From a virus (lineage: Duplodnaviria > Caudoviricetes): a DNA stretch of 64,000 bases. A program made the position numbers and the translations under genes. Location: positions 1 to 64,000 of the IMG/VR virus record IMGVR_UViG_3300035454_000831, one strand, 5' to 3'. This document shows, piece after piece, positions 1-64,000 of the stretch; the stretch's first letter is position 1; each line of letters starts with the position of its first letter. Below the pieces are notes generated by a model. The model had not been told where the DNA came from, ran no database searches, and saw only the letters and a list, made by a program, of their open reading frames with translations.

Positions 1-9
1 CACTAAAAT

Positions 10-1452
10 ATGAAAGGCATTATCGCTCAAGACGTGACTCGCATGCTGAAGAGAGGTCTCTCCCTCTCCGAACGCTCGATGGGTTCCGTCCTCTCTGAGT
101 CCAATGGTTCTCTCGTGAAGGCTGACGGCTGGAAGGAAATGGTCGAGTCCATCTCCAATCCAGAACGTCGCGCCTTTGTTGCGAACATGTTGGAAAACTA
201 CCGTCAAGCTCGCATGCAGCTCGACGAAACCACAACCTCGCTGACTGTCGGTAACTTCGACAAGTACGCCTTCCCGCTCATCTCCATCGTTTCGGAGAAC
301 ATGATCGCGCAGGACCTTGTTTCGGTTCAGCCGATCGAAGGCCCATCCGGTCACATCTTCTTCGTGAACCTCGTTACGGGGCAAACGAAGGGTAACGTGC
401 CTAAGGGTACCCCAATCTGGGATGCTCGCTCTGGCCGTGCTGATCGCATGGACACCTCCGACGACGCGATCAACGAGGAACACCTTGGAGACACCAACGA
501 ATCCGGTGCTCTCTCCAGTGTGAACCTGTCGTACACCCCTGTCGTCCCCGGTACTGTCACCGTCCAAACCGACGATGGTGGTGGCGCAGTTTATCGTGAT
601 AACGGCAACGGTGTCCTCCTCTCCGGTGCCTCCGAAAGGGGTACGGTTGACTACAACACTGGTGCTGTCACTCTTGCCAGCGCCGTTGCTGATGCTACCT
701 TCACTGCTTCCTACAACACCAACACCGAACTCAACGGTGAAGCTCAAATGCTGGACATCGAGATCCAGCACGCTCCGGTGTTTGCTAAGGAACGGAAAAT
801 GCGCATCCGCTGGTCCACGGAAGCCGCCCAGATCATGGATGCTCTGCATTCCGTGAACGCTGAGAACCTCCTGACGACCTCCGTCACTAACAACATCAAC
901 TGGGAAATCGATCGTGAGATCATCGAGGACCTCCGTCGTGGTGCCTCCGCTGGTACTGTCAATTGGAGTGCTTCGCCGCCTTCCGGTCAGACCATCGGTT
1001 ACCAAGAGCATAAGCTCTCCTTCGTTGACGCCCTGGTGTACGCCTCCGGCTACATCAGCCGCGCAACCAACAGAGTTCGTGCCAACTGGGTTGTTGCTGG
1101 TCAGAACGGTGCCAACGTTATCGAGACCCTGCCACAGTTCGAACCCTCCGATGCGGATCTTACCGAGATCGAAGGTGTTTGCTACCTCGGTAACCTCGGT
1201 CGCCTCAAGGTGTACGCCGATCCGCACTACGTCCAGAACGAGTGCCTTGTCGGTTACAAGGGTAAGGACTTCACCCGTGCGGGTTACGTCTACGCTCCTT
1301 GGTTGCTCCTGTTCTCGACTCCTACCATCACGCTTGATGACTTCATCAACCGTAAGGGGATGGCATCGAGCTACGGCAAGAAGATGATCAACAGCCGCTT
1401 CTACTCGAAGATCAAGTTGACGAATTTTTCTGACCAGTTTGGGGAACCCTAA
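10..1452 (+). CDS. gp23: Major capsid protein, T4 gp23-like
   Basis: 480 aa. Motifs VSVQPIEGPSG, ERKMRIRWSTEAAQ, EIDREII and GYVYAPW are typical of gp23. Biased codon usage; terminator follows. Confidence 0.95.
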   Translation: MKGIIAQDVTRMLKRGLSLSERSMGSVLSESNGSLVKADGWKEMVESISNPERRAFVANMLENYRQARMQLDETTTSLTVGNFDKYAFPLISIVSENMIAQDLVSVQPIEGPSGHIFFVNLVTGQTKGNVPKGTPIWDARSGRADRMDTSDDAINEEHLGDTNESGALSSVNLSYTPVVPGTVTVQTDDGGGAVYRDNGNGVLLSGASERGTVDYNTGAVTLASAVADATFTASYNTNTELNGEAQMLDIEIQHAPVFAKERKMRIRWSTEAAQIMDALHSVNAENLLTTSVTNNINWEIDREIIEDLRRGASAGTVNWSASPPSGQTIGYQEHKLSFVDALVYASGYISRATNRVRANWVVAGQNGANVIETLPQFEPSDADLTEIEGVCYLGNLGRLKVYADPHYVQNECLVGYKGKDFTRAGYVYAPWLLLFSTPTITLDDFINRKGMASSYGKKMINSRFYSKIKLTNFSDQFGEP

Positions 1453-1476
1453 TCCGGTTCCGGAAGTTCCGTAATG

Positions 1477-1506
1477 GAGGCCGTGGGAAACCACGGCCTC
1501 TTTTTT
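1477..1506 (+). terminator. Rho-independent terminator after the capsid gene
   Basis: GAGGCCGTGG-GAAA-CCACGGCCTC perfect 10-bp stem followed by T6. Confidence 0.93.
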
Positions 1507-1526
1507 ATGCATTCTATTACCGAATC

Positions 1527-2162
1527 ATGAGTGAAGTTAGCACATCGCCGAACGCTAAACAGATCGCCCGCCAACTCTGGGAGAGGAAGCACGATCCGGA
1601 GAAGCGGGAGAAATTCCTAATCGCCCAGCGCAAGGCTGTGAAAACCTTGCGAGCGAGTCAGAAAGCGGCAGTGGTGGCTCATTATGGTGGAAGATGTAAG
1701 TGCGGCATCGCTGATACTGACGTACTAACTGTTGATCATATAAATGAGGACGGCCACAAGCATGGTCCTCATGGGAAACGCAACAACCGATCATACCAAT
1801 ATTTTGATGTGATCAGAGCAGGGTTTCCTGATGACATCCAGTTATTATGTTTTGTGTGCAACCAGTTAAAGCACGTGGCGCACATAGGAGTTTCCTCAAA
1901 ACCAAGTGCCGTAGAATACCAAAGGCTTCGCAGGCAGGTTATCGACGGCTATGGTGGTAGATGTCCTTGCGGGGAGGATCGGCTGGACGCCCTCACCATC
2001 GATCATGTGAATCATGACGGGAGTAAGGATCGAGCAGAAGTAGGGACTGTCAAAATATACCGACGCCTCAGACGCGAAAATTTTCCCTCGGGTTATCAAG
2101 TCTTGTGCTTAAACTGCAACTGGAAGAGGTTTCTGACGAAGCTTAGTGATGTTGGACGATAA
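1527..2162 (+). CDS. HNH-type endonuclease with two tandem HNH modules
   Basis: YGGRC.CG...LT(V/I)DH(I/V)N.DG...Q(L/V)LC..CN occurs twice. Confidence 0.8.
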   Translation: MSEVSTSPNAKQIARQLWERKHDPEKREKFLIAQRKAVKTLRASQKAAVVAHYGGRCKCGIADTDVLTVDHINEDGHKHGPHGKRNNRSYQYFDVIRAGFPDDIQLLCFVCNQLKHVAHIGVSSKPSAVEYQRLRRQVIDGYGGRCPCGEDRLDALTIDHVNHDGSKDRAEVGTVKIYRRLRRENFPSGYQVLCLNCNWKRFLTKLSDVGR

Positions 2163-2221
2163 CAGTTCGGGCCTTCTCAGTATGAAACGATGGAACTCCC
2201 CTTGGTAAAGTGAGGGCATTG

Positions 2222-2392
2222 TTAGCCCAAGACGGCGTTGATCTCCGCCAGCTTGTCGGTCAGTTTGACTTTCAGGTCTTCGGCAGTTTGCCCGAGGTTC
2301 CGACGATGCAGGTAGTCGGCAGCATCGGCTATCAGCCGTTTTGCGGACACAAGCTCATCACGTAGTTGTTGGATTCTTTCTTCGGTGGTCAT
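2222..2392 (-). CDS. Small helical hypothetical protein (56 aa, not in ORF track)
   Basis: Translated by hand: MTTEERIQQLRDELVSAKRLIADAADYLHRRNLGQTAEDLKVKLTDKLAEINAVLG. Confidence 0.7.
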   Translation of the reverse strand: MTTEERIQQLRDELVSAKRLIADAADYLHRRNLGQTAEDLKVKLTDKLAEINAVLG

Positions 2393-2415
2393 AAAGAGGT
2401 TATTCAGCTTCCGGT

Positions 2416-2456
2416 AAAAAGTGCCCTACCCTGAGAACCGATAAGCAGGGTAGGGC
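2416..2456 (-). terminator. Rho-independent terminator
   Basis: GCCCTACCCTG/CAGGGTAGGGC 11-bp stem, then a T run on the minus strand. Confidence 0.75.
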
Positions 2457-2490
2457 TTTCTTCGCTCCCATCACACGATGGGTGAGGAAA
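2416..2490 (-). ncRNA. Candidate ~75-nt small RNA or attenuator leader
   Basis: Lies between a consensus promoter (2496-2524) and an 11-bp terminator hairpin (2423-2456 plus U5); internal CCCATC/GATGGG hairpin. Confidence 0.45.
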
Positions 2491-2495
2491 CCTGG

Positions 2496-2524
2496 ATTAT
2501 AACACATGACCTGCTTGTTGTCAA
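2496..2524 (-). promoter_or_regulatory. sigma70-type early promoter
   Basis: TTGACA-N17-TATAAT with extended TG. Confidence 0.88.
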
Positions 2525-2539
2525 GTGCGAACTCGTGAC

Positions 2540-2568
2540 TTGACAAACAATGCACTTTGTGTTATAAT
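2540..2568 (+). promoter_or_regulatory. sigma70-type early promoter, divergent from the previous one
   Basis: TTGACA-N17-TATAAT; 8 nt gap to ATG 2577. Confidence 0.88.
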
Positions 2569-2576
2569 CCAGCCCT

Positions 2577-2837
2577 ATGAGATTCAGACTAATCAAGCCG
2601 AAAAAGCCGGAGAATAGGCCAGAGCCTATCCGGCACTCAGCAGACGAGGCCATCAAAATCGCCATGATGTACGATAACGCCACCAAGGGGAATGAGAGAA
2701 ACCGTCAGGAACACCGTGTCAGATTTTTTGAGTTCTGCAGAGAGATCGTCAGAAGGGAGTTCCCGAATAAGGTTGGCAGCTGGAAATACGACATGGAGGA
2801 AGGCCGAATCCTATTCACTGAGGACTCAAGCAACTAG
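2577..2837 (+). CDS. Hypothetical early protein
   Basis: 86-aa ORF directly after a consensus promoter. Confidence 0.75.
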   Translation: MRFRLIKPKKPENRPEPIRHSADEAIKIAMMYDNATKGNERNRQEHRVRFFEFCREIVRREFPNKVGSWKYDMEEGRILFTEDSSN

Positions 2838-2838
2838 C

Positions 2839-3162
2839 ATGAAATATGACTTGAGGTCTCCGTGTTCAGATTGCCCATTCAGGACTGATGTAAGACCTTA
2901 TATCACCGTTGGAAGAGTGGCTGAACTCCCAGATGTACCCTTCTCATGTCATAAGACTACGACATGCAAGAACCGCAGAAATTCTCATCCAGACGCACAA
3001 CACTGTGCTGGCTCTCTGATCATACACGAGAAAATGGACCGACCGCACCAGATGATGAGAATAGCGGAAAGACTGCGCATGTATGATCGGACCAAGTTGA
3101 ATATGACCGCTCCAGTATACAACAGTTTTGAAGAAATGATGAACGCCCACGAAAATGCTTGA
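2839..3162 (+). CDS. Cys/His-rich conserved phage protein
   Basis: PCSDCPFR...CHKT...QHCAG. Start moved to ATG 2839, just after the upstream stop. Confidence 0.75.
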   Translation: MKYDLRSPCSDCPFRTDVRPYITVGRVAELPDVPFSCHKTTTCKNRRNSHPDAQHCAGSLIIHEKMDRPHQMMRIAERLRMYDRTKLNMTAPVYNSFEEMMNAHENA

Positions 3163-3165
3163 TAC

Positions 3166-3194
3166 TTGACAAAGTTCGATACACGTGTTATGGT
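3166..3194 (+). promoter_or_regulatory. sigma70-type early promoter
   Basis: TTGACA-N17-TATGGT with extended TG; 5 nt gap to ATG 3200. Confidence 0.75.
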
Positions 3195-3199
3195 TAGGA

Positions 3200-3829
3200 A
3201 TGTTTGCACCAATCGCCCGATTTGTCAGGGTCCTACGGGATCAACGTCTGAGAGCCCATTTCAAGTCTCTAACCCTAGTTTACCGGGACGGCTTCATTAC
3301 TATTGATGCTCAGTCTGAATCAGCCGTAACCCAAGCTTATGGGACTTTCCCAGATGGCGCGATTGGACTAGTCGAAAGGTTGAAATCAGGGACCATCAAC
3401 ATAGAATATCTAGGATACTCCGCTCATGGGGAAATCGCGATCCGAGCGAAGCCAGATGCCATTGACACTATTGAGAAAGCAGTCGACTTCATTCGGGAGA
3501 CCGTCAGACCAGATCCAAGGACCGATCGCTTTGAATACCTGAAACTGTTGTATGAAGCTTACGATCCTACTGGGTGCATGTCAGACGATCACAGGTACTA
3601 CGCCTCTGCCGAGCGCACCAGAAATGAAATTCAACGGGTGACTTCCGAACTAGAGGATAATGCAGATCCTCAGACCCTCAGACAGCTCAAAGAAGCACAC
3701 TTCAACGACATAGTGTCAGCGCTTCTCGCCCATAATATTTGCAAGCCAGGGGAGGCGTCGGCGATGGTGTCGAACGATCGCCAGCGGTGTGAAGCAATGA
3801 TTCTTGCCAGCATAAACCGTCCTACTTGA
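3200..3829 (+). CDS. Hypothetical early protein
   Basis: Open frame; start reassigned to the ATG after the promoter. Confidence 0.75.
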   Translation: MFAPIARFVRVLRDQRLRAHFKSLTLVYRDGFITIDAQSESAVTQAYGTFPDGAIGLVERLKSGTINIEYLGYSAHGEIAIRAKPDAIDTIEKAVDFIRETVRPDPRTDRFEYLKLLYEAYDPTGCMSDDHRYYASAERTRNEIQRVTSELEDNADPQTLRQLKEAHFNDIVSALLAHNICKPGEASAMVSNDRQRCEAMILASINRPT

Positions 3830-3857
3830 CATGATGAGAGAGATTGGAACGATAAGT

Positions 3858-4040
3858 GCTAAAAGTCAATTAGCTGTGGAATGGCTTGAGTCCTTTAATT
3901 CAAGCGATAAACACCAGCATAGAATCATGTTTGGCGTAGGTGATTCGAGAATCAACCTGTCTGAAAGTTGCTCGCTATTGATTCATCTTTCAGTTCTAGC
4001 GATGATCTATAAATGACTATTGCCACATATAGATCATCGC
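3858..4040 (+). ncRNA. Candidate structured ncRNA (six consecutive hairpins)
   Basis: Stems at 3858-3874, 3884-3905, 3914-3934, 3938-3958, 3961-3993 and 3999-4040 (13-bp perfect). G-U pairs favour the + strand. Confidence 0.5.
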
Positions 4041-4044
4041 CTAC

Positions 4045-4073
4045 TTGACAAGTAACAAGCAGTGTGTTATAAT
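4045..4073 (+). promoter_or_regulatory. sigma70-type early promoter
   Basis: TTGACA-N17-TATAAT; 5 nt gap to ATG 4079. Confidence 0.9.
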
Positions 4074-4078
4074 TAGGA

Positions 4079-4672
4079 ATGAAACCACCAACCTTCCCTT
4101 GCCGTCCGATCAATTGTGGAAAACTGACTTCCTCCAGACCAAAAATCGGGGACTTTTGGGTGGAGCCGAAGATTACCGGGATGAGAATCATCCTACATGC
4201 CCCATCCGGGGAAATGTGGACTAGACACGGGACGACACTCTCGAACCCGAAATGGTTTGCCGCTGCCGCTGCTAAGATCGGGCAGTTGCTCCCTTCTGAA
4301 GAGTGGTTAGATTGTGAGGGCCTTTATCAAGCGCACAACGTTGGAAAGGGTACGATAGTGGTCCTAGACTCCATCGTGAAGGATGAAAGCATCGAGGACC
4401 GTAGGGAGAGATTTTCGACACTCCAAGAGATGCCAATCACCAATGGTATCTCTGAAAATGAGGTTTACCGAATCCCCTCCCTTGACTGGAACTCTGCGAA
4501 GTCCCTTTGGGATAAACTCCTAGGTCTTGGGGAAGATTGGGTAAAGCGAGGTAATGGTAGCGTCCCTCTTTTCGAGGGAATCGTTGCCAAGAAGAAATCC
4601 TCGAATTACCCATTCCAAAACATTGACCCAAAAAGGGAAACGCCAATTTGGCACAAGCATCGCTTCGCGTGA
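4079..4672 (+). CDS. ATP-dependent ligase-like nucleotidyltransferase, adenylation domain only
   Basis: EPKITGMR (motif I-like), LDCE (III), EGIVAKK (IV), WHKHR (V); no OB domain. Confidence 0.7.
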   Translation: MKPPTFPCRPINCGKLTSSRPKIGDFWVEPKITGMRIILHAPSGEMWTRHGTTLSNPKWFAAAAAKIGQLLPSEEWLDCEGLYQAHNVGKGTIVVLDSIVKDESIEDRRERFSTLQEMPITNGISENEVYRIPSLDWNSAKSLWDKLLGLGEDWVKRGNGSVPLFEGIVAKKKSSNYPFQNIDPKRETPIWHKHRFA

Positions 4673-4677
4673 GAACC

Positions 4678-4684
4678 TAGTTAT
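4678..4684 (+). promoter_or_regulatory. Putative late promoter TAGTTAT
   Basis: 7 nt gap to ATG 4692; motif recurs before structural genes. Confidence 0.6.
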
Positions 4685-4691
4685 TTTTATC

Positions 4692-4973
4692 ATGAAAAAC
4701 CTGTCAGAAGACGCTACTAAGTTCTTGAGTATGATTGAGGACTCCTCACCACGTAACTTCTACGCGGTTATGAAAGGAAGAGACCAGCTCGTCAAGTTTC
4801 TCAGTTCTACTACAGAACCGGACGAGCGATACAGGTCTGCTGAAGAGGGTCCGGAAGACCGTGGTTATGGATGGGTCGATAGGGATCCGGACGAGGTCAC
4901 TAAGCTCGTTAATAAGGCGAAGGAACTCGGTATCGAGTTCTTTCTCTCCCCATCCCCTCTACCTATCAACTGA
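4692..4973 (+). CDS. Small protein with MKNLSE leader, putative internal head protein
   Basis: Late motif upstream; N-terminus identical to that of ORF 33550. Confidence 0.65.
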   Translation: MKNLSEDATKFLSMIEDSSPRNFYAVMKGRDQLVKFLSSTTEPDERYRSAEEGPEDRGYGWVDRDPDEVTKLVNKAKELGIEFFLSPSPLPIN

Positions 4974-5334
4974 ACTGCGCCCTTACTGCTTTGGCGTATT
5001 TGCCCCGACTAGCCACTTCTCCAGTTTCGAATGCTGGACAGGAACAGACCCTAGACTCTTTCACCTTCCCAGTTAGTTTAAGGTTACCTGACCCCAACTT
5101 CGAGAAGTACATGCAAACCGGGACCTTGCAAAGATCGGTCGAGACGTTCTGAATGGTTACCAGACTCCCAGATGGTATGGACTTGAAGCAATCCAAACAG
5201 CTAGTTGGTTCGTCTAATTGGTAAATTACCTCCGAGCCAACCTGTCCTACCTTCCTTCGTTTAGGGCGGACTGCCTCCTGAGTTGGTAACTCTTCTGGTT
5301 GTGATTTGTGTTTGGTCGGATTTCTGGTCGGCAT
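4966..5334 (-). CDS. Hypothetical early protein with Cys pairs
   Basis: 122 aa; consensus promoter 5 nt upstream. Confidence 0.7.
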   Translation of the reverse strand: MPTRNPTKHKSQPEELPTQEAVRPKRRKVGQVGSEVIYQLDEPTSCLDCFKSIPSGSLVTIQNVSTDLCKVPVCMYFSKLGSGNLKLTGKVKESRVCSCPAFETGEVASRGKYAKAVRAQFS

Positions 5335-5339
5335 GGTTT

Positions 5340-5368
5340 ATTATAGCATAAGTCTTGATAAGTGTCAA
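5340..5368 (-). promoter_or_regulatory. sigma70-type early promoter
   Basis: TTGACA-N17-TATAAT; 5 nt gap to ATG 5334. Confidence 0.88.
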
Positions 5369-5370
5369 GG

Positions 5371-7125
5371 CTAAGATTTGCTTATCGCTAATTGTCCCCC
5401 TCTACTGACCTCCCAGGTCTGATCCACATCTTGTTTAATCTCCCCAGCGGAGTGAGTTATCAGGAAAACCGAGGACTTCACCTGAGAAATCTCCTTTAGG
5501 AGCATTAGAACTGCGCGTTGTAACGGCGGATCTAACTTCTCGAAGGTCTCATCGAAGAATACATGATTGAACCTATTGTTCCTCTTGTTGCTGAGAGACA
5601 TCAGACACATCAGTATTATGATGTCTATAGTTCTTCTTTCACCAGCACTGCTACCGTGGTATTGCCAAGCGCCTATTGGATTGTGGACCTCCACCGACAG
5701 ATTCCCGGAGAAGGCTTCATCAGTTCCTCTGATCGCGAACTTAACCTTGATCGGCGTATTTAATAACTCAGCCACCCTTCCGGCTTCCTCATTCATGTAT
5801 GGTATCACAGACCTGATAACGCTGAGCTTGAACCCCCTATTTGAAAATAACTCCTCCAGAATCTCCTCATCCTCGATCCTTTTCTTCATGATGTCGATTC
5901 TACCAATAACGTCCAGTTTAGCCTCCTTTGCCTTCCTGATACGTTCCTCTGCGTCTTTGGCTCTGGTCAGCTCCGATAGTATTCGAGATTCACTCCTGTG
6001 AAGAGAGGATATCTCCGTGTTTATTTCGTCCTTCGTCGTTTGATATTTGTTTAGGAGTTTCCTAGACTTAGAGGATATAGTGTCGACAGTCTCTTCGGCG
6101 GATTCTAACCTGTCATCTAGGGATTTTTTCCTGGCCAACTCAGCCTCCAAGTTTTCCTCCAACTTCCTCTTCTCCTCGTCAATATTATGGGGACAGATTG
6201 ACTCAGTTTCCTGGCCGCATTCATGGCATCTCCCTGCCTCTACTAGCGATTCTATCCTCTTTAACTCCCTCAAGGATGACTTTATCTCTGAGATCGTGTC
6301 CGGGAGCATTTTGAAAAGTGGATTAGTACGTAGGGAGACGAGGTGATCTTTGGCTTCCTTGGCGAGTCCCATGAGTTTTTCATTCTTAACTTCGAATAGT
6401 TCCTCGACAGTTTCGAGCAACTCGGTCTGTTCTTTCAGCCTATCGGAGATATCGGAGAGAGACTCCTCCATGGCGCGGGAGTCTGAGATCTCGAAGGCTT
6501 CTTCCTCGGATAGTCTTTGCTCAGCTATCTGGAACTCCCGCATCAGGGCGTTATGCTCGGACTTTAGAGCTTTCAATATTCCACTGGTTTCTTCATGAGC
6601 TCCTTGGACGATCCATAACTCCAGGAGTTCGTCCAATACCGACTTCTTCTCACTATCAGAGGCGTCTGGGAACTTCCCCATGTCCGTTGAGCACACAACA
6701 CTCCTTCTGAAAACTCTCTCGGACATCTTCAAGAGACCATCACTTATCAACTTCTGGGTATCTTTGGAGGTGCCCCGGGTGAGTCTGTCCTCTGTGCCAT
6801 CATCATGGAGCCTATGAAGCTCAAGACCGGACAACTTCAACTCACTATCCTTACCTCTCATAATCCTAAACCTGCCGGACTCAGATTTCAACCATATGCA
6901 CACCGAGAATTCCTTTTCAGTGTTCTTTTTGACTGACTGTCCTGGATTCGAGCCGTACTCGAACGAACTCCCATAGAGACCATATAATACTGATTCACAA
7001 GTGAGAGCCGTCTTTCCAGATCCAACCCTACCATGAACGACTACCAAGCCTTGATTTTCGAATTCAAGCTCAGCCAACCCTATTGAGAAGAAGTTCTTTA
7101 TCTTTATCCTTTCAAGTGTCGTCAT
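5371..7125 (-). CDS. SbcC/Rad50/gp46-like recombination ATPase
   Basis: Walker A GRVGSGKT, coiled coil with CHEC zinc hook, SAGERR signature, FFDE Walker B, ITHS H-loop. Confidence 0.92.
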   Translation of the reverse strand: MTTLERIKIKNFFSIGLAELEFENQGLVVVHGRVGSGKTALTCESVLYGLYGSSFEYGSNPGQSVKKNTEKEFSVCIWLKSESGRFRIMRGKDSELKLSGLELHRLHDDGTEDRLTRGTSKDTQKLISDGLLKMSERVFRRSVVCSTDMGKFPDASDSEKKSVLDELLELWIVQGAHEETSGILKALKSEHNALMREFQIAEQRLSEEEAFEISDSRAMEESLSDISDRLKEQTELLETVEELFEVKNEKLMGLAKEAKDHLVSLRTNPLFKMLPDTISEIKSSLRELKRIESLVEAGRCHECGQETESICPHNIDEEKRKLEENLEAELARKKSLDDRLESAEETVDTISSKSRKLLNKYQTTKDEINTEISSLHRSESRILSELTRAKDAEERIRKAKEAKLDVIGRIDIMKKRIEDEEILEELFSNRGFKLSVIRSVIPYMNEEAGRVAELLNTPIKVKFAIRGTDEAFSGNLSVEVHNPIGAWQYHGSSAGERRTIDIIILMCLMSLSNKRNNRFNHVFFDETFEKLDPPLQRAVLMLLKEISQVKSSVFLITHSAGEIKQDVDQTWEVSRGGQLAISKS

Positions 7126-7132
7126 ATTTGGA

Positions 7133-7155
7133 AGAAAGCTTCGGTATCTAGTTAT
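7133..7155. promoter_or_regulatory. Divergent putative middle (GCTTTCT, minus strand) and late (TAGTTAT, plus strand) promoters
   Basis: 7 nt before ATG 7125 and 6 nt before ATG 7162. Confidence 0.55.
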
Positions 7156-7161
7156 TGAAAG

Positions 7162-9570
7162 ATGTCACACAATAAAACAATAGACCTCACAGCCAGGGAG
7201 TTCGACACAAACCTTCTAGCCCTGATAGACACACTCAAGAAGGAGTCTCCGGAGAGCTGGAATTCGTTTTATGAAGGTGACCTTGGCAAGATAGTACTCG
7301 ACCTAATATCCTACGACTTTTCGATTCTCAGCTATACAGCCGATATGGCAGCTGGTGAGTCCTTCATCGACACCCATAAGACTATTGAGGCTCAACAGCA
7401 CTTCTGCAGTCAGAACGGATATAAAGTTCGTGGTGCCACAGCGGCAGTAATAGAGCTATACTGTCAAACATCTTCTCCCCCGCAAACGGGTTCCTATCAG
7501 TTGATCAAGAAAGGGTCTCGGATTAGGAGTAATAACGGTCTAGTGTGGGAAGTGTCGAAAGATCATTATATAGAACCCGGGAAGTCTACTCCAGTGGTAG
7601 AGGTGTTAAGGTACGGGGACTTGAGGGGATCAGTAGTTTCCCCGACCGGGACCGTAACCAAGGTTGACGCTCTTATCACCATAAAGCCGGGGTCGAGCCA
7701 GGCCATATTGACGGATACGAATGGCGTAAGGCTATCTTCTGAGGTCGGCTTCGGCGTGGTGTCAGAGGGGTCTGTCTTGAAGTTGGTCAGGGCGTACAGC
7801 CCCTCCAGTGGAGTCTTCGGACCTCCACCAGGACCAACCAGGAACGAGTACGCTATAATAGGTGTTGGGAAACTAGACACGGACGCTTACGATAAGTCGG
7901 TTTTATTCCTTGATCGAGTTTGGGATCAGGACACTAACTTCATTGGTCAGTGGGTGATCGAGAACAGGAATGTGGAAGTCACTCAAGGTGAAAGTTTCCA
8001 GGAGTCATATATTGTCCCGGAAGTTCTGGAGGACAGAGTTAATTGGACCACAAAGACATCCTTTTACCCAGTCATCTTCACTAACAATGAAGGTGTCATG
8101 CCCTCTGGATTCTTCGGAAACTCCCTTGATGGAGACGGGTATACGAACACCGGGGTTGAAGTCTACGTTAATGGTATTCAATGGGAGGAAACAAGTAACC
8201 TGATCTTCGAGACCCCGACGTCAAGAGTTTATCAAGTCTCGATCGATGAACTCGGGAGAGTGGTAATAAAATTCGGGGATGGTAGATTTGGGAAGGTCCT
8301 TCCGAGCAGCGCCGTAGTTGATATAAAATACAGGGTGGGTGGCGGTAAAGATGGTAACGTTCCACAAGGGTATTTCAACACTTCAATTCAGGCGGAGTCA
8401 TCAACCGGAGACTCAGTCACTGTTTATATTTCCAATCCGTACACAGTTGGTAGGGGCGGTCAGGATAGAGAGTCTATGGACTCGGTCCGGGCGAACCTCA
8501 AAAACTTCATCAGAACGAACGATAGGGCGGTGAGCGGGGAGGATTACGACTACTTGGCGTCCAACTTCGTCGATAGCAATGGCGGAAGGATAAAGTATGC
8601 CAAATCGGTGCTCAACACAAACATGGTCCCACGGGAACAGAATTTGGTTTGGGTATACACCTGGACAGAAGGAGTGAACGGCCAACTCACTAGACCAAAC
8701 TCGTTATTGAAACGAAGACTTCACGAGTATTTGGACAAGCGAAAAATGCTGTGTGACGAGGTGGTAATCTTGGATGGTCAAGTCAAGAATGTGCCAGTAG
8801 AATTTCGATACAAATATTCAAAGGAGGCGAACGAGTCGGAAGTACAGGAATCAGTGAGGGCTTCCATCAATGGAGTCTTCAAGTCTCTGTTACCTGGAGA
8901 TCAGTTGTCTATAAGCAGGCTATATGAAGCTATGGAAGCAATTCCCCAAGTCGAGTGGGTTAACTTCTACAGCCCCTATGAAAACATATCACCTCAGTCG
9001 GAATACACCCTACTGATAAACTCGGTTCAGCCAGCAGCTAGGTCCAGCCTGACCTCTCAAGTGTCAAGAACAGATACCATGTTGTTGGTAAGCGACTCAT
9101 CCAGTTTCGTTGTTGGTGGTCTGATCGCGTTGTTCGAGCTCGGTAGGTCCTCCTCCTGTGCCATAATAGAGTCGATCTCAGGGAACATAATTTCTATTAG
9201 ACCGGAGACTCCCTTGATCGACGACTACACCACCGCCGCTACTATCCTCAACTCAGATTGGTACGCGATGGGGTGGCAGTATGACAAAGTGGTGAATGTT
9301 TACGTCACATATGATACTCTGAACGGAGATTCTCTGGTATACGTCGGTCATCAAATCAAAAAGAAGATGAATGACTACTTCACACGAATCATAAGCGTGG
9401 GAGAGTCAGTATCACGGGTTGTCCTGCAATCTTTGGTCTCTTCAATTAGTGGTATAACCTCCTACAGCGTGAACATCGGTAGCGTTGACTCACAGGTTGA
9501 AATGGTGTCAATGATTCCGCGAGAAAAAGCAGTCCTTGGGAAGGTTATTATAAACGGTACAGATTTCTAA
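7162..9570 (+). CDS. Baseplate wedge protein, gp6/baseplate J-like
   Basis: IKFGDGRFGK, YRVGGGKDGN, GGQDRES and RAVSGEDY motifs. Confidence 0.88.
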   Translation: MSHNKTIDLTAREFDTNLLALIDTLKKESPESWNSFYEGDLGKIVLDLISYDFSILSYTADMAAGESFIDTHKTIEAQQHFCSQNGYKVRGATAAVIELYCQTSSPPQTGSYQLIKKGSRIRSNNGLVWEVSKDHYIEPGKSTPVVEVLRYGDLRGSVVSPTGTVTKVDALITIKPGSSQAILTDTNGVRLSSEVGFGVVSEGSVLKLVRAYSPSSGVFGPPPGPTRNEYAIIGVGKLDTDAYDKSVLFLDRVWDQDTNFIGQWVIENRNVEVTQGESFQESYIVPEVLEDRVNWTTKTSFYPVIFTNNEGVMPSGFFGNSLDGDGYTNTGVEVYVNGIQWEETSNLIFETPTSRVYQVSIDELGRVVIKFGDGRFGKVLPSSAVVDIKYRVGGGKDGNVPQGYFNTSIQAESSTGDSVTVYISNPYTVGRGGQDRESMDSVRANLKNFIRTNDRAVSGEDYDYLASNFVDSNGGRIKYAKSVLNTNMVPREQNLVWVYTWTEGVNGQLTRPNSLLKRRLHEYLDKRKMLCDEVVILDGQVKNVPVEFRYKYSKEANESEVQESVRASINGVFKSLLPGDQLSISRLYEAMEAIPQVEWVNFYSPYENISPQSEYTLLINSVQPAARSSLTSQVSRTDTMLLVSDSSSFVVGGLIALFELGRSSSCAIIESISGNIISIRPETPLIDDYTTAATILNSDWYAMGWQYDKVVNVYVTYDTLNGDSLVYVGHQIKKKMNDYFTRIISVGESVSRVVLQSLVSSISGITSYSVNIGSVDSQVEMVSMIPREKAVLGKVIINGTDF

Positions 9571-9575
9571 CTAAA

Positions 9576-11573
9576 ATGGCTGGTCAAACTATTCTTCACA
9601 AACTTTTCGGGTGGTACTCGGCGTCACCTATAAATCTGACCAAACAGGAGGTTAAAGGTCGAAAACCCTCGTGGACGGACATGATGGGGGGAGGTGGTGG
9701 TGGTTCTTCAAGGTCATTCAGTGACCTTCTGAAGCCATCCGACAATCCGGTCGACAAACAATCCGATATGGAGACCATGATGAACTCCGACATCGGTAGG
9801 CCGATCATCGAAACATATGCCGAGGAGGCTAGTCAACTCGACATCAACAAGCAGAAATCAGTATGGTATGAGTGCAATGACTCTTCAATAGAGGAGGAGT
9901 TGAATAACATGCTGGAGACGATTGGTGTGGAGGATAGCATACACTCTATTTGTTACCAGCTATCGGGAAAGGGTAATCACTTCAGGCGCATCCTTTACAA
10001 CAACAACGACGGCGTTGTCGGTTTCGTATCCGTTCCTCACCAGGACATACGAAGAATTTGGGATCAGACCAGTAAAAGGTTATTGGGTTTTGTTTGGCAA
10101 GGGCAACAACCATCAGAGCCCACTTTGGACGGGAATGAGCATATGTTCTCGCCATGGTCGTTTATCCACTTCAGGAACGTCCTTGATCCAAACTCTGAGT
10201 ATGGGAGCTCGATGGTAGAGCACCTCTACCCGATGTTTAAGAGGATGCAGTATGGATTGAACCAGATGACCATGTATCGTCTCCACTGCATGCCAAATAG
10301 GCACGTCTTCTGGATAGATGGTGGTACGCAGGACTTCACATCTATCATGGAGCAGGCTCACATGTTCGAGTCCATGATGAGGCAGAAGAGCATGATCGGT
10401 AATGCCGGGATGTTGGAGAGTAGATTTGATCCTCCAGCGATGGATAGTATGCTTTTCATTCCAAAGCGCACTGGAGAGGAAACGAAGTATGAAGTGATGC
10501 AGGGGGATAAAGAGGTCCCGGATGTCTACGATCTTGAATATCTGGCAAAATGCTTCTATGGAGGTGCCAGGATTCCGAAAGCGTATCTTGGTCATGGTGA
10601 TGACGGCGGTAATGGAATGGCGAAGGCATCCTTGGTATCTCAAGACATTAGGTTCGCGAGGATGATCAGAGTATTGCGCAGGCCAGTGATATACGGATTC
10701 TGGCAGTTGGCCTGCATTCATCTGGCTTTGAAAGGTAGAGATCCCGCTCAGTACAACATAAAGGTACGGATGTCGAAGATTTCGGCTTTGGAGGAGGAAG
10801 TGAATGCGGCTACGCTTGAGTCACAGATGCGAATGGCGGGTGATATGACGAGGTTATGTAAAGACCTTGAGATACCAAATAGTGCCACCATGGAACTCAT
10901 TTTCAAAGAGTACCTGAAGGTTCCAAGGAATTTCATCGATCTTGCCAAGTTGGCCATGTCGGTATCGTCAGCTGCGGCTGGTAATGATACTTCTGATTCT
11001 ATGTTCGGTGGTCTCGGCGGGGGAGGTGGTAGTGACTTCGGTGATTTAGGGGGAGAAACTGGTGGGGAAGAGGTCGAGGGCGAGGCCGACGTCGAGGACC
11101 TCCCGGTAGAGGCCAGGAGGTCCCTGAACAAGATCCTGGTAGAGGGCGTAAAGAGTATCAGGCAGAGAAGGAAGAGTGGAACACTTACCGAGGAACTTAA
11201 AGGGTCAATTAATGAATCACTCAGCTCCATGAACGCGAATTTATCTGAAATACAGTCAATTCGGATGAGTAAGAAGTCGTCTCTGACTGAGCAGATAGAG
11301 AATGAGGTCTCAACATTGGCGAGTATCAGCTGGCCAATGCCTAAACCGAAAGTGTTGCTCCTTGCGGAGTCCGGTTCCGGCTCAAAACTGGATAGTAACA
11401 AACTGCTCCTGGAAGATATTGAGTCCTTCAAAACTGCCTTGGAACTCCAGGAGTCAGCCTTCAAGAAGAAACCTTCTAATAAAGCCGTCCAGATGGTCGA
11501 AAATGCTCGTAAGGCTAAATCCATCAAAGCTAAGAAGAGGAAGTCAAGGGAACTACCGGACAATCTCAAGTAA
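9576..11573 (+). CDS. gp20: Portal protein, gp20-like, with a long C-terminal extension
   Basis: IHFR, YGSSM, MYRL..PNRHVFWID, RIPKAYLG and QDIRFAR motifs. Confidence 0.9.
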   Translation: MAGQTILHKLFGWYSASPINLTKQEVKGRKPSWTDMMGGGGGGSSRSFSDLLKPSDNPVDKQSDMETMMNSDIGRPIIETYAEEASQLDINKQKSVWYECNDSSIEEELNNMLETIGVEDSIHSICYQLSGKGNHFRRILYNNNDGVVGFVSVPHQDIRRIWDQTSKRLLGFVWQGQQPSEPTLDGNEHMFSPWSFIHFRNVLDPNSEYGSSMVEHLYPMFKRMQYGLNQMTMYRLHCMPNRHVFWIDGGTQDFTSIMEQAHMFESMMRQKSMIGNAGMLESRFDPPAMDSMLFIPKRTGEETKYEVMQGDKEVPDVYDLEYLAKCFYGGARIPKAYLGHGDDGGNGMAKASLVSQDIRFARMIRVLRRPVIYGFWQLACIHLALKGRDPAQYNIKVRMSKISALEEEVNAATLESQMRMAGDMTRLCKDLEIPNSATMELIFKEYLKVPRNFIDLAKLAMSVSSAAAGNDTSDSMFGGLGGGGGSDFGDLGGETGGEEVEGEADVEDLPVEARRSLNKILVEGVKSIRQRRKSGTLTEELKGSINESLSSMNANLSEIQSIRMSKKSSLTEQIENEVSTLASISWPMPKPKVLLLAESGSGSKLDSNKLLLEDIESFKTALELQESAFKKKPSNKAVQMVENARKAKSIKAKKRKSRELPDNLK

Positions 11574-11577
11574 CAAC

Positions 11578-11584
11578 TAGTTAT
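11578..11584 (+). promoter_or_regulatory. Putative late promoter TAGTTAT
   Basis: 4 nt gap to GTG 11589. Confidence 0.65.
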
Positions 11585-11588
11585 CTGA

Positions 11589-14500
11589 GTGACGGTAAGC
11601 CTACGAAACAACAGCAATCAGTCTCTCAGCATCTATTACTACGAGGGTGGTAAGGAAAAGATACTAGAGTTGCCAGCCGCTCAAACGGTACAACTGGATG
11701 GCATAGACCGACTTAGTACGGCGACCGAGAGGCTGATAAAAAGTAAGTATTTGAGCGTTGTATACTCGACCACCGCGCAACCGGAGGTGACTCCGGTTCG
11801 AGTCAGTGGGATGGCTTGGGCAGCCCAGTGGAATCAGAACGTCAGTTACCTTCCCGGATACGTGACTGGGTACCTAGGGTCTGTGTGGGTTTCAAAGAAA
11901 GTATCCAAAAATAGTGAACCCTCGTTACTGAGCCCTGATTGGGAACTGATAGGAGTTCAAGACATCACCTCGTTGTTGGAGGTTACTACTGGTAGCCTGG
12001 ACGTTGGTAGTATAATCTACCGAACTGCGTCCGGATGGACTTCTGGACCAATATCCGACGCCTCAATAACTGGTTTGATATCGATCTCAAAAATCGATGG
12101 TCTATCTAGTCAACTTGGGGACAAACTTTCCAAAACTGGCTCCGGGCAGACCATCACTAGCCATGTTTCATACACTGGATCAGTCTCGGGAGCGGATAGC
12201 TTGGTCAATAAGAATTACGTTGACCAAAAACTGGCGAAAGACGGTGGAACTGTCACTGGACAAATCCTCTACGATCCTTCAGTTCCGATCAGTAACGCGT
12301 ACCAGTTGGTAACCAAAGCATACGTTGATAATCAACTGACAACCTTCGTTCCTCTGTCAGGAAACGTTTCCCTGACAGGACCACTCTCGTTGTCTGGAGC
12401 ACCTACGGCCAGCCTACACGCGGCTACTAAAGCGTACGTTGATTCCAGGGCCTTGGCGGGTGGAACTCTGACCGGGAAGTTGAAGTTACCAACCGGATTC
12501 ACAATCTCCGATAACACGGATCTCACGAATAAAGCGTACGTTGATTCCAGGGCCTTGGCGGGTGGAACCCTGACCGGGAAACTTCAACTTCCTACTGGAT
12601 TCACAATCTCCGATAACACGGATCTCACGAATAAAGCGTACGTTGATTCAACGATATTGGGATCGGTTCAGAAAACCGGGGGAGTGCTCACTGGTCTGTT
12701 ATACTACAAGATACCGAAGACGGGGGTGTCTGTCCTGGCCAGCACCGATACCTTCTTCAAGGCAACGCACGGTTTGAAGAGTGGTAGAGCTGTAACTCCG
12801 GTCTCACTTCCGCAACCTGGATTCGGTGGTATAACTGTCAGTCAGACCTATTACGTCATAAGGATAGATTACGACAGGTTCAAGCTCGCCAGCACCTTCG
12901 GCAATTCCACAACGGGTGCCGTGGATCAAACAGTACTGACTACCAGCTCTACTGAGGGGCTATCGGTTGGACAGCCAATAACTGGCACCGGATTCGCCCC
13001 GGGGACGGTGATAGACAGCATTGATAGTCAGACCACCTTCTCGATAAGCCTGCCGCTTGAGCAGGCACAACCAAGACCAATAGACATAACTTCGGACGGT
13101 TCTGGTGGTTCCTTCACTTATGTGGACCAAAGAACCGATGATTCAATTCCTACCAAGGACTACATTGATGATCTTCTCGGGATCAGTGGTGAGGTCCTCC
13201 TAACTACTGGCGGGGAGATGTCAGGTCCGATAACTGGGAATCATGGTCTTCTTCAACTGGACGGCAACAAGGCGATGGTTGGAGCAATTACTTTGGCCAG
13301 CCTGCCAGACGTGTCCTCTGGAACCTGGGATATACTAGGATTTTCTTTAGATTCGGCCACTGAGACCAGAGTTTACATCAACGGAATACAAGATTGGAAG
13401 TCCTATCACGACATAGAGATCAGCGGCACGTCCCAATATAATGGCGTCTATGAGGTGACGTCCGTGAACGTCGAGGAAAGCTATTTGGTAATCGACAAGG
13501 AATTCGTTGGGTCTGGTAGTAGTGGTACTGCTACGCAGTTGTCCGGTGGTCTTTATTACTCGACCTCGGAGGGAGGCGTATCCTACAGGAGGAGACGCTT
13601 CCTGACAAGAGGATCGACTGTTCTGACGAATGATGACTACACCCTCCAAGCAGGTGATGGTATCATACTGTCAAACTCAAATGGGGTCTCGATGGTTGAC
13701 CTTGGACAGCCCTCGGAAGCAGCTGGACAAGTGACGGTGAAGAAGCTCAATAACACCAATGGAGCTTCAGTGATCGTCAATTCTGGAGGTGACGGAGGTG
13801 ACTCAAATTTGGTTCTCGATACCGTTAATGATTCAGTCACTCTAGATCCAGTAAGGGACAATCCAGGGGAAGAACCTCCGGTGTTCAGATGGCAAGTGGT
13901 CTCCAGGGTCAGAAACGGCGAGAACGTCAATAGAGTAGTGTTCAGCGGCGCGGTTCTAGTAGGCCCCGGTAGAACTGATATCGATGTGATCTCGAATAGG
14001 AGTTTCGAAAAAACCGCGAAATCCGTATCCGTAAGTAACGCTTCAAGTAATCTCTCGATCGTGGTTGATGACGCTTCTGCCTTCGACACCGCGACTTTGA
14101 TAAGCATTGAGGGATCAACCTCCGGGTACAACGGTAACTACTCCAAGAGTGCCATAATAAGCATCAACTCTGGGACTAATACTATCGTATTGTCCAACAT
14201 CAACTCGGTCTCGATAGTTGATGAGGCTGGATTCTTCCTAGTAGCGAAAGTATACGAGCCGCTGAAGTCGAACCTGGCAGCTGGAACTTCGACTTCGGAG
14301 CTCGCTATTAGGGATACTGTGAAATCCAGTAAAATCGCAGGGTTCTCAAGCGCTGGCACTGGATTCACCAATATAATAATAGGGGACAACATCGAAATAA
14401 CAGCGGTGGAGAACGTTCCTGTCATCATTACCGGAGTTTCTACGGCAGGGGCTGGTCCGTACACCCTGTATAAGGAAGACCATGGATGTTCCGACGGTGA

Positions 14501-16772
14501 CTACGTCATGATCGAGTTCACCAGCGGATTCGCTGGTCTTGCTACTGAAAGTTACTACTACGTGACGAATGCCACTGCTGATGAGCTGGAGTTGGAAGAG
14601 ACAATTGGGGCCGGGGCGATCTCGATAACAACTGTCGGATCGGACGCGACCATCACAAACACTACCATGATAAGTGGTCAGGTGAGAGTGATTCTCGACG
14701 AGGAGGAATTCCAAGCGATTCATCCGGAAGGTTTGGAATTCGGGGATAGGGTCAACATCCAGTGGGATTCACCCTATAACGGTTCCTACCTAGTTGAGGC
14801 TTTCGAGGTTCCTGATGAGGGCGTAACGGCACCAGCGGTGATCATTAATAAGGATTACTCAGTACCGACGTCTGGGTCAGCCAAGCTTTCCAAAGCAGTG
14901 GTAGTGTCAGACTGGATTCCTACTCATCACAGCATAGAGATTGACGGCACCACCTACTACAACACGCCGAACGCCACCACACCGCTGGGGCCAGCGCTTG
15001 ATTTGATATCGGTTGACGACGTCCTCTCTACACTCACCGTAAAAGCCCCGTACAATGCTTCGGAACCGTACTCCAGCAGCGCTATGGTGTATGGAATGGT
15101 CGCCAACAATATTTTTGAACACCCTAGCACGTTCGGGAAGGTTCTGAGTGGTAACGGTGGGGATCTAGTCACTGCAAGGACCGATGGTGATGGCGACCTG
15201 ACCCTGAGGCTCGCTAACAAGGTTCTTGTAAATCAGTCCTCAACCAACATCTCAGATATTTCAAGGGAGCTCTCCGGGTCTTATCTTCACATGATCTCTG
15301 GAGGGATCCTCGACGTCTCCGGTAGAGTATCCGGAACGGTATCTGGGGTGAGTGTCTATTCAGCCGGAATAACCTCGGGAGGTTCCAGTAACACTCATAC
15401 TCTGCAGAATGTCCTTGATTTCAGAATCGGGGACGTCGTACAACTCTCTGGAGAAACAGCAACTAGACGAATAACTGGAGTCACATCAACCACCGTGACC
15501 TTCAGTGGGACAGCTTACACGCCCCTGGGTTCAGCTTCAGTAACTAACCTCTCTGTCGTTCAGTTGACCCTGAACGACACCGATACCAACATTTTTGTTG
15601 CTGGTGATCAGGTATTAATGAGGGGTCTCACTTCCCTTGGTGGAGACTATCTTAGAGGCGTCGTTTCAGCAACTTCCACTCTCATCGCCAGCCCTTATAC
15701 GGCAGCACGCGTTACGTTACGAGGATTCAACAGAGTATCAACCAGCAATACGGATGAGTTGGAGCCCATCGTGAGTGTAGTTTCAAACACCTCCAATGAC
15801 AGCCTCGATTTCATTGCCCCGCACAACCTAGTCACTGGTCAAGCCCTAAGACTTGAGTTCCCGGGAGAGATAACTGGTGTTGGGACAATGACCTCCACAA
15901 CCAACTTGATCACTGGAGCGAGCATCTACGCAAGGAGTGTATGGGCAATCAAGACCGGAGCTCTATCAATACAGATTGCAGGGAGCCAGTCCGATGCCTA
16001 CAACGGCGTCACCATCAATATCAGCGTGAACGGTGACGTTGGGAATGTTACCCCTCTTTCTACCATAGAAAACCCGTTTGATCCAGCAGAGTCTACTTCT
16101 GGCACAATTGAAGTTCCAGCCTTCACAAACGCCTATACAATCAAACCTTGGTCATGGTTGTCTTGGCGGAGCACATTCGCCCTTACTGGCAGCAATATAA
16201 CGAGTTGGGGTGATTATTCCGGTAACCTTCGGAGCTTTGTGGCGGCTGCGAACTGGCCAACCATAAAGGATGGGCTAACTACCCTCAACAGCTTTAACGG
16301 AGTTCTTGGAATAAAATGTGCCGTTTTCGGGGCCACGTCCAGGATAGCATACACGCTTCCGGCTTCGAAGTCTCAGGCATTATCCATTGTGCTCGTTGCC
16401 AAGACGAGTGCCAACGGAGTGATATTCGAGAGTGGTACCACTAGCCTTTCACGCGGTACTTCCACCTACACCTTGAGTGGAGCTAGTTCTTCCTCGATTG
16501 CTGGTGGAACTCCCGGAACAGCTGCTGCCGTTTATACCATCGTACTAAACGGTACCAACTCCAGATTCAGGAAGTTTACTTCTAAGTCGGTCGCCCCACA
16601 AGAGTTTACGGGAAATATAATAGGCGGGTTCACGACCAGCGTTGGACTCGGGAAGACGTCTGGAGGATTCTCTGGAGACATCTCGGCTATGCTGATATTC
16701 GAAAATGCCTTGACCGATGACCAGATATCCTTCTTGGAAAGAAGTCTAGCATACGAACACGGAATTTCCTAA
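11589..16772 (+). CDS. Large tail fibre / virion adhesin
   Basis: 1727 aa, S/T/G-rich. (T/N)KAYVD fibre repeats, repeated HG..G.V...YYV beta modules, C-terminal ConA/LamG-like domain. Confidence 0.8.
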   Translation: MTVSLRNNSNQSLSIYYYEGGKEKILELPAAQTVQLDGIDRLSTATERLIKSKYLSVVYSTTAQPEVTPVRVSGMAWAAQWNQNVSYLPGYVTGYLGSVWVSKKVSKNSEPSLLSPDWELIGVQDITSLLEVTTGSLDVGSIIYRTASGWTSGPISDASITGLISISKIDGLSSQLGDKLSKTGSGQTITSHVSYTGSVSGADSLVNKNYVDQKLAKDGGTVTGQILYDPSVPISNAYQLVTKAYVDNQLTTFVPLSGNVSLTGPLSLSGAPTASLHAATKAYVDSRALAGGTLTGKLKLPTGFTISDNTDLTNKAYVDSRALAGGTLTGKLQLPTGFTISDNTDLTNKAYVDSTILGSVQKTGGVLTGLLYYKIPKTGVSVLASTDTFFKATHGLKSGRAVTPVSLPQPGFGGITVSQTYYVIRIDYDRFKLASTFGNSTTGAVDQTVLTTSSTEGLSVGQPITGTGFAPGTVIDSIDSQTTFSISLPLEQAQPRPIDITSDGSGGSFTYVDQRTDDSIPTKDYIDDLLGISGEVLLTTGGEMSGPITGNHGLLQLDGNKAMVGAITLASLPDVSSGTWDILGFSLDSATETRVYINGIQDWKSYHDIEISGTSQYNGVYEVTSVNVEESYLVIDKEFVGSGSSGTATQLSGGLYYSTSEGGVSYRRRRFLTRGSTVLTNDDYTLQAGDGIILSNSNGVSMVDLGQPSEAAGQVTVKKLNNTNGASVIVNSGGDGGDSNLVLDTVNDSVTLDPVRDNPGEEPPVFRWQVVSRVRNGENVNRVVFSGAVLVGPGRTDIDVISNRSFEKTAKSVSVSNASSNLSIVVDDASAFDTATLISIEGSTSGYNGNYSKSAIISINSGTNTIVLSNINSVSIVDEAGFFLVAKVYEPLKSNLAAGTSTSELAIRDTVKSSKIAGFSSAGTGFTNIIIGDNIEITAVENVPVIITGVSTAGAGPYTLYKEDHGCSDGDYVMIEFTSGFAGLATESYYYVTNATADELELEETIGAGAISITTVGSDATITNTTMISGQVRVILDEEEFQAIHPEGLEFGDRVNIQWDSPYNGSYLVEAFEVPDEGVTAPAVIINKDYSVPTSGSAKLSKAVVVSDWIPTHHSIEIDGTTYYNTPNATTPLGPALDLISVDDVLSTLTVKAPYNASEPYSSSAMVYGMVANNIFEHPSTFGKVLSGNGGDLVTARTDGDGDLTLRLANKVLVNQSSTNISDISRELSGSYLHMISGGILDVSGRVSGTVSGVSVYSAGITSGGSSNTHTLQNVLDFRIGDVVQLSGETATRRITGVTSTTVTFSGTAYTPLGSASVTNLSVVQLTLNDTDTNIFVAGDQVLMRGLTSLGGDYLRGVVSATSTLIASPYTAARVTLRGFNRVSTSNTDELEPIVSVVSNTSNDSLDFIAPHNLVTGQALRLEFPGEITGVGTMTSTTNLITGASIYARSVWAIKTGALSIQIAGSQSDAYNGVTINISVNGDVGNVTPLSTIENPFDPAESTSGTIEVPAFTNAYTIKPWSWLSWRSTFALTGSNITSWGDYSGNLRSFVAAANWPTIKDGLTTLNSFNGVLGIKCAVFGATSRIAYTLPASKSQALSIVLVAKTSANGVIFESGTTSLSRGTSTYTLSGASSSSIAGGTPGTAAAVYTIVLNGTNSRFRKFTSKSVAPQEFTGNIIGGFTTSVGLGKTSGGFSGDISAMLIFENALTDDQISFLERSLAYEHGIS
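12428..12649 (+). repeat. 102-bp in-frame tandem duplication (about 2.2 copies) in the fibre gene
   Basis: Units start at 12428, 12530 and 12632; near-identical DNA. Confidence 0.92.
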
Positions 16773-17326
16773 TGGGCCTCCTAAAGTCTCCAGTAAATCA
16801 GCTAGCTTTTAATCTCGAACCGATTAGGAAGTCTCATTATATCCTGAAGGTGTCAAGGTGGGACGGGGTCTCAATACCAGAGGTTGGGTCTAATACTGGT
16901 CATCTACACATCGTCAATATCGGGGACTTGGTCAATGAGATTGCAACGGAGAGGTATAAGCCATTCAACGCCGACTATGAGATTCCGTCTTCGAAACCAG
17001 TATCCTCGATAAACGTCTCAATAAGATTCCTAGATAAAAAGGAAGTGTACAACTTCTTCACCGAGTGGCATAAGAAGATCTACAACGTCAATCGTGGATC
17101 GATCGCTCTATACAACAGCATTGTTGGATCTGGATCGATAGAAGTTTATGGTCCGAGCGAACCGGGGCAAGCGATAGCATCTCCGACCACCCCTATTTAC
17201 ACGATCAAACTTCTAGACGTCTGGCCGAAGACAATCACGATAAATGGATTCGATTCTGATGACGACGGCACTACTCCTGCTTCTTGGGGGGTCAACCTAT
17301 CGGTTGGCGGGGTCATCTACGAATAA
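16772..17326 (+). CDS. Tail tube-fold protein (gp19/gp54-like)
   Basis: YNFFTEWHKKIYN and IKLLDVWPKTI are typical of the tube fold. Confidence 0.7.
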   Translation: MGLLKSPVNQLAFNLEPIRKSHYILKVSRWDGVSIPEVGSNTGHLHIVNIGDLVNEIATERYKPFNADYEIPSSKPVSSINVSIRFLDKKEVYNFFTEWHKKIYNVNRGSIALYNSIVGSGSIEVYGPSEPGQAIASPTTPIYTIKLLDVWPKTITINGFDSDDDGTTPASWGVNLSVGGVIYE

Positions 17327-18041
17327 CTCCAGACACCTCTAGAAAGAGGTTCTTGAACTCTTCTCTTGTGGAAGATTCTGAGATCTTGAACTCACCTCTT
17401 CCGAGGCAATACTCAGAGAAGGCTTCTTCATACTCTCCGAGCCTCTTCACATCACCTCCATAGGTGGAGATAAGGGGCTTAATGGAAAATGGCCTTCTAC
17501 CCCTCACGAAGTCACTGACGGAGGCGTGCCGTCTGAAGTCCAACGACTGTAGTTGGGATGGGGTGACTGAGTTCTTGGTAAGGGCGTTTAGAATGTGAAT
17601 AACGACCAGCTTATCGATGGCAGTGGTAAACTTATTAATCACATCCTTGAATTTGAAAGACCCGTTCAGAACCTTCGCTATTCTATCGATCAGGGCTTCC
17701 TTTACGAACACCTGCATGTTTGCCCACCGAACCTTCTCACCAGAAGTAATATTCAAGCTCCAGTGCCTTCTCCCTATGGCCTTGAAAAGGTAGTAGTCAA
17801 TACGGTCGCCAGCTCTGAAATTCACTGGGTAAAGAATGATCTCATCCTTCGCCCTATCATAGGTGAACCTATCGTTGTTGATGGTTGTTTCAGAGAACCT
17901 TATCGACCTGAGTCCGCTACACGACGACGACAGTTTCAGACCGTCGATTCTCCTAGCTATATCAGGAACCGTCTCAGCGAAGACCGCCATCCGTTTAAGG
18001 AAATTCGCCGAGTTACCGCTGTATAGTATCTTGAGATCCAT
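17313..18041 (-). CDS. Hypothetical protein, degenerate zincin-like
   Basis: 242 aa; STYG...EYEEAFSEY present, HExxH absent. Confidence 0.6.
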   Translation of the reverse strand: MDLKILYSGNSANFLKRMAVFAETVPDIARRIDGLKLSSSCSGLRSIRFSETTINNDRFTYDRAKDEIILYPVNFRAGDRIDYYLFKAIGRRHWSLNITSGEKVRWANMQVFVKEALIDRIAKVLNGSFKFKDVINKFTTAIDKLVVIHILNALTKNSVTPSQLQSLDFRRHASVSDFVRGRRPFSIKPLISTYGGDVKRLGEYEEAFSEYCLGRGEFKISESSTREEFKNLFLEVSGVIRR

Positions 18042-18042
18042 G

Positions 18043-18414
18043 TTAGCTGATTGATTTCTCGATCTCTTCGCGAGTTAGTACTTCTTTCTCTTCGGAGTTC
18101 TCGACTTCTTCTTTCTCTGGGTCAACCAAAGAGACCGAATTCCCCTTATCCTTCACAACCTGCATCGGTTTGATCATCCCATCCTTGTAGCGAAAGACGG
18201 CCTGACCTGCTTCGAGTTCCGCTTCAGTGATTTTGAGAAGTTTTCTGGCGATCTGCTCGTTCACCTTATAATACCCCTCAGAGATTCTTATCAGACCGCG
18301 AGCCGAGACAGCCTTCCCGATAGCCATTTTGCTTATGCCAGCCTTGAGAAGCCTCCCCTCTGAGAAAGTTCCACGAAGGCTGTAGAGTCCGTAAAGTTGT
18401 CCTTGTATGTTCAT
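18043..18414 (-). CDS. Hypothetical protein
   Basis: 123 aa in a tightly coupled minus-strand operon. Confidence 0.7.
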   Translation of the reverse strand: MNIQGQLYGLYSLRGTFSEGRLLKAGISKMAIGKAVSARGLIRISEGYYKVNEQIARKLLKITEAELEAGQAVFRYKDGMIKPMQVVKDKGNSVSLVDPEKEEVENSEEKEVLTREEIEKSIS

Positions 18415-18986
18415 GATAATCCGAGTTGTTTCGCGAGATCGTCACCTTCAGCCTCTCCTCCGGCTGCAGGTGGTTCCTCGGCTTCCTCATCCCCCTCCTC
18501 CGGTTTTGGCTCGTTAGGTTCGTTAGGTGGTTCACCTTGTGCCGAGGGCTCCCTGCCCGGTGAAATAGAATTGTGGAGGGCCAGCATGTTCTCCCTCAGT
18601 TTGTTGATGTACTCAATAATCGGGGAAGTCTGTGAGGACCTATCCTGGAACATGTTTCTGAGTTTATCAGACAGCATCTTCGCGTTCTCCCTGATAACGT
18701 CATTAGATGCCCCATCAGCAATTCTATATTGATTCAGAACCCCCATCACTGCCTCGATGGTAAGCTTCTCCGGACTGTCCGCTGGCAAACTTACAGATTC
18801 ATCCTCCTTGCCTTCGAAAAATGTGATCGCAGCCGTAAGCATTTGGCTGTAACTCTTTAGCTCATCGCTCTCTCTGAGTCTTATCGGTTTGCGCATGTTC
18901 GACCTGGAGCAGGACCTTCCCCTGTCCTCCATGATCCTGAATTTCTTTCGGTACGCGAGGTCTACTGCTCTAGATGATCCAGCCAT
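18411..18986 (-). CDS. Hypothetical protein with acidic tail (head-core-like)
   Basis: 191 aa; LRES site; E/P/G-rich C-terminus. Confidence 0.7.
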   Translation of the reverse strand: MAGSSRAVDLAYRKKFRIMEDRGRSCSRSNMRKPIRLRESDELKSYSQMLTAAITFFEGKEDESVSLPADSPEKLTIEAVMGVLNQYRIADGASNDVIRENAKMLSDKLRNMFQDRSSQTSPIIEYINKLRENMLALHNSISPGREPSAQGEPPNEPNEPKPEEGDEEAEEPPAAGGEAEGDDLAKQLGLS

Positions 18987-18989
18987 ATT

Positions 18990-19508
18990 TTAATCTCCAG
19001 ATGAAGGTGACGAAGTTGAGTAGAAGACTTTCGGGGCCTCATCCGATAGGAAGGTATCCAGGTGTGTACCCTTCTCCCCTTCCCTCTCGAACGACTTCCA
19101 TACTATAAGATCTGCGGCGGAGGACGCTTCCACCCTCATTCGTGAATTCGAGGAACTGGTCATTACGAATGAGAATAGGTTAAGACCCTCCTCTTGCAAC
19201 AGCAGTTGCAGGAACCCCCCAGCTTTCAAAGTTTGGGCCGGAACCACCTCGGAATATGAAGCATCGTTTGCCTGGTTCTCTGCAGCATGGCTCCGTCTTG
19301 CGCCCATCACTTTGAAGGACACATCGGAATCCCCGTAATTCTTCAAGAGAACGGCGATATCGGATTGATTGCTTAGACCAGTGTCCTCATCCGAGGGACT
19401 ACTAGTAATAGCTCTTCTCGGCTGTATGAACACCTTCAGAAAGGACTCATTCGAGACCCTTGGATGCACGATTTCATCGATTCTTACTGGAAATATGGCG
19501 TTGTGCAT
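18990..19508 (-). CDS. Hypothetical protein
   Basis: 172-aa ORF in operon. Confidence 0.7.
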   Translation of the reverse strand: MHNAIFPVRIDEIVHPRVSNESFLKVFIQPRRAITSSPSDEDTGLSNQSDIAVLLKNYGDSDVSFKVMGARRSHAAENQANDASYSEVVPAQTLKAGGFLQLLLQEEGLNLFSFVMTSSSNSRMRVEASSAADLIVWKSFEREGEKGTHLDTFLSDEAPKVFYSTSSPSSGD

Positions 19509-19527
19509 ATGAAAAGTATATCAGTCC

Positions 19528-20136
19528 TCAGCTCCCCTCACCCATGTCCTCCACATGGCTGAACACCAAGCTGGCAAGATAATCTATGTCGCTAGGGTTC
19601 TTACCAACCATATCAAGATACTTCTTGACATAACCCTTGATCATAGGTATCGATGGCGGTACTCCCTTAACCACTGGTATCTTGTCGAAGATCATCTTCG
19701 CAGCTCTTTCATCGGAAACTGGGTTGGACTCGCAAACCCTTGATTCACTATACTCGTCCTTGTTGAAGTACGAATAGGCTTCTCCGTCAGACACTGCCTT
19801 TTGCGCCTCCTCTTTCGAGTCGACATACCCAATCACCTCCCCATCATCGTTCTTGAGCCCGAATCTTGACTCACAAAATGACTTGATACTTCCAAGAAGC
19901 TTCATAGTCTCACGGAGCCCACCTTGCATGCCAATGGCATCAGTATAGGTCCTCTTGACCAATTTCCCAGTGCTGGAGCCAGTTCTGGTAACTGGCAGTG
20001 CCAACTTGTTTTTTGACGTGACATCACCACCCTTCCCATATCCGGACAAGTTACTGTTCGGCTTGAAATGTTGCTTAGTTTTCGCCCCTTTCCCTGCTAG
20101 GGAGTTTTTTGCTGGTTTGGTATCGAGTGGGTTCAT
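19528..20136 (-). CDS. Hypothetical late protein, possibly internal to the head
   Basis: TAGTTAT at 20142-20148; basic N-terminal part and several x-x-E-S sites. Confidence 0.7.
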   Translation of the reverse strand: MNPLDTKPAKNSLAGKGAKTKQHFKPNSNLSGYGKGGDVTSKNKLALPVTRTGSSTGKLVKRTYTDAIGMQGGLRETMKLLGSIKSFCESRFGLKNDDGEVIGYVDSKEEAQKAVSDGEAYSYFNKDEYSESRVCESNPVSDERAAKMIFDKIPVVKGVPPSIPMIKGYVKKYLDMVGKNPSDIDYLASLVFSHVEDMGEGS

Positions 20137-20170
20137 TCTTTATAACTAGGCAAGGACTAAGTGTAGCGAA

Positions 20171-20809
20171 TTAGACTGGTTTCCTAGCTGCAACCAGTCT
20201 ATCCCTGCTCAACTTCTGAGTGTACTCCCGTCCGGATGCAATATGCTCCGTACTAACCCTTAAGTACTGTGGCGATGCGACCTCTATCGACTTCACCACA
20301 TATGAGTCGGGTTGATAGTTCCAGGAAACAATGTACCCGGGCCTTAGTTCCCTAGCTAGTATTGCTGGAGTTTTACCGATACCCTGTAAATGGACGAATC
20401 TCGTGGATTCGTCTAGGTACTTGTTGATGGCTGCTGGGGAATCGTTTATCGGAACGCAACAATCACCCTTCCTAGACCTCCTGACATTCTTCTTCTCGGA
20501 GTCGTAATAGGCCCTGCCACTCTTGAGCAATGAAGCGGCTTGTTTTCTCAAGTTTCCAGGAAGCTCCCTCAGTCTCATTGAGTCTTCCCTAAGACTCGCT
20601 TCCGTCTTCAGGACCCTCGTAAAGTCTGGCCTCGGCAGGATGCCACCATTAGCTAATACCTGGGCGTCGAACTTCTTCTCATGACAGGACAGGCAGATCC
20701 CACCTGGGAATACAGCTAGTTCACTGATTTCGCTCCCACATTTTTTACAATTGACAGTATCGTAATGATAGTCTTCACCTTCCAGCAGTCTTCTACCCAA
20801 TTCATTCAT
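20171..20809 (-). CDS. Multi-module protein with LxE leader and linkers
   Basis: Start MNELGRRLLE after TAATTAT (20814-20820); CxxC..CxxC module, middle module, SH3-like C-terminal module. Confidence 0.7.
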   Translation of the reverse strand: MNELGRRLLEGEDYHYDTVNCKKCGSEISELAVFPGGICLSCHEKKFDAQVLANGGILPRPDFTRVLKTEASLREDSMRLRELPGNLRKQAASLLKSGRAYYDSEKKNVRRSRKGDCCVPINDSPAAINKYLDESTRFVHLQGIGKTPAILARELRPGYIVSWNYQPDSYVVKSIEVASPQYLRVSTEHIASGREYTQKLSRDRLVAARKPV

Positions 20810-20817
20810 CGGGATAA

Positions 20818-21033
20818 TTACAGCTGATCGAGGAATTCTTGGACATCGGCCAATGTCTTCCAAGATTCGGCGACAACATCCGTTACCACTATTCCAAATT
20901 CATCTTCCACTACTCCAACGAAAAGCGATAGGTCTAGGTCATCGTGAATGAATTCAGAAAGCTGAGTGTCTTCTGAAAAGTCTGAAGTGTCGACCCCCCA
21001 CTCCTCGATGGCTTTTTTAAGTTCTAAGATCAT
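20818..21033 (-). CDS. Acyl carrier protein-like, lacking the phosphopantetheine Ser
   Basis: Acidic, 71 aa; VEDEFGI...AE..KT..DV pattern; DDLD replaces DSLD. Confidence 0.8.
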   Translation of the reverse strand: MILELKKAIEEWGVDTSDFSEDTQLSEFIHDDLDLSLFVGVVEDEFGIVVTDVVAESWKTLADVQEFLDQL

Positions 21034-22331
21034 ATTTCTGAGAGGCTTTCTAGAACTACCTTCATGAATTCCTGATCAACGCCTTTTAGGCTTGTGGATT
21101 CAAAGAGAACGGTCTCTGATTCTTGCCAGAAACGAACTGAGTTGGAGTCTATCCAAGACATCCAGCGTCTGGAATCTTTGACTCTGGAAATAAAGGATGG
21201 TGCCGGAATAGGGGGAACCACGACCATTATTGAATCCCGGATTTCCCTGATCTCCAACTTTGACCCCTCCTGGTAGGTGTCCGGGAAGACCTCGTTGATG
21301 GACCTTACAAACTCCCATACTATTTCCGGTAACTTGGCTTTCAACTCTTGATTTATCCTCTCCAGGGAACTATCAAGGAGGCGTCGTATGATCAGTGGAT
21401 TCATCTCCGGATTGATCTCAATATCGAGGGCGTCGGAAACTATCTCGTAGTCTATCACTAGCCACTTCTTGGCGTTGTCCATGATAGCCTCCCGTTTCGG
21501 CTTCAGAACCTCTTGCCCATTTTTTCTGAGCCCCATTGCGCCACCCCCAGAGATGACTTCTAGGACTGTTTCGGCTTGCGCTTCGTCCATTCTAGAGACC
21601 AAACTGAGAAGCTTAGAAACTGAATCCTCTGGCTCTTCGTCTGGGACTTTTAGGACTCCGGCTTTGATGGCTCTCTGAGCCATCTCCTTAAACTTATTCT
21701 TCTCGGTTTGATTCATGATGTGATGAGGTAAACTTGATTCCCAAGGAAGAAACTCCAGTATTTTCTTCCTAACGTCCATGTAGATTTTGTCTTTGTCTTC
21801 TACTGCGGCTTCCAACTCTGCCTTCATTGAGTTGTTCTCGTGCCATAGGAGACACCACAGGCGAGTGGCATTGAACTTGCCCTCCCCGTAGAGACTATCT
21901 GCAACTGGCTTATAGATAGCAGCGTAGTCAACTTTATTCGGCACTATCAGGCCATCGCTCACCAAAACCTCCTGACTGTTTAGTTCAGAATGGTCGAGGT
22001 GAACCATCCCCTGCCTCAAATTGAGACCCCTCTTTTGACTCCTGATGTGCTTACGGTGATGAGCAAAACACGCGTTCCTGCAACTCTGGTATAAGGATGA
22101 TCTGAAGGCTTCGATTTCCTCCTTACCCTTGCTCTTCAAGTAGTAGTCAGGGTGCTTCTCTACCAGATCCAGATACCTCATCAAAACCTCGGCGTTCAGA
22201 TGCCCCTCAATATCCTCATAATCGAAGCCTTGAGTATTGTAGTGTGATGCATTAGTACTGTAGAACCAGCGAGCACACTGCTTCACTACTTCGAGCCCAT
22301 TTTCGAGACAAGCATTATATTCAAGTGGCAT
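21030..22331 (-). CDS. Putative sigma-factor-like transcription protein
   Basis: N-terminal GFDYEDI...FRSSLYQSCRNACFAHHRK resembles sigma70/ECF region 2. Confidence 0.5.
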   Translation of the reverse strand: MPLEYNACLENGLEVVKQCARWFYSTNASHYNTQGFDYEDIEGHLNAEVLMRYLDLVEKHPDYYLKSKGKEEIEAFRSSLYQSCRNACFAHHRKHIRSQKRGLNLRQGMVHLDHSELNSQEVLVSDGLIVPNKVDYAAIYKPVADSLYGEGKFNATRLWCLLWHENNSMKAELEAAVEDKDKIYMDVRKKILEFLPWESSLPHHIMNQTEKNKFKEMAQRAIKAGVLKVPDEEPEDSVSKLLSLVSRMDEAQAETVLEVISGGGAMGLRKNGQEVLKPKREAIMDNAKKWLVIDYEIVSDALDIEINPEMNPLIIRRLLDSSLERINQELKAKLPEIVWEFVRSINEVFPDTYQEGSKLEIREIRDSIMVVVPPIPAPSFISRVKDSRRWMSWIDSNSVRFWQESETVLFESTSLKGVDQEFMKVVLESLSEI

Positions 22332-22340
22332 AGGGTGTAA

Positions 22341-23372
22341 TCAGGGGGCTAGCAGGTGAGATAGTGTTTGTGTTATTTCATCAAATTCGGAGCCTCCAGA
22401 GATGGCCCTCTTAAGGATCTCGTCGCCGTTGGGCATCCTCATTATCTCGTTCGGGTCACCATCAAATAAGCGGACCGCCCGGGCGTTTAGCCCAGTTCTA
22501 CAGAGTATATTTGCCAGTTCTTTCGCCTTGTGATAGGCATCAGGGTCAAATACTACCAGAACCTCCTCCGGTTCGAAGTATTTGATCTTCCCCCACTGAG
22601 AGTTGAGTGGGTGCCTGTCCGGAGATGGGAACGATAATGTAGTACCTTGGAGGCTGACCCCGAAGTACCCATTGTGCAACCTATCGAAATGATCTTGAAG
22701 TGATATTTGATCAAGAGTGCCCTCAACTAGAGCTATGCGACAACCCTTCTCAACCCTATCCACGCCATACAGCCATGAGTTCTTACCCATACCATTACTT
22801 GAGTCAGGATTCTTCTTTTTCGTCTTCGGATTGCTCAATAACTCTGGGTATGCCGCTCTCCCCTGGAAGTACACTCTCTCACCGTCTTCAAGAAATGGGA
22901 ATATAACGTAGCCGTCGTATTTACCACTCTCGCAGAACCCAATTTTATTCTTCAGCATCAACTCCCTACTGATGCCCTTATTACTTAAAGACTCCGTGAA
23001 GTAATTACTCTCACTTCCAATTAACTCAAACTCCTTTGGAAGTGGCGTGACAGACGAATCGAACCTAACCTTCTTGGTCTCGAAAATGGTCTTCAGATTG
23101 GCAAGGTCATCAATGACGTCAGTGAATGAAACTGTCAAGTGGACTCCAAAGTTTTCTAACCAGGATGACGCATTACCATGTCCCCACCCACATTTGACGC
23201 AATGAGCTTTATTAATCCGAACGTTGATTCCAAGGTGACCGCTCTCGTCGGGTGAAAGTCCTCTCTTGTGACAGTATGGACATCTGACGTTTATCTGATC
23301 GCCGCCACCTGATAACCACGTAAGTCCGAATCTGCGTTCTAAAGATTCGAGTAGGACTGGTGTGAGAAACAT
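22341..23372 (-). CDS. DNA primase (DnaG-like)
   Basis: CPYC..H..CVKC zinc domain, VIFPF..YFQGR, TOPRIM VEG..D, FDPD, DPNE. Confidence 0.92.
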   Translation of the reverse strand: MFLTPVLLESLERRFGLTWLSGGGDQINVRCPYCHKRGLSPDESGHLGINVRINKAHCVKCGWGHGNASSWLENFGVHLTVSFTDVIDDLANLKTIFETKKVRFDSSVTPLPKEFELIGSESNYFTESLSNKGISRELMLKNKIGFCESGKYDGYVIFPFLEDGERVYFQGRAAYPELLSNPKTKKKNPDSSNGMGKNSWLYGVDRVEKGCRIALVEGTLDQISLQDHFDRLHNGYFGVSLQGTTLSFPSPDRHPLNSQWGKIKYFEPEEVLVVFDPDAYHKAKELANILCRTGLNARAVRLFDGDPNEIMRMPNGDEILKRAISGGSEFDEITQTLSHLLAP

Positions 23373-23379
23373 CTTGGTT

Positions 23380-23408
23380 ATTCTAACTCAGATTTTTACA
23401 TCTGTCAA
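23380..23408 (-). promoter_or_regulatory. sigma70-type promoter of the primase-sigma-ACP operon
   Basis: TTGACA-N17-TAGAAT; 7 nt gap to ATG 23372. Confidence 0.8.
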
Positions 23409-23457
23409 GCGCGAGCTTTTCAGCCGTGTTAGAAATCGACATTTTTAAATATTCTAA

Positions 23458-24648
23458 ATGACGAAGAATCCGGGAATAAAATTCGACACAACTTACAAGG
23501 GAAAGGTGGTGCAGAGGATTGACCCGCTTCGCCTCGGTAGAATAAGAGTTAGAATACTTGGAGTACACTCTGAGGGTATAAAAGATGAAGACTTACCATG
23601 GGCATGGCCTACACTTCCGTGCAGTGATCAATGTGGTATCTGGTTCGTTCCACCCCTGGACTCTTGGGTGAGGGTCAAATTTGAGAATCACGATTGTGAA
23701 TACCCGATTTGGGAAGGAGGTTGGTGGTCCACTGAATCGCCAGAATTCGGAAAGGATGAGACTGCCAATGGGTCTAAGCAGTCAAGGCATTACCGATTCC
23801 CAACATCTTGGTTTGGTAGTCAGGAACGATACCCAGATAACTCCATCCTGAGAACTGACAAGGTTAGAGGTGTGGACCCTAGGGATGCGCCCAATAACTT
23901 CGGGTTCATTAGCCCGGAACAGAAAAGGGTAGAACTTGACGATAGGAAAGGTAGGCATAAGATTGCGATTGCCGACTTCTGGGGCAACATCTTCTTCGTA
24001 AACTCTGAAAACGCAGTTATGACGATGGAAGCAGGCACTGGGGTCAGATCCCTTGACTCTTCCGGGGCTCGGGTTGACAAACCAAGAGGTATTGTCATAA
24101 GCTCAGACTCAATAAACGAGATTGAACAAGTACAAGTCTACACATTTGACGGATGGAGGACCACCTGGGATGACGTCAAGAAAATCTGGGAGACTTCCTC
24201 CCCTGATGGTTATATCGTTAGGATAAATTCAGAACTCGGTCGCGTGGAGACCTGGACCAAAGATGGTCACAGGGTGATAATGGATGATAGTGGGGAGAGG
24301 CTAGAGGTATCAACCGTCGCCGGAAGACGAGTAGTTCTGGATGATAAGGCCAAGACCTGCGTTTTGATGGGTAAAGAGACAGACTATCATGTCATGATCG
24401 ACGAGCAGAGGCGATTCGTGGAGCTTTATAGCGGAGGCGATATCCATCTGAAAGCCCTTGGAAAGCTTAACATTTCGACAGTCGGAGGAATAAACCTGGA
24501 TGGGGCCACCGTGCATCTTAACTCGGGGCTCTCAGATCTTACCAACCTACTTCAATCACCACCGCCATCATATGTCAAACCGGAAAGACTCGGACCAACT
24601 CCTAAAGCCTGGGAATACGAATACTACGAAGACACAGAAGAAGTCTAG
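23458..24648 (+). CDS. Baseplate hub/spike protein, gp5/VgrG-like
   Basis: OB-fold DPLRLGRIRVR, LPWA, VRVKFEN..YPIW; C-terminal beta repeats. Confidence 0.88.
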   Translation: MTKNPGIKFDTTYKGKVVQRIDPLRLGRIRVRILGVHSEGIKDEDLPWAWPTLPCSDQCGIWFVPPLDSWVRVKFENHDCEYPIWEGGWWSTESPEFGKDETANGSKQSRHYRFPTSWFGSQERYPDNSILRTDKVRGVDPRDAPNNFGFISPEQKRVELDDRKGRHKIAIADFWGNIFFVNSENAVMTMEAGTGVRSLDSSGARVDKPRGIVISSDSINEIEQVQVYTFDGWRTTWDDVKKIWETSSPDGYIVRINSELGRVETWTKDGHRVIMDDSGERLEVSTVAGRRVVLDDKAKTCVLMGKETDYHVMIDEQRRFVELYSGGDIHLKALGKLNISTVGGINLDGATVHLNSGLSDLTNLLQSPPPSYVKPERLGPTPKAWEYEYYEDTEEV

Positions 24649-24679
24649 TATAAAAGACTCAGAGTTCAGGCGAGTTTAC

Positions 24680-24967
24680 ATGTCCAAGTTGATAAAGGAG
24701 TTGATGATTATAAACAACCTCCGGAGAGACGAGGCAAAGCTGGTGGCGGCCTCCATGATTTCCTATCTTGAATATCAGATAAAACATGGTAAGGAGGTCA
24801 ACCTTGGCTTTCTAAAAATGGTTCCAAAAGCTTCGAAGCCAACTACTATAAAATGTAACGTGGGCGGCAAAAAATCAGTCATTCACATGGGTGAAACAAC
24901 CCGCTGGCACACGAGGATTGCAAAATCCTGGCAGAGAAAAAACAAACCGTTTTGGAGTAGATACTAA
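24680..24967 (+). CDS. HU/IHF-like DNA-binding protein
   Basis: Small and basic; two helices then GKEVNLGF and an arm region. Confidence 0.55.
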   Translation: MSKLIKELMIINNLRRDEAKLVAASMISYLEYQIKHGKEVNLGFLKMVPKASKPTTIKCNVGGKKSVIHMGETTRWHTRIAKSWQRKNKPFWSRY

Positions 24968-24969
24968 TT

Positions 24970-25410
24970 ATGATCGTGGACGCCAGCAAATTAAAGAAGG
25001 GGGACATTCTTAATCACAAAGGTGGCAGGTATTCTATATGCATTGTCGATGTGATAACTGATTCTCGTAACAGAAGGTGGTTCGGGTACTTCATGGTCGA
25101 GAATTGCGATAGAACTTACGAGGAATTCAAAAATGCATTGGTTGATCAAGACCCAGGTCCTGACGGCCTCTCTATCCTCAAGGGTAGTTTCTATGAGTCA
25201 ACCCATACTCACTTTCTATCGGAGGATAGGTTCCTCCCTAAATTCACCTTTGACGAAGTCGAGAAAACTCCATTGACAGCCGTCGAAATCAAGCAGGGGA
25301 AAATAGAAGAGATCATACTTGACCCTGATCCAGTGATTCCGGATGAGATAAGAATGGATCCCGATTCAGCCCACCTCCAAGAGATGCTGCCAATAATCAG
25401 AAGAAACTAG
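24970..25410 (+). CDS. Hypothetical protein
   Basis: 146-aa ORF in operon. Confidence 0.7.
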   Translation: MIVDASKLKKGDILNHKGGRYSICIVDVITDSRNRRWFGYFMVENCDRTYEEFKNALVDQDPGPDGLSILKGSFYESTHTHFLSEDRFLPKFTFDEVEKTPLTAVEIKQGKIEEIILDPDPVIPDEIRMDPDSAHLQEMLPIIRRN

Positions 25411-25411
25411 T

Positions 25412-27157
25412 ATGGAACGAACAAGCCTTGTAACAAAATACGAGTTGGACCTCGAAGTGTCTACTCGAATTCAGAGAGACTCATGGATAGCAAGTTTCAT
25501 GGGGAAGCAGTGGATGGTTCCAGACGACTCCATGCCGGATTACTCTAGCAACATCGATATTGAGGATGGTACTTCCTTATCAGAGGCTGTCGGTGTATTG
25601 GATTCCTCCAAGAACCGTAGAATCGTGATCCAGAACTCACTTGGAGGAGTCATCATAACGAACCCAAGCGTGATAAGATTTTCTGGCTTGGGATTGTCAC
25701 CAATACTTGACGGCAATGGTATCTTGATTACTATTGCTGGAGATGTCATTTATAAGCCAGGTACGGAAACTAGGCTAGGTTCCACCGTTCAGGACCAGAG
25801 GTCGCTTGAGTTCCAACACAGCCAGGGGGTAAGAGCCGGATTGGTGACGAAGTTCTTCAGCGGCGGCAGATTCGCCTACGGCATGTCAGTAAGTTACCGT
25901 CAGATTGGATCTATCCGGGCCGTTTTCACACTAATTGACAGAATCATTCTTCACGGCTGCCAGGGACGCATCTCCACTCCAGGAGCGGAGACCACCGAAA
26001 TGCGCCTTGGAACAGTGGTCAAGGATGCCGGGAAGCTCTTTGCAGCAGCTGTTACTCATACCACTAGCACAGGTAATAAACCCAGCAATACTCCTAGACC
26101 GACTGAATGGCGTGGGGCAAATAGCACGAACTCTGGGGACTGTCTGAGAGCTTGGACAAGAGGTGCTCTTTATAACCGTGGACTCCTGGTCCTATTTGGG
26201 AACACTCTGTACGGAGTCCTTAGGGATAACGTAACAGCCGATGCCACACCACCCGATTCCCCGAATCACTACTTCCCGTTAAACTTCCCGAATTTCGGCA
26301 CTGGGACTTACCAACCCGGTAACATCGTGACAGATGTTAGCCTCAGGGGTCAGATGAGGTCCATGAAGTTTGTAAGGTCCGCACCCTGGACCAATAACGG
26401 TGCATGGACTTACGCCCCAGAGGTAAGTGGCACCTCTCGGTACTTCCTCGACATCTCTGAGAACCTTACTTGGTCGAGCCTGTCAACTGGGCACACCTTC
26501 TACCGTGGGGACATAGTGAAGCCAGATCCGTCATCCCAAAATCTTTATATAAACCTTTCCGCGACTAACCAGAAAGGAAAGAATGGGTCTAATCCAGTCA
26601 CGTCAACCCTAACTCCCCTCGGTGCGAGAAACTTCGTGTCACCAGTGTCCATTTCGACTCTCAATAGGTTGGCAGTTTCCAATGATGGTGCCAACCTATC
26701 CGTCGGCGAGGAGATTCAGTTCTACGAGAAGGTAGGGACTGGTATGGTGACAGAAGGAACCACATACTATGTTAGATCCGTAAACGGAAATTTCATCACT
26801 ATATCAGAAACTCCAGGCGGTAATATTATTCCAGTGAGTAATCCCGGAACGTTCTCCGGATTCAGCGCTAAGGTTACCACACTTTACCCCTGGTGGTATC
26901 AGCTCACTGGTCTGGTCCCGTGGACATCTCGTTTACAAGCCATAGACCCTGGAGTGTTCTATTGCTGGGGTGGAGGTAAGATCATAACTCCAAGAAGAAC
27001 CGGATTCACTGGAGTCAGAACCAACCCAAGTCTTGATGATAGCCTTTGGTGGTTCATAAACGACAACTATCGCCTCAATGTTGGGAGCCAAAAAACAAAT
27101 GCTTCAGGTTCCCTTGAGTGGCCGAATGTTGGATCGAATATAATAGTAACTGGCTAA
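25412..27157 (+). CDS. Tail/baseplate-associated protein with carbohydrate-binding-like repeats
   Basis: W....Y..G.V-type motifs; G/T/W-rich; lies between gp5-like and PAAR genes. Confidence 0.6.
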   Translation: MERTSLVTKYELDLEVSTRIQRDSWIASFMGKQWMVPDDSMPDYSSNIDIEDGTSLSEAVGVLDSSKNRRIVIQNSLGGVIITNPSVIRFSGLGLSPILDGNGILITIAGDVIYKPGTETRLGSTVQDQRSLEFQHSQGVRAGLVTKFFSGGRFAYGMSVSYRQIGSIRAVFTLIDRIILHGCQGRISTPGAETTEMRLGTVVKDAGKLFAAAVTHTTSTGNKPSNTPRPTEWRGANSTNSGDCLRAWTRGALYNRGLLVLFGNTLYGVLRDNVTADATPPDSPNHYFPLNFPNFGTGTYQPGNIVTDVSLRGQMRSMKFVRSAPWTNNGAWTYAPEVSGTSRYFLDISENLTWSSLSTGHTFYRGDIVKPDPSSQNLYINLSATNQKGKNGSNPVTSTLTPLGARNFVSPVSISTLNRLAVSNDGANLSVGEEIQFYEKVGTGMVTEGTTYYVRSVNGNFITISETPGGNIIPVSNPGTFSGFSAKVTTLYPWWYQLTGLVPWTSRLQAIDPGVFYCWGGGKIITPRRTGFTGVRTNPSLDDSLWWFINDNYRLNVGSQKTNASGSLEWPNVGSNIIVTG

Positions 27158-27435
27158 TGGCAGCGCGGGAAAAGGTAGACACCACTGCGTACATTGGGGG
27201 AGACCCTCCAGTACTGATAAGGAGCTTGATCGTGAGAACTCCGGTGAAAACTGTATTCATCAACAACAACCTAGTCGCTGTCAAGGGTAGCGTGTCTGCC
27301 GACAGAACCTCGATAACACAGGGAAGCAGAGACGTCTTTGCGGAGGGTATACCAGTGGCTAGGTTACTAGATAAAACCAGTATAAACGGGTTCGTCGAGA
27401 CATCTTCCAAAGACGTGTTGGTTAACGGACGTTAG
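27157..27435 (+). CDS. PAAR/gp5.4-like spike tip
   Basis: MAAR, VFINNNLVA, GSRDVFAEGIPVAR; TAATG coupling. Confidence 0.82.
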   Translation: MAAREKVDTTAYIGGDPPVLIRSLIVRTPVKTVFINNNLVAVKGSVSADRTSITQGSRDVFAEGIPVARLLDKTSINGFVETSSKDVLVNGR

Positions 27436-27979
27436 GAGGAATTAAGACGTAAGTGGTCGGCACTGTATCATCAGATTCTGATATTTTCAAGCCGGGAATC
27501 AACTCAAGACTCTTTTTCCTGATCCACTTGAACTTTGATACTGAGATCGTCACCTCAACCTTGTGACCGGAGAGAAGGGTTTCGAACACTTTCTTGTACT
27601 TCGGCAGGAGCGGGTGTTCGTTTATTCTCCGCACGAGCATTTGCCAAGCTCTCTTTTGGAGAATTGCTCTACCACCGAATAACTTCTCCGGTTTCTTTGG
27701 GTAGAATACCTGATGGATGTATTGTCTGGAGAGTCCCAACTCGTTGGCAATAGACTGCATGACTCCTCCACTCTTACCAACTGGTGGTATAAACCTCAAA
27801 TCTTGCCTCTTTGAGTACATCTCCCGCTTCTCTTCCGGGGAATAAGCCAATTGACGCCTTTGTTCCGGTGTCATCTCTCTCCAATCGTCATCTATCGCCT
27901 CGACTCGTGATAGTTCGATGGTGAGTCTCTCTGACTCTGATAGTGTCTTTGGTCTCCTGAAAAACTTCATTAATCTCAT
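27422..27979 (-). CDS. Putative HTH DNA-binding protein
   Basis: MQSIANELGLSRQYIHQVF. Confidence 0.6.
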   Translation of the reverse strand: MRLMKFFRRPKTLSESERLTIELSRVEAIDDDWREMTPEQRRQLAYSPEEKREMYSKRQDLRFIPPVGKSGGVMQSIANELGLSRQYIHQVFYPKKPEKLFGGRAILQKRAWQMLVRRINEHPLLPKYKKVFETLLSGHKVEVTISVSKFKWIRKKSLELIPGLKISESDDTVPTTYVLIPPNVR

Positions 27980-27997
27980 CTCGTCAATAGAATGCAA

Positions 27998-28921
27998 TCA
28001 AAGAGTGGAAGCCGAAATGTCTATCGATGAAATTAAACAACCACTGTCAAGTTCGGATCTCTGAGTTTTCACCCACTTCACTCCTTCTTTTAGTTTTAGC
28101 TTCCAGTAACACCTTAGGAACGTCCCATCTCCACGCGAAATTATTCGCCAGTCTTCCAATGAGACGTTCGGCAAAATGGCATCAAACTCATCGGGGGTGA
28201 GTTCGGAAAACTCTAACATTTCCCTTCCGAGGAGAGATTGCGTGAAGACTCTAAGAACCCTCTGCGATACCACTGCCATTCGTCTGCATGTTTCGATAGC
28301 GTTACCGATACCGAAACTGTCACGAGATTCTGTTACTAAGGACCTCCTTGGGAGGCCGCATTTATTGATGATGCAGCCGCCATGGCCGTTCTTCATCTTG
28401 CTATAAGCCTTGACGGCTCCTCTGGTCCACCTCACGGAGACCTTGTTATCACGTTTGAAGTACCCAAACTTCTTGACCTGGAGCTTGTGAACGACCTCAT
28501 CGTCAAGACTAAGCTTCCGTGGGCTACCATTTCTAATACAGGCTTCCTTCTGATCGAGCCCCATGAGCCTTAAGCGAGAGTAATTCTCTAATCGCTCTTC
28601 AGTGAGTAGGCTTACCTCCGTTGGCCTTATTCCGTGATTTATAAGCTTCCTCCCGAAGCTTGAGGTTATACTAGCAGCGTACTCAAGCTCATCGTCCCAA
28701 ACGTTCGGGGGTCTAAGCATCGGAGACCTCTTTGGGTCTATTCTCTTCATTGCATTTACAGCACCGTTTAGGACTCTCTTATAATCATGGCCGATGACGG
28801 ACCTTACTAGGGATCTGTTAACGAGCCCATGCCTAACCGCAAGAGCATAATAGTGGCGAACCGTTAGGAACGGTTCCAGACTCCTCAGAAGTGAAATTTT
28901 ATCAAGTGAAACAGAACCCAT
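27998..28921 (-). CDS. Basic hypothetical protein
   Basis: Long open frame; start set to MGSVSLDK to limit overlap. Confidence 0.65.
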   Translation of the reverse strand: MGSVSLDKISLLRSLEPFLTVRHYYALAVRHGLVNRSLVRSVIGHDYKRVLNGAVNAMKRIDPKRSPMLRPPNVWDDELEYAASITSSFGRKLINHGIRPTEVSLLTEERLENYSRLRLMGLDQKEACIRNGSPRKLSLDDEVVHKLQVKKFGYFKRDNKVSVRWTRGAVKAYSKMKNGHGGCIINKCGLPRRSLVTESRDSFGIGNAIETCRRMAVVSQRVLRVFTQSLLGREMLEFSELTPDEFDAILPNVSLEDWRIISRGDGTFLRCYWKLKLKEGVKWVKTQRSELDSGCLISSIDISASTL

Positions 28922-29244
28922 CCGGAGACCCCATAGATGATGATTTTTCGGAACGGTTGGGTTGACATGACGAACTCGAACAACCGCAAGGATAGGACAA
29001 CGACCGCCCCAGCCACAACAACGACCACGACGAACCAGAACGCAACAGCGACGATTTTGCTGACCTCCCACTCAGTTGATAGGATCAATGCGAAAGCGAG
29101 GAGACCAAGGAGTGGGTTTCCTCGTTCTTTGAGCATCCCCCAATACTCCTTCGCAAACCAATGCCTGTTTCCCGCCCCGCTGTCGAATTCTCTCTTCACC
29201 GACAAATCGCGGATCACTTTTAAATCTTCCTTTAAATCGCTCAT
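28885..29244 (-). CDS. Early membrane protein
   Basis: 2-3 hydrophobic segments; promoter 5 nt upstream of ATG 29244. Confidence 0.7.
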   Translation of the reverse strand: MSDLKEDLKVIRDLSVKREFDSGAGNRHWFAKEYWGMLKERGNPLLGLLAFALILSTEWEVSKIVAVAFWFVVVVVVAGAVVVLSLRLFEFVMSTQPFRKIIIYGVSGWVLFHLIKFHF

Positions 29245-29249
29245 ATTAC

Positions 29250-29278
29250 AAACTAACACAGCTTGGTTTTTCTGTCAA
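29250..29278 (-). promoter_or_regulatory. sigma70-type early promoter
   Basis: TTGACA-N17-TAGTTT with extended TG; 5 nt gap to ATG. Confidence 0.7.
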
Positions 29279-29292
29279 TATGAAATTAGTAC

Positions 29293-29321
29293 TTGACAAA
29301 CAACCAAGACCATGTTATAAT
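29293..29321 (+). promoter_or_regulatory. sigma70-type early promoter
   Basis: TTGACA-N17-TATAAT; 5 nt gap to ATG 29327. Confidence 0.9.
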
Positions 29322-29326
29322 TAGAG

Positions 29327-29668
29327 ATGAGACCACGAAATGACTTGACCCCGGAAGAATTCCCCGAAACCGTCGAAACCGCAAAGGCAATTCGGGCTTG
29401 CAAACGAGTGAGGGTTACAAGCCTCGCCACCTTCATTGAGGCTTGTAAAGCCTCTACGGACGCAGAGAGAATCGGTGGACTGTTGGTCGATATGACCACG
29501 AAAAGCATGATCTCGCAGATCTGGGATCGCGTCCAAAACTATGATCAGAGTGAGAAACTCATTGGCGTTCTCACTGCTAGATTCGATAACGCCCTTATCA
29601 AGTACGGGAAAAAAGTCGCCATCTATGACGTTGTGGACCGTTTTTGGAAGCTCGCCTCATCGAAGTAA
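29327..29668 (+). CDS. Hypothetical early protein
   Basis: 113 aa after promoter. Confidence 0.75.
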   Translation: MRPRNDLTPEEFPETVETAKAIRACKRVRVTSLATFIEACKASTDAERIGGLLVDMTTKSMISQIWDRVQNYDQSEKLIGVLTARFDNALIKYGKKVAIYDVVDRFWKLASSK

Positions 29669-29684
29669 CCCCTCCCCTCCCTCT

Positions 29685-30056
29685 ATGAAATTTCCAGAAC
29701 AATATCGACTTCATAACCCTCCCTCCGCATCCATGAGAACGAACACGGGAGACCCGTACGGTATGTTTATCGTGCCATCTGGTCACGCGCCGGGGGGTCG
29801 ATCGCTGAAGATTATAGCCTGCCGAGACTTCGAAGAGACAAAGGGCTGGCAACACGTTTCCGTCTCGCTCGTTCAACTTCCTGATGTCACGCCGCGTTGG
29901 GACACAATGTGTTTCGTGAAAGATCTCTTCTGGGAACCGGAACAAGTAGTGGTCCAGTTCCATCCACCGAAGTCGGAGCATGTCAACACCCACAACGGGT
30001 GCCTTCACCTTTGGCATCACCAAGATATGATCACCCCACCCAAGGAGCTTGTATAA
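29685..30056 (+). CDS. Conserved phage protein
   Basis: WQHVSVS..PRWDTMCFVKDLFW..QFHP...VN.H..CLHLW, a motif set common in phages. Confidence 0.8.
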   Translation: MKFPEQYRLHNPPSASMRTNTGDPYGMFIVPSGHAPGGRSLKIIACRDFEETKGWQHVSVSLVQLPDVTPRWDTMCFVKDLFWEPEQVVVQFHPPKSEHVNTHNGCLHLWHHQDMITPPKELV

Positions 30057-30059
30057 CAC

Positions 30060-32132
30060 ATGAAACTAAGAACTGAAGATAGGCTTGTAGAACTGAATGG
30101 ATTGAAGGTCAAGAGTTATGGAATTGGGGACCTAGCCATATTTCAACAAGTGGCTAGGTCATCAATGTATTCGGACCCCAATAGGGCATGCATTCAGGAA
30201 TACCTCTCAAATGGCATTGATGCAATGCGTGAGAGGTCTCGTAAGGATCCTTCATTCGAACCCAGCACAGACAAGCTATCGATCTCGATAAGCACTGATG
30301 AGTTGCGCATCACAGACTGCGGCATTGGTATTTCCCCTGAGAGAATGGAAAATGGATTCGCCTCATACTACAGTTCTTCTAAGAGGGGATCGGATGACGA
30401 AATCGGCGGATTCGGTCTCGGTTGTAAAACGGCTTTTGCCGATCCGAATCGGGATTCCTTTACTGTGGACACTGTATATGATGACTCTGAGGGGTTGAGG
30501 AAGAGATATATAACATATCACTTTATTGATAGCAACGGCCTGACCTCATACGCAGAACTCTCTAACATAGACTCACCTGATTCCTCTCTTGGCACTACAA
30601 TCATTCTACCAATCGATGAGTCTGATATTGACGTCTATATAGACGTCATAAAGGACGTCTGCAGATATTGGGAGAAGAAGCCAAGCATTCTCGGCACTGA
30701 GTTTCAATGGCCAGTCATAACCCCGATGTTCAAAGGTGATAGGTGGATGATCGAAACCGGAGGCACTCTTCAAGTGGTAATGGATGGGATACCGTACAAG
30801 GTGAACCCATCTCAGTTCCCCGAGAAGTACAGGAAGATGTTCCAATCTGGTGCTGTGTTGTTTTTCGGAACCGGGGAATTGAACGTTACCTCCACAAGAG
30901 AGTCACTTGACTACAGAGGTGATACGGTCGCCGTGATAGTGGAGGTACTGGATGAGATAAGAGCATTCATGGAGGGTAAAGTCGAGGAAGTGATGAGCCT
31001 TAATATTTGGGAAGCTCAAGCAGCTTTCATGGTCCTAAGACCATTTGTTGACTGTGTGGATAGCGCACTATCTGGAAGCGTTAGTTCATCTCCTCGGGGT
31101 TCTCTGATGGTAGGTCGTTCTGTCAATGGTGTTTCTACTAAGGACACAGGCTACTTTGATTATTCGTCGAAGTTCTGCGTCGTCCTCTCCGCCTCCAAAC
31201 TGGTCAATAAAGGGAGACTCGACAGTTTCCTAGACGCCCATCCTGATTTGAGAGTGTACGTCATTAAGGTTCCGACAAGCATGAGCGGTGACCTGATCAA
31301 ATTCATTGCTGAGACTGATAAAAGACACCCCGAGTTAAAGATCAGGGATGTAATTAGTGACAAATACGACCTGAGAAGCTGGCCTATTTCTGAACGCTAC
31401 AAGAAGGTCAGAAGGAAAGCAGAGAAGAAGAAGTTCTCCAAGGGATGCCTTCAAATCTATGGAGGTGGATGGAGCAAGATTGGGATGGATGAGCTTGATG
31501 CGCTCAAGGACCGAAGAGTTTATTACGTCGAAGTAGAGAACCTTCAGTTGGAATCACTCAAGTCAGTCACGATAAGTCAGGAATTCGGTATAAGCAGAGT
31601 GATAGCAGTTGAGAAATCTCAACTGAACCCTGTGCCAATGGCGTGGAGGTCGTACTGGAAGGAGTTAGTCGTCCGTCTCACCGGGAGATTGAAGAAACAG
31701 CAGGAACGTCTGAAAGCTATAAATAGAGCATCGGCGAGTGAGCTGTCAGAATTTTGCAGCACAGACCCCTTATCCTCGGAAATTCTCCGAAGGAGAGCTT
31801 TTGGAAGATCTTTCCAGGCGACCTGGAGGGGTAAACCTGAGTCTCATAGCGATTCGACACCACTTTCCAGGATGCGGCGTCGTAGCGAGGTTTTCATAGA
31901 CTTCAGGGAGCACTATCCAATCCTGAAGGTGGTGAAATGGTCCAGTATCGACCGAAAAAACGGGCCGCTCGCGCTGAAAATATTGAGGTCCTACAAGGGT
32001 CCCGGGGGTCTCCACGATCGTTCAGCGTTCAAAAGTCTGATTTCTTTCGTGAGAGAATCACTTCGAAAGGAACTGTCTCACGAGATACTTCTCATCAAAA
32101 CCAAAATCAAAAAAGCCAAAGACTTCTTATGA
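30060..32132 (+). CDS. rIIA: rIIA-like protein (GHKL ATPase N-terminus)
   Basis: MYSDP..EYLSNGIDA, DCGIGIS, SSKR..IGGFGLGCK, TRESLDY. Confidence 0.9.
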   Translation: MKLRTEDRLVELNGLKVKSYGIGDLAIFQQVARSSMYSDPNRACIQEYLSNGIDAMRERSRKDPSFEPSTDKLSISISTDELRITDCGIGISPERMENGFASYYSSSKRGSDDEIGGFGLGCKTAFADPNRDSFTVDTVYDDSEGLRKRYITYHFIDSNGLTSYAELSNIDSPDSSLGTTIILPIDESDIDVYIDVIKDVCRYWEKKPSILGTEFQWPVITPMFKGDRWMIETGGTLQVVMDGIPYKVNPSQFPEKYRKMFQSGAVLFFGTGELNVTSTRESLDYRGDTVAVIVEVLDEIRAFMEGKVEEVMSLNIWEAQAAFMVLRPFVDCVDSALSGSVSSSPRGSLMVGRSVNGVSTKDTGYFDYSSKFCVVLSASKLVNKGRLDSFLDAHPDLRVYVIKVPTSMSGDLIKFIAETDKRHPELKIRDVISDKYDLRSWPISERYKKVRRKAEKKKFSKGCLQIYGGGWSKIGMDELDALKDRRVYYVEVENLQLESLKSVTISQEFGISRVIAVEKSQLNPVPMAWRSYWKELVVRLTGRLKKQQERLKAINRASASELSEFCSTDPLSSEILRRRAFGRSFQATWRGKPESHSDSTPLSRMRRRSEVFIDFREHYPILKVVKWSSIDRKNGPLALKILRSYKGPGGLHDRSAFKSLISFVRESLRKELSHEILLIKTKIKKAKDFL

Positions 32133-33283
32133 AATACGTAAACCATGTCGTAACCCCGCGTTCAATAACCCTAATCTACAACGATGGTAAGATCGACCGT
32201 ACTGCTACGGTGCAGATGTCTGACGTTGAGAAATACACTGCTTCTTCTGAGGCAATCAAGGCTGGGAAGTTTGATTCGTTGCTCTCGATAATCAGGCCGG
32301 AGGAAATGATGAATGATCTTGGCGACGGGTTCTCACTGGAGAACGGGATCGTCAGTTACAATGGCGAGGGACTGCCTAACGTCCTCTCAACAAAAATCAT
32401 TCTTCTGATCAAATCGAGCCTATCTTTCGAGCCCGTGAAGAACCTCTGGAAAAAGGCCTCTTTGCTTAATGAGGTATCCAGAAAGTCATTGGTGGAGTTC
32501 ATCATCAGGAATAATGTTACCATATTACCTGATGGCAACTTTATCCTGTACAAGATGGTTAGGCACGATATGACCAGTCATCATGATGGCGAGACGAGAC
32601 ATTATCTTGGGCAACCACTTACTATTAATCGATCCTCATGCGATCAAGACCCTCATGTTCAGTGCGGAAGGGGTCTTCATGCCGCCCCTTTTTCATGGGT
32701 ATCAAAGAATTATAAATCCGGCCTTATGTTGGAGGTCGCTTTGAACCCTGAACACGTCGTGAGCGTACCAAGGGAGGACACTGGTAAAATTCGCTGCTGC
32801 TGGCAACTTCCCCTTAGGATTGTCGGGAGAGATGAAGAGGTAAAGGCTTCTACGCTTAAGGAAGGTGAACTGGTCAATCCAGTATCCATTAAGGACATTC
32901 CGAAAGAAATCAAAGAGGCCAGGACCAAACGCCGCAAGGAAAGTAGCAGAGGTGGCCTATTGATCAATGCTACTACTGATCGAGTAACAATTCCCGCCGT
33001 GGTTATGCTTGATGCTGGATTTAAAGCCAATGACGAGCTTTCGGTATTCATTACCGACAGGCGTTCAAGGTTCTTATTAGTCTGCCCGGAGCGGCATCTG
33101 AAGCGTTTCAGTAAAGAATACAAGTGTGTCGATTCTGTGAGTGTGAAATCTCTGTCTACTGGATCGGTCTCACTTCGTGCTCCTACCCTTACTATGGCGA
33201 AGATCTGGGTTCCGAAAACTGCGGCATCTTACAGAGTGAAGGTGATTTCTAGGAATCTCGTGGAAATAAGACTGAATTCCTAA
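32129..33283 (+). CDS. rIIB: rIIB-like protein with a C-terminal extension
   Basis: DGNFILYK, CGRGLH, NPEHVVSVP..KIRCC; ATGA overlap with rIIA. Confidence 0.9.
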   Translation: MKYVNHVVTPRSITLIYNDGKIDRTATVQMSDVEKYTASSEAIKAGKFDSLLSIIRPEEMMNDLGDGFSLENGIVSYNGEGLPNVLSTKIILLIKSSLSFEPVKNLWKKASLLNEVSRKSLVEFIIRNNVTILPDGNFILYKMVRHDMTSHHDGETRHYLGQPLTINRSSCDQDPHVQCGRGLHAAPFSWVSKNYKSGLMLEVALNPEHVVSVPREDTGKIRCCWQLPLRIVGRDEEVKASTLKEGELVNPVSIKDIPKEIKEARTKRRKESSRGGLLINATTDRVTIPAVVMLDAGFKANDELSVFITDRRSRFLLVCPERHLKRFSKEYKCVDSVSVKSLSTGSVSLRAPTLTMAKIWVPKTAASYRVKVISRNLVEIRLNS

Positions 33284-33290
33284 TACCTCA

Positions 33291-33524
33291 ATGGAATACA
33301 ACAGGCGGCTTATTGAACCGAGTCCTCGATGGGAGGAAGACCCAGTTCCAGATGGTAATGGATACTGGGGCGGAAGATTTCGCGTGCTTCGATGCAGTGG
33401 CGGAGGCTACGAACCGAACGTCGAAGTTGATGAGGAGTGGGTAAAGCCACCAGAAGATATGATCAAAGCCGAGCCTGAAGAAATCGAGGGGAAATGGTAC
33501 TGGTCAGAATCCTGTGGAAATTGA
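33291..33524 (+). CDS. Small acidic hypothetical protein
   Basis: 77-aa ORF filling the gap. Confidence 0.6.
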   Translation: MEYNRRLIEPSPRWEEDPVPDGNGYWGGRFRVLRCSGGGYEPNVEVDEEWVKPPEDMIKAEPEEIEGKWYWSESCGN

Positions 33525-33549
33525 ATGTCTAATCCTACCTATTTAAGTA

Positions 33550-33978
33550 ATGAAAAATCTATCCGAAACCGCTGCTAGGCTCCTTGAGGGAGAGCCCCAG
33601 CTCCCGTATCAAGCACGATACACCGATGGGCATGGGGAGAAGAGGAGCACCCTAATCATCCCCAACGATACTACCCTTCCACGTTTCAGAAAGTTGAAAA
33701 GCTCGTTGTACTCGTGGCGGTCTCCAATAAAATTCGCCATCGAAAAGAAAGTGAAGGATCAACTTGGTATCACTATTATTAGTGCAGGACAAGACGCAAA
33801 ATTGAATCTTGTCCTGATTATCGACAACGAGGAGGGTAAGGTGACGGACCTGCTGGAATTACTAGCTGATCCAAACATTCTCACCCCGGACCCGATCGGC
33901 CAAGCCAGGAGTGCTGGATTTAACACCCCTGAAGAATTCAACCGCTACTCTCACACGAGAGCGGCCACTGGGCGCTAG
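33550..33978 (+). CDS. Protein with MKNLSETAARLLE leader, putative internal head protein
   Basis: AATCCTACCTAT 7 nt upstream; LxE leader. Confidence 0.7.
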   Translation: MKNLSETAARLLEGEPQLPYQARYTDGHGEKRSTLIIPNDTTLPRFRKLKSSLYSWRSPIKFAIEKKVKDQLGITIISAGQDAKLNLVLIIDNEEGKVTDLLELLADPNILTPDPIGQARSAGFNTPEEFNRYSHTRAATGR

Positions 33979-33979
33979 A

Positions 33980-34663
33980 TCAGTGTGCTAGATACAAGCG
34001 GTTATTCTCTGCTATGACAGCAGACGCTTCTTCTTTATATCCATAATCAGACAGGAAACTGTCGGGCAATTTCCCTTCGACCACTAAGGAGGGTCTCCAA
34101 CTAGAGATAACGCGTTTAGCACCCAGCAAGGCTTCAAGTTGGTAATCCTCCACGTCTAAGTGGATGCAGCTGACTTTAATATTAGATGGGACCGTTAGGT
34201 CAATGGTGGTAGTGGCAACTGGATAGGTGTTCAAATCCTGCGTCACTATCCTTGATCCCCCCCCGAGGAACCTTCCAGTCGAGGCTCTCTCCACCGTTCT
34301 AAGGTGGGCTACCCCGGGAGAAGAGGAAAGGGCGAGAGGGAATAATGACACATTCTCGTATGACACCCGACCTAGTTCCAGGGTTTTCAGTAATGAGTAT
34401 ATGTTGATGTGGCATGGTTCGTAAAGGAAAATCCTTTGGTCCTTCTGTAAGCCCTCAGCGATTTTGGTTATCCCGTCCCCAAAAAATGCACCTGCTTGGA
34501 CTAAACTCCCGCCCTCTCTTAATACCTCAACAATTAGTCTATTAGTTATAGGCTCCCACTCCCTTCCTGCCTCAATAGTCTTTGGGCATGATCTCCAAAA
34601 CGCCTGTTCCGGAATTGCGACAGAGTCTATTATCTTACTCACGAAGGGGCCATAGGTGCGCAT
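33980..34663 (-). CDS. FkbM-family SAM methyltransferase
   Basis: AGAFFG, YEP, TTIDL, IHLDVE, WRPSLVVE. Confidence 0.82.
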   Translation of the reverse strand: MRTYGPFVSKIIDSVAIPEQAFWRSCPKTIEAGREWEPITNRLIVEVLREGGSLVQAGAFFGDGITKIAEGLQKDQRIFLYEPCHINIYSLLKTLELGRVSYENVSLFPLALSSSPGVAHLRTVERASTGRFLGGGSRIVTQDLNTYPVATTTIDLTVPSNIKVSCIHLDVEDYQLEALLGAKRVISSWRPSLVVEGKLPDSFLSDYGYKEEASAVIAENNRLYLAH

Positions 34664-34670
34664 ATAATAC

Positions 34671-35129
34671 CTAGAATGGGCAATTATCTTCCGGGACGTC
34701 CTCCTCCGGAGTGTAAACGTAACCCCTCCTACGTTCCTTGTTCCCCTTTATCACATTCTCAACACACGTTATAATTTGAAGGTTACCGACCTCATATCCC
34801 TTAGTGCTATCCTTCCGATCTAAATGAAGGCAATGACGTTCACAGCCTCTGTTGTCCATATAGTTCTGCTGCATTACTATTTTAGTATACTCTTCCAAAG
34901 TTAGAGACCATGAAACGCCTCTCCTCTTGGCATCGGACTTCTTCTCTACGAAGGTTGACCCGATTGGATTACGAAACCTAGATAGTTCCTTCGCATGAGT
35001 TGCGCAGAGACGGTGTTTGCTTTTATTAACGCAACCTGGGGCTTCCCTGCTGTCGCGACGACAGAATTTCACGGGGCATCTCCCTGGCTTGATTTCCTTA
35101 CGGAACTCGAAATGACCGTCACCCTCCAT
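34671..35129 (-). CDS. HNH-like endonuclease
   Basis: LDRKDSTKGYEVGNLQIITCVEN..KG; AKRRG..WSLT. Confidence 0.72.
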   Translation of the reverse strand: MEGDGHFEFRKEIKPGRCPVKFCRRDSREAPGCVNKSKHRLCATHAKELSRFRNPIGSTFVEKKSDAKRRGVSWSLTLEEYTKIVMQQNYMDNRGCERHCLHLDRKDSTKGYEVGNLQIITCVENVIKGNKERRRGYVYTPEEDVPEDNCPF

Positions 35130-35148
35130 GGTTAAATGGGGGGTGCTA

Positions 35149-35880
35149 TCACTGCATGCTTAACGTTATCACCGCATGCTTGGAGACCGTGTGACCACCT
35201 TCCAACAAGTGTTCCGAGACTAGAGACTCGACTCTAGTTCCAGCGTCACTAAACCAATAAACTGCCTCGGTCCTTGGGGAATACAACCAAACGTAGCTAG
35301 ACTCTGGGGAGTGCTCAATCTCCGTGATATCGCCTCTCTTACTAGACGACACAATGTCGCCGATAACAGTACCAGAGATACCAGATGGATCAATGCGGGC
35401 CATCTCCAGGTACTCATCAGTATTATCCTCGATCGAGTTACCCGGTACTGCTTGTTTCCTGACTGACACACCATCTTCGGTGACTTCGAAGAACCTATCA
35501 AACTCGGGGGTTCCTATCGCTTGGGACACCCACGAAACCATGTCCGGAAAGCCTGGGGTTTCCAACAACTCTGCCATTGAGTACGCCTTCCTCAATGTCG
35601 AATCGTTCGCCAACTTGAAAAGTAAGACAGGTTTCTTTTTTCTGAACTCTGACTCATCAAGGCCACCAATTGCAGCACCAACAAACTGGGGATCCGATTC
35701 ATCATAACTGCAAAACTCAGAAGGTTGAACTGTAAACTTCGCATCTGGCGCTAGTGAAACATCTCCTCCAGATGTGAGGCGCATCCCGTCAATAGAGATC
35801 TTCAGTGGGTCTACGTAGTTCGAAACAAGGACTGCATGGAAGGTTTTCGTAAGTGGATCTTCAAAAATGACATAGCGCAT
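35149..35880 (-). CDS. Hypothetical protein
   Basis: 243-aa ORF. Confidence 0.7.
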   Translation of the reverse strand: MRYVIFEDPLTKTFHAVLVSNYVDPLKISIDGMRLTSGGDVSLAPDAKFTVQPSEFCSYDESDPQFVGAAIGGLDESEFRKKKPVLLFKLANDSTLRKAYSMAELLETPGFPDMVSWVSQAIGTPEFDRFFEVTEDGVSVRKQAVPGNSIEDNTDEYLEMARIDPSGISGTVIGDIVSSSKRGDITEIEHSPESSYVWLYSPRTEAVYWFSDAGTRVESLVSEHLLEGGHTVSKHAVITLSMQ

Positions 35881-35887
35881 ACTCCTT

Positions 35888-35911
35888 AGAACGCACTAAA
35901 AGCGGTTTTCT
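35888..35911. promoter_or_regulatory. Divergent putative middle promoters (GCGTTCT minus, GTTTTCT plus)
   Basis: 7 and 9 nt before ATG 35880 and ATG 35921. Confidence 0.5.
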
Positions 35912-35920
35912 AGAACATAT

Positions 35921-36778
35921 ATGACATACTTGGTAGTAGACGTAATGAACTTGGCGTACAGATACTTTCATGGGCTCCCTCCCCTATCGAGTATGAAGAC
36001 TGGAATTCAGACCCATGTTATATTTGGATGGGTTAACTTCATTCTTGAGCACTATCGAAAACTACCATCCGTACCAAAGGACGCGGAGATGATAGCGTTT
36101 TTCGATGACAATGGGACCGCGTCAGGTGCGAATTTAGTCGGGGGCTACAAGGAGAATCGTGAGGAAAGGCCGGAGTCACTCACCGACCAAATCCCATTTC
36201 TGATTTTGGCGACTAAACTTCTTGGTATTTCATACGTTAAAGAGGATGGGTACGAAGCCGACCACTTGATCGGCCAGTTCACTTTAACTAAACATTCTGA
36301 GGGCCATACTGTTTACATCTTGTCATCGGATAAGGATATGCTACAGCTGGTTAATGAGAGAGTGTTCATTATCAAACCGGAAAACGGTGGAGTCTACAAA
36401 TTAATGGATAGACAAGCAGTCTACGATAAGTGGCTCGTCTATCCAGAGAACATACCTGACTTACTCCTTTGTATGGGTGATAAGTCAGATAACATCCCCA
36501 ACGTACCGGGAGTTGGAATAAAAACTGCTCAAAGCTTGATTAGTACATACGGCTCGGTAGACAACATTTATCAGAACCTTGATTGCTTGAAGCCAAAACT
36601 GAAAGAGTCATTCGAGAACTACAGGAGCCAAGTTGAAAACACTAGAAAACTAGTATCATTCTCCCCAGGGGACGTAAGGGTCCGGAAGAGGCCTATGGAT
36701 ACGAGTGGTATCTTTGAACTCTGCCGAGAGCTTGAAATGACAAAGACCCTAGGAAAGCTCATGGACTTATACTCATGA
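35921..36778 (+). CDS. 5'-3' exonuclease / flap endonuclease (PolI N-terminal, T4 RNase H-like)
   Basis: YKENR, EADH, SSDKDMLQL, GDKSDNIPNVPGVGIKTA. Confidence 0.93.
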   Translation: MTYLVVDVMNLAYRYFHGLPPLSSMKTGIQTHVIFGWVNFILEHYRKLPSVPKDAEMIAFFDDNGTASGANLVGGYKENREERPESLTDQIPFLILATKLLGISYVKEDGYEADHLIGQFTLTKHSEGHTVYILSSDKDMLQLVNERVFIIKPENGGVYKLMDRQAVYDKWLVYPENIPDLLLCMGDKSDNIPNVPGVGIKTAQSLISTYGSVDNIYQNLDCLKPKLKESFENYRSQVENTRKLVSFSPGDVRVRKRPMDTSGIFELCRELEMTKTLGKLMDLYS

Positions 36779-37080
36779 AGAAGATTTACATAGCCCACCC
36801 ATTCACTACCTACGGAGACCCGGAGGAGAATTTCAGGAGACAAGAGGAGATATGTGGGAAAGTGTTTAAAACAGGCTGTATACCTGTTTCCCCCATTCTA
36901 ACATTCGGGAAAGTGATTCCACATGACGAGGCAAACTATGAATTGGCCATGGATGCCTGTTTCTGGCTTCTCAATGCTTGTGACGAGGTGTGGTTCTTCG
37001 GAGAATGGGAGAAGTCAAAAGGATGCATGCTGGAGATGAACTTCGCTAAGAGTGTAGGGAAAACAATCCGTGAATTTTGA
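36775..37080 (+). CDS. Nucleoside deoxyribosyltransferase-fold small protein
   Basis: KIYIAHP...CDEVW...WEKSKGCMLE. Confidence 0.72.
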   Translation: MKKIYIAHPFTTYGDPEENFRRQEEICGKVFKTGCIPVSPILTFGKVIPHDEANYELAMDACFWLLNACDEVWFFGEWEKSKGCMLEMNFAKSVGKTIREF

Positions 37081-37232
37081 TAGTATGACCTCAGGCACAA
37101 CAGCGACGCATGAACCAGCTATCGCCGTACATAACGTGTTTTCACAAGCTATCCCTGGAGCTTTTGGGCTTCCATTTCTCCGGCGACTACTGAATAATCC
37201 GAACTCCAGCGAGAATCCTACCTATGTCCACT

Positions 37233-37997
37233 ATGAAAATATACAACTACTTTCAGACCCCTCTAGTCATACCAGTAACTCAGAGGAACTTACAACTACA
37301 ATCTGAAGATTCTCATAAATCCGTTAGGTGCCCAATCTACAGAAACGCCGTGAAAGCCGCCGTCTATTTATGCCTGAATGGAGATTTGGAAATCACATGG
37401 AATGGTGGTCACGACTTTGAGGTTAAGAAACCAGATTGGTGGCAACAACAGTGGAAAGAAACAAAACGACATTTTGTGGATTCGGCCTTGGGAGTCGGTA
37501 TGGGTAGTAATGGCGTTCCAATAACAATGTTCAGGTACTCGATGTATGGACCATTTGGAACCACCGACACCGTGATGCTGCATCAGGGTGGTCTATCAAT
37601 GAGTTTCTTCACTGGTCTCTCGATTGAGACAGAGAGAGGGGAGGGAATATTCGTCATGCCCCCTATCAACCGATATGAATCGGCATGGACTATCCAGCAT
37701 GGGTATTATGACTCTGATACTTTCCCAGGAGACTTTTCATTCAACCTACAGATTTTGAAACAAGGGAAGATAGTGATCCCAGATCAGACTCCTCTATGCT
37801 CAATCGTCCCATGTAGACTTGGTGATCCTGAGTTCATAAAACCTTCAGAAGATGAGCATAAAGCCCGATGGGACGAGTCTGTCAGGTGGAATAGTATAAA
37901 GGATCGGAACTCAGAGAAGGTTTATGAGAGTGTCCTTAGGGAATACTCTAGTGGGGGTCCAGTGGGATCAACTCCCGACGTCACTTCTTCTTCTTGA
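37233..37997 (+). CDS. Conserved hypothetical protein, possibly dUTPase-like beta fold
   Basis: RCP, PPIN, G..DSD, TPLCSIVP; AATCCTACCTAT 7 nt before ATG 37233. Confidence 0.6.
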   Translation: MKIYNYFQTPLVIPVTQRNLQLQSEDSHKSVRCPIYRNAVKAAVYLCLNGDLEITWNGGHDFEVKKPDWWQQQWKETKRHFVDSALGVGMGSNGVPITMFRYSMYGPFGTTDTVMLHQGGLSMSFFTGLSIETERGEGIFVMPPINRYESAWTIQHGYYDSDTFPGDFSFNLQILKQGKIVIPDQTPLCSIVPCRLGDPEFIKPSEDEHKARWDESVRWNSIKDRNSEKVYESVLREYSSGGPVGSTPDVTSSS

Positions 37998-38220
37998 CTT
38001 GTTTAGTATCACCACTGAGTGAGAAATTCAATATTATGAAATCGATAGCTCCTTCGAGCGAGGCGAGTGTCAGGTTTGGGTCCCCGTCCTTCTCTCCCGA
38101 GAACACACTCCAAGAGTTATCATCATCATCGTCCATTTTCCGTGCTAGTGCGACAAAGTTGCCGCTGCTATTAGTCACGTAAAATTCCTTGTGAGTGCTC
38201 TCAATCCTACGAATGTACAT
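37981..38220 (-). CDS. Hypothetical protein
   Basis: 79-aa ORF. Confidence 0.65.
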   Translation of the reverse strand: MYIRRIESTHKEFYVTNSSGNFVALARKMDDDDDNSWSVFSGEKDGDPNLTLASLEGAIDFIILNFSLSGDTKQVKKKK

Positions 38221-38265
38221 AACAAATAAGAAAGACTGTAAACTCCGTTGACGATTTTCGGAATA

Positions 38266-39045
38266 TCAGTTATGTCTCATCACGAATGGAGGAGGGGAAT
38301 TCCACATCAGAGGGTCACCATCAACAATGACTCGATGCCTCACGTAATAGAGGGTCCCTGCCTTTAGCCCGTCTTCATTAGTTAGCCTGAAGTAGACCGC
38401 GTTACCATTCAACATGGAAGCCGAAATACCATCGGCTGGGAAAGGCTCGTGAGACCCCTCACCACCATTGGTGAAAGGATTGAAGTAGGACCACCTACTA
38501 ACCGAGCTTGCGGTGGACTTGGACAGAACGAGTGATGAGAACTGCTCCGACAGAGAAATTTCGAGTGAAAAGTGAACGTTATTGGAGACAACATTCGGTA
38601 TTAGGAAGCCATAGTTGAACTCATACGAAGCTTCCGTGGAAACCGTTGATCCACTTTGAATGGTGGAACTCTGGAATGGTGGAATAGCATATGGTCTCAG
38701 AATAGGCGGGGCGAGGTCAGCTTCGGCAGCTTCAGTGAATGACACCATATCCTCTCTTTTCGGAATTAAAGGAAGGCTATCAGGTATTCTCAGTCTATCA
38801 CCTACTTCGAGGGAGAATGGGTCAAGGATATCGTTATACCACATTATTAGCCACCATAGGCTGACGTCCCCATAAGCCTCATAGGCTATTAGATCCGGCC
38901 TATCCAGATCCGGTTGTTTAACGATGTACAGACGCTCTCCGACGTTCGCGTTTCCAGGCTGTTTCCATATACTGAACGTCTCAGAGTCATCATCCCTTAT
39001 GACTCTTGTGGCGTGGTATCTGGAGTTCTTTCCTAATTTTGCCAT
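38266..39045 (-). CDS. Baseplate wedge gp53/LysM-like protein with extra C-terminal domain
   Basis: RPDLIAYEAYGDVSLWWLIMWYNDILDPF..G..LRIP. Confidence 0.85.
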   Translation of the reverse strand: MAKLGKNSRYHATRVIRDDDSETFSIWKQPGNANVGERLYIVKQPDLDRPDLIAYEAYGDVSLWWLIMWYNDILDPFSLEVGDRLRIPDSLPLIPKREDMVSFTEAAEADLAPPILRPYAIPPFQSSTIQSGSTVSTEASYEFNYGFLIPNVVSNNVHFSLEISLSEQFSSLVLSKSTASSVSRWSYFNPFTNGGEGSHEPFPADGISASMLNGNAVYFRLTNEDGLKAGTLYYVRHRVIVDGDPLMWNSPPPFVMRHN

Positions 39046-39065
39046 ATAGTTGAAGCTGTCGCGTC

Positions 39066-39362
39066 CTAAAATCCATACCCATCAAAATCAATAACCTGTC
39101 CGGTCATTGAATCTCCGATGGATCTAAGAGGATACCCCACCATAACTAGGGGGACGAACCCAGGAACAATGGTAAGCGGAAAGAGTAATGGGTTAGGCGC
39201 TGTAGAAATAATGATAGTAGCGCCAGTTTTGGTTAAACACTTCCCAATAATCCGGATAGGTGCCCCTACATCGACTTGCCACTTCTGACGTTTTCCAAGT
39301 TGCGTCTCAACATGAGAACAACTGGAAAAAGTCATCAGTATTACTAACAATATGGTCTTCAT
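39066..39362 (-). CDS. Putative lipoprotein / membrane protein
   Basis: MKTILLVILMTFSSC signal with lipobox-like Cys. Confidence 0.55.
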   Translation of the reverse strand: MKTILLVILMTFSSCSHVETQLGKRQKWQVDVGAPIRIIGKCLTKTGATIIISTAPNPLLFPLTIVPGFVPLVMVGYPLRSIGDSMTGQVIDFDGYGF

Positions 39363-40399
39363 CGTTGAGATACTTCAATGGCTTCTGGCGTCCTTAGTGG
39401 TATTAGCGCTGTGAATGGCGTGTCCTGAGATCCTCCGGCGTACCTGTACGACATACTTAGTTCTACCTCATTATTAGTAGAACTCCTTATCGCTACTTGC
39501 GATATTTCTGCGCGGGGCTCCCAGGTGGCAACTGGTGCCACTACCTCCAGTTGTAGGAGTTGTCTGGTGTACAGATCATTTTGTTCAAACGGAATCAGGT
39601 GAAGGTTCGACCCGAACTCAGGAAGCATTACCCTCTCACCTTTTCGCACTGATAAGTTCATTATAAAAGAGGACCTTACCAATTCTTCATCAGTGGCCGT
39701 CTGAAACAGCCAACTATAGTCGGAGGATCTCGCTCTTAACACACCGCTTGTGATTGATCTGTTGTGAATTTCGAATTCAGCTTTAGAATCGTAGGAAGAA
39801 CTAAGAGCAGTGTCTAACGTAAGCCTATTACCCTCAGCCTTTATTATCCTTCCGGATGAGTACAACCTACCCTGTTGCGATACTGTGTACTCAGCATCCA
39901 GAAGATCAGATACTGTAACCGCGTTGAGTATCACTTCGAAGTCACCTTCCGAGGCTGGGAATGCTAAGGTGTATGATACGGCTGGGTATGAATCCTGAAG
40001 GGACTGCACTGACAAGTTGATGCTGGTCCTCGGTAGAGCCATTCCAATCCACCTAGACAGGTCCTTCTTGCGGGAATCAAGGGCGGCCACTCTGATAGCC
40101 ACTGTCCTTCTTAATGAGAATATATTCTCGGTGTTTATCGCGGCGACTGAAATATTGTAGTCGCCGCTGTTCTCGTAAACGTGTTCGAGTTGCACTTCCT
40201 GACCGACCAGAAATCCAGAGATAACCTCCTGATCGTCATCACCCCAATTCACGGAGAACTTTACATCTGGGCGAGAGCTACCAGTAGAAGAACACGTGAA
40301 CCTTATGGACACTGGGTCGCTATACACCGTCTCAAACCTCCCACGCGTGAGAACACCATTCCTAACTTTTATGTCTTCCGAAATTTGCGGGGGTGGCAT
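39359..40399 (-). CDS. PKD/Ig-like domain fused to a gp25-like baseplate domain
   Basis: VNWGD..HVY..SGDY (PKD); GERVMLPEFGS..FEQND..WEPR (gp25). Confidence 0.85.
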   Translation of the reverse strand: MPPPQISEDIKVRNGVLTRGRFETVYSDPVSIRFTCSSTGSSRPDVKFSVNWGDDDQEVISGFLVGQEVQLEHVYENSGDYNISVAAINTENIFSLRRTVAIRVAALDSRKKDLSRWIGMALPRTSINLSVQSLQDSYPAVSYTLAFPASEGDFEVILNAVTVSDLLDAEYTVSQQGRLYSSGRIIKAEGNRLTLDTALSSSYDSKAEFEIHNRSITSGVLRARSSDYSWLFQTATDEELVRSSFIMNLSVRKGERVMLPEFGSNLHLIPFEQNDLYTRQLLQLEVVAPVATWEPRAEISQVAIRSSTNNEVELSMSYRYAGGSQDTPFTALIPLRTPEAIEVSQR

Positions 40400-40403
40400 A
40401 ATA

Positions 40404-40415
40404 ATAAGTAGTTAT
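40404..40415. promoter_or_regulatory. Overlapping divergent late motifs (TACTTAT minus, TAGTTAT plus)
   Basis: Each is 4 nt before its ATG (40399, 40420) within a 20-bp gap. Confidence 0.65.
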
Positions 40416-40419
40416 TATT

Positions 40420-40998
40420 ATGCCGAGCCAGAGACCAGCCTTTCAACAAATGGGATTCCTAAAGAAGGATGGTGGAGGGGATGAATGGGTAATACCGATT
40501 TACGGGGTCGAGGATATGAACTTCCTGCATGAGACCACTTTCGAGACTGATACTTCAATTGCCAATCCTTTGATACTGCAGTGGAAGGGTGATAAACCAG
40601 TGAAGTTCAACTTCAAGTTCAAACTAGTAGCTGGAGTAACTGCGATAAGTAGGAGAAAGCTTTTCAGTTATGTTAGAACTGCCCATGCGTTGAACGCTGG
40701 GACATACCGTCAGGGCTCAGCCGCAGCACCCCCTCCTCCATGCCTTTTCGCACTTGGTGATTACGTTCTTTGCAAGGGCGTCGTTCTTGACATATCGGTA
40801 AACGTCCAAGGTCCATGGGCTAACGATGCTGGTTTCGATGTCGACGACGACATTGTTAGCATGAACCCGACCATAGCAACATTCTCCGGGGAGTTTCTGG
40901 CCGTTAATTCGTGGACTTCTAATGGTGAGCAGATCGTCAATATTGACCAGCAGAGGTTCAGTAGCAACGATATCAAGAAAAACTTTTACAGAACATAA
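40420..40998 (+). CDS. Tube-initiator / baseplate tube-fold protein
   Basis: PLILQW.G, PPPPCLFALG..CKGVV pattern seen in contractile-tail tube-like proteins. Confidence 0.6.
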   Translation: MPSQRPAFQQMGFLKKDGGGDEWVIPIYGVEDMNFLHETTFETDTSIANPLILQWKGDKPVKFNFKFKLVAGVTAISRRKLFSYVRTAHALNAGTYRQGSAAAPPPPCLFALGDYVLCKGVVLDISVNVQGPWANDAGFDVDDDIVSMNPTIATFSGEFLAVNSWTSNGEQIVNIDQQRFSSNDIKKNFYRT

Positions 40999-41000
40999 GC

Positions 41001-44000
41001 ATGTCGAGACCGAAATCAGAACAGTTAGTAACGATTGAGAAAGACGCTATATTCGAGCTTCTCCCATTTGCCATACGGACTTATGACAACGGGGCTTTGA
41101 AGTTACTGTTCAGGACAGTCTCCGAACAACACAACTTTATAATATCGAGGCTGAGGGAGTTGATCCGGCTACAAGACCCGTGGTTAGCAGCTGAGTTCAA
41201 ACCGAAATCCTTCGGAGAGTCCGAGGCAGACTATAGAGAGTACTTGGGTCTCATAGACAGGTGGTCGTCACTTACAGAGGGCCAGAAAGCGTACGTTAGA
41301 TCACTCGATGATAAAATCCCGAGAAGTATCAAGGCCGGGAAATTCGAGAGTACCGTCCTATCTGCCCTCGCCAGCAACGTTGGGGAACTAACTTATGGTG
41401 GGAAATTGAGAGCTGGTCTTCGCGGATTGATCGCGTCAGCTATTTCCAGACACCACATCAAAGGGAGTCATTCATCGGTCTATGCGCTTGGCTTGGTCTC
41501 CGGAGTATTCGAGTTATCGACAAAGGAACTTTGGTCTCGATATAGCCTGTCCGAGCCGGATAATCCAGCCTCTCTCAAGAATAACGACGACTTCGCCTAT
41601 GAACCCGACATCTATCCATACTTCCCGATAAATGGAAAGTATACTGGGCAAACCGTGGCCCAATACCGGGAACCGTATGGAGTGTATGACCCAAGGGTCT
41701 TGGACGACGCCTCTGGCTTGCTTTACGAAGAAGTATTCAAATGGTGTGTTAATGATAGAACCTCACCGTATTGGTACAACAAGGTAATAAACGGTAAGAA
41801 CCCATTTGGTAGATTTATCGGGGATGTAACCAGCAAGCTGATAAGTGGAACCTATAAAATGTCCGGAGGATCGGACGGAACTAGGGCGTACGCTCTCATA
41901 CCATCCCTGGGAGGTACCCAGGAAGTGTTCGAGGCGGTCAGTTACGGGTATTGGGCAAATGAAGTGTCACTGATAGTATTTAACAACAGGAACGGTACTC
42001 AAGACGTAACTGTTATCGGTCCCAGATCCAAGATAAAGTTCAAGTCCTCTTATTTCGACTTGAGTGTTGCAGCCGACATATCAGTGTACCCTCTGATTTA
42101 TCCTTCGATACCAGTTCTTCGGAATTCTGCTGCATCATACCTGGACGAGTACCTTGATAGAACACTGCCAGAGTACCCAATAACGACTATCAGAACTGGC
42201 ACCGTTTATGAGCGAGTCATCTCCGACCCGGAATTACACTTCCAGGTGGACAACCGACAACTGAACGAGCTGTTCGGTCTCGTGAAGTTGATGTTCGAAG
42301 GGATCAGACCAGTAACCAGAACAGTTCGTTTCGAACAATTCGGGATTTTATTGAGGGATCAAGTTCAGTACGCCCCAGTGCTCACCATAAACGAAGTCAG
42401 AATTTTCTCCAGAAACGGAACTCTGTGGGAGATGTCAGTGGGGGCGGACGGGGCTATCTCATGGGCAATAAGCGATGGGGAAGCCACTAGAATACCGATC
42501 CAGTATGAGCGACTTAGCAAGAGGATGATAAGATGGTCGGTATCTGATTCGGGTGTTTTCACGTCCTTACCAATCAATCAAGCCGACCCAGAGAACTTCG
42601 GAGAGGCTATAGTGTACTATCGGTCGCAATCATTCAATGGGTTCGTGTACTCGGAGAATGGGATACTCAGGACGTCTACCACGTCACCCTCTCTGCTACT
42701 TGATACCATCCATACGGATGGAACCTTCAATGAACAGATTCTGAGAGAGCAATACACTAAATACTCCGAGAGCCCGATTCCAGGTACGGAGATATACATG
42801 TCAGAGGACGCCACCTATGACGATGAGCCTGATTCCGCCCTTCAATTCCAGACCGGGCCTGAAGATGGGGTACTGGTGAGACCAATGCTGACTGACTTCT
42901 CCGGGTTTCATATAGACGCACACTTCGGAACCGAAGAGGAGTTAGGATTTCCGGGCTCCAACTGGTGGTACGACTCCAATGGTGAGATAGTCACCAGAGA
43001 CATAAGGCTGAGAAGTGCTGGTATATCCCCTGGTTTCATAGAGGCAGTACCCACCGGGAACTCGATTAGGCGGGATGGATTAACGTATGGGCATCCAGTT
43101 CATTTCCTCAATCATCATAACGTGGCCCCATGGAGAAGTAGGGTTGACAACTCTCCTTACTACTCTCAATACACCTACGACTCTCCTGATCGCTACACTG
43201 GCGCGGAGCGCGTGGATGTTGATTTAAGCGAGCATGACGGCCCAATAGAAGGCAGCATTCAATTTGGTAAGGGCACTGATATACAACTATCAGAAGACGG
43301 CTACGGAGTTACTCCTACCCACATGTGCGGAGGTGGTCTAAATGGCCCTGAGATAGACTCGCTCATACTCAATAAAGTAACCAGACTTTCTCAGATTTGT
43401 TACAAATATGTCTCGATCACCGATCATGAGGGGTTCATGAAGGTGAAGACTAATAAGGTTAATACCCTGCAGGTTGGTAGTTCAGTCTATCTTGATGATG
43501 ACCCTTACAAGGGGTTCCATCGTGTTACTGAAATAATATCCAGTTACGAGTTCATAACGGATACCCCGTACGCGTCTACACTTTCAAATGGGAGCCTGTT
43601 CTGTAAGTCGGTCGATACCCATATTTCAAACGCTCAGGAGGCGATCATAAGGATCAGTAGGGACTCGAACGCGAGCCCACTCACCGCATTCATTTTCCAG
43701 AGGTCCCTAGACGGTTCCTCTGAAGTGGAAATCGCTGAGATGCTCATGACTGGGGAAATGGAGAAAGAGGTAACTGTGTCCGTGGAAAAGGAGACTATCC
43801 TTCTAGTTTACACCTCTACCGAGTCCCTTGACATGGTGACTGTAGAGCTACCAGAGAACGTAATAGAGATGCGCGGAAACCTAATGTGGGCTGGCGGGGA
43901 TAGAGTCTCCCCGGAGATAACCATAATAGAAGATGGCGAGCACTTCTTTGATTATGACGAGGGCGGTAAGTCCTCTTTCCTACAGATAAACGGTAACAAG

Positions 44001-44186
44001 TGGTGGCGAGGAGGGGGGTGGGAAGGCTCCAGGAGTTACATAATCGACACCCTAAATCGAGACGGTCTTCCAGGGGTACTCACATTCACCGACTCGGAGG
44101 CCGATTTTCTAGTGGCTCAAGTGGGGTCAGATTCGCTGAGACTAATAACCGCCACCGGGGACTACCTTATCGCCAAGCTAGGTTAA
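41001..44186 (+). CDS. Large baseplate wedge protein, gp7/gpI-like
   Basis: ELLP, RGLIASA...IKGS, ELW, IRPVTRT; 1061 aa. Confidence 0.65.
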   Translation: MSRPKSEQLVTIEKDAIFELLPFAIRTYDNGALKLLFRTVSEQHNFIISRLRELIRLQDPWLAAEFKPKSFGESEADYREYLGLIDRWSSLTEGQKAYVRSLDDKIPRSIKAGKFESTVLSALASNVGELTYGGKLRAGLRGLIASAISRHHIKGSHSSVYALGLVSGVFELSTKELWSRYSLSEPDNPASLKNNDDFAYEPDIYPYFPINGKYTGQTVAQYREPYGVYDPRVLDDASGLLYEEVFKWCVNDRTSPYWYNKVINGKNPFGRFIGDVTSKLISGTYKMSGGSDGTRAYALIPSLGGTQEVFEAVSYGYWANEVSLIVFNNRNGTQDVTVIGPRSKIKFKSSYFDLSVAADISVYPLIYPSIPVLRNSAASYLDEYLDRTLPEYPITTIRTGTVYERVISDPELHFQVDNRQLNELFGLVKLMFEGIRPVTRTVRFEQFGILLRDQVQYAPVLTINEVRIFSRNGTLWEMSVGADGAISWAISDGEATRIPIQYERLSKRMIRWSVSDSGVFTSLPINQADPENFGEAIVYYRSQSFNGFVYSENGILRTSTTSPSLLLDTIHTDGTFNEQILREQYTKYSESPIPGTEIYMSEDATYDDEPDSALQFQTGPEDGVLVRPMLTDFSGFHIDAHFGTEEELGFPGSNWWYDSNGEIVTRDIRLRSAGISPGFIEAVPTGNSIRRDGLTYGHPVHFLNHHNVAPWRSRVDNSPYYSQYTYDSPDRYTGAERVDVDLSEHDGPIEGSIQFGKGTDIQLSEDGYGVTPTHMCGGGLNGPEIDSLILNKVTRLSQICYKYVSITDHEGFMKVKTNKVNTLQVGSSVYLDDDPYKGFHRVTEIISSYEFITDTPYASTLSNGSLFCKSVDTHISNAQEAIIRISRDSNASPLTAFIFQRSLDGSSEVEIAEMLMTGEMEKEVTVSVEKETILLVYTSTESLDMVTVELPENVIEMRGNLMWAGGDRVSPEITIIEDGEHFFDYDEGGKSSFLQINGNKWWRGGGWEGSRSYIIDTLNRDGLPGVLTFTDSEADFLVAQVGSDSLRLITATGDYLIAKLG

Positions 44187-44495
44187 ATCGCTTACCGATT
44201 TCTTGCTCCACATTTTACACGACCAGTACCTGGCCTTCCATCTAGGGCCAGGATCTGTACAGTTAAACCTAGATCTGAAGTTCTTGCGATTCTCCGGGTT
44301 ATCCCTCTTGATCTCCATGTTGGGATCTCCGAAGTTAACCTTAACGACGTTACCCTTGTCATTCTTCACATACACCGAGAACTTCTTCGGACCTTTCGGT
44401 GTTCGAAACGGCTTTCCAAGCTCAACATCCTTTCCTTGGTATTCGGCTTCAGACAGCAGCGCATTAAGGGTATCAACTATATCATGGTCAGGCAT
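44178..44495 (-). CDS. Conserved basic viral protein with LSE leader
   Basis: KKFSVYVK..VNFGDP..RKNFRSR.NC...ARYWSC; TAGTTAT at 44500-44506. Confidence 0.8.
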   Translation of the reverse strand: MPDHDIVDTLNALLSEAEYQGKDVELGKPFRTPKGPKKFSVYVKNDKGNVVKVNFGDPNMEIKRDNPENRKNFRSRFNCTDPGPRWKARYWSCKMWSKKSVSDLT

Positions 44496-44515
44496 GTAGA
44501 TAACTACAGGCTATC

Positions 44516-44674
44516 TCAGCGCGTGAACCCATCGCAGATGAACCTACCCTTTTGCCCAGAAGATGGTGGAATAAAGTGTCCGTTAGCAGTTAAACAATTA
44601 CAATTAGGGCACGTCACTTCCTTTTTCTTAATCGACTCCAACCTCTCCTGCTTTTTTCTTTTTGATAGTTTCAT
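44516..44674 (-). CDS. Small Cys-containing protein (52 aa, not in ORF track)
   Basis: MKLSKRKKQERLESIKKKEVTCPNCNCLTANGHFIPPSSGQKGRFICDGFTR. Confidence 0.6.
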   Translation of the reverse strand: MKLSKRKKQERLESIKKKEVTCPNCNCLTANGHFIPPSSGQKGRFICDGFTR

Positions 44675-44678
44675 TACA

Positions 44679-44939
44679 TCACTCGTTGAGAATTTGATTC
44701 AAGTCTTCAATGATGGCCGTCACTAAGTTTAGTGGCATCTTCATCAACTCATTGATCGGAGTGTGGGTATGCATGGCCAGCTTTATGATGTTACCCCGGT
44801 ACCGATTATGCACTGAGATTATATGTGAAGACGGTATAACCCCGTCGCTTATCGTGCAGGGTACGAGGTGGCTCCCATAAGCAACGAGATGCTCAAACGA
44901 AGCGTTGACCCCTATTTCGTCGGGGTCACTCTCGACGAA
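44679..44939 (-). CDS. Downstream partner of the gp26-like gene: +1-frame extension, or 44-aa ORF from GTG 44813
   Basis: 86 open codons from the TTC at the T7 run; ends IIKLAMHTHTPINELMKMPLNLVTAIIEDLNQILNE, typical of tail-chaperone second modules. Confidence 0.6.
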   Translation of the reverse strand, partial: FVESDPDEIGVNASFEHLVAYGSHLVPCTISDGVIPSSHIISVHNRYRGNIIKLAMHTHTPINELMKMPLNLVTAIIEDLNQILNE

Positions 44940-45723
44940 AAAAATGGTGCTGGATCGGTATTCTTACCGCGTAGTGATTCTGACATTTATCACACTCAAC
45001 ATCCCAAGAATAGGTTATACCGCAGTTCTTCTCATCGATCTTATCCTGAAGGAAAGCCATGTCCTCTCCGCGCACTCTACTGATGTAGTTGCACACCTCA
45101 TCAAAACTATCCGGGAGCGAGTTATTGACGCTTTTGATGTGTATGGCTATTCTGTTGATCAGAGCTTTTTCGTCGTCCTCTTCCAACTTCTTCGCCACCC
45201 TATTGAGTCGATTTATCCGGGTCACCTCCATATCATCGAAGATACTCGGGTATTTGAGGATGACTGAGTCCTTGCAAATGGGCAGTTGGACAGTAAGGTA
45301 CTTCTGAAACTCGGCAGAACTCTTAAAGTCCCAACTTCTAACCGGGAGTTGATCGGGGACCTTCACAGAGATTTTCTCCTTATGTCCACAGCGAGTGCAG
45401 TCGGCCTGGAAGTTGTAATTCTCACCGTAGGTCAAGGACCTCGCGATCGCCAGAATGTAATACTGGTCGCTGGTCAATAGGTCGTCGATTGAGAACCCCT
45501 CAGGAAGACCCTTAACTACCATCGAAGCAACCCTCTTAAGTTTGTCTGGTGCGGTCAGATTGGTGGTTAGAATGCCTTGGGTCTCCCAACTGTACGGCAT
45601 GACGATTATTTTCTCAGGAAATTGAGACTCCTTCGTCCTATAAGCCCAGCCCCCAGACGGTAGGCCAGTCTCGAATTCTGGGTAAGATACAGCAGCTGTG
45701 TCTAAGTTAGTCTTGATTGGCAT
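44926..45723 (-). CDS. Baseplate hub assembly / tail chaperone, gp26-like
   Basis: LPSGG..Y, D...L...RSLTYG..Y...CTRC, VQLP...LKYP, CDKC, terminal FF. Confidence 0.82.
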   Translation of the reverse strand: MPIKTNLDTAAVSYPEFETGLPSGGWAYRTKESQFPEKIIVMPYSWETQGILTTNLTAPDKLKRVASMVVKGLPEGFSIDDLLTSDQYYILAIARSLTYGENYNFQADCTRCGHKEKISVKVPDQLPVRSWDFKSSAEFQKYLTVQLPICKDSVILKYPSIFDDMEVTRINRLNRVAKKLEEDDEKALINRIAIHIKSVNNSLPDSFDEVCNYISRVRGEDMAFLQDKIDEKNCGITYSWDVECDKCQNHYAVRIPIQHHFFRRE

Positions 45724-45801
45724 AACTCTATAGAATGTGCACTATTATATATTGACAATGATCCACTTGAGTTATCATTGTTCCGTACCTAGTTATCAAT
45801 A

Positions 45802-46137
45802 ATGAAACTCTCAGAGTCTATTAAGGTGATTGGAAAAGTGGTACTTGAATACAAAGAAGCCGGAGTCGCACGTGAGGTATTCAAACAAGAGGAAATGATA
45901 ATCGGGGAAAGATACTTCCTAGTTACCGGGGAGGCTTCTGCGAATATGATCGATGATAGCGACTTTGATCGTGAGACCGGATATGGTAGACTAGTCTACC
46001 CAGAGGATTTGAACGTAGAGATAACATCTATCATGGAGATTCTGGATGATGACACCAGTGTTGACGTAACGAACGATCCTGGTACTCGGTCCCTCGTAAT
46101 AGATCACATTAAAGAAGAGTTTGAGAGCCAGCATTAA
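45802..46137 (+). CDS. Acidic late protein with MKLSE leader
   Basis: TAGTTAT at 45790-45796. Confidence 0.7.
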   Translation: MKLSESIKVIGKVVLEYKEAGVAREVFKQEEMIIGERYFLVTGEASANMIDDSDFDRETGYGRLVYPEDLNVEITSIMEILDDDTSVDVTNDPGTRSLVIDHIKEEFESQH

Positions 46138-49100
46138 GAAACCACCAGCCTTTTGAGGCTGAGCGTTTCGTAAATCTCCTCATAGTCTCTGGTAAAGTCC
46201 TTGTAGACTGGGGAGCCATTTTCTTCTCCGAATTTAACAAGCATATCACTGTTTGACCCGAATAACTCAGGTTCACTGGTCACGGAGAAGCAGTCCCTGG
46301 GGTTCAATCCGACATCCGCTTCACCGATAATTGGAATCTGAATCCAGGAAGCGTCGTACTTGGGCAAGTACTCTGGTAGCCACTCCTTGGCGTTGTCCAT
46401 GTACCATGCCTTAATGGCCATCGTCTCCACCACTTCGTCTTTACTTTTGACGGAGGTCCAGATATCATCGTGAATGACGTTGAAAACCCGACTGCCTAGT
46501 TTCCTTTTCTTATACTCGGTGTTGATCCTATGGGCGGCAATGACGGTAAAGTCAGCTGCGGTAGACTGGATCGATGTGTTTTGGGCTCTTCTTCTGGCTT
46601 GTGATATCTTGGCTCCGAGAACCCTAGCGTAGGGGTCCTTGCGTCTCTCCTTGGACGTCTTCGTTTTCAGAATAGTTTTATAGTAGTCGATGTCTTGAAA
46701 CTCAGGGAGCTGCCTCACGAAGCCAAAAGCGGAGGCTATCCATTTAAACTCCTCCCCGAACCTGTGGGAGTCCTCCACCCACTTTCCAACATGTGGATAC
46801 AAGCTGTAGATCATTTCATTGAACTCACCACATTCGTCGAGGGTCACGGGTTCCCCAGTCTTGGGGTTGATCACCCTATTCTCGGTAAGCAGGTCGAATA
46901 ACCCCTGGTCGCCCTGACCATAAATGTTACCAAATAGCGCCTGTTTGCAGATCGACCTTTGGGTCTTATTCTTCTTGTCAGCGTCCTTTCCAAAGAAGTG
47001 GCTCTGGGTCAGGAAGTGTACATCACCACCTTCTTTAAACGTCTTCAAGAGGAGTGGATCTCTGCAGAACAGTGCTAGAATTCGCACCTCAATACCGGAG
47101 TAATCCCTGGTGATAATCCAACCATCCTTGTGATGAGACCTATACAGTTTCTTGATGAGGCCATCCCTTGGGATCGCCTGAACATTCGGGGCTTTGCATC
47201 CTAACCTACCAGTAGCAATGCCATTAGACCTGTACTGAGCATGCATGAGTCCATCGTCGTGGATAACCCTCTTCTCGACGATTGGTAACAGAAACGACTT
47301 GATGAACTTATCCGCTTTTCTCCAGGATAAAAGCTTCCTGGCCACTTCACAATGCCAGATTACCTGACCTTCCTCAAGAACGTCCCCCTGATTCCTGAGT
47401 ACCTTTGTGCCGTCTTCCTTTAGTATCCACTCTGAGGCTGCATAATCGCCGACCACTCGCTCATCCAAACATGGTGCGCCCTTATCAGTCTTTTTCAGAA
47501 TAGGAAGTTTCAAGTGATTGATGAAAAACGCTCGCTGCTGAACAGTGGAACCCCAGTTCATGCGTATTTCCTCACCCCTCCTGAGAGCCTTGGCTTGATC
47601 AGATGATTTACTTATTACTTTGTGCAAGCTACCTCTCTCGAAGGCTTGCAGCTCCTCATCATGGGACAGCGCCTCTTCTAGAGAGGCAACCTCCTTTGAA
47701 TATAATGAGTGCACTCGATCCACTAGGTCATGGTCGATGCATTGGCCGATCCTCTCCATTTCCGCGCAGAGTTCATGATGAAGCTTCCGAACATGCAACA
47801 GGTAATCCTTCAATTTATAGGTGTCGGTGACAGAGTCAGTCCAGTCCGACTCTTCTTGATCGTCACTCCTCTTGATGAATGACCCACTGTCTAACTCTTT
47901 TACGCGTTTGTGAACTTCCTTGAACAGTCTGGTGACAACCTTCGTATCATAGGCCGCATAAGGCAGGATGATCTTTTCCGGTATCGAGGTGTAATCATTC
48001 ACTTCGTTCCCCAACAGCTCCATGTTCTCTTCCTTCCACTTATCTAACTCTCTCCAGTATTCAGGGATATCGGGGAAGTAGAGACGGACGAGTGATTCCA
48101 AGCCTAGGAAACCAGCTTCATCCGGATTCAGCGCCCATTGCCACATGATCGTATCACCCACGAAGCCTTTCACTTCCCAACCGTAATAAGCGAAGACAGA
48201 GTTCTCATCGAACTGCAAGTTATGACCGATCTTCAGGATCTCCTCGTCCTCAAGCACTATCCTTAACTCGGCCTCTAGAAGTTTCCGTTGCTCAGCCCAC
48301 GTAACCCCTTCTCTGACGAGGTCCGGACATTCCCTGGCAAACATATCGGGAGCATCCTTGAAGTCTGTCACCACTATAAGAGGCAGTTCCCGGGTGGGAT
48401 GATCGAAAGAGAAAACACCAACTTTGAACCCAGCTCTGAACTTCTCAAGACCTCTTGTCTCAGTATCCCATGACACTGGCCAAGTGCTCTCATAAACTGG
48501 CTCAAACCACTCCCTGATCTGTTCTGGGCGCATTGCCAGTACATAATTTTTGTCGATGTGCTCCTGTTTGGCAAAGGACTCGGTTTTGATCTTTTGGGTT
48601 ATCAACTCAAGCTGCTTGAACCACTCCATTCCAAGTCGATCGGGGTTGGTTCTGATGTGATCTCTATGCCAAGCTGCATATACTGGGATTTCATTCTCCC
48701 CGTATCGATAGGCTCTGCCGACCAAATTCCAGTAGTCGAGCCGTCCAATCATTGCGTTGGTTCCGATGGGTCCAAGGGCTATAATTGCTGAAACATTCGA
48801 AAGTCGCTTGATATAAGGCTCAACCATATGATTAAAGCACCTTTTCAGCTCTGCCTTGCCGAGTTTTTCCGGTTCAAATTCCATAGTCTCCTTATTAAGA
48901 GCATTCGGCCTACACCTGAAGCCAGGAAGGTAAAAGAGTCTATGCTCCATGTCATACTCCTTGAAGATCTTGTAGAGAACATATAACTCATCCCTCTTAT
49001 TCCATAGGGTACCACCTACATCAGCCTTTTCAGACGGGTAGTTTCCGACGACAACGATGAAGCCATCTTTCGGCTCCGTCTCTGGGATCATTGATAGGAC

Positions 49101-49208
49101 CCCGCCACCTTCGAAGAAGGAGAACCCCTGGATGAAGGGATTGGCGCACTTATTAAAAGCGCCGCACTTTTGACAGGTAGGATTTTCAGGGGAGGCGTCT
49201 TGGATCAT
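46134..49208 (-). CDS. polA: Family A DNA polymerase with N-terminal UDG-like and 3'-5' exonuclease domains
   Basis: CQKC..C..CRP..C UDG-like N-terminus; DTET, HNLQFD, YAAYD; TGRL, DYSGIEVR, K...FG..YG, IHDD. Confidence 0.95.
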   Translation of the reverse strand: MIQDASPENPTCQKCGAFNKCANPFIQGFSFFEGGGVLSMIPETEPKDGFIVVVGNYPSEKADVGGTLWNKRDELYVLYKIFKEYDMEHRLFYLPGFRCRPNALNKETMEFEPEKLGKAELKRCFNHMVEPYIKRLSNVSAIIALGPIGTNAMIGRLDYWNLVGRAYRYGENEIPVYAAWHRDHIRTNPDRLGMEWFKQLELITQKIKTESFAKQEHIDKNYVLAMRPEQIREWFEPVYESTWPVSWDTETRGLEKFRAGFKVGVFSFDHPTRELPLIVVTDFKDAPDMFARECPDLVREGVTWAEQRKLLEAELRIVLEDEEILKIGHNLQFDENSVFAYYGWEVKGFVGDTIMWQWALNPDEAGFLGLESLVRLYFPDIPEYWRELDKWKEENMELLGNEVNDYTSIPEKIILPYAAYDTKVVTRLFKEVHKRVKELDSGSFIKRSDDQEESDWTDSVTDTYKLKDYLLHVRKLHHELCAEMERIGQCIDHDLVDRVHSLYSKEVASLEEALSHDEELQAFERGSLHKVISKSSDQAKALRRGEEIRMNWGSTVQQRAFFINHLKLPILKKTDKGAPCLDERVVGDYAASEWILKEDGTKVLRNQGDVLEEGQVIWHCEVARKLLSWRKADKFIKSFLLPIVEKRVIHDDGLMHAQYRSNGIATGRLGCKAPNVQAIPRDGLIKKLYRSHHKDGWIITRDYSGIEVRILALFCRDPLLLKTFKEGGDVHFLTQSHFFGKDADKKNKTQRSICKQALFGNIYGQGDQGLFDLLTENRVINPKTGEPVTLDECGEFNEMIYSLYPHVGKWVEDSHRFGEEFKWIASAFGFVRQLPEFQDIDYYKTILKTKTSKERRKDPYARVLGAKISQARRRAQNTSIQSTAADFTVIAAHRINTEYKKRKLGSRVFNVIHDDIWTSVKSKDEVVETMAIKAWYMDNAKEWLPEYLPKYDASWIQIPIIGEADVGLNPRDCFSVTSEPELFGSNSDMLVKFGEENGSPVYKDFTRDYEEIYETLSLKRLVVS

Positions 49209-49216
49209 CAGGAACC

Positions 49217-49223
49217 AGAAATC
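49217..49223 (-). promoter_or_regulatory. Putative middle promoter GATTTCT
   Basis: 8 nt before the polymerase ATG. Confidence 0.45.
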
Positions 49224-49246
49224 GATGCTCTAGGGGTTTGAGCGTG

Positions 49247-49551
49247 TGTGGCAACTTTAAAGAACCATATATGGCAACTGTATACACTTTCCCCCTTCCC
49301 CTCCCCGACCCGCGAAGCGGGGCGGTCTTTTTTTACCTTTTTCTTTTAAACTTTACTCCCCGGCGTTGTTACATCACGACTTACTATATGTGGTAACTTT
49401 TGAACGTTATGTGGTAACGTCATATGGTAACATCACGCGTACGAAGAGTCTACTTAATACTCATTGTTGGAAAGTTGAAACAACGAATTCTAAAATGACC
49501 CCTTTTTGCTCTCTGAAGAATATATACGACTTGACAGCTTGACGACTTGAC
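49247..49551. repeat. Non-coding region with five TRTGGYAAC repeats, a GCGAAGC hairpin and three CTTGAC copies
   Basis: Repeats at 49247, 49270, 49389, 49410, 49423; hairpin 49309-49321; CTTGAC at 49530, 49538, 49546. Confidence 0.7.
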
Positions 49552-49568
49552 GAGAGCTCTTGGAAGTA

Positions 49569-49597
49569 TTGACAGAGTGTAAAACATATGATATAAT
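49569..49597 (+). promoter_or_regulatory. sigma70-type early promoter
   Basis: TTGACA-N17-TATAAT; 5 nt gap to ATG 49603. Confidence 0.9.
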
Positions 49598-49602
49598 GTG
49601 GG

Positions 49603-49968
49603 ATGAAGGGAAATCAAAGATCACTTAAAGTCATCCGGGCTTCCATCGTTGAAGAGGATGTGGTTGTTGGGTTTAATTCTGAGAGGGCGGATATGGACAA
49701 CCCAAGCGGGGCGCTTTATGGAAAGGTCTCTAAGGTTATGGCTGAGACTCTATCCGGTCGTCGTTTCCTTCACATCTGGAGCTTGACGGCGGATGTCGCT
49801 CAGAGACTAGCGGACAAAGTGTCTCGCTCTGGGGAGATTGATCCACAATTCTGGAGCGAGACTTTCCCAGTTTATGGTTCAATGGCGTGGGAGGATGAGG
49901 AGGAGTCCCGCCGTTTCGCACTCGCTTTTTCTATCAAGGAAGGTCAAGACCCGTCACAATTCGCGTAA
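49603..49968 (+). CDS. Hypothetical early protein
   Basis: 121 aa after promoter. Confidence 0.78.
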   Translation: MKGNQRSLKVIRASIVEEDVVVGFNSERADMDNPSGALYGKVSKVMAETLSGRRFLHIWSLTADVAQRLADKVSRSGEIDPQFWSETFPVYGSMAWEDEEESRRFALAFSIKEGQDPSQFA

Positions 49969-50183
49969 TGAAGCCAACCTTGAAAGATATGAGTTTGCTC
50001 TCAAAGTTCCCAGTTGGGAAATGGTTTGCAGCGGGTGCTTACGGTATTCACGGGTCAAGACTTTCTCGTCTCTATCGACTTGGTCTACTTGATCGACGCC
50101 CACCTTTGGACTCGAAAATGGCTCGCACTTGGGACTATTTCAGAACGAACATCAATAAGGAGGAATCCAACAATGACCGATGA
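49968..50183 (+). CDS. Small hypothetical protein, possibly winged helix
   Basis: TAATG coupling; RLSRLYRLGLLDR. Confidence 0.65.
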   Translation: MKPTLKDMSLLSKFPVGKWFAAGAYGIHGSRLSRLYRLGLLDRRPPLDSKMARTWDYFRTNINKEESNNDR

Positions 50184-50433
50184 CGGTGCCCCTATGCAAG
50201 TGTCAAGACTGTTCGCCATGGAGGACGAGTTGGTTTTTCGACGCCAGTTTGCCATACAATTCTTGGCAAGCTATGCCGCCACTCATTTTAACGACCTATG
50301 TGCCAACGGTCGCCAGGATAATCTTGATCGGTTGCCAGTCGAAGACGCTGAATACTTGAGCGGAACGGCATGGAGTCACTGGTGCTTCACGATGCCGATG
50401 AAGCCAAGCCATCGCCCCAAGGAGAGTCTATGA
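50173..50433 (+). CDS. Hypothetical protein
   Basis: Start MTDDG overlapping the upstream stop region. Confidence 0.65.
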   Translation: MTDDGAPMQVSRLFAMEDELVFRRQFAIQFLASYAATHFNDLCANGRQDNLDRLPVEDAEYLSGTAWSHWCFTMPMKPSHRPKESL

Positions 50434-50436
50434 TAC

Positions 50437-50465
50437 TTGACAAAATTCACAATCGGTGTTATAAT
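50437..50465 (+). promoter_or_regulatory. sigma70-type early promoter
   Basis: TTGACA-N17-TATAAT; 6 nt gap to ATG 50472. Confidence 0.9.
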
Positions 50466-50471
50466 GTCGGC

Positions 50472-50705
50472 ATGAGCAACACTAACACCACAGCTATCGG
50501 AAGTTTCACTGTCACCTGCAAAAACGCGAAGGGTGAAGTAGTCGGTCACGTCGGGGGCTGCACCATTCACAGCAACTGGGACAAGGCTATCACCTTTTAT
50601 CGCAACAAGACCCGGAGCCAAATCAAGCGTGGTTTGATTCGTGGTGCTGCTACCGCCACCTTGATTTGGGATGGCACCGACCTCTCCGCTCCCATTGCTC
50701 TCTAA
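50472..50705 (+). CDS. Hypothetical early protein
   Basis: Start reassigned to the ATG after the promoter. Confidence 0.72.
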   Translation: MSNTNTTAIGSFTVTCKNAKGEVVGHVGGCTIHSNWDKAITFYRNKTRSQIKRGLIRGAATATLIWDGTDLSAPIAL

Positions 50706-50706
50706 T

Positions 50707-51207
50707 ATGACACCAGAACCAGAACCAAACTCGAATGACACCAGCAACCAAGTCAGACTCAGGGCTGACGCGGCATTACTACTCAGTCTGAAAGCCGCCA
50801 TTGATAAATCTTTCATTGGGGAACCAATCACGCAGGAGACAAAAAGTAAGTTATGCGATGCAGTCAGACTTCGACTTCAAGCTCGTGATGAGACACCTCC
50901 TAAGACAGCTTGCACCAGTATGTGGGAGGTTATGACTTGGAAAGATAAAGTTGTGTGGTTTATGGTTAATGAATTGATACCCAGCATCGGGGTTGAGATC
51001 CGGAAACAGCGAGATGCAGTGAACGCCATCCGTATGACGTTGGAGAGTCATCCAACGCTTCGCTTCTCTGGCTCCATTCCAAAATTGCCTAGATGGGCCT
51101 ATAAATCCCCCAAAAATATAATTCTTGTCGATGTCGCATTCACTCCGCAGACTCCCACGCAGTTTATCACATTCACCACCACACTACCTACCACGAAACT
51201 AGAATAA
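50707..51207 (+). CDS. Hypothetical protein resembling the tail-sheath C-terminal domain
   Basis: FIGEPITQETK...NIILVDVAFTPQTPTQFITF. Confidence 0.55.
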   Translation: MTPEPEPNSNDTSNQVRLRADAALLLSLKAAIDKSFIGEPITQETKSKLCDAVRLRLQARDETPPKTACTSMWEVMTWKDKVVWFMVNELIPSIGVEIRKQRDAVNAIRMTLESHPTLRFSGSIPKLPRWAYKSPKNIILVDVAFTPQTPTQFITFTTTLPTTKLE

Positions 51208-51214
51208 GTAAAAT

Positions 51215-51871
51215 ATGAAACTGAAATTAGACACGCTCCTCCTATCAGTCCTCCTGATCGAACTCACTGTTCTGCTCTTCAGGATCAATCCTGCATCGCT
51301 CGTCCCGAAAAATGAACCACCGCTATCACAGCCGACCCCAATTCAGGTGGTTAAGTCTGCAGAGGTCCCTGAACTCGAACCTACCTCAGAGTTGAGGGTG
51401 GCCTTGGTTCCCCCTCTGAGTCCACCCTCCAAGGATCTTATCTTGGCCGATACGATTGCAGGATTTGAGTCCTTCGCTCCAAGTACCTACAAATGCCCCG
51501 CTGGGCGAAGGACGATTGGATTCGGATTCACCGAGAAAAAGTACCTCGACATGGGTAAGATCAGTGAGGAGGACGCTTGGTCTATTCTGATCAATGAGTT
51601 GATTCCGAAATACCGGAAAATCGTCAGAGAGTGTGTGACAGTGCCTCTGACAGATAATCAAGAAGCAGCGTTGATTTCATTCACCTTCAATTGCGGCGAG
51701 GGGTCCCTATCGAAGCTGGTGAGGGATAGGCTTAATAAGGGTAAGTACACCGAGACGGCAAAGGCAATGAAGCTTTACGTCAAAGCAAAAGTGAACGGTA
51801 AGTACGTCACCCTTGGTGGCCTAGTGAAAAGGAGAGAGGTGGAGAGTAGTTTGTTTGGACGTTCTAGCTAA
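51215..51871 (+). CDS. Endolysin, GH24 lysozyme with N-terminal signal/anchor
   Basis: FE...YKCPAG..TIGFG, ALISFTFNCG, GLVKRR..E; hydrophobic N-terminus. Confidence 0.92.
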   Translation: MKLKLDTLLLSVLLIELTVLLFRINPASLVPKNEPPLSQPTPIQVVKSAEVPELEPTSELRVALVPPLSPPSKDLILADTIAGFESFAPSTYKCPAGRRTIGFGFTEKKYLDMGKISEEDAWSILINELIPKYRKIVRECVTVPLTDNQEAALISFTFNCGEGSLSKLVRDRLNKGKYTETAKAMKLYVKAKVNGKYVTLGGLVKRREVESSLFGRSS

Positions 51872-51879
51872 ATCGAGGA

Positions 51880-52593
51880 ATGAAGTCATCACAGACAACT
51901 TACGAGCGCTTGCATCCGGCCTCTCGGTGGCTCCGCAGGGTATGGTATAACTTCTGGCACAAGGATCAGGCAATGTGCGGGCGCTGCGGACACATTGAGC
52001 AAGCGAATGGTGCATCGTGGAGGTGGTACGGAGTCACTTGCCATTTCCCGGACCAATGCTCTAAATGCAACTGGCCAAATGCTAAAGTCCTGACGACCTG
52101 TGAAAAATCGAATCAACTTATGAGAACAGACTTGAAAGCCGCCAAATATGCGGAAGCGAAACATGCGGGGCAAAAACGCCGAAACGGCGAGCCCTATTTT
52201 TCACACGTCGAGGCAGTCGCAACAATCGTGCGAGACTCATGGCTCGAATCGACCAACGAATATGATATTGTGGCTGCAGCATACCTCCATGATGTCATCG
52301 AGGATTGCGGCGTTACCAAGCAAGGTCTCATTGAGGAGGGTTTTCCCGTCATGGTAGCGGAGATTGTGGACGCATTATCCAGGAAGCCAGGGGAAACCTA
52401 CTTTGACTTCATCATGCGACTCCACCACATGTATGATACTAGCAGCAGTGGTCCACTTCGGGAAGGGATTATCGAAGTCAAGCTCGCCGACCTCCAGCAC
52501 AATATGAGCGACCTCAAGGAAGGATCACTCAAGGACAAATATAGGTTCGCAAAATACATTCTTACCCAACCCCTCATCAATTATGGACTATAA
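51880..52593 (+). CDS. HD-domain (p)ppGpp hydrolase-like (SpoT/Mesh1) protein
   Basis: H.GQ.R..GEPY..H, AAAYLHDVIED, VKLAD..HN; N-terminal CxxC..CxxC; alternative start at 52120. Confidence 0.85.
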   Translation: MKSSQTTYERLHPASRWLRRVWYNFWHKDQAMCGRCGHIEQANGASWRWYGVTCHFPDQCSKCNWPNAKVLTTCEKSNQLMRTDLKAAKYAEAKHAGQKRRNGEPYFSHVEAVATIVRDSWLESTNEYDIVAAAYLHDVIEDCGVTKQGLIEEGFPVMVAEIVDALSRKPGETYFDFIMRLHHMYDTSSSGPLREGIIEVKLADLQHNMSDLKEGSLKDKYRFAKYILTQPLINYGL

Positions 52594-53011
52594 CGCGTCA
52601 GATACTCTGGGACGAGCGCTTCAACTGCAACAGGAGATTTCTAGGCTAATTTCCGAGCATGGGGTAAGTGCTGTCCTTGAAGCAATTTCGAATGATATTT
52701 CAAAGAGAGAGAAGATCATTCGGGATAACAATGATAGAAATCTCGGGGGAGCGGTTGAGTACATGTTCCCAGCACTTATTAAGGCGTACCCGAAGGTAGG
52801 TAAAAAGCTGGGTAACTGGTTGAGCCATGTTCTGAAGTGCCGTCCAGTGGTCGAGTCCTTAAAGATTATTAAAGCGGATAGTCCAAATCAATCCGTTGCT
52901 ATGAAGGAAGCCTACAACGAATGGGAGAGGATGAATGGAGGGGATGAATACGCATCCAGTTCCGAGCGAGTGCCTCAGACTGTTCGATTTCCAAACTGCA
53001 TAAATAAATAA
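52583..53011 (+). CDS. Hypothetical protein
   Basis: 142-aa ORF in operon. Confidence 0.65.
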   Translation: MDYNASDTLGRALQLQQEISRLISEHGVSAVLEAISNDISKREKIIRDNNDRNLGGAVEYMFPALIKAYPKVGKKLGNWLSHVLKCRPVVESLKIIKADSPNQSVAMKEAYNEWERMNGGDEYASSSERVPQTVRFPNCINK

Positions 53012-53182
53012 ATGAAAATAGAAGCACCGCACAAATATAACAAGGATAGGTTTATCGCGGCTTGGACTAATCGGTACGGGGGCGGTTATCGTAATGCCTT
53101 CCAAGTTTGGGTGCGTGGCGTCCAAACAGGGGCGGAAGCTTTTTGGCGAGAAATGGGAAACAGTATAGGCACACGCCGTTAA
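53012..53182 (+). CDS. Small hypothetical protein (56 aa, not in ORF track)
   Basis: MKIEAPHKYNKDRFIAAWTNRYGGG...; abuts the upstream stop. Confidence 0.55.
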   Translation: MKIEAPHKYNKDRFIAAWTNRYGGGYRNAFQVWVRGVQTGAEAFWREMGNSIGTRR

Positions 53183-53190
53183 GCGACAAC

Positions 53191-53451
53191 ATGAATCAAA
53201 GTATACACAAACTATTCGCTGCTCTGGAAATGATGGGGTTGGGGGAGTCAAGACCTCAAACTGAATATATTCAAGTAGTCCCACTTCCGAATTATACGCG
53301 CAACTTGTTCGGTCCAATCACTGAGATTGCTGGTAAGAAGCTAGAGTTGCTTGAGAGGAACCCAGAGGGTGATTGCTTATGCCTATTTTCCGGAGTTAAG
53401 GGGACCAATATTGTTGATGTCGATCACAGGGATATACAGGTGGGTGTCTGA
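53191..53451 (+). CDS. Hypothetical protein
   Basis: Start MNQSIHK. Confidence 0.65.
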   Translation: MNQSIHKLFAALEMMGLGESRPQTEYIQVVPLPNYTRNLFGPITEIAGKKLELLERNPEGDCLCLFSGVKGTNIVDVDHRDIQVGV

Positions 53452-53469
53452 CGATGAGTAGTTATCCAC

Positions 53470-53862
53470 ATGTCGAAGCTTGCAAAAACGTTACTGGAAT
53501 CAGATGAGATCTCCCAGGGAGTGTTCCGACTTCTGGAATTACAGACTCAGTTAAAGGTGTTTCACTGGAATACTTTCTCTCACGCTCAACACGAAGCCTT
53601 TGGAGACACTCAGGCCACCTTGGATGGCCTCATTGACAGCTTCATTGAGGGGTTTCAGGGCCTTTATGGAAGAATTTCGTTCGGCGGTCTAATTATCACT
53701 ATCGGAGACCTTGAGGATGTGGCAGTAATGGATTATCTGAGACTCCAACTGGAATGTCTTAATGAAATATCCAATCACCTTTCCGACACCAATCTTCTCA
53801 ACATCAGAGATGAAATGCTCCAGGCCGTGAGCAAATTGCTGTACTTGCTCACCTTAGAATAG
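53470..53862 (+). CDS. Dps/ferritin-like four-helix protein with LLE leader
   Basis: HWNT...HEAF...D..IE...G; IRDEML...YLLTL; TAGTTAT at 53459-53465. Confidence 0.82.
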   Translation: MSKLAKTLLESDEISQGVFRLLELQTQLKVFHWNTFSHAQHEAFGDTQATLDGLIDSFIEGFQGLYGRISFGGLIITIGDLEDVAVMDYLRLQLECLNEISNHLSDTNLLNIRDEMLQAVSKLLYLLTLE

Positions 53863-53887
53863 CCTGATACTAGGCTTTCTTAATTTG

Positions 53888-54808
53888 GTGGATGATACCC
53901 AAAATTGGATAAGAGATAGGTTGATATATCACTGGACATCTGTTTCAGGGAGTCAACCAGACCAAGGCGGATTCACCCCAAAGGGTGAGACGCTCGAAAA
54001 GTTGTGTATTATTCGAGAAAATAGAGGTGATAAGGAATTTGATGAATGGCTTAGGACTTCTATCTCCGCCTTCCTCCATCGTACTCGTGGGTCAGCCACG
54101 AAATTCTTCGTTAACTCATACCTTCTTAGTGAGTCTGCTTTAGAATACTTGAAGGAATTCAAGAAGCAGGAGGGAGCATATTCGGCCCTACCGAATAACC
54201 TTAATATCAGAAGTAGGATTTTGATGTCCGAGACTGACTACCTTGATACTATAATAACGATCAGTGTTTCAAGAGGCGGTAAGATAAACCTGTCAAGTAG
54301 TTCTTTCAAACCTGATATTTGGTGGATACTAGCCGCCGAGTTGTCGGGGAGGTTGACCAAAGAAGAATTTCCAGAACACTGGTTGACCGGAACCTACCAC
54401 ATTTCAGGTGGCAATCGTATTTTAGTTCAGGATGAATACGCCGCTAAGCGCAAGGAACTGCGTTCCTCCTCCTTGATGAGAGATCTATTGCTGACTGAAT
54501 TCAGGATTTCGGTCTCGGAATCCACCATAGGGTGGCTCGAAAGCCATAAACTGGCGGTCGCGGTTTCGGAGGAAGGCATGCTAACGATAGTATCCTCTAA
54601 TATCGATAGGGACTTAATTCCACCTTCACTCCATCCAAGAATCAGGGACGAGAAACTAGTTGAGGCCCTCAGATCAGTGATGGAGGTGAAAGAACTCAGC
54701 ATCTCCAAGGCGTCGAAGCAGATTAATGGGATCGATGCTAACACGTTGGTGAAAGCATCGGTCGACCCGATAGTTCAGCAACTATTGATGGCTTCCGGAA
54801 GTGACTAG
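53888..54808 (+). CDS. Hypothetical protein
   Basis: About 306 aa; GCTTTCT 7 nt before GTG 53888. Confidence 0.7.
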   Translation: MDDTQNWIRDRLIYHWTSVSGSQPDQGGFTPKGETLEKLCIIRENRGDKEFDEWLRTSISAFLHRTRGSATKFFVNSYLLSESALEYLKEFKKQEGAYSALPNNLNIRSRILMSETDYLDTIITISVSRGGKINLSSSSFKPDIWWILAAELSGRLTKEEFPEHWLTGTYHISGGNRILVQDEYAAKRKELRSSSLMRDLLLTEFRISVSESTIGWLESHKLAVAVSEEGMLTIVSSNIDRDLIPPSLHPRIRDEKLVEALRSVMEVKELSISKASKQINGIDANTLVKASVDPIVQQLLMASGSD

Positions 54809-54816
54809 TTATCAGC

Positions 54817-55314
54817 ATGCTTTCGGAAAGTAACTCCACGATAAGAAGAATGTTGATTGAGGCTTCTGATGTCTCCAGCTTATTGAAGGATGTAGTTTCT
54901 TCCAATAGGTTTGCCTTGAGGAGTTTAATCACCTTGTACAATTCCTTCAGGGGGGATGACCCGCAGCTTCAAAGCAAGGACTCAAAGGTAGCAATGCAAG
55001 CGGTCCTATCCGCGCTCTCCAAGAAAGACCCGGAACGGGCTTCTTATTTCGGTCAAATGACGTGGGAGCCTGATTCCCTTAAGTTTGCTGAATTTCTGAG
55101 TTCGGTGGGTGATAAGACCCTGGCACAATACCTCGGTATTTCTTCACCTGATGACATACCCATACCGGACACCTCTGACATCGAGAGTGATGATCTGGAC
55201 GGCGCTGAACTGGACGGCGCTGAACTGGACGCTGAGGAGTTTGGGGACGAGGACGAGGGTAGTGAACTCGATGATGAGGGAACCGAGGGTGACGTCATCG
55301 AACCTAAGGGCTGA
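54817..55314 (+). CDS. Late protein with LSE/LIE leader and a very acidic tail
   Basis: TAGTTAT at 54806-54812; D/E-rich C-terminus. Confidence 0.72.
   Translation: MLSESNSTIRRMLIEASDVSSLLKDVVSSNRFALRSLITLYNSFRGDDPQLQSKDSKVAMQAVLSALSKKDPERASYFGQMTWEPDSLKFAEFLSSVGDKTLAQYLGISSPDDIPIPDTSDIESDDLDGAELDGAELDAEEFGDEDEGSELDDEGTEGDVIEPKG
55195..55230 (+). repeat. 15-bp tandem repeat encoding LDGAE
   Basis: CTGGACGGCGCTGAA, about 2.4 copies. Confidence 0.85.
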
Positions 55315-55336
55315 AGAACCGCTTTCTATTTCAAGT

Positions 55337-55582
55337 ATGAATAACCCAGATCCCGCTCAAGACAACCCAGAAGTTCCCACCCAAGAGTCTGGAACCGATA
55401 CTCAAGTGCCGATGGTGGCCGTTACTCTCAGGTCAGTAATGTTGTCCTATAATCATCTCCTGTACGCATTTAAGGCTGGCAGCTTTAATAGCCTTAGTAT
55501 TAACGAGGTGAAGTCTGTCGTCGACAATATCGCCATGCTGAAATCCTTCATTCCAGAGTCTCTCCGTGGACAAGTTGAATGA
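55337..55582 (+). CDS. Hypothetical protein
   Basis: Start MNNPDP; GCTTTCT 9 nt upstream. Confidence 0.65.
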   Translation: MNNPDPAQDNPEVPTQESGTDTQVPMVAVTLRSVMLSYNHLLYAFKAGSFNSLSINEVKSVVDNIAMLKSFIPESLRGQVE

Positions 55583-55866
55583 AACCAGACGTCACGGCTT
55601 TCAAGGAAAGGTTCGAAAAGCTCTTGTCGAGAGACTTTTTGATGCTTGACAACGTCTCTGAAATAACCTGGAAAGATGGCACTCCGGGTTATTTCTTAAT
55701 GGTAGTATCACCGAAAACTGAAGACCTCTTTGACTCCATCAAAGAGCATTCGGTCTCGGTTCTCAGGACCATTGCCGAGAGCCTTAAGTTTAAGGCGGAG
55801 GCTCAGGAACTAGTGATCAATGGGGTCAAGTCTGCGGTTTTCAAAATAACTCCTGAGAAGAGTTAG
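55579..55866 (+). CDS. Hypothetical protein
   Basis: ATGA-coupled 95-aa ORF. Confidence 0.68.
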   Translation: MKPDVTAFKERFEKLLSRDFLMLDNVSEITWKDGTPGYFLMVVSPKTEDLFDSIKEHSVSVLRTIAESLKFKAEAQELVINGVKSAVFKITPEKS

Positions 55867-56534
55867 AAACCATCATCCATCCTCATAGCGATGTCATCAA
55901 CGGGTGACAAAGGCTTCTCATTCTGAGGTCTGTTCGTCTCTGAGAGGCTGGTCGAAGAGACCAAGTTTTGATAATGCGGGATGCTACCATCCGATTGCTT
56001 TATTATCGCACTTAGGCAAATATGAATCGGTACACTGCTATTCTGGAAGTAGTGTTTTGAGTTTATTTTGACGTGGGAAACCGAGTGGAGTATTCCCCTC
56101 CAAGTGAACTCATCCCCGACGCGGGGCCAGTAATCAAGGTCATAAAGCGTAGGAATACCAGTGTACAAAGTCAGGTCATAACTCTTCGATATCCCGGTCT
56201 TTTCATGTTTGGCACTCTCCTCTCCCAGTTCAATCTTCGCCCTTAACTTCAACAGGCGGTTGAACTCCAACTTCAAAGAGGCTGGTTCATGCCATAACTC
56301 GTCAATCTCCACTGGGTTGTCACCTGTATTAGTCCTGAGTTCCCTTATGGAAATCAAGGGATAGTTCTCATAGAACTCACGTATGATCTCGAATGACTCC
56401 CTGAAGTCTGACAGACCCCCAAGCTTAAAACCATCCATGTCCCCGGGACGAGTAATATTCAACAGTTCATCAATAGAGATACCTGAGAACTCATCTGGGT
56501 CGTACTTGAATATAGCCTGCTCATGGAACCTCAT
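55863..56534 (-). CDS. Putative neck / head-closure protein (gp14-like)
   Basis: DELWHE, K.GI, PRVGDEFTW pattern. Confidence 0.5.
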   Translation of the reverse strand: MRFHEQAIFKYDPDEFSGISIDELLNITRPGDMDGFKLGGLSDFRESFEIIREFYENYPLISIRELRTNTGDNPVEIDELWHEPASLKLEFNRLLKLRAKIELGEESAKHEKTGISKSYDLTLYTGIPTLYDLDYWPRVGDEFTWRGILHSVSHVKINSKHYFQNSSVPIHICLSAIIKQSDGSIPHYQNLVSSTSLSETNRPQNEKPLSPVDDIAMRMDDGF

Positions 56535-56542
56535 GAAGATAG

Positions 56543-56800
56543 TTACAAATCCAGCTCTGATTTTATTAGGTCTAGAGCCTCCTTATCGAATTTCTCAATT
56601 ATTCTGACTTTACTATCTAGGTGCTCCAGGGACTTCTTATGATCTGGACTTATAACTTGGAAATCATCATCTAGTTCAATTACTCCGGACAGATACCTTC
56701 CAAGAATTCTATCACTACCTTCTAGGTTGTCACTTTCTGAGACTATCACCTTTCGGAGCAACTTGGTTACTTCTGCCTTATCGAGTGGTACCCCTGACAC
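56543..56800 (-). CDS. Small late protein
   Basis: TAATTAT 4 nt before GTG; IVSE site. Confidence 0.6.
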   Translation of the reverse strand: MSGVPLDKAEVTKLLRKVIVSESDNLEGSDRILGRYLSGVIELDDDFQVISPDHKKSLEHLDSKVRIIEKFDKEALDLIKSELDL

Positions 56801-56804
56801 ATAG

Positions 56805-56812
56805 ATAATTAT
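56805..56812. promoter_or_regulatory. Palindromic ATAATTAT serving divergent late genes
   Basis: Reads TAATTAT on both strands, 3-4 nt before starts 56816 and 56800. Confidence 0.55.
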
Positions 56813-56815
56813 TAT

Positions 56816-59308
56816 ATGGCAGGTTCATTCGTACTTAGGGAATACAGAGACGCTCACGAGGCGGTGCTTGATAGTGTGGAAAGCAGCACACAATCGCTCA
56901 GGTCCTTCACTAGAGGTGTAGAATCAGCCACTGAAGCCACCGATGGTCTTGAAGAAAGCATCGAGGACATTCATAGATCAGCCGAGAGGGTTTCGACATC
57001 GTCAGTGACACTGTCAAATAGACTTGGTGTCGTTGAGAAGTCTATTAAGGGGCTGTTCGAGACATCAGTGAAAGTAGTCGGTACACTGCTGGAGTATAAC
57101 GACTCCGCCAGACTATCGATCAGGGGGACGTCATTGATGTCTGCCAGTATTGACGGCATGAGAAATAGTGTCAATAGTCTGACCGTACTAGGTCCGAAGG
57201 TTGCCTCAGCTTTGATGTACAGCTCCAAGGAAGCAGCTCAATTCTCAGCGAACTTGATCTCAGATATGGAGCGTGTCTCCGGGTCTCTCGACATTAGGGA
57301 AGCCTCAAAACAGGTGGAGGAGTACGCTCTGAATGTTCGAGGAAGTGCTACCATGATGAACATGAGTTCCTCGGACATGATAGCACTTCAGCATCAAATG
57401 GTTGGCCAGGCTCATTTGAGCCTCGGAGAGATGCAGAACCTTATGACCGAGATGGCTGGATACTCTTCCACGTTAGGCTTGGAAGGTAAGGATGTCCAGG
57501 AAATGACGGCGAAGCATATGGAGACCGTGATGGCTCTCGACAAGGACTCCAGGAAGGCTTATATATCTGACTTGGCGTACGCGGCTGGCGTCCAGAAGAG
57601 AGCAGCCATTGATTTTGGTAAGTATGCAACTTCCCTTACTCAGAAGCAGGGTTCGGAGGCCCTCACGGAAGAGCTCAAGCTTTCAGCACTTTCAGGGGTG
57701 AACGCCAGCGAGGTATCTTGGGCACTCAGTCAAGCCTCGGTTGACCCAAAAGCAGCTGAGAAGCAGCAAGAGATAATTGAGAAGTCCCTACAGTCATTTG
57801 GGGTCAGTATGGCTGAGTATGAGGATCTGTTCGCGCAGCGCAGGGAAGGTACTATGGATAACTCAGAATATGAGAGATTCAGGATTCTAGAGGCGCAAGC
57901 AAAGACTATCACTGACATGACGGGGAAGTCTTTGCCCGACCTTCTCGGTCTCAAGAACGTATTACAGGAAGTTAATATTCCTACCAAAGAGGACGCAGCG
58001 ACAGATATAAAAGATCTTACCGGGAAGGATGCCCAGAAGGACATTCAGGACAGGCTAATAACCACTGATGAGACAGTTTCTAGATTCAACGCTAATATAG
58101 CTGATATTGCTATTGGAGCCGCCGACGCTACTGGCGCACTCGGCACCTTCGCAGACACTCTAAGAGATATAACCGCAGCCAATAGATCAGGGAAGGAGAG
58201 CCTTGGAATAGACTCTGGTGGAATCATTGATGGTGCACTCGGGGGTCTCTCCTTGTTGCTCGCTAAGAAACTAGGCGGGTCGCTCTTATCAGGTGGCGCT
58301 GGCGCTGCTGGTGGAGGTATTCTATCTAGAATCGGTGCAGGTGCCAGCGGTATGGTCTCTAGAATCGGTGCAGGTGCCAGTGGTCTTTTATCGGGAGCGG
58401 GTACGGCAATAGGGGGCACCCTTTCATCGGCCAGTGCTCTAGGGGCTACCTCAGTTGGAGCTGCTGGTGCTGCCCCCATAGCTGCCACCGTGGGAACGGG
58501 AGCACTTCTCGGGTATGGCATTGCTCAGGGTATTCAGAAAATTTCTGAGGCGACCACTGGTAAGGACGTCTCGACACATGCTGCCGATTGGTGGACGAGT
58601 GATCTCCAGAAGAAAATGGACGATGAGAATGAGCGAGGCAAGATGCTGCATGAGGTGGGAGCTGGCTCATTCCGAGATAAGGGTGTGGAGGCGAATTTAG
58701 AGAGGGAAAAGGCCATACAAATATGGACCAAAGAACTGGAAAGAGCTTCCAAGTCTGAGGAAAGTGTCGCTATGAAAATGGCAGAGAGGAATTTGGCCAA
58801 CTTGACCGACCAACTTCGGAGCCCCGACTCGACACGTTACCAGGATGAGGAAAGAGCTAAGATGATGAAGGATCTTGAGAGCAAGAAACAAGAACCGACC
58901 CCTGCTATGCCGAAACGGCAGGATGATGCCGAAAAGGGGGTCCTTGATCAATATGAGAAGTATAAACCGTTCGTGTCCGATAAGGAGGGTTATGAGCAGA
59001 CGAAGGATAAGGCTCTAATGGATATTAGAGCCGAGAGGGAGAGGGTCGAACAAGACCTTAACACCGAAGAACTCAAGCTCCCAGCATTAAAGAAAGAGAT
59101 GCCGTATCAGCCGTCCGTTGGTAAGCCGCAGCCTGGAAAGGACCCGGTCGAAGGTTTTGAAAAAGCTCTCAGCGGAATCAAGCTGGGTGGCATTGAAAGG
59201 CACCTTGGGAACAACCGAAAGGTGATAGAGAACATAGTTCCGTTGTTATCTGATATGCGCGACTCGCTGCTCAGGTCTTCTTCTTCTGGGTTGATCTCGG
59301 CAGTATGA
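56816..59308 (+). CDS. Tape-measure-like protein
   Basis: 830 aa, helical, with a central Gly/Ala-rich hydrophobic segment. Confidence 0.65.
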   Translation: MAGSFVLREYRDAHEAVLDSVESSTQSLRSFTRGVESATEATDGLEESIEDIHRSAERVSTSSVTLSNRLGVVEKSIKGLFETSVKVVGTLLEYNDSARLSIRGTSLMSASIDGMRNSVNSLTVLGPKVASALMYSSKEAAQFSANLISDMERVSGSLDIREASKQVEEYALNVRGSATMMNMSSSDMIALQHQMVGQAHLSLGEMQNLMTEMAGYSSTLGLEGKDVQEMTAKHMETVMALDKDSRKAYISDLAYAAGVQKRAAIDFGKYATSLTQKQGSEALTEELKLSALSGVNASEVSWALSQASVDPKAAEKQQEIIEKSLQSFGVSMAEYEDLFAQRREGTMDNSEYERFRILEAQAKTITDMTGKSLPDLLGLKNVLQEVNIPTKEDAATDIKDLTGKDAQKDIQDRLITTDETVSRFNANIADIAIGAADATGALGTFADTLRDITAANRSGKESLGIDSGGIIDGALGGLSLLLAKKLGGSLLSGGAGAAGGGILSRIGAGASGMVSRIGAGASGLLSGAGTAIGGTLSSASALGATSVGAAGAAPIAATVGTGALLGYGIAQGIQKISEATTGKDVSTHAADWWTSDLQKKMDDENERGKMLHEVGAGSFRDKGVEANLEREKAIQIWTKELERASKSEESVAMKMAERNLANLTDQLRSPDSTRYQDEERAKMMKDLESKKQEPTPAMPKRQDDAEKGVLDQYEKYKPFVSDKEGYEQTKDKALMDIRAERERVEQDLNTEELKLPALKKEMPYQPSVGKPQPGKDPVEGFEKALSGIKLGGIERHLGNNRKVIENIVPLLSDMRDSLLRSSSSGLISAV
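58325..58380 (+). repeat. 33-bp-period direct repeat (SRIGAGASG twice)
   Basis: TCTAGAATCGGTGCAGGTGCCAG at 58325 and 58358. Confidence 0.85.
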
Positions 59309-59328
59309 CTTCTGGCGTTCTGTTCTTT

Positions 59329-59565
59329 ATGAAGATAGTCCAGCCTATTGAGATCGTAAGCCTTGTCGCAGCTCTTTCCGCCTCAGTCTTTTCGTGGTTA
59401 CACCTTAACTCCCTGCAGGTTACTTTAATGGTCGCCATTCTAGGGTTTGTGATAACTCTTCTAATGGTGTGTTACAGGATCGTCAGCTACATTATAGCAT
59501 TCTTGACCGAGGTCGCGCCATCATTTGCGGTGGTCAGAGAATTCCTGAAGAAGTTTGGAACTTAA
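59329..59565 (+). CDS. Small membrane protein with two TM segments, holin-like
   Basis: Two hydrophobic helices and a basic C-terminus. Confidence 0.5.
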   Translation: MKIVQPIEIVSLVAALSASVFSWLHLNSLQVTLMVAILGFVITLLMVCYRIVSYIIAFLTEVAPSFAVVREFLKKFGT

Positions 59566-59588
59566 CTGACAAGGATTTCTTCATTGTA

Positions 59589-61388
59589 ATGAAATTCGGT
59601 ATCAGTAAGGACGGGGAAGCTTTCACAAGCGGTCCAATGACATTGACAGAGGCAGAAGAAACTGCTGGATCTGATGGCGACATCATCTGGAAGCTGTCTC
59701 AGGAGGCAAACTTACCAATGTACCAATGGAATGGTAACGGTTGGGAAAAATATGGTACATCAAAGGTCGACTTAATGTCGTTGTGGAATCACGACACTAA
59801 GCCCAGAAAGTCCCAGGTAGATGTTCTTGACTGGCTGTCCGAACAAACAGCAAAATTCTGCATTGTTGAAGCCCCAACAGGCGTTGGTAAATCCCTCATT
59901 TGTACTACGGTGTGCAATGACGGTGGAGGGGTTGTGTTGACTCCTCAAATATCTCTACAGGAACAGTACTTGCGTGACTTCCCCTACATGGATCTGATCA
60001 TGTCTTCCGAGAACTACAAGTGTAGGAAGAGCACCGCCGACAAAGGGTCAGACGGGTTCCTAAGTTGTAAACGCGGCTCCGTTCTTTGCAAACGCGATAA
60101 ATGCCTTGGGTCTTGCCCCTATCAAATCGCAAAGGCTAACTTTTGTAGCTCCACACATGGTACCTCGAATTACGCATACTTCTGGCGTTTCCTTGGTACT
60201 CCAGAATTGATACTGGATCAACAATGGATTATTCTGGATGAGGCTCATAACCTTGAACAATCGCTAATCGACTCAGCATCCGTAGAGATTTCAGAGAAAT
60301 GGTGTAAGGACAATGGCTTCAACTATCAGAGGCCGAGGAGTTTTTACGAAGCTATCGACTTCTTTGTCTCCCTTGTCGAAGACGTCAACCGGAAGTGCTC
60401 TGAGCTTAGGGTTGGTTGTGATTTATTTGAAAAGAACGGGGATAGTTCATCACTGCTCAAACAGCTGGAAGAAATGCTCCGCCTAGAGGAGTTCACCACA
60501 GCCTCAAATCATGCATACACGATTATAACTTCCCCAGTTGAGGACTCAGGAGTCAAGCTTTATCAAAGTGACGACTTCGATGAGGACGCTCTCATAGACG
60601 CCGGGTTGGTTCTTATCAGAAATGAAGATAGAGATAGGGACGGATTCGTTTTCAAACCGTTGTACGCGAGCCATGTATGGGAAACTCTTCCGGATTTCAT
60701 TAAGGAAAAACGTTTCCTTCTCACGTCAGCCACTATTTTGGACGTTAATCAGTTCATCAAGAATATTGGATGGCCTAAGAAAGACGTTGCTTTTTACCGC
60801 ATCGATTCGCCATTCGATAGGGACAACAGGAAAGTCTACCTGAAGGGTAAAGTGGGGTTGAACAGAGGTAACATCGAATATGAATTTCCGGGGGTTGTTT
60901 CTGAGGCCGATAAATTTCTCAGGAAGTTCGAGGGAATGCGCGGTATCGTCCATTCCCACACCTTCAAGCTTGCCAATGAATTTTTCAACTTATCGAAGAT
61001 GAAGGATAGGTTGCTGTTGCATAAGCAAGGTGAAGATAGGAACGCTCTTATTGAGAGGTTTATGAATTCTGATCAGGACGATTTGGTTCTTATCTCGCCG
61101 TCTATGACTGAGGGTTTGGATCTTAAGGGAGATCTGGCAAGGTTCGCCCTTTTCTTGAAGGTTCCCTACCCGTCAATGGGTGACCAATGGGTGAAGGCCA
61201 GAATGGATAGAGACAGATCATGGTACTCATGGCAAGTAGCCAAGACTATCATCCAGGGCTGCGGACGTGTCGTTAGAAGTAAAAACGACTGGGGTTACTC
61301 AGTAATGCTTGATGGTGGTTTCAAAAGCTTCTTCGACAGGGAGCAGAACCTCTTCCCAGAGTGGTTTCTAGATTCGGTTAGACTATGA
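59589..61388 (+). CDS. DinG/XPD-family SF2 helicase
   Basis: Q motif, EAPTGVGKS, Cys cluster, DEAH, SAT, EGLD, QGCGRVVR. Confidence 0.92.
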   Translation: MKFGISKDGEAFTSGPMTLTEAEETAGSDGDIIWKLSQEANLPMYQWNGNGWEKYGTSKVDLMSLWNHDTKPRKSQVDVLDWLSEQTAKFCIVEAPTGVGKSLICTTVCNDGGGVVLTPQISLQEQYLRDFPYMDLIMSSENYKCRKSTADKGSDGFLSCKRGSVLCKRDKCLGSCPYQIAKANFCSSTHGTSNYAYFWRFLGTPELILDQQWIILDEAHNLEQSLIDSASVEISEKWCKDNGFNYQRPRSFYEAIDFFVSLVEDVNRKCSELRVGCDLFEKNGDSSSLLKQLEEMLRLEEFTTASNHAYTIITSPVEDSGVKLYQSDDFDEDALIDAGLVLIRNEDRDRDGFVFKPLYASHVWETLPDFIKEKRFLLTSATILDVNQFIKNIGWPKKDVAFYRIDSPFDRDNRKVYLKGKVGLNRGNIEYEFPGVVSEADKFLRKFEGMRGIVHSHTFKLANEFFNLSKMKDRLLLHKQGEDRNALIERFMNSDQDDLVLISPSMTEGLDLKGDLARFALFLKVPYPSMGDQWVKARMDRDRSWYSWQVAKTIIQGCGRVVRSKNDWGYSVMLDGGFKSFFDREQNLFPEWFLDSVRL

Positions 61389-61840
61389 CCAACAAAGAAT
61401 ACCTTCCTCATCCCTCTTTGATCCCAAAACTGAAGACCTCAGGGGGTGATAGAATACCTCTGAGTGCTCTATTACGGATCGATCCAGAGAACCTTATTCA
61501 TGAGTATGAACTACAGTCTCCTTGGATGGCAGTTCTTCAACATGAATATGGCTTGGTCGAATTGCAGATCGAGAGAAAGGAGCGGGAGATCAAGGAAGCA
61601 GAGGCTGAAGCCTTTCTCAGGGTTCGCGAGCAACTTAGACTTGGCGGAAGAGTACCGAATGAGGCAACGATCAAGGCGAATGTCACTGTTGATGAGCGAG
61701 TGAAATCTCTCTATCAGGATTTGTTCTCATTGAGAGAGCAAGAAGTGGTAATTTCAGCCGCACGACTTGCATTCAATGCCAGGAAGGAAATGCTAATATC
61801 CTTGGGAGCGGAAGTTCGACTAGACAAGAAGAGCCAGTAA
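61385..61840 (+). CDS. UvsY-like recombination mediator
   Basis: Helical, 151 aa; NEATIKANV..D, AFNARKEML; lies near the SSB gene. Confidence 0.65.
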   Translation: MTNKEYLPHPSLIPKLKTSGGDRIPLSALLRIDPENLIHEYELQSPWMAVLQHEYGLVELQIERKEREIKEAEAEAFLRVREQLRLGGRVPNEATIKANVTVDERVKSLYQDLFSLREQEVVISAARLAFNARKEMLISLGAEVRLDKKSQ

Positions 61841-61850
61841 TGCAGCCGTT

Positions 61851-63080
61851 ATGATTGATGACAAGTTTCATTTTGTCTGGCTTGGGGAAATTCCAAGGAT
61901 CGTACAGGATAATATAGATAGGGTAAGACAACTATACCCATCAGCGGAGATAGTAGTTTGGGACTCCATTCCCAACAATCTATACGATGAATACTTTGAA
62001 GTAATTCATGACCTTGGGCAGTTATGCATGAAGTCGGATTTGATACGGCTTTGGGCAGTCAACGAATATGGCGGGACATACTTGGATGGAGATGTTTACC
62101 TTCTGAAAAGGTTCGATCATATTATGCCGAGAAGTTCGATGTACTTCTGGAACACTATGTCCAACTGCGGTAGGATTGCCAACTGTATATTTGGTGATAC
62201 AGCTGGAGGCACCAACATCTCCAGCTTGGTGATGGAGTCGAAGAGGCTTATAAGGGAAAACTCCAGATTTGGTAGGACAGCCTTTGGCCCCACTCTTTTC
62301 AGGTCTCTCGATAAGAGTGGAGAGATACTGCCGTGCCATTATATAGCACCCTATCTAAGATTCGACTCTTGCAAAAGGATAATAGAGTCTGATGAGTCCC
62401 AGAGGGCGGAGTTGCTAAAAGGTATCAGGCATAGGTTCTGTGATGGGGTGGAACCATTCGCTATGCATTTCGGCGGAATACCTGATCAGCATATGCCAGG
62501 CTCATCCGGAAGGTCTAGCTTTGTCAAAAGAATACCGAGGTGCGACTCGTTATTGAAGAGATTACCTAATTCCCCAGTGAAAGGTGCTGAGGTCGGGGTT
62601 TTTGATGGATCTATGTCTTCCTACTTACTTAGCATGAGAGGGGATCTTGAGTTGTTAATGATAGATTCCTGGTCATCTTCAACTGTGGGGGATTCGTATT
62701 ATGAATCAATGGACAAGAAGTCTAGGCTATCTCAGGCCGAATTCGATGAGGCAATGATCAAGGCCATTTCCAGAGTTAAATTTTCCAGAACTAGGGCCAC
62801 TGTAATAAAACAAGACTCAAGCGTTTTTGCTGGGCTCGTACAAGATAACACCCTGGACTTCGTCTTCATAGACGCTGATCATTCCTACACTGCCGTACTG
62901 AAGGATATCGAATTGTGGTCAAAAAAGATAAAAGCTGGTGGTATCCTATGTGGTCATGACTTCAAGCTGTCGGAACGAAACTCTTGGGGAGTGTCTAGGG
63001 CAGTGGCTGACTGGTGTTCAGCCAATAATTATTCATACGACTTGGACGAAGGTGACACATGGTTCGTTCAGTTATCTTAA
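61851..63080 (+). CDS. DXD glycosyltransferase fused to a class I SAM methyltransferase
   Basis: HFVWLG, SDLIR...YGGTYLDGD, FGP; then AEVGVFDG, DFVFIDADHSY, GGILCGHDF. Confidence 0.88.
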   Translation: MIDDKFHFVWLGEIPRIVQDNIDRVRQLYPSAEIVVWDSIPNNLYDEYFEVIHDLGQLCMKSDLIRLWAVNEYGGTYLDGDVYLLKRFDHIMPRSSMYFWNTMSNCGRIANCIFGDTAGGTNISSLVMESKRLIRENSRFGRTAFGPTLFRSLDKSGEILPCHYIAPYLRFDSCKRIIESDESQRAELLKGIRHRFCDGVEPFAMHFGGIPDQHMPGSSGRSSFVKRIPRCDSLLKRLPNSPVKGAEVGVFDGSMSSYLLSMRGDLELLMIDSWSSSTVGDSYYESMDKKSRLSQAEFDEAMIKAISRVKFSRTRATVIKQDSSVFAGLVQDNTLDFVFIDADHSYTAVLKDIELWSKKIKAGGILCGHDFKLSERNSWGVSRAVADWCSANNYSYDLDEGDTWFVQLS

Positions 63081-63097
63081 ACTTCGTTTTCTAAGAT

Positions 63098-63160
63098 TTG
63101 CCCTTGGGAAAGGCGACAACAAATACCAAAGCCCAAATAAACCAAAATAAACTAAAGCAT
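63098..63160 (+). promoter_or_regulatory. Candidate translational operator of SSB (pseudoknot plus A-rich tract)
   Basis: S1 63098-63102/63112-63116; S2 63104-63108/63132-63136. Confidence 0.45.
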
Positions 63161-64000
63161 ATGGCGATTGATCAGTCACTCCTGGATGAGATCCAGAACG
63201 ATAAAGAAAACTCAGGGGGTTCTAAGACCCCTACCTGGAAAGTTCCAGCAGACGGCAAGGAGCACACTATCAGAGTTCTTCCAGGATTCTTCGGAAAGAC
63301 CAAGAAGAGGTGGTACGAACCACTCGTCCAACATTGGGGTCCTAGTCCGGATGGTAGGGGTAATAATATTGCTTACCCCTGTTTGAAGGAGCACTTTGGG
63401 CGGAACGACTGCCCATTCTGCAAAGCTTGGGAAGATGCCAAAGATGAGGAACGCAAGGTCGATGAGAGCCTTCAGCACTGCTCTGATGAGGCTGAGCGTG
63501 CACGTCTGGAGAAGAAACTCAAGAAGCTCAAATCATCCGTCAAGGACCTTTCATACCGGAGAGCGTATCTTCACAACATCGTTGATCGTTCTGAGAATAC
63601 TCCGACTGCTAGAGCATTCTTCGCTCCCAAGACTGTTTGGGACGTATTCGTCAACGCCTTCACCAACAACCCCGACGGTGATATCTTTGACCCTGAGGAT
63701 GGTCACGATTTCACTATCAAGAGGAAGACTGAGAATAATCGCACCTCATATGTCGCCTCAGTGAAGCTAAGGTCGTCCCCGGTATCAGATGATCAGGCGG
63801 AATATAAGCGAATCATGGCCTCCAGGGTTGACTTCCCTAAGGAGTACTTGTCTTCTGAACCGAGTGTGGAGGATATGGAAAAGACCGTCGAGCTTCTTCT
63901 TTCTGGGAGTGGTAAGAAGAGGACCTTCCAAGAAGAGGACGTCCCACGCCGACGTGACTCTGATGAGGACTTCCGTCCGAAGAAGAAGGTCGTTGATGAC
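63161..64000 (+). CDS. ssDNA-binding protein, gp32-like (runs off the window)
   Basis: Translated by hand: MAIDQSLLDE...TIRVLP...QHW...YPCL...DCPFC...DIFDPEDGHDFTIK. Confidence 0.85.
   Translation, partial: MAIDQSLLDEIQNDKENSGGSKTPTWKVPADGKEHTIRVLPGFFGKTKKRWYEPLVQHWGPSPDGRGNNIAYPCLKEHFGRNDCPFCKAWEDAKDEERKVDESLQHCSDEAERARLEKKLKKLKSSVKDLSYRRAYLHNIVDRSENTPTARAFFAPKTVWDVFVNAFTNNPDGDIFDPEDGHDFTIKRKTENNRTSYVASVKLRSSPVSDDQAEYKRIMASRVDFPKEYLSSEPSVEDMEKTVELLLSGSGKKRTFQEEDVPRRRDSDEDFRPKKKVVDD

Follow-up and report, generated by a model that had tools for sequence, protein, structure and literature searches.

Candidate T4-type capsid-targeting leaders on dispersed, putatively late genes of an uncultivated T4-like phage

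Head-packaging systems closest to the locus

The cleavage rule of phage T4 gp21, which cuts after L/I-X-E, and a 10-residue capsid targeting sequence have been described (PMC9026906). In the T4 genome record (NC_000866), we read the propeptide ends IAE10↓A in ipII and ipIII, ITE19↓A in ipI and FDE10↓D in alt, together with LRE10↓S in gp24, LIE6↓A in gp67, LIE9↓T in gp21 and IAE9↓A in gp22 (the number is the residue of the Glu; the arrow marks the cut, which in the phage studied here is a candidate). Set against this system, the genes of our window, the 64,000-nt stretch of DNA that was analyzed, are known from sequence alone. They resemble those of T4 IPI, IPII, IPIII and Alt in carrying N-terminal leaders of ~6-20 residues in which L/I-x-E precedes a small or acidic residue, in encoding otherwise unrelated small, putatively late proteins, and in being dispersed in the genome, each with a late-type promoter of its own. 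Both T4 and this lineage have an S77 protease and a capsid propeptide with the same sites. Unlike the T4 leaders, those of the window share no sequence with MKT(Y/F), and many have two parts, an L-S-E close to the start (residues 2-6) and then another site (residues 10-16); the place of the T4 promoter element TATAAATA is taken by TA-N-Y-TAT at a distance of 3-7 nt from the start codon; relatives carry protease and scaffold as a single fusion; and the cargo candidates are a Dps-like protein, a Zn-finger fusion and several proteins without known relatives.

Two further systems invite comparison. In the phiKZ-like giant phages (phiKZ, 201phi2-1, SPN3US), the substrates of a diverged protease of the gp21 type include many head-internal proteins, cleaved after the Glu of a three-residue motif, and the propeptides often contain several redundant sites; however, the motif there is S/A-x-E instead of L/I-x-E, the propeptides mostly exceed 100 residues, and our phage has a gp23-like capsid instead of one of the phiKZ type, with no sign of virion RNA polymerase genes. 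The Dps or mini-ferritin proteins of the phage branch DUF5856 share with gene 53470 of the window a profile match and a four-helix bundle, iron and DNA binding being putative, but the clade of 53470 differs from these homologues by an extra N-terminal leader.

We consider the leaders of the window to be a probable further case of the known T4 packaging trick rather than a new system; the novelty that the original prediction implied does not survive comparison with the T4 literature, which already has diverse internal proteins sharing only a capsid targeting sequence, and no new kind of biology is opened.

Phage lineage, capsid and prohead protease

The window belongs to a 92.5-kb contig (IMG/VR virus record IMGVR_UViG_3300035454_000831) assembled from a metagenome and derived from an uncultivated phage. 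The contig is ~45% complete, about half of the phage genome, and its first base lies 9 nt 5' of the capsid gene; genomes of this lineage measure ~200 kb. Judged by its sequence, the phage is a distant T4-type myovirus, because it encodes a gp23-like capsid protein, a gp20-like portal and gp6-, gp25- and gp5-like baseplate proteins.

10-1452, plus strand: gp23-like major capsid protein (phrog_138 at 8.7e-46; 24% identity to T4 gp23, E = 8e-17)

The capsid N-terminus had been predicted to carry the same sites as the leaders, and its propeptide indeed contains LSE21, LSE29 and LDE73. In the propeptide alignment, [LM]-D-E↓[TS] at residues 71-73 is kept in 5/5 aligned relatives and immediately precedes the conserved mature N-terminus.

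No protease gene was found on the 92.5-kb contig, which begins at the capsid gene. A gp21-type (S77) protease-scaffold fusion lies upstream of the capsid gene in all four relatives that retain this region: in three, the ORF adjoining the capsid gene (672-714 aa) has an N-terminal Peptidase_S77 match that exceeds the Pfam cut-off, one of these relatives having a capsid 94% identical to that of our contig, and the fourth has a homologous ORF at the same site. In the relative G001, this ORF contains 22 [LI]xE sites against 11 expected, opens with LTE8 (compare LIE9 of T4 gp21) and is likewise preceded by the TA-N-Y-TAT heptamer. From these relatives we infer that the phage probably encodes an S77 protease of its own.

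Late-promoter-like heptamers and N-terminal leaders

Eight genes of the window carry the heptamer and a leader; they had been chosen by eye in the original prediction, and all starts, heptamers and leader peptides are as quoted there. Each line below gives the heptamer, its distance from the start codon, the gene and the kind of evidence.

4678-4973, plus strand: TAGTTAT (4678-4684), 7 nt, 93-aa gene 4692 (4692-4973); motif, spacing, leader
20171-20820, minus strand: TAATTAT (20814-20820), 4 nt, 212-aa gene 20809 (20171-20809); module homologues
33536-33978, plus strand: TACCTAT (33536-33542), 7 nt, 142-aa gene 33550 (33550-33978); motif, spacing, leader
44178-44506, minus strand: TAGTTAT (44500-44506), 4 nt, 105-aa basic gene 44495 (pI 10); family alignment
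45790-46137, plus strand: TAGTTAT (45790-45796), 5 nt, 111-aa acidic gene 45802 (45802-46137); motif, spacing, leader
53459-53862, plus strand: TAGTTAT (53459-53465), 4 nt, 130-aa Dps/ferritin-like gene 53470 (DUF5856); Pfam match, homologue offsets, AF2 model
54806-55314, plus strand: TAGTTAT (54806-54812), 4 nt, 165-aa helical gene 54817 with an acidic tail; alignment of relatives
56543-56811, minus strand: TAATTAT (56805-56811), 4 nt, 85-aa gene 56800 with a GTG start; motif, spacing

On the 92.5-kb contig, TA-N-Y-TAT stands 3-7 nt 5' of the start codon of 22 genes. The window contains 11 copies of TAGTTAT, whereas shuffled sequences predict 5.4, and 9 of the 11 (10/15 contig-wide) lie 4-7 nt 5' of the start of a real ORF on the same strand. 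Among the 22 genes are the gp6-like (7162) and gp25-like (40399, minus strand) baseplate genes, which fits a late gene class; the heptamer is retained before homologous genes in the relative G004, and Shine-Dalgarno sequences are almost absent. The heptamer resembles a late promoter, and its genes would be expressed late.

The eight proteins are mutually unrelated in an all-against-all BLASTP comparison, in which similarity is limited to the first 12 residues of the pairs 4692/33550 and 20809/33550. In seven of the eight genes, L or I stands three residues before the candidate cut, within residues 4-16. The DNA itself does not behave as the portable promoter-plus-leader cassette that had been proposed: beyond the heptamer, identity among the eight regions is 26-28%, no higher than for random sequence, and synonymous sites distinguish the two MKNLSE leaders.

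The enrichment that the original prediction had asked to be checked is present. Within the first 16 residues, [LI]xE occurs in 11/22 motif genes versus 10/61 other genes (Fisher p = 0.003), and the motif-gene rate is above that of interior 16-residue windows, 16% of which contain the site (binomial p = 2e-4). Over the first 20 residues, 14 sites were observed versus 5.1 expected in the 22 motif proteins (p about 9e-4) and 17 versus 14.2 in the 61 others. Post hoc tests on the same 20 residues of motif genes gave LSE 5 times versus 0.49 expected and LLE 4 times versus 0.28, both being at expectation in non-motif genes. Four related contigs weakly repeat the trend, with a leader [LI]xE in 10/30 motif genes (p = 0.015); in G001, 2/15 motif genes have such a leader. 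By itself, LxE is short, common and non-specific. The motif-bearing gp25-like tail protein has ISE8 and gene 56816 has LRE9, and since N-terminal LxE thus also occurs in motif-bearing tail proteins, part of the matches must be due to chance.

Competing readings of the leaders

The explanation that best fits the whole, and to which we attach a reasonable though not high degree of confidence, is that the leaders are T4-type capsid-targeting propeptides with putative gp21-type cleavage. The capsid-targeting reading of the original prediction is largely supported by the S77 domain in relatives, the T4-like form of the leaders and the patterns of 53470, 54817, 20809 and 44495. The TA-N-Y-TAT element adjoins the start codon of ~22 genes, and in this mechanism some of the putatively late proteins would bear a propeptide of 5-22 residues that ends in L/I-x-E, in most cases with a small or acidic residue next to it; members of the subset would be at least 53470, 54817, 44495 and 20809, with 33550, 4692 and 45802 as probable additions. 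As in T4, binding of the propeptide to the scaffolding core during prohead assembly would bring the protein inside the shell; cleavage after the Glu by the gp21-type (S77) prohead protease would then release the mature protein within the head alongside the processed capsid protein, and part of the released proteins may exit with the DNA at infection. Targeting, cleavage, head residence and ejection are thus all proposed on the T4 model.

A bolder version, which we offer only tentatively, is that a two-part module, a start-abutting 7-nt promoter plus a leader of 5-16 residues with redundant LxE sites, recruits any protein into the head and so yields a co-injected effector set larger and more freely exchanged than the three IPs plus Alt of T4. 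Among the recruits would be a Dps-like mini-ferritin, some proteins without known relatives, and polyproteins of several modules that are split at LxE linkers, and a promoter abutting the start codon would imply leaderless mRNA. Gene 20809, with the leader site LLE10↓G, joins a Zn-finger module (residues ~11-66) to another module (residues 73-211) in one protein, the junction carrying LRE↓D, and both modules occur elsewhere as separate genes. In G004, the C-terminal module stands alone behind a separate TAGTTAT-4 nt-ATG and starts with a leader of its own, which ends in LNE12↓D and aligns with the junction LRE↓D of 20809.

That alignment is one of the observations at odds with coincidence, namely with the possibility that the leaders are the first amphipathic helix of small helical proteins, in which LxE is frequent, and that they serve neither cleavage nor targeting. 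We regard this as unlikely. By background alone, 16-25% of N-terminal windows contain [LI]xE, late proteins outside the head carry the site too, and G001 is without clear enrichment, but the enrichment in our phage is restricted to motif genes (p about 1e-3). Gene 53470 also argues against coincidence. Its PF19174 match scores 45.6 bits against a cut-off of 34.6, its 10-residue leader terminates in LLE10↓S, and the four-helix bundle begins at residue 12. The HWQT motif starts at residues 16-26 in 114/120 homologues and at 31-32 in 53470 and its four closest relatives; this clade therefore has an N-terminal extension of 10-11 residues that 114/120 homologues lack, in agreement with the homologue comparison that the original prediction had called for. 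In the AF2 model (pLDDT 84), pLDDT falls below 50 at residues 1-10 only, with a break at 10-11; among the best PDB matches listed by Foldseek, all are Dps or Dps-like (TM 0.5-0.7, E about 7e-3), and invariant His, Asp and Glu occupy positions recalling a ferroxidase site. By the alignment and the model, the leader of 53470 is an add-on outside the folded domain.

Gene 54817, with the sites LSE4↓S and LIE15↓A, bears on the question from both sides. Its structure model favors coincidence, since the leader runs on into a long helix. However, among 13 proteins (query included) of 52-77% identity, L13 and E15 show conservation of at least 90%, the residue between them takes eight values, and the residue after E15 is A, S or G; in addition, a 37%-identical relative retains LLE11 and LTE16. 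As read from this alignment, the Leu and Glu of the candidate cut site are under selection.

We think it distinctly improbable that the proteins are assembly parts, that is, counterparts of T4 gp67 and gp68 in the core, in the scaffold or in size determination, which would be packaged and processed, then degraded or expelled, and would not be cargo delivered to the host. The T4 core proteins gp22, gp67 and gp68 share the propeptide type and the protease, several of the candidates are small helical proteins of acidic pI (4.1-4.7), like scaffold fragments, and 54817 has a long acidic tail; yet the Dps-like fold and the basic 44495 resemble DNA-associated proteins and not scaffold, and scaffold is already provided by the protease-scaffold fusion in relatives. 

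Four of the eight genes are without homologues. Gene 4692, with an acidic body (pI 4.7) and the sites LSE6↓D and MIE16↓D, has no match in PHROG or Pfam and no relative in IMG/VR. Gene 33550 (LSE6↓T, LLE13↓G) has zero relatives among 1.84 billion representative proteins and no Atlas match. Gene 45802 (LSE5↓S, VLE16↓Y) has no relative in IMG/VR, its sole profile match is a weak one to phrog_30064, and the Tyr after its second Glu is not T4-like. Gene 56800 (VSE22↓S), for which no PHROG or Pfam family match and no relative was found, is the weakest of the eight cases; it shares a palindrome with the divergent gene 56816, and its heptamer forms one arm.

It is very improbable that the N-terminal features merely reflect the translation of leaderless or nearly leaderless late mRNAs (AAA second codon, unstructured 5' coding end) and hold no protein signal: with the motif 3-7 nt from the start and Shine-Dalgarno sequences scarce, the first codons may matter for initiation, and several leaders start with M-K, but this leaves the conserved Leu13/Glu15 of 54817 with its free middle residue and the LLE sites at residues 8-16 unexplained, and the synonymous differences between the two MKNLSE leaders point to selection on the peptide.

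If the capsid-targeting reading is true, the T4 head-loading route would be an old, reusable trait of the whole T4 superfamily and not a coliphage peculiarity, and it could be traced by sequence; in uncultivated T4-like phages, proteins that are packaged and possibly injected could be predicted by a simple rule, the combination of a late motif with an LxE leader at the N-terminus, and such proteins would likely be counter-defense or DNA-protection factors. The candidates so flagged are the Dps-like protein and the family of 44495, a group of basic proteins that is very abundant in aquatic phages and has T4 IP-like N-termini.

The leader of 44495 terminates in LSE16↓A, and the conserved block AEYQGK begins directly after it. 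Within this very large family, one homologue of which is annotated 'HVA1 family' in a GenBank record, I/L/V/F stands three residues before the block in 57/75 members, E immediately before it in 51/75, and A or S is the first block residue in 72/75. The stretch E-A-E-Y-Q-G is also retained in podoviruses, siphoviruses and an archaeal virus, so the Glu may be a residue of the domain and not a cleavage site. An MK.F start, as in T4 ipI-III, is found in 35/120 members of the family, and five members have a 10-residue T4-like leader; this T4 IP-like N-terminus is seen in the Kyanoviridae phage C48C1.

Leader peptides of late-motif genes

The original prediction named eight genes, called here by their start positions in the window (4692, 20809, 33550, 44495, 45802, 53470, 54817 and 56800), in which a late-type heptamer precedes a short N-terminal leader ending in hydrophobic-x-E; the starts, heptamers and N-terminal peptides of all eight were as described. 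No paralogy was detected among the eight proteins, whose likeness is limited to the first 12 residues. A looser search for TA-N-Y-TAT placed 3–7 nt before the start codon returned 22 contig genes (motif genes), including gp6-like and gp25-like baseplate genes. The prediction had also expected LxE to be more frequent behind late motifs, and this was observed: [LI]xE fell within residues 1–16 in 11 of the 22 motif genes versus 10 of 61 other genes (Fisher p = 0.003), and the motif genes likewise exceeded the 16% of interior windows (p = 2e-4). Residues 1–20 of the motif genes held 14 [LI]xE against 5.1 expected (p ~9e-4) and, in post hoc tests, five LSE against 0.49 and four LLE against 0.28; non-motif genes were at expectation.

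Across four related contigs, a leader site was present in 10 of 30 motif genes (p = 0.015), three of these ten being homologous to window genes, but G001 taken alone had no LxE enrichment among its motif genes. Because the counts are enriched, yet the replicate is weaker and G001 is unenriched, we judge the leader signal to be real but modest. A lone LxE proves nothing, and the gp25-like tail protein also has ISE8. With G001 and ISE8 on one side and the enrichment on the other, we consider it unlikely that these N-termini are amphipathic by chance.

The notion of a portable promoter-plus-leader DNA cassette did not survive: outside the heptamer, the eight regions were no more alike than random sequence, averaging 26% identity upstream (-40 to -12) and 28% over the leader-coding part. 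Only 4692 and 33550, with their MKNLSE leaders, have six codons in common, with three synonymous differences. The recurrent parts appear to be a minimal promoter element and a selected peptide pattern, with no mobile unit. In G004, an extra 121-aa gene (TAATTAT-6 nt-ATG, LLE9/R; slash, predicted cut after Glu) lies between two genes that are adjacent in G000, the contig containing the window, which suggests that leader-bearing genes come and go.

Comparison with T4 and a candidate maturation protease

The window covers the opening 64 kb of an IMG/VR viral contig of 92.5 kb. At 10-1452 it encodes a gp23-like major capsid protein, which matches phrog_138 (8.7e-46) and shares 24% identity with T4 gp23 (E = 8e-17); its other products include an SbcC-like nuclease, a portal, and baseplate proteins resembling gp6, gp25 and gp5. 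The top matches of the capsid protein among GenBank phages were only 36% identical, and a megablast search of GenBank phages with 12 kb of window sequence gave no match. By these genes, the source phage belongs to the T4 superfamily as a distant member that is uncultivated. In T4, gp21 cleaves after L/I-X-E and residues 1–10 of IPIII are enough for targeting (PMC9026906); the T-even internal proteins are highly diverse defence proteins whose conserved part is the targeting sequence alone (PMC3012670). The window leaders and the T4 propeptides are alike in form.

T4 propeptide ends (from NC_000866 gene sequences) and predicted leader ends in the window
T4 ipII, ipIII: IAE10/A
T4 ipI: ITE19/A
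T4 alt: FDE10/D
T4 gp24: LRE10/S
T4 gp67: LIE6/A
T4 gp21: LIE9/T
T4 gp22: IAE9/A
Window 53470: LLE10/S
Window 20809: LLE10/G
Window 33550: LLE13/G
Window 54817: LIE15/A
Window 44495: LSE16/A
Window 4692: MIE16/D

No T4 gp21-type prohead protease (S77) was found on the G000 contig, which starts 9 nt before the capsid gene and is ~45% complete (CheckV). Three relatives found through the capsid (94%, 70% and 70% identical) all have Peptidase_S77 above the Pfam cut-off at the N-terminus of a 672–714-residue ORF directly upstream of the capsid gene; in a further metagenomic relative, more distant than these, a homologous ORF occupies the corresponding place. The three capsid relatives (G001–G003) have the capsid region in common with G000 but hardly any other window genes, and were used solely for the protease and additional leaders. 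The ORF was located as follows:

L003 7949-9967 (= G001 21436-23454): S77 protease domain fused to a long Glu-rich, repeat-bearing region
L039 17680-19746 (-): likewise, as in G002 and G003

It looks like a protease-scaffold fusion, whereas gp21 and gp22 are separate in T4. In the G001 ORF, [LI]xE occurs 22 times where 11 would be expected, and its N-terminus carries LTE8, just as that of T4 gp21 carries LIE9.

Alignment to T4 gp23 left the capsid maturation site ambiguous (its significant part begins at residue 97; propeptide E = 0.38), and the site was therefore taken from conservation among relatives. In five relatives, [LM]-D-E/[TS] is kept at residues 71–73, immediately before the conserved mature N-terminus, and four of the five also have L-x-E at residues 19–21.

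We propose that TA-N-Y-TAT would be the start point of late transcription, that while the prohead assembles the N-terminal leader would attach the protein to the protease-scaffold core, that the S77 protease would cleave L/I-x-E sites behind their Glu, in many cases at two redundant positions, and that the mature protein would remain in the head alongside DNA; as a whole, this mechanism seems to us reasonably probable. The enrichment, the S77 protease of the relatives and the T4-like form thus uphold the T4-type reading in part, and the DNA cassette falls away from it. The system would essentially be the T4 internal-protein and targeting-sequence paradigm, in which lineage and cargo are new and the principle is known. 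That the products are processed assembly or core proteins instead of cargo would accord with the propeptides of the same kind on the T4 core proteins gp22 and gp67 and less readily with a Dps-like product such as 53470, and we hold it to be quite improbable.

Leaders in individual gene families

The Dps-like protein 53470 (DUF5856) had been expected to have homologues without the leader, and so it proved: the HWQT motif starts at residue 16–26 in 114 of the 120 best homologues, and among these 120 it starts at 31–32 only in the four closest relatives; LLE is kept at residues 8–10 by three of these four. The predicted cut E10/S11 would place the new N-terminus within a few residues of the typical homologues' start. 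In the AF2 model (pLDDT 84), only residues 1–10 fall below 50, a break lies at residues 10–11 and a four-helix bundle runs from residue 12; the PDB folds listed as best matches all belong to Dps or Dps-like proteins.

Among 54817 and its relatives (13 proteins, 52–77% identity), L13 and E15 are conserved at at least 90%, residue 14 takes eight values and residue 16 is always A, S or G; the conserved body begins immediately behind this neighbour of the predicted cut site. In a relative of 37% identity the N-terminus cannot be aligned and yet carries LLE11 and LTE16. The AF2 model from the 13-sequence alignment (pLDDT 60.6) was too weak for a fold search.

44178-44495 (-): 105-aa basic protein 44495; listed family members P0121-P0240

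Of 8,000 candidates scored, 7,998 match this very large family, the best at ~70–80% identity. It occurs in aquatic phages and is highly conserved, and its N-terminal regions vary greatly. Its conserved block opens with AEYQG directly behind the leader Glu. Among 75 members with the block, 51 have E directly before it, 57 have I/L/V/F three residues before it, and 72 open the block with A or S. An MK.F start, as in T4 ipI-III, is found in 35 of 120, and a 10-residue T4-like leader in five; the Kyanoviridae phage C48C1 has a member with this leader form, and other members have a 100-residue N-terminal domain beginning MPIP. Podoviruses, siphoviruses and an archaeal spindle virus also have members of the family, so the Glu may instead belong to the domain. 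The family may represent a widespread head-internal protein.

In 20809, residues 7–63 (Zn finger) and 73–211 are separate genes in other phages. In G004 the second module is encoded separately, behind a TAGTTAT-4 nt-ATG of its own, and starts with a 12-residue leader whose LNE/D aligns with the LRE/D junction of 20809, in keeping with a polyprotein that has kept a cleavage site.

IMG/VR scans found no relatives of 33550, 54817, 45802, 4692 or 56800. For 33550 (33550-33978, 142 aa), only the self-match was returned among 1.84 billion representative proteins, with no usable Atlas hit. The candidacy of 4692, 33550, 45802 and 56800, which have no detectable homologues, would come from the pattern itself, and 56800 is the weakest. 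A further protein, absent from the original list, is conserved in G004 (70% identity) and is possibly another protease substrate:

27422-27979 (-): 185-aa protein without a late motif; basic stretch followed by LSE15, SE17 and IE22

Putative late promoters and gene order

The window contains 11 copies of TAGTTAT where 5.4 are expected; nine of these, and 10 of the 15 contig copies, lie 4–7 nt upstream of a real same-strand ORF start. The looser TA-N-Y-TAT element is conserved before homologous genes in G004 (proteins 45–88% identical) and also stands upstream of the G001 protease-scaffold gene; because these genes and the baseplate genes carry it, it fits a late-promoter class. Early genes have instead near-consensus TTGACA-N17-TATAAT promoters, for example those ending ~5 nt before ATG:

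Window 4040-4081: TTGACA-N17-TATAAT promoter
Window 29286-29323 (-): TTGACA-N17-TATAAT promoter
G000 83445-83484: TTGACA-N17-TATAAT promoter

Because promoters abut the ATG and Shine-Dalgarno sequences are nearly missing throughout the contig, transcripts of both classes, early and late, may have little or no untranslated leader. Translation constraints on such near-leaderless mRNAs could then shape N-termini, a reading that the promoter geometry favours and that the conserved L13 and E15 of 54817 and the synonymous differences between the two MKNLSE leaders oppose; we regard it as highly implausible.

On three other T4-like contigs (L028, L029, L030), a leaderless DUF5856 gene lies 5 nt downstream of TATAAATA (L028 ~9970-9988), the classical T4 late promoter; it abuts the ATG with a geometry equal to that of TAGTTAT in the window.

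G001, despite its 94%-identical capsid, has nearly no other gene in common with the window. G004 (L036-L038) matches G000 collinearly over 83-91 kb and carries straight on into 5-33 kb, and the capsid end of G000 is therefore differently placed; gene order among close relatives is heavily shuffled. A gap of 15 nt separates the divergently oriented genes 56800 (-) and 56816 (+, 830 aa), which have in common one palindrome, ATAATTAT (window 56800-56816), that reads TAATTAT on either strand.
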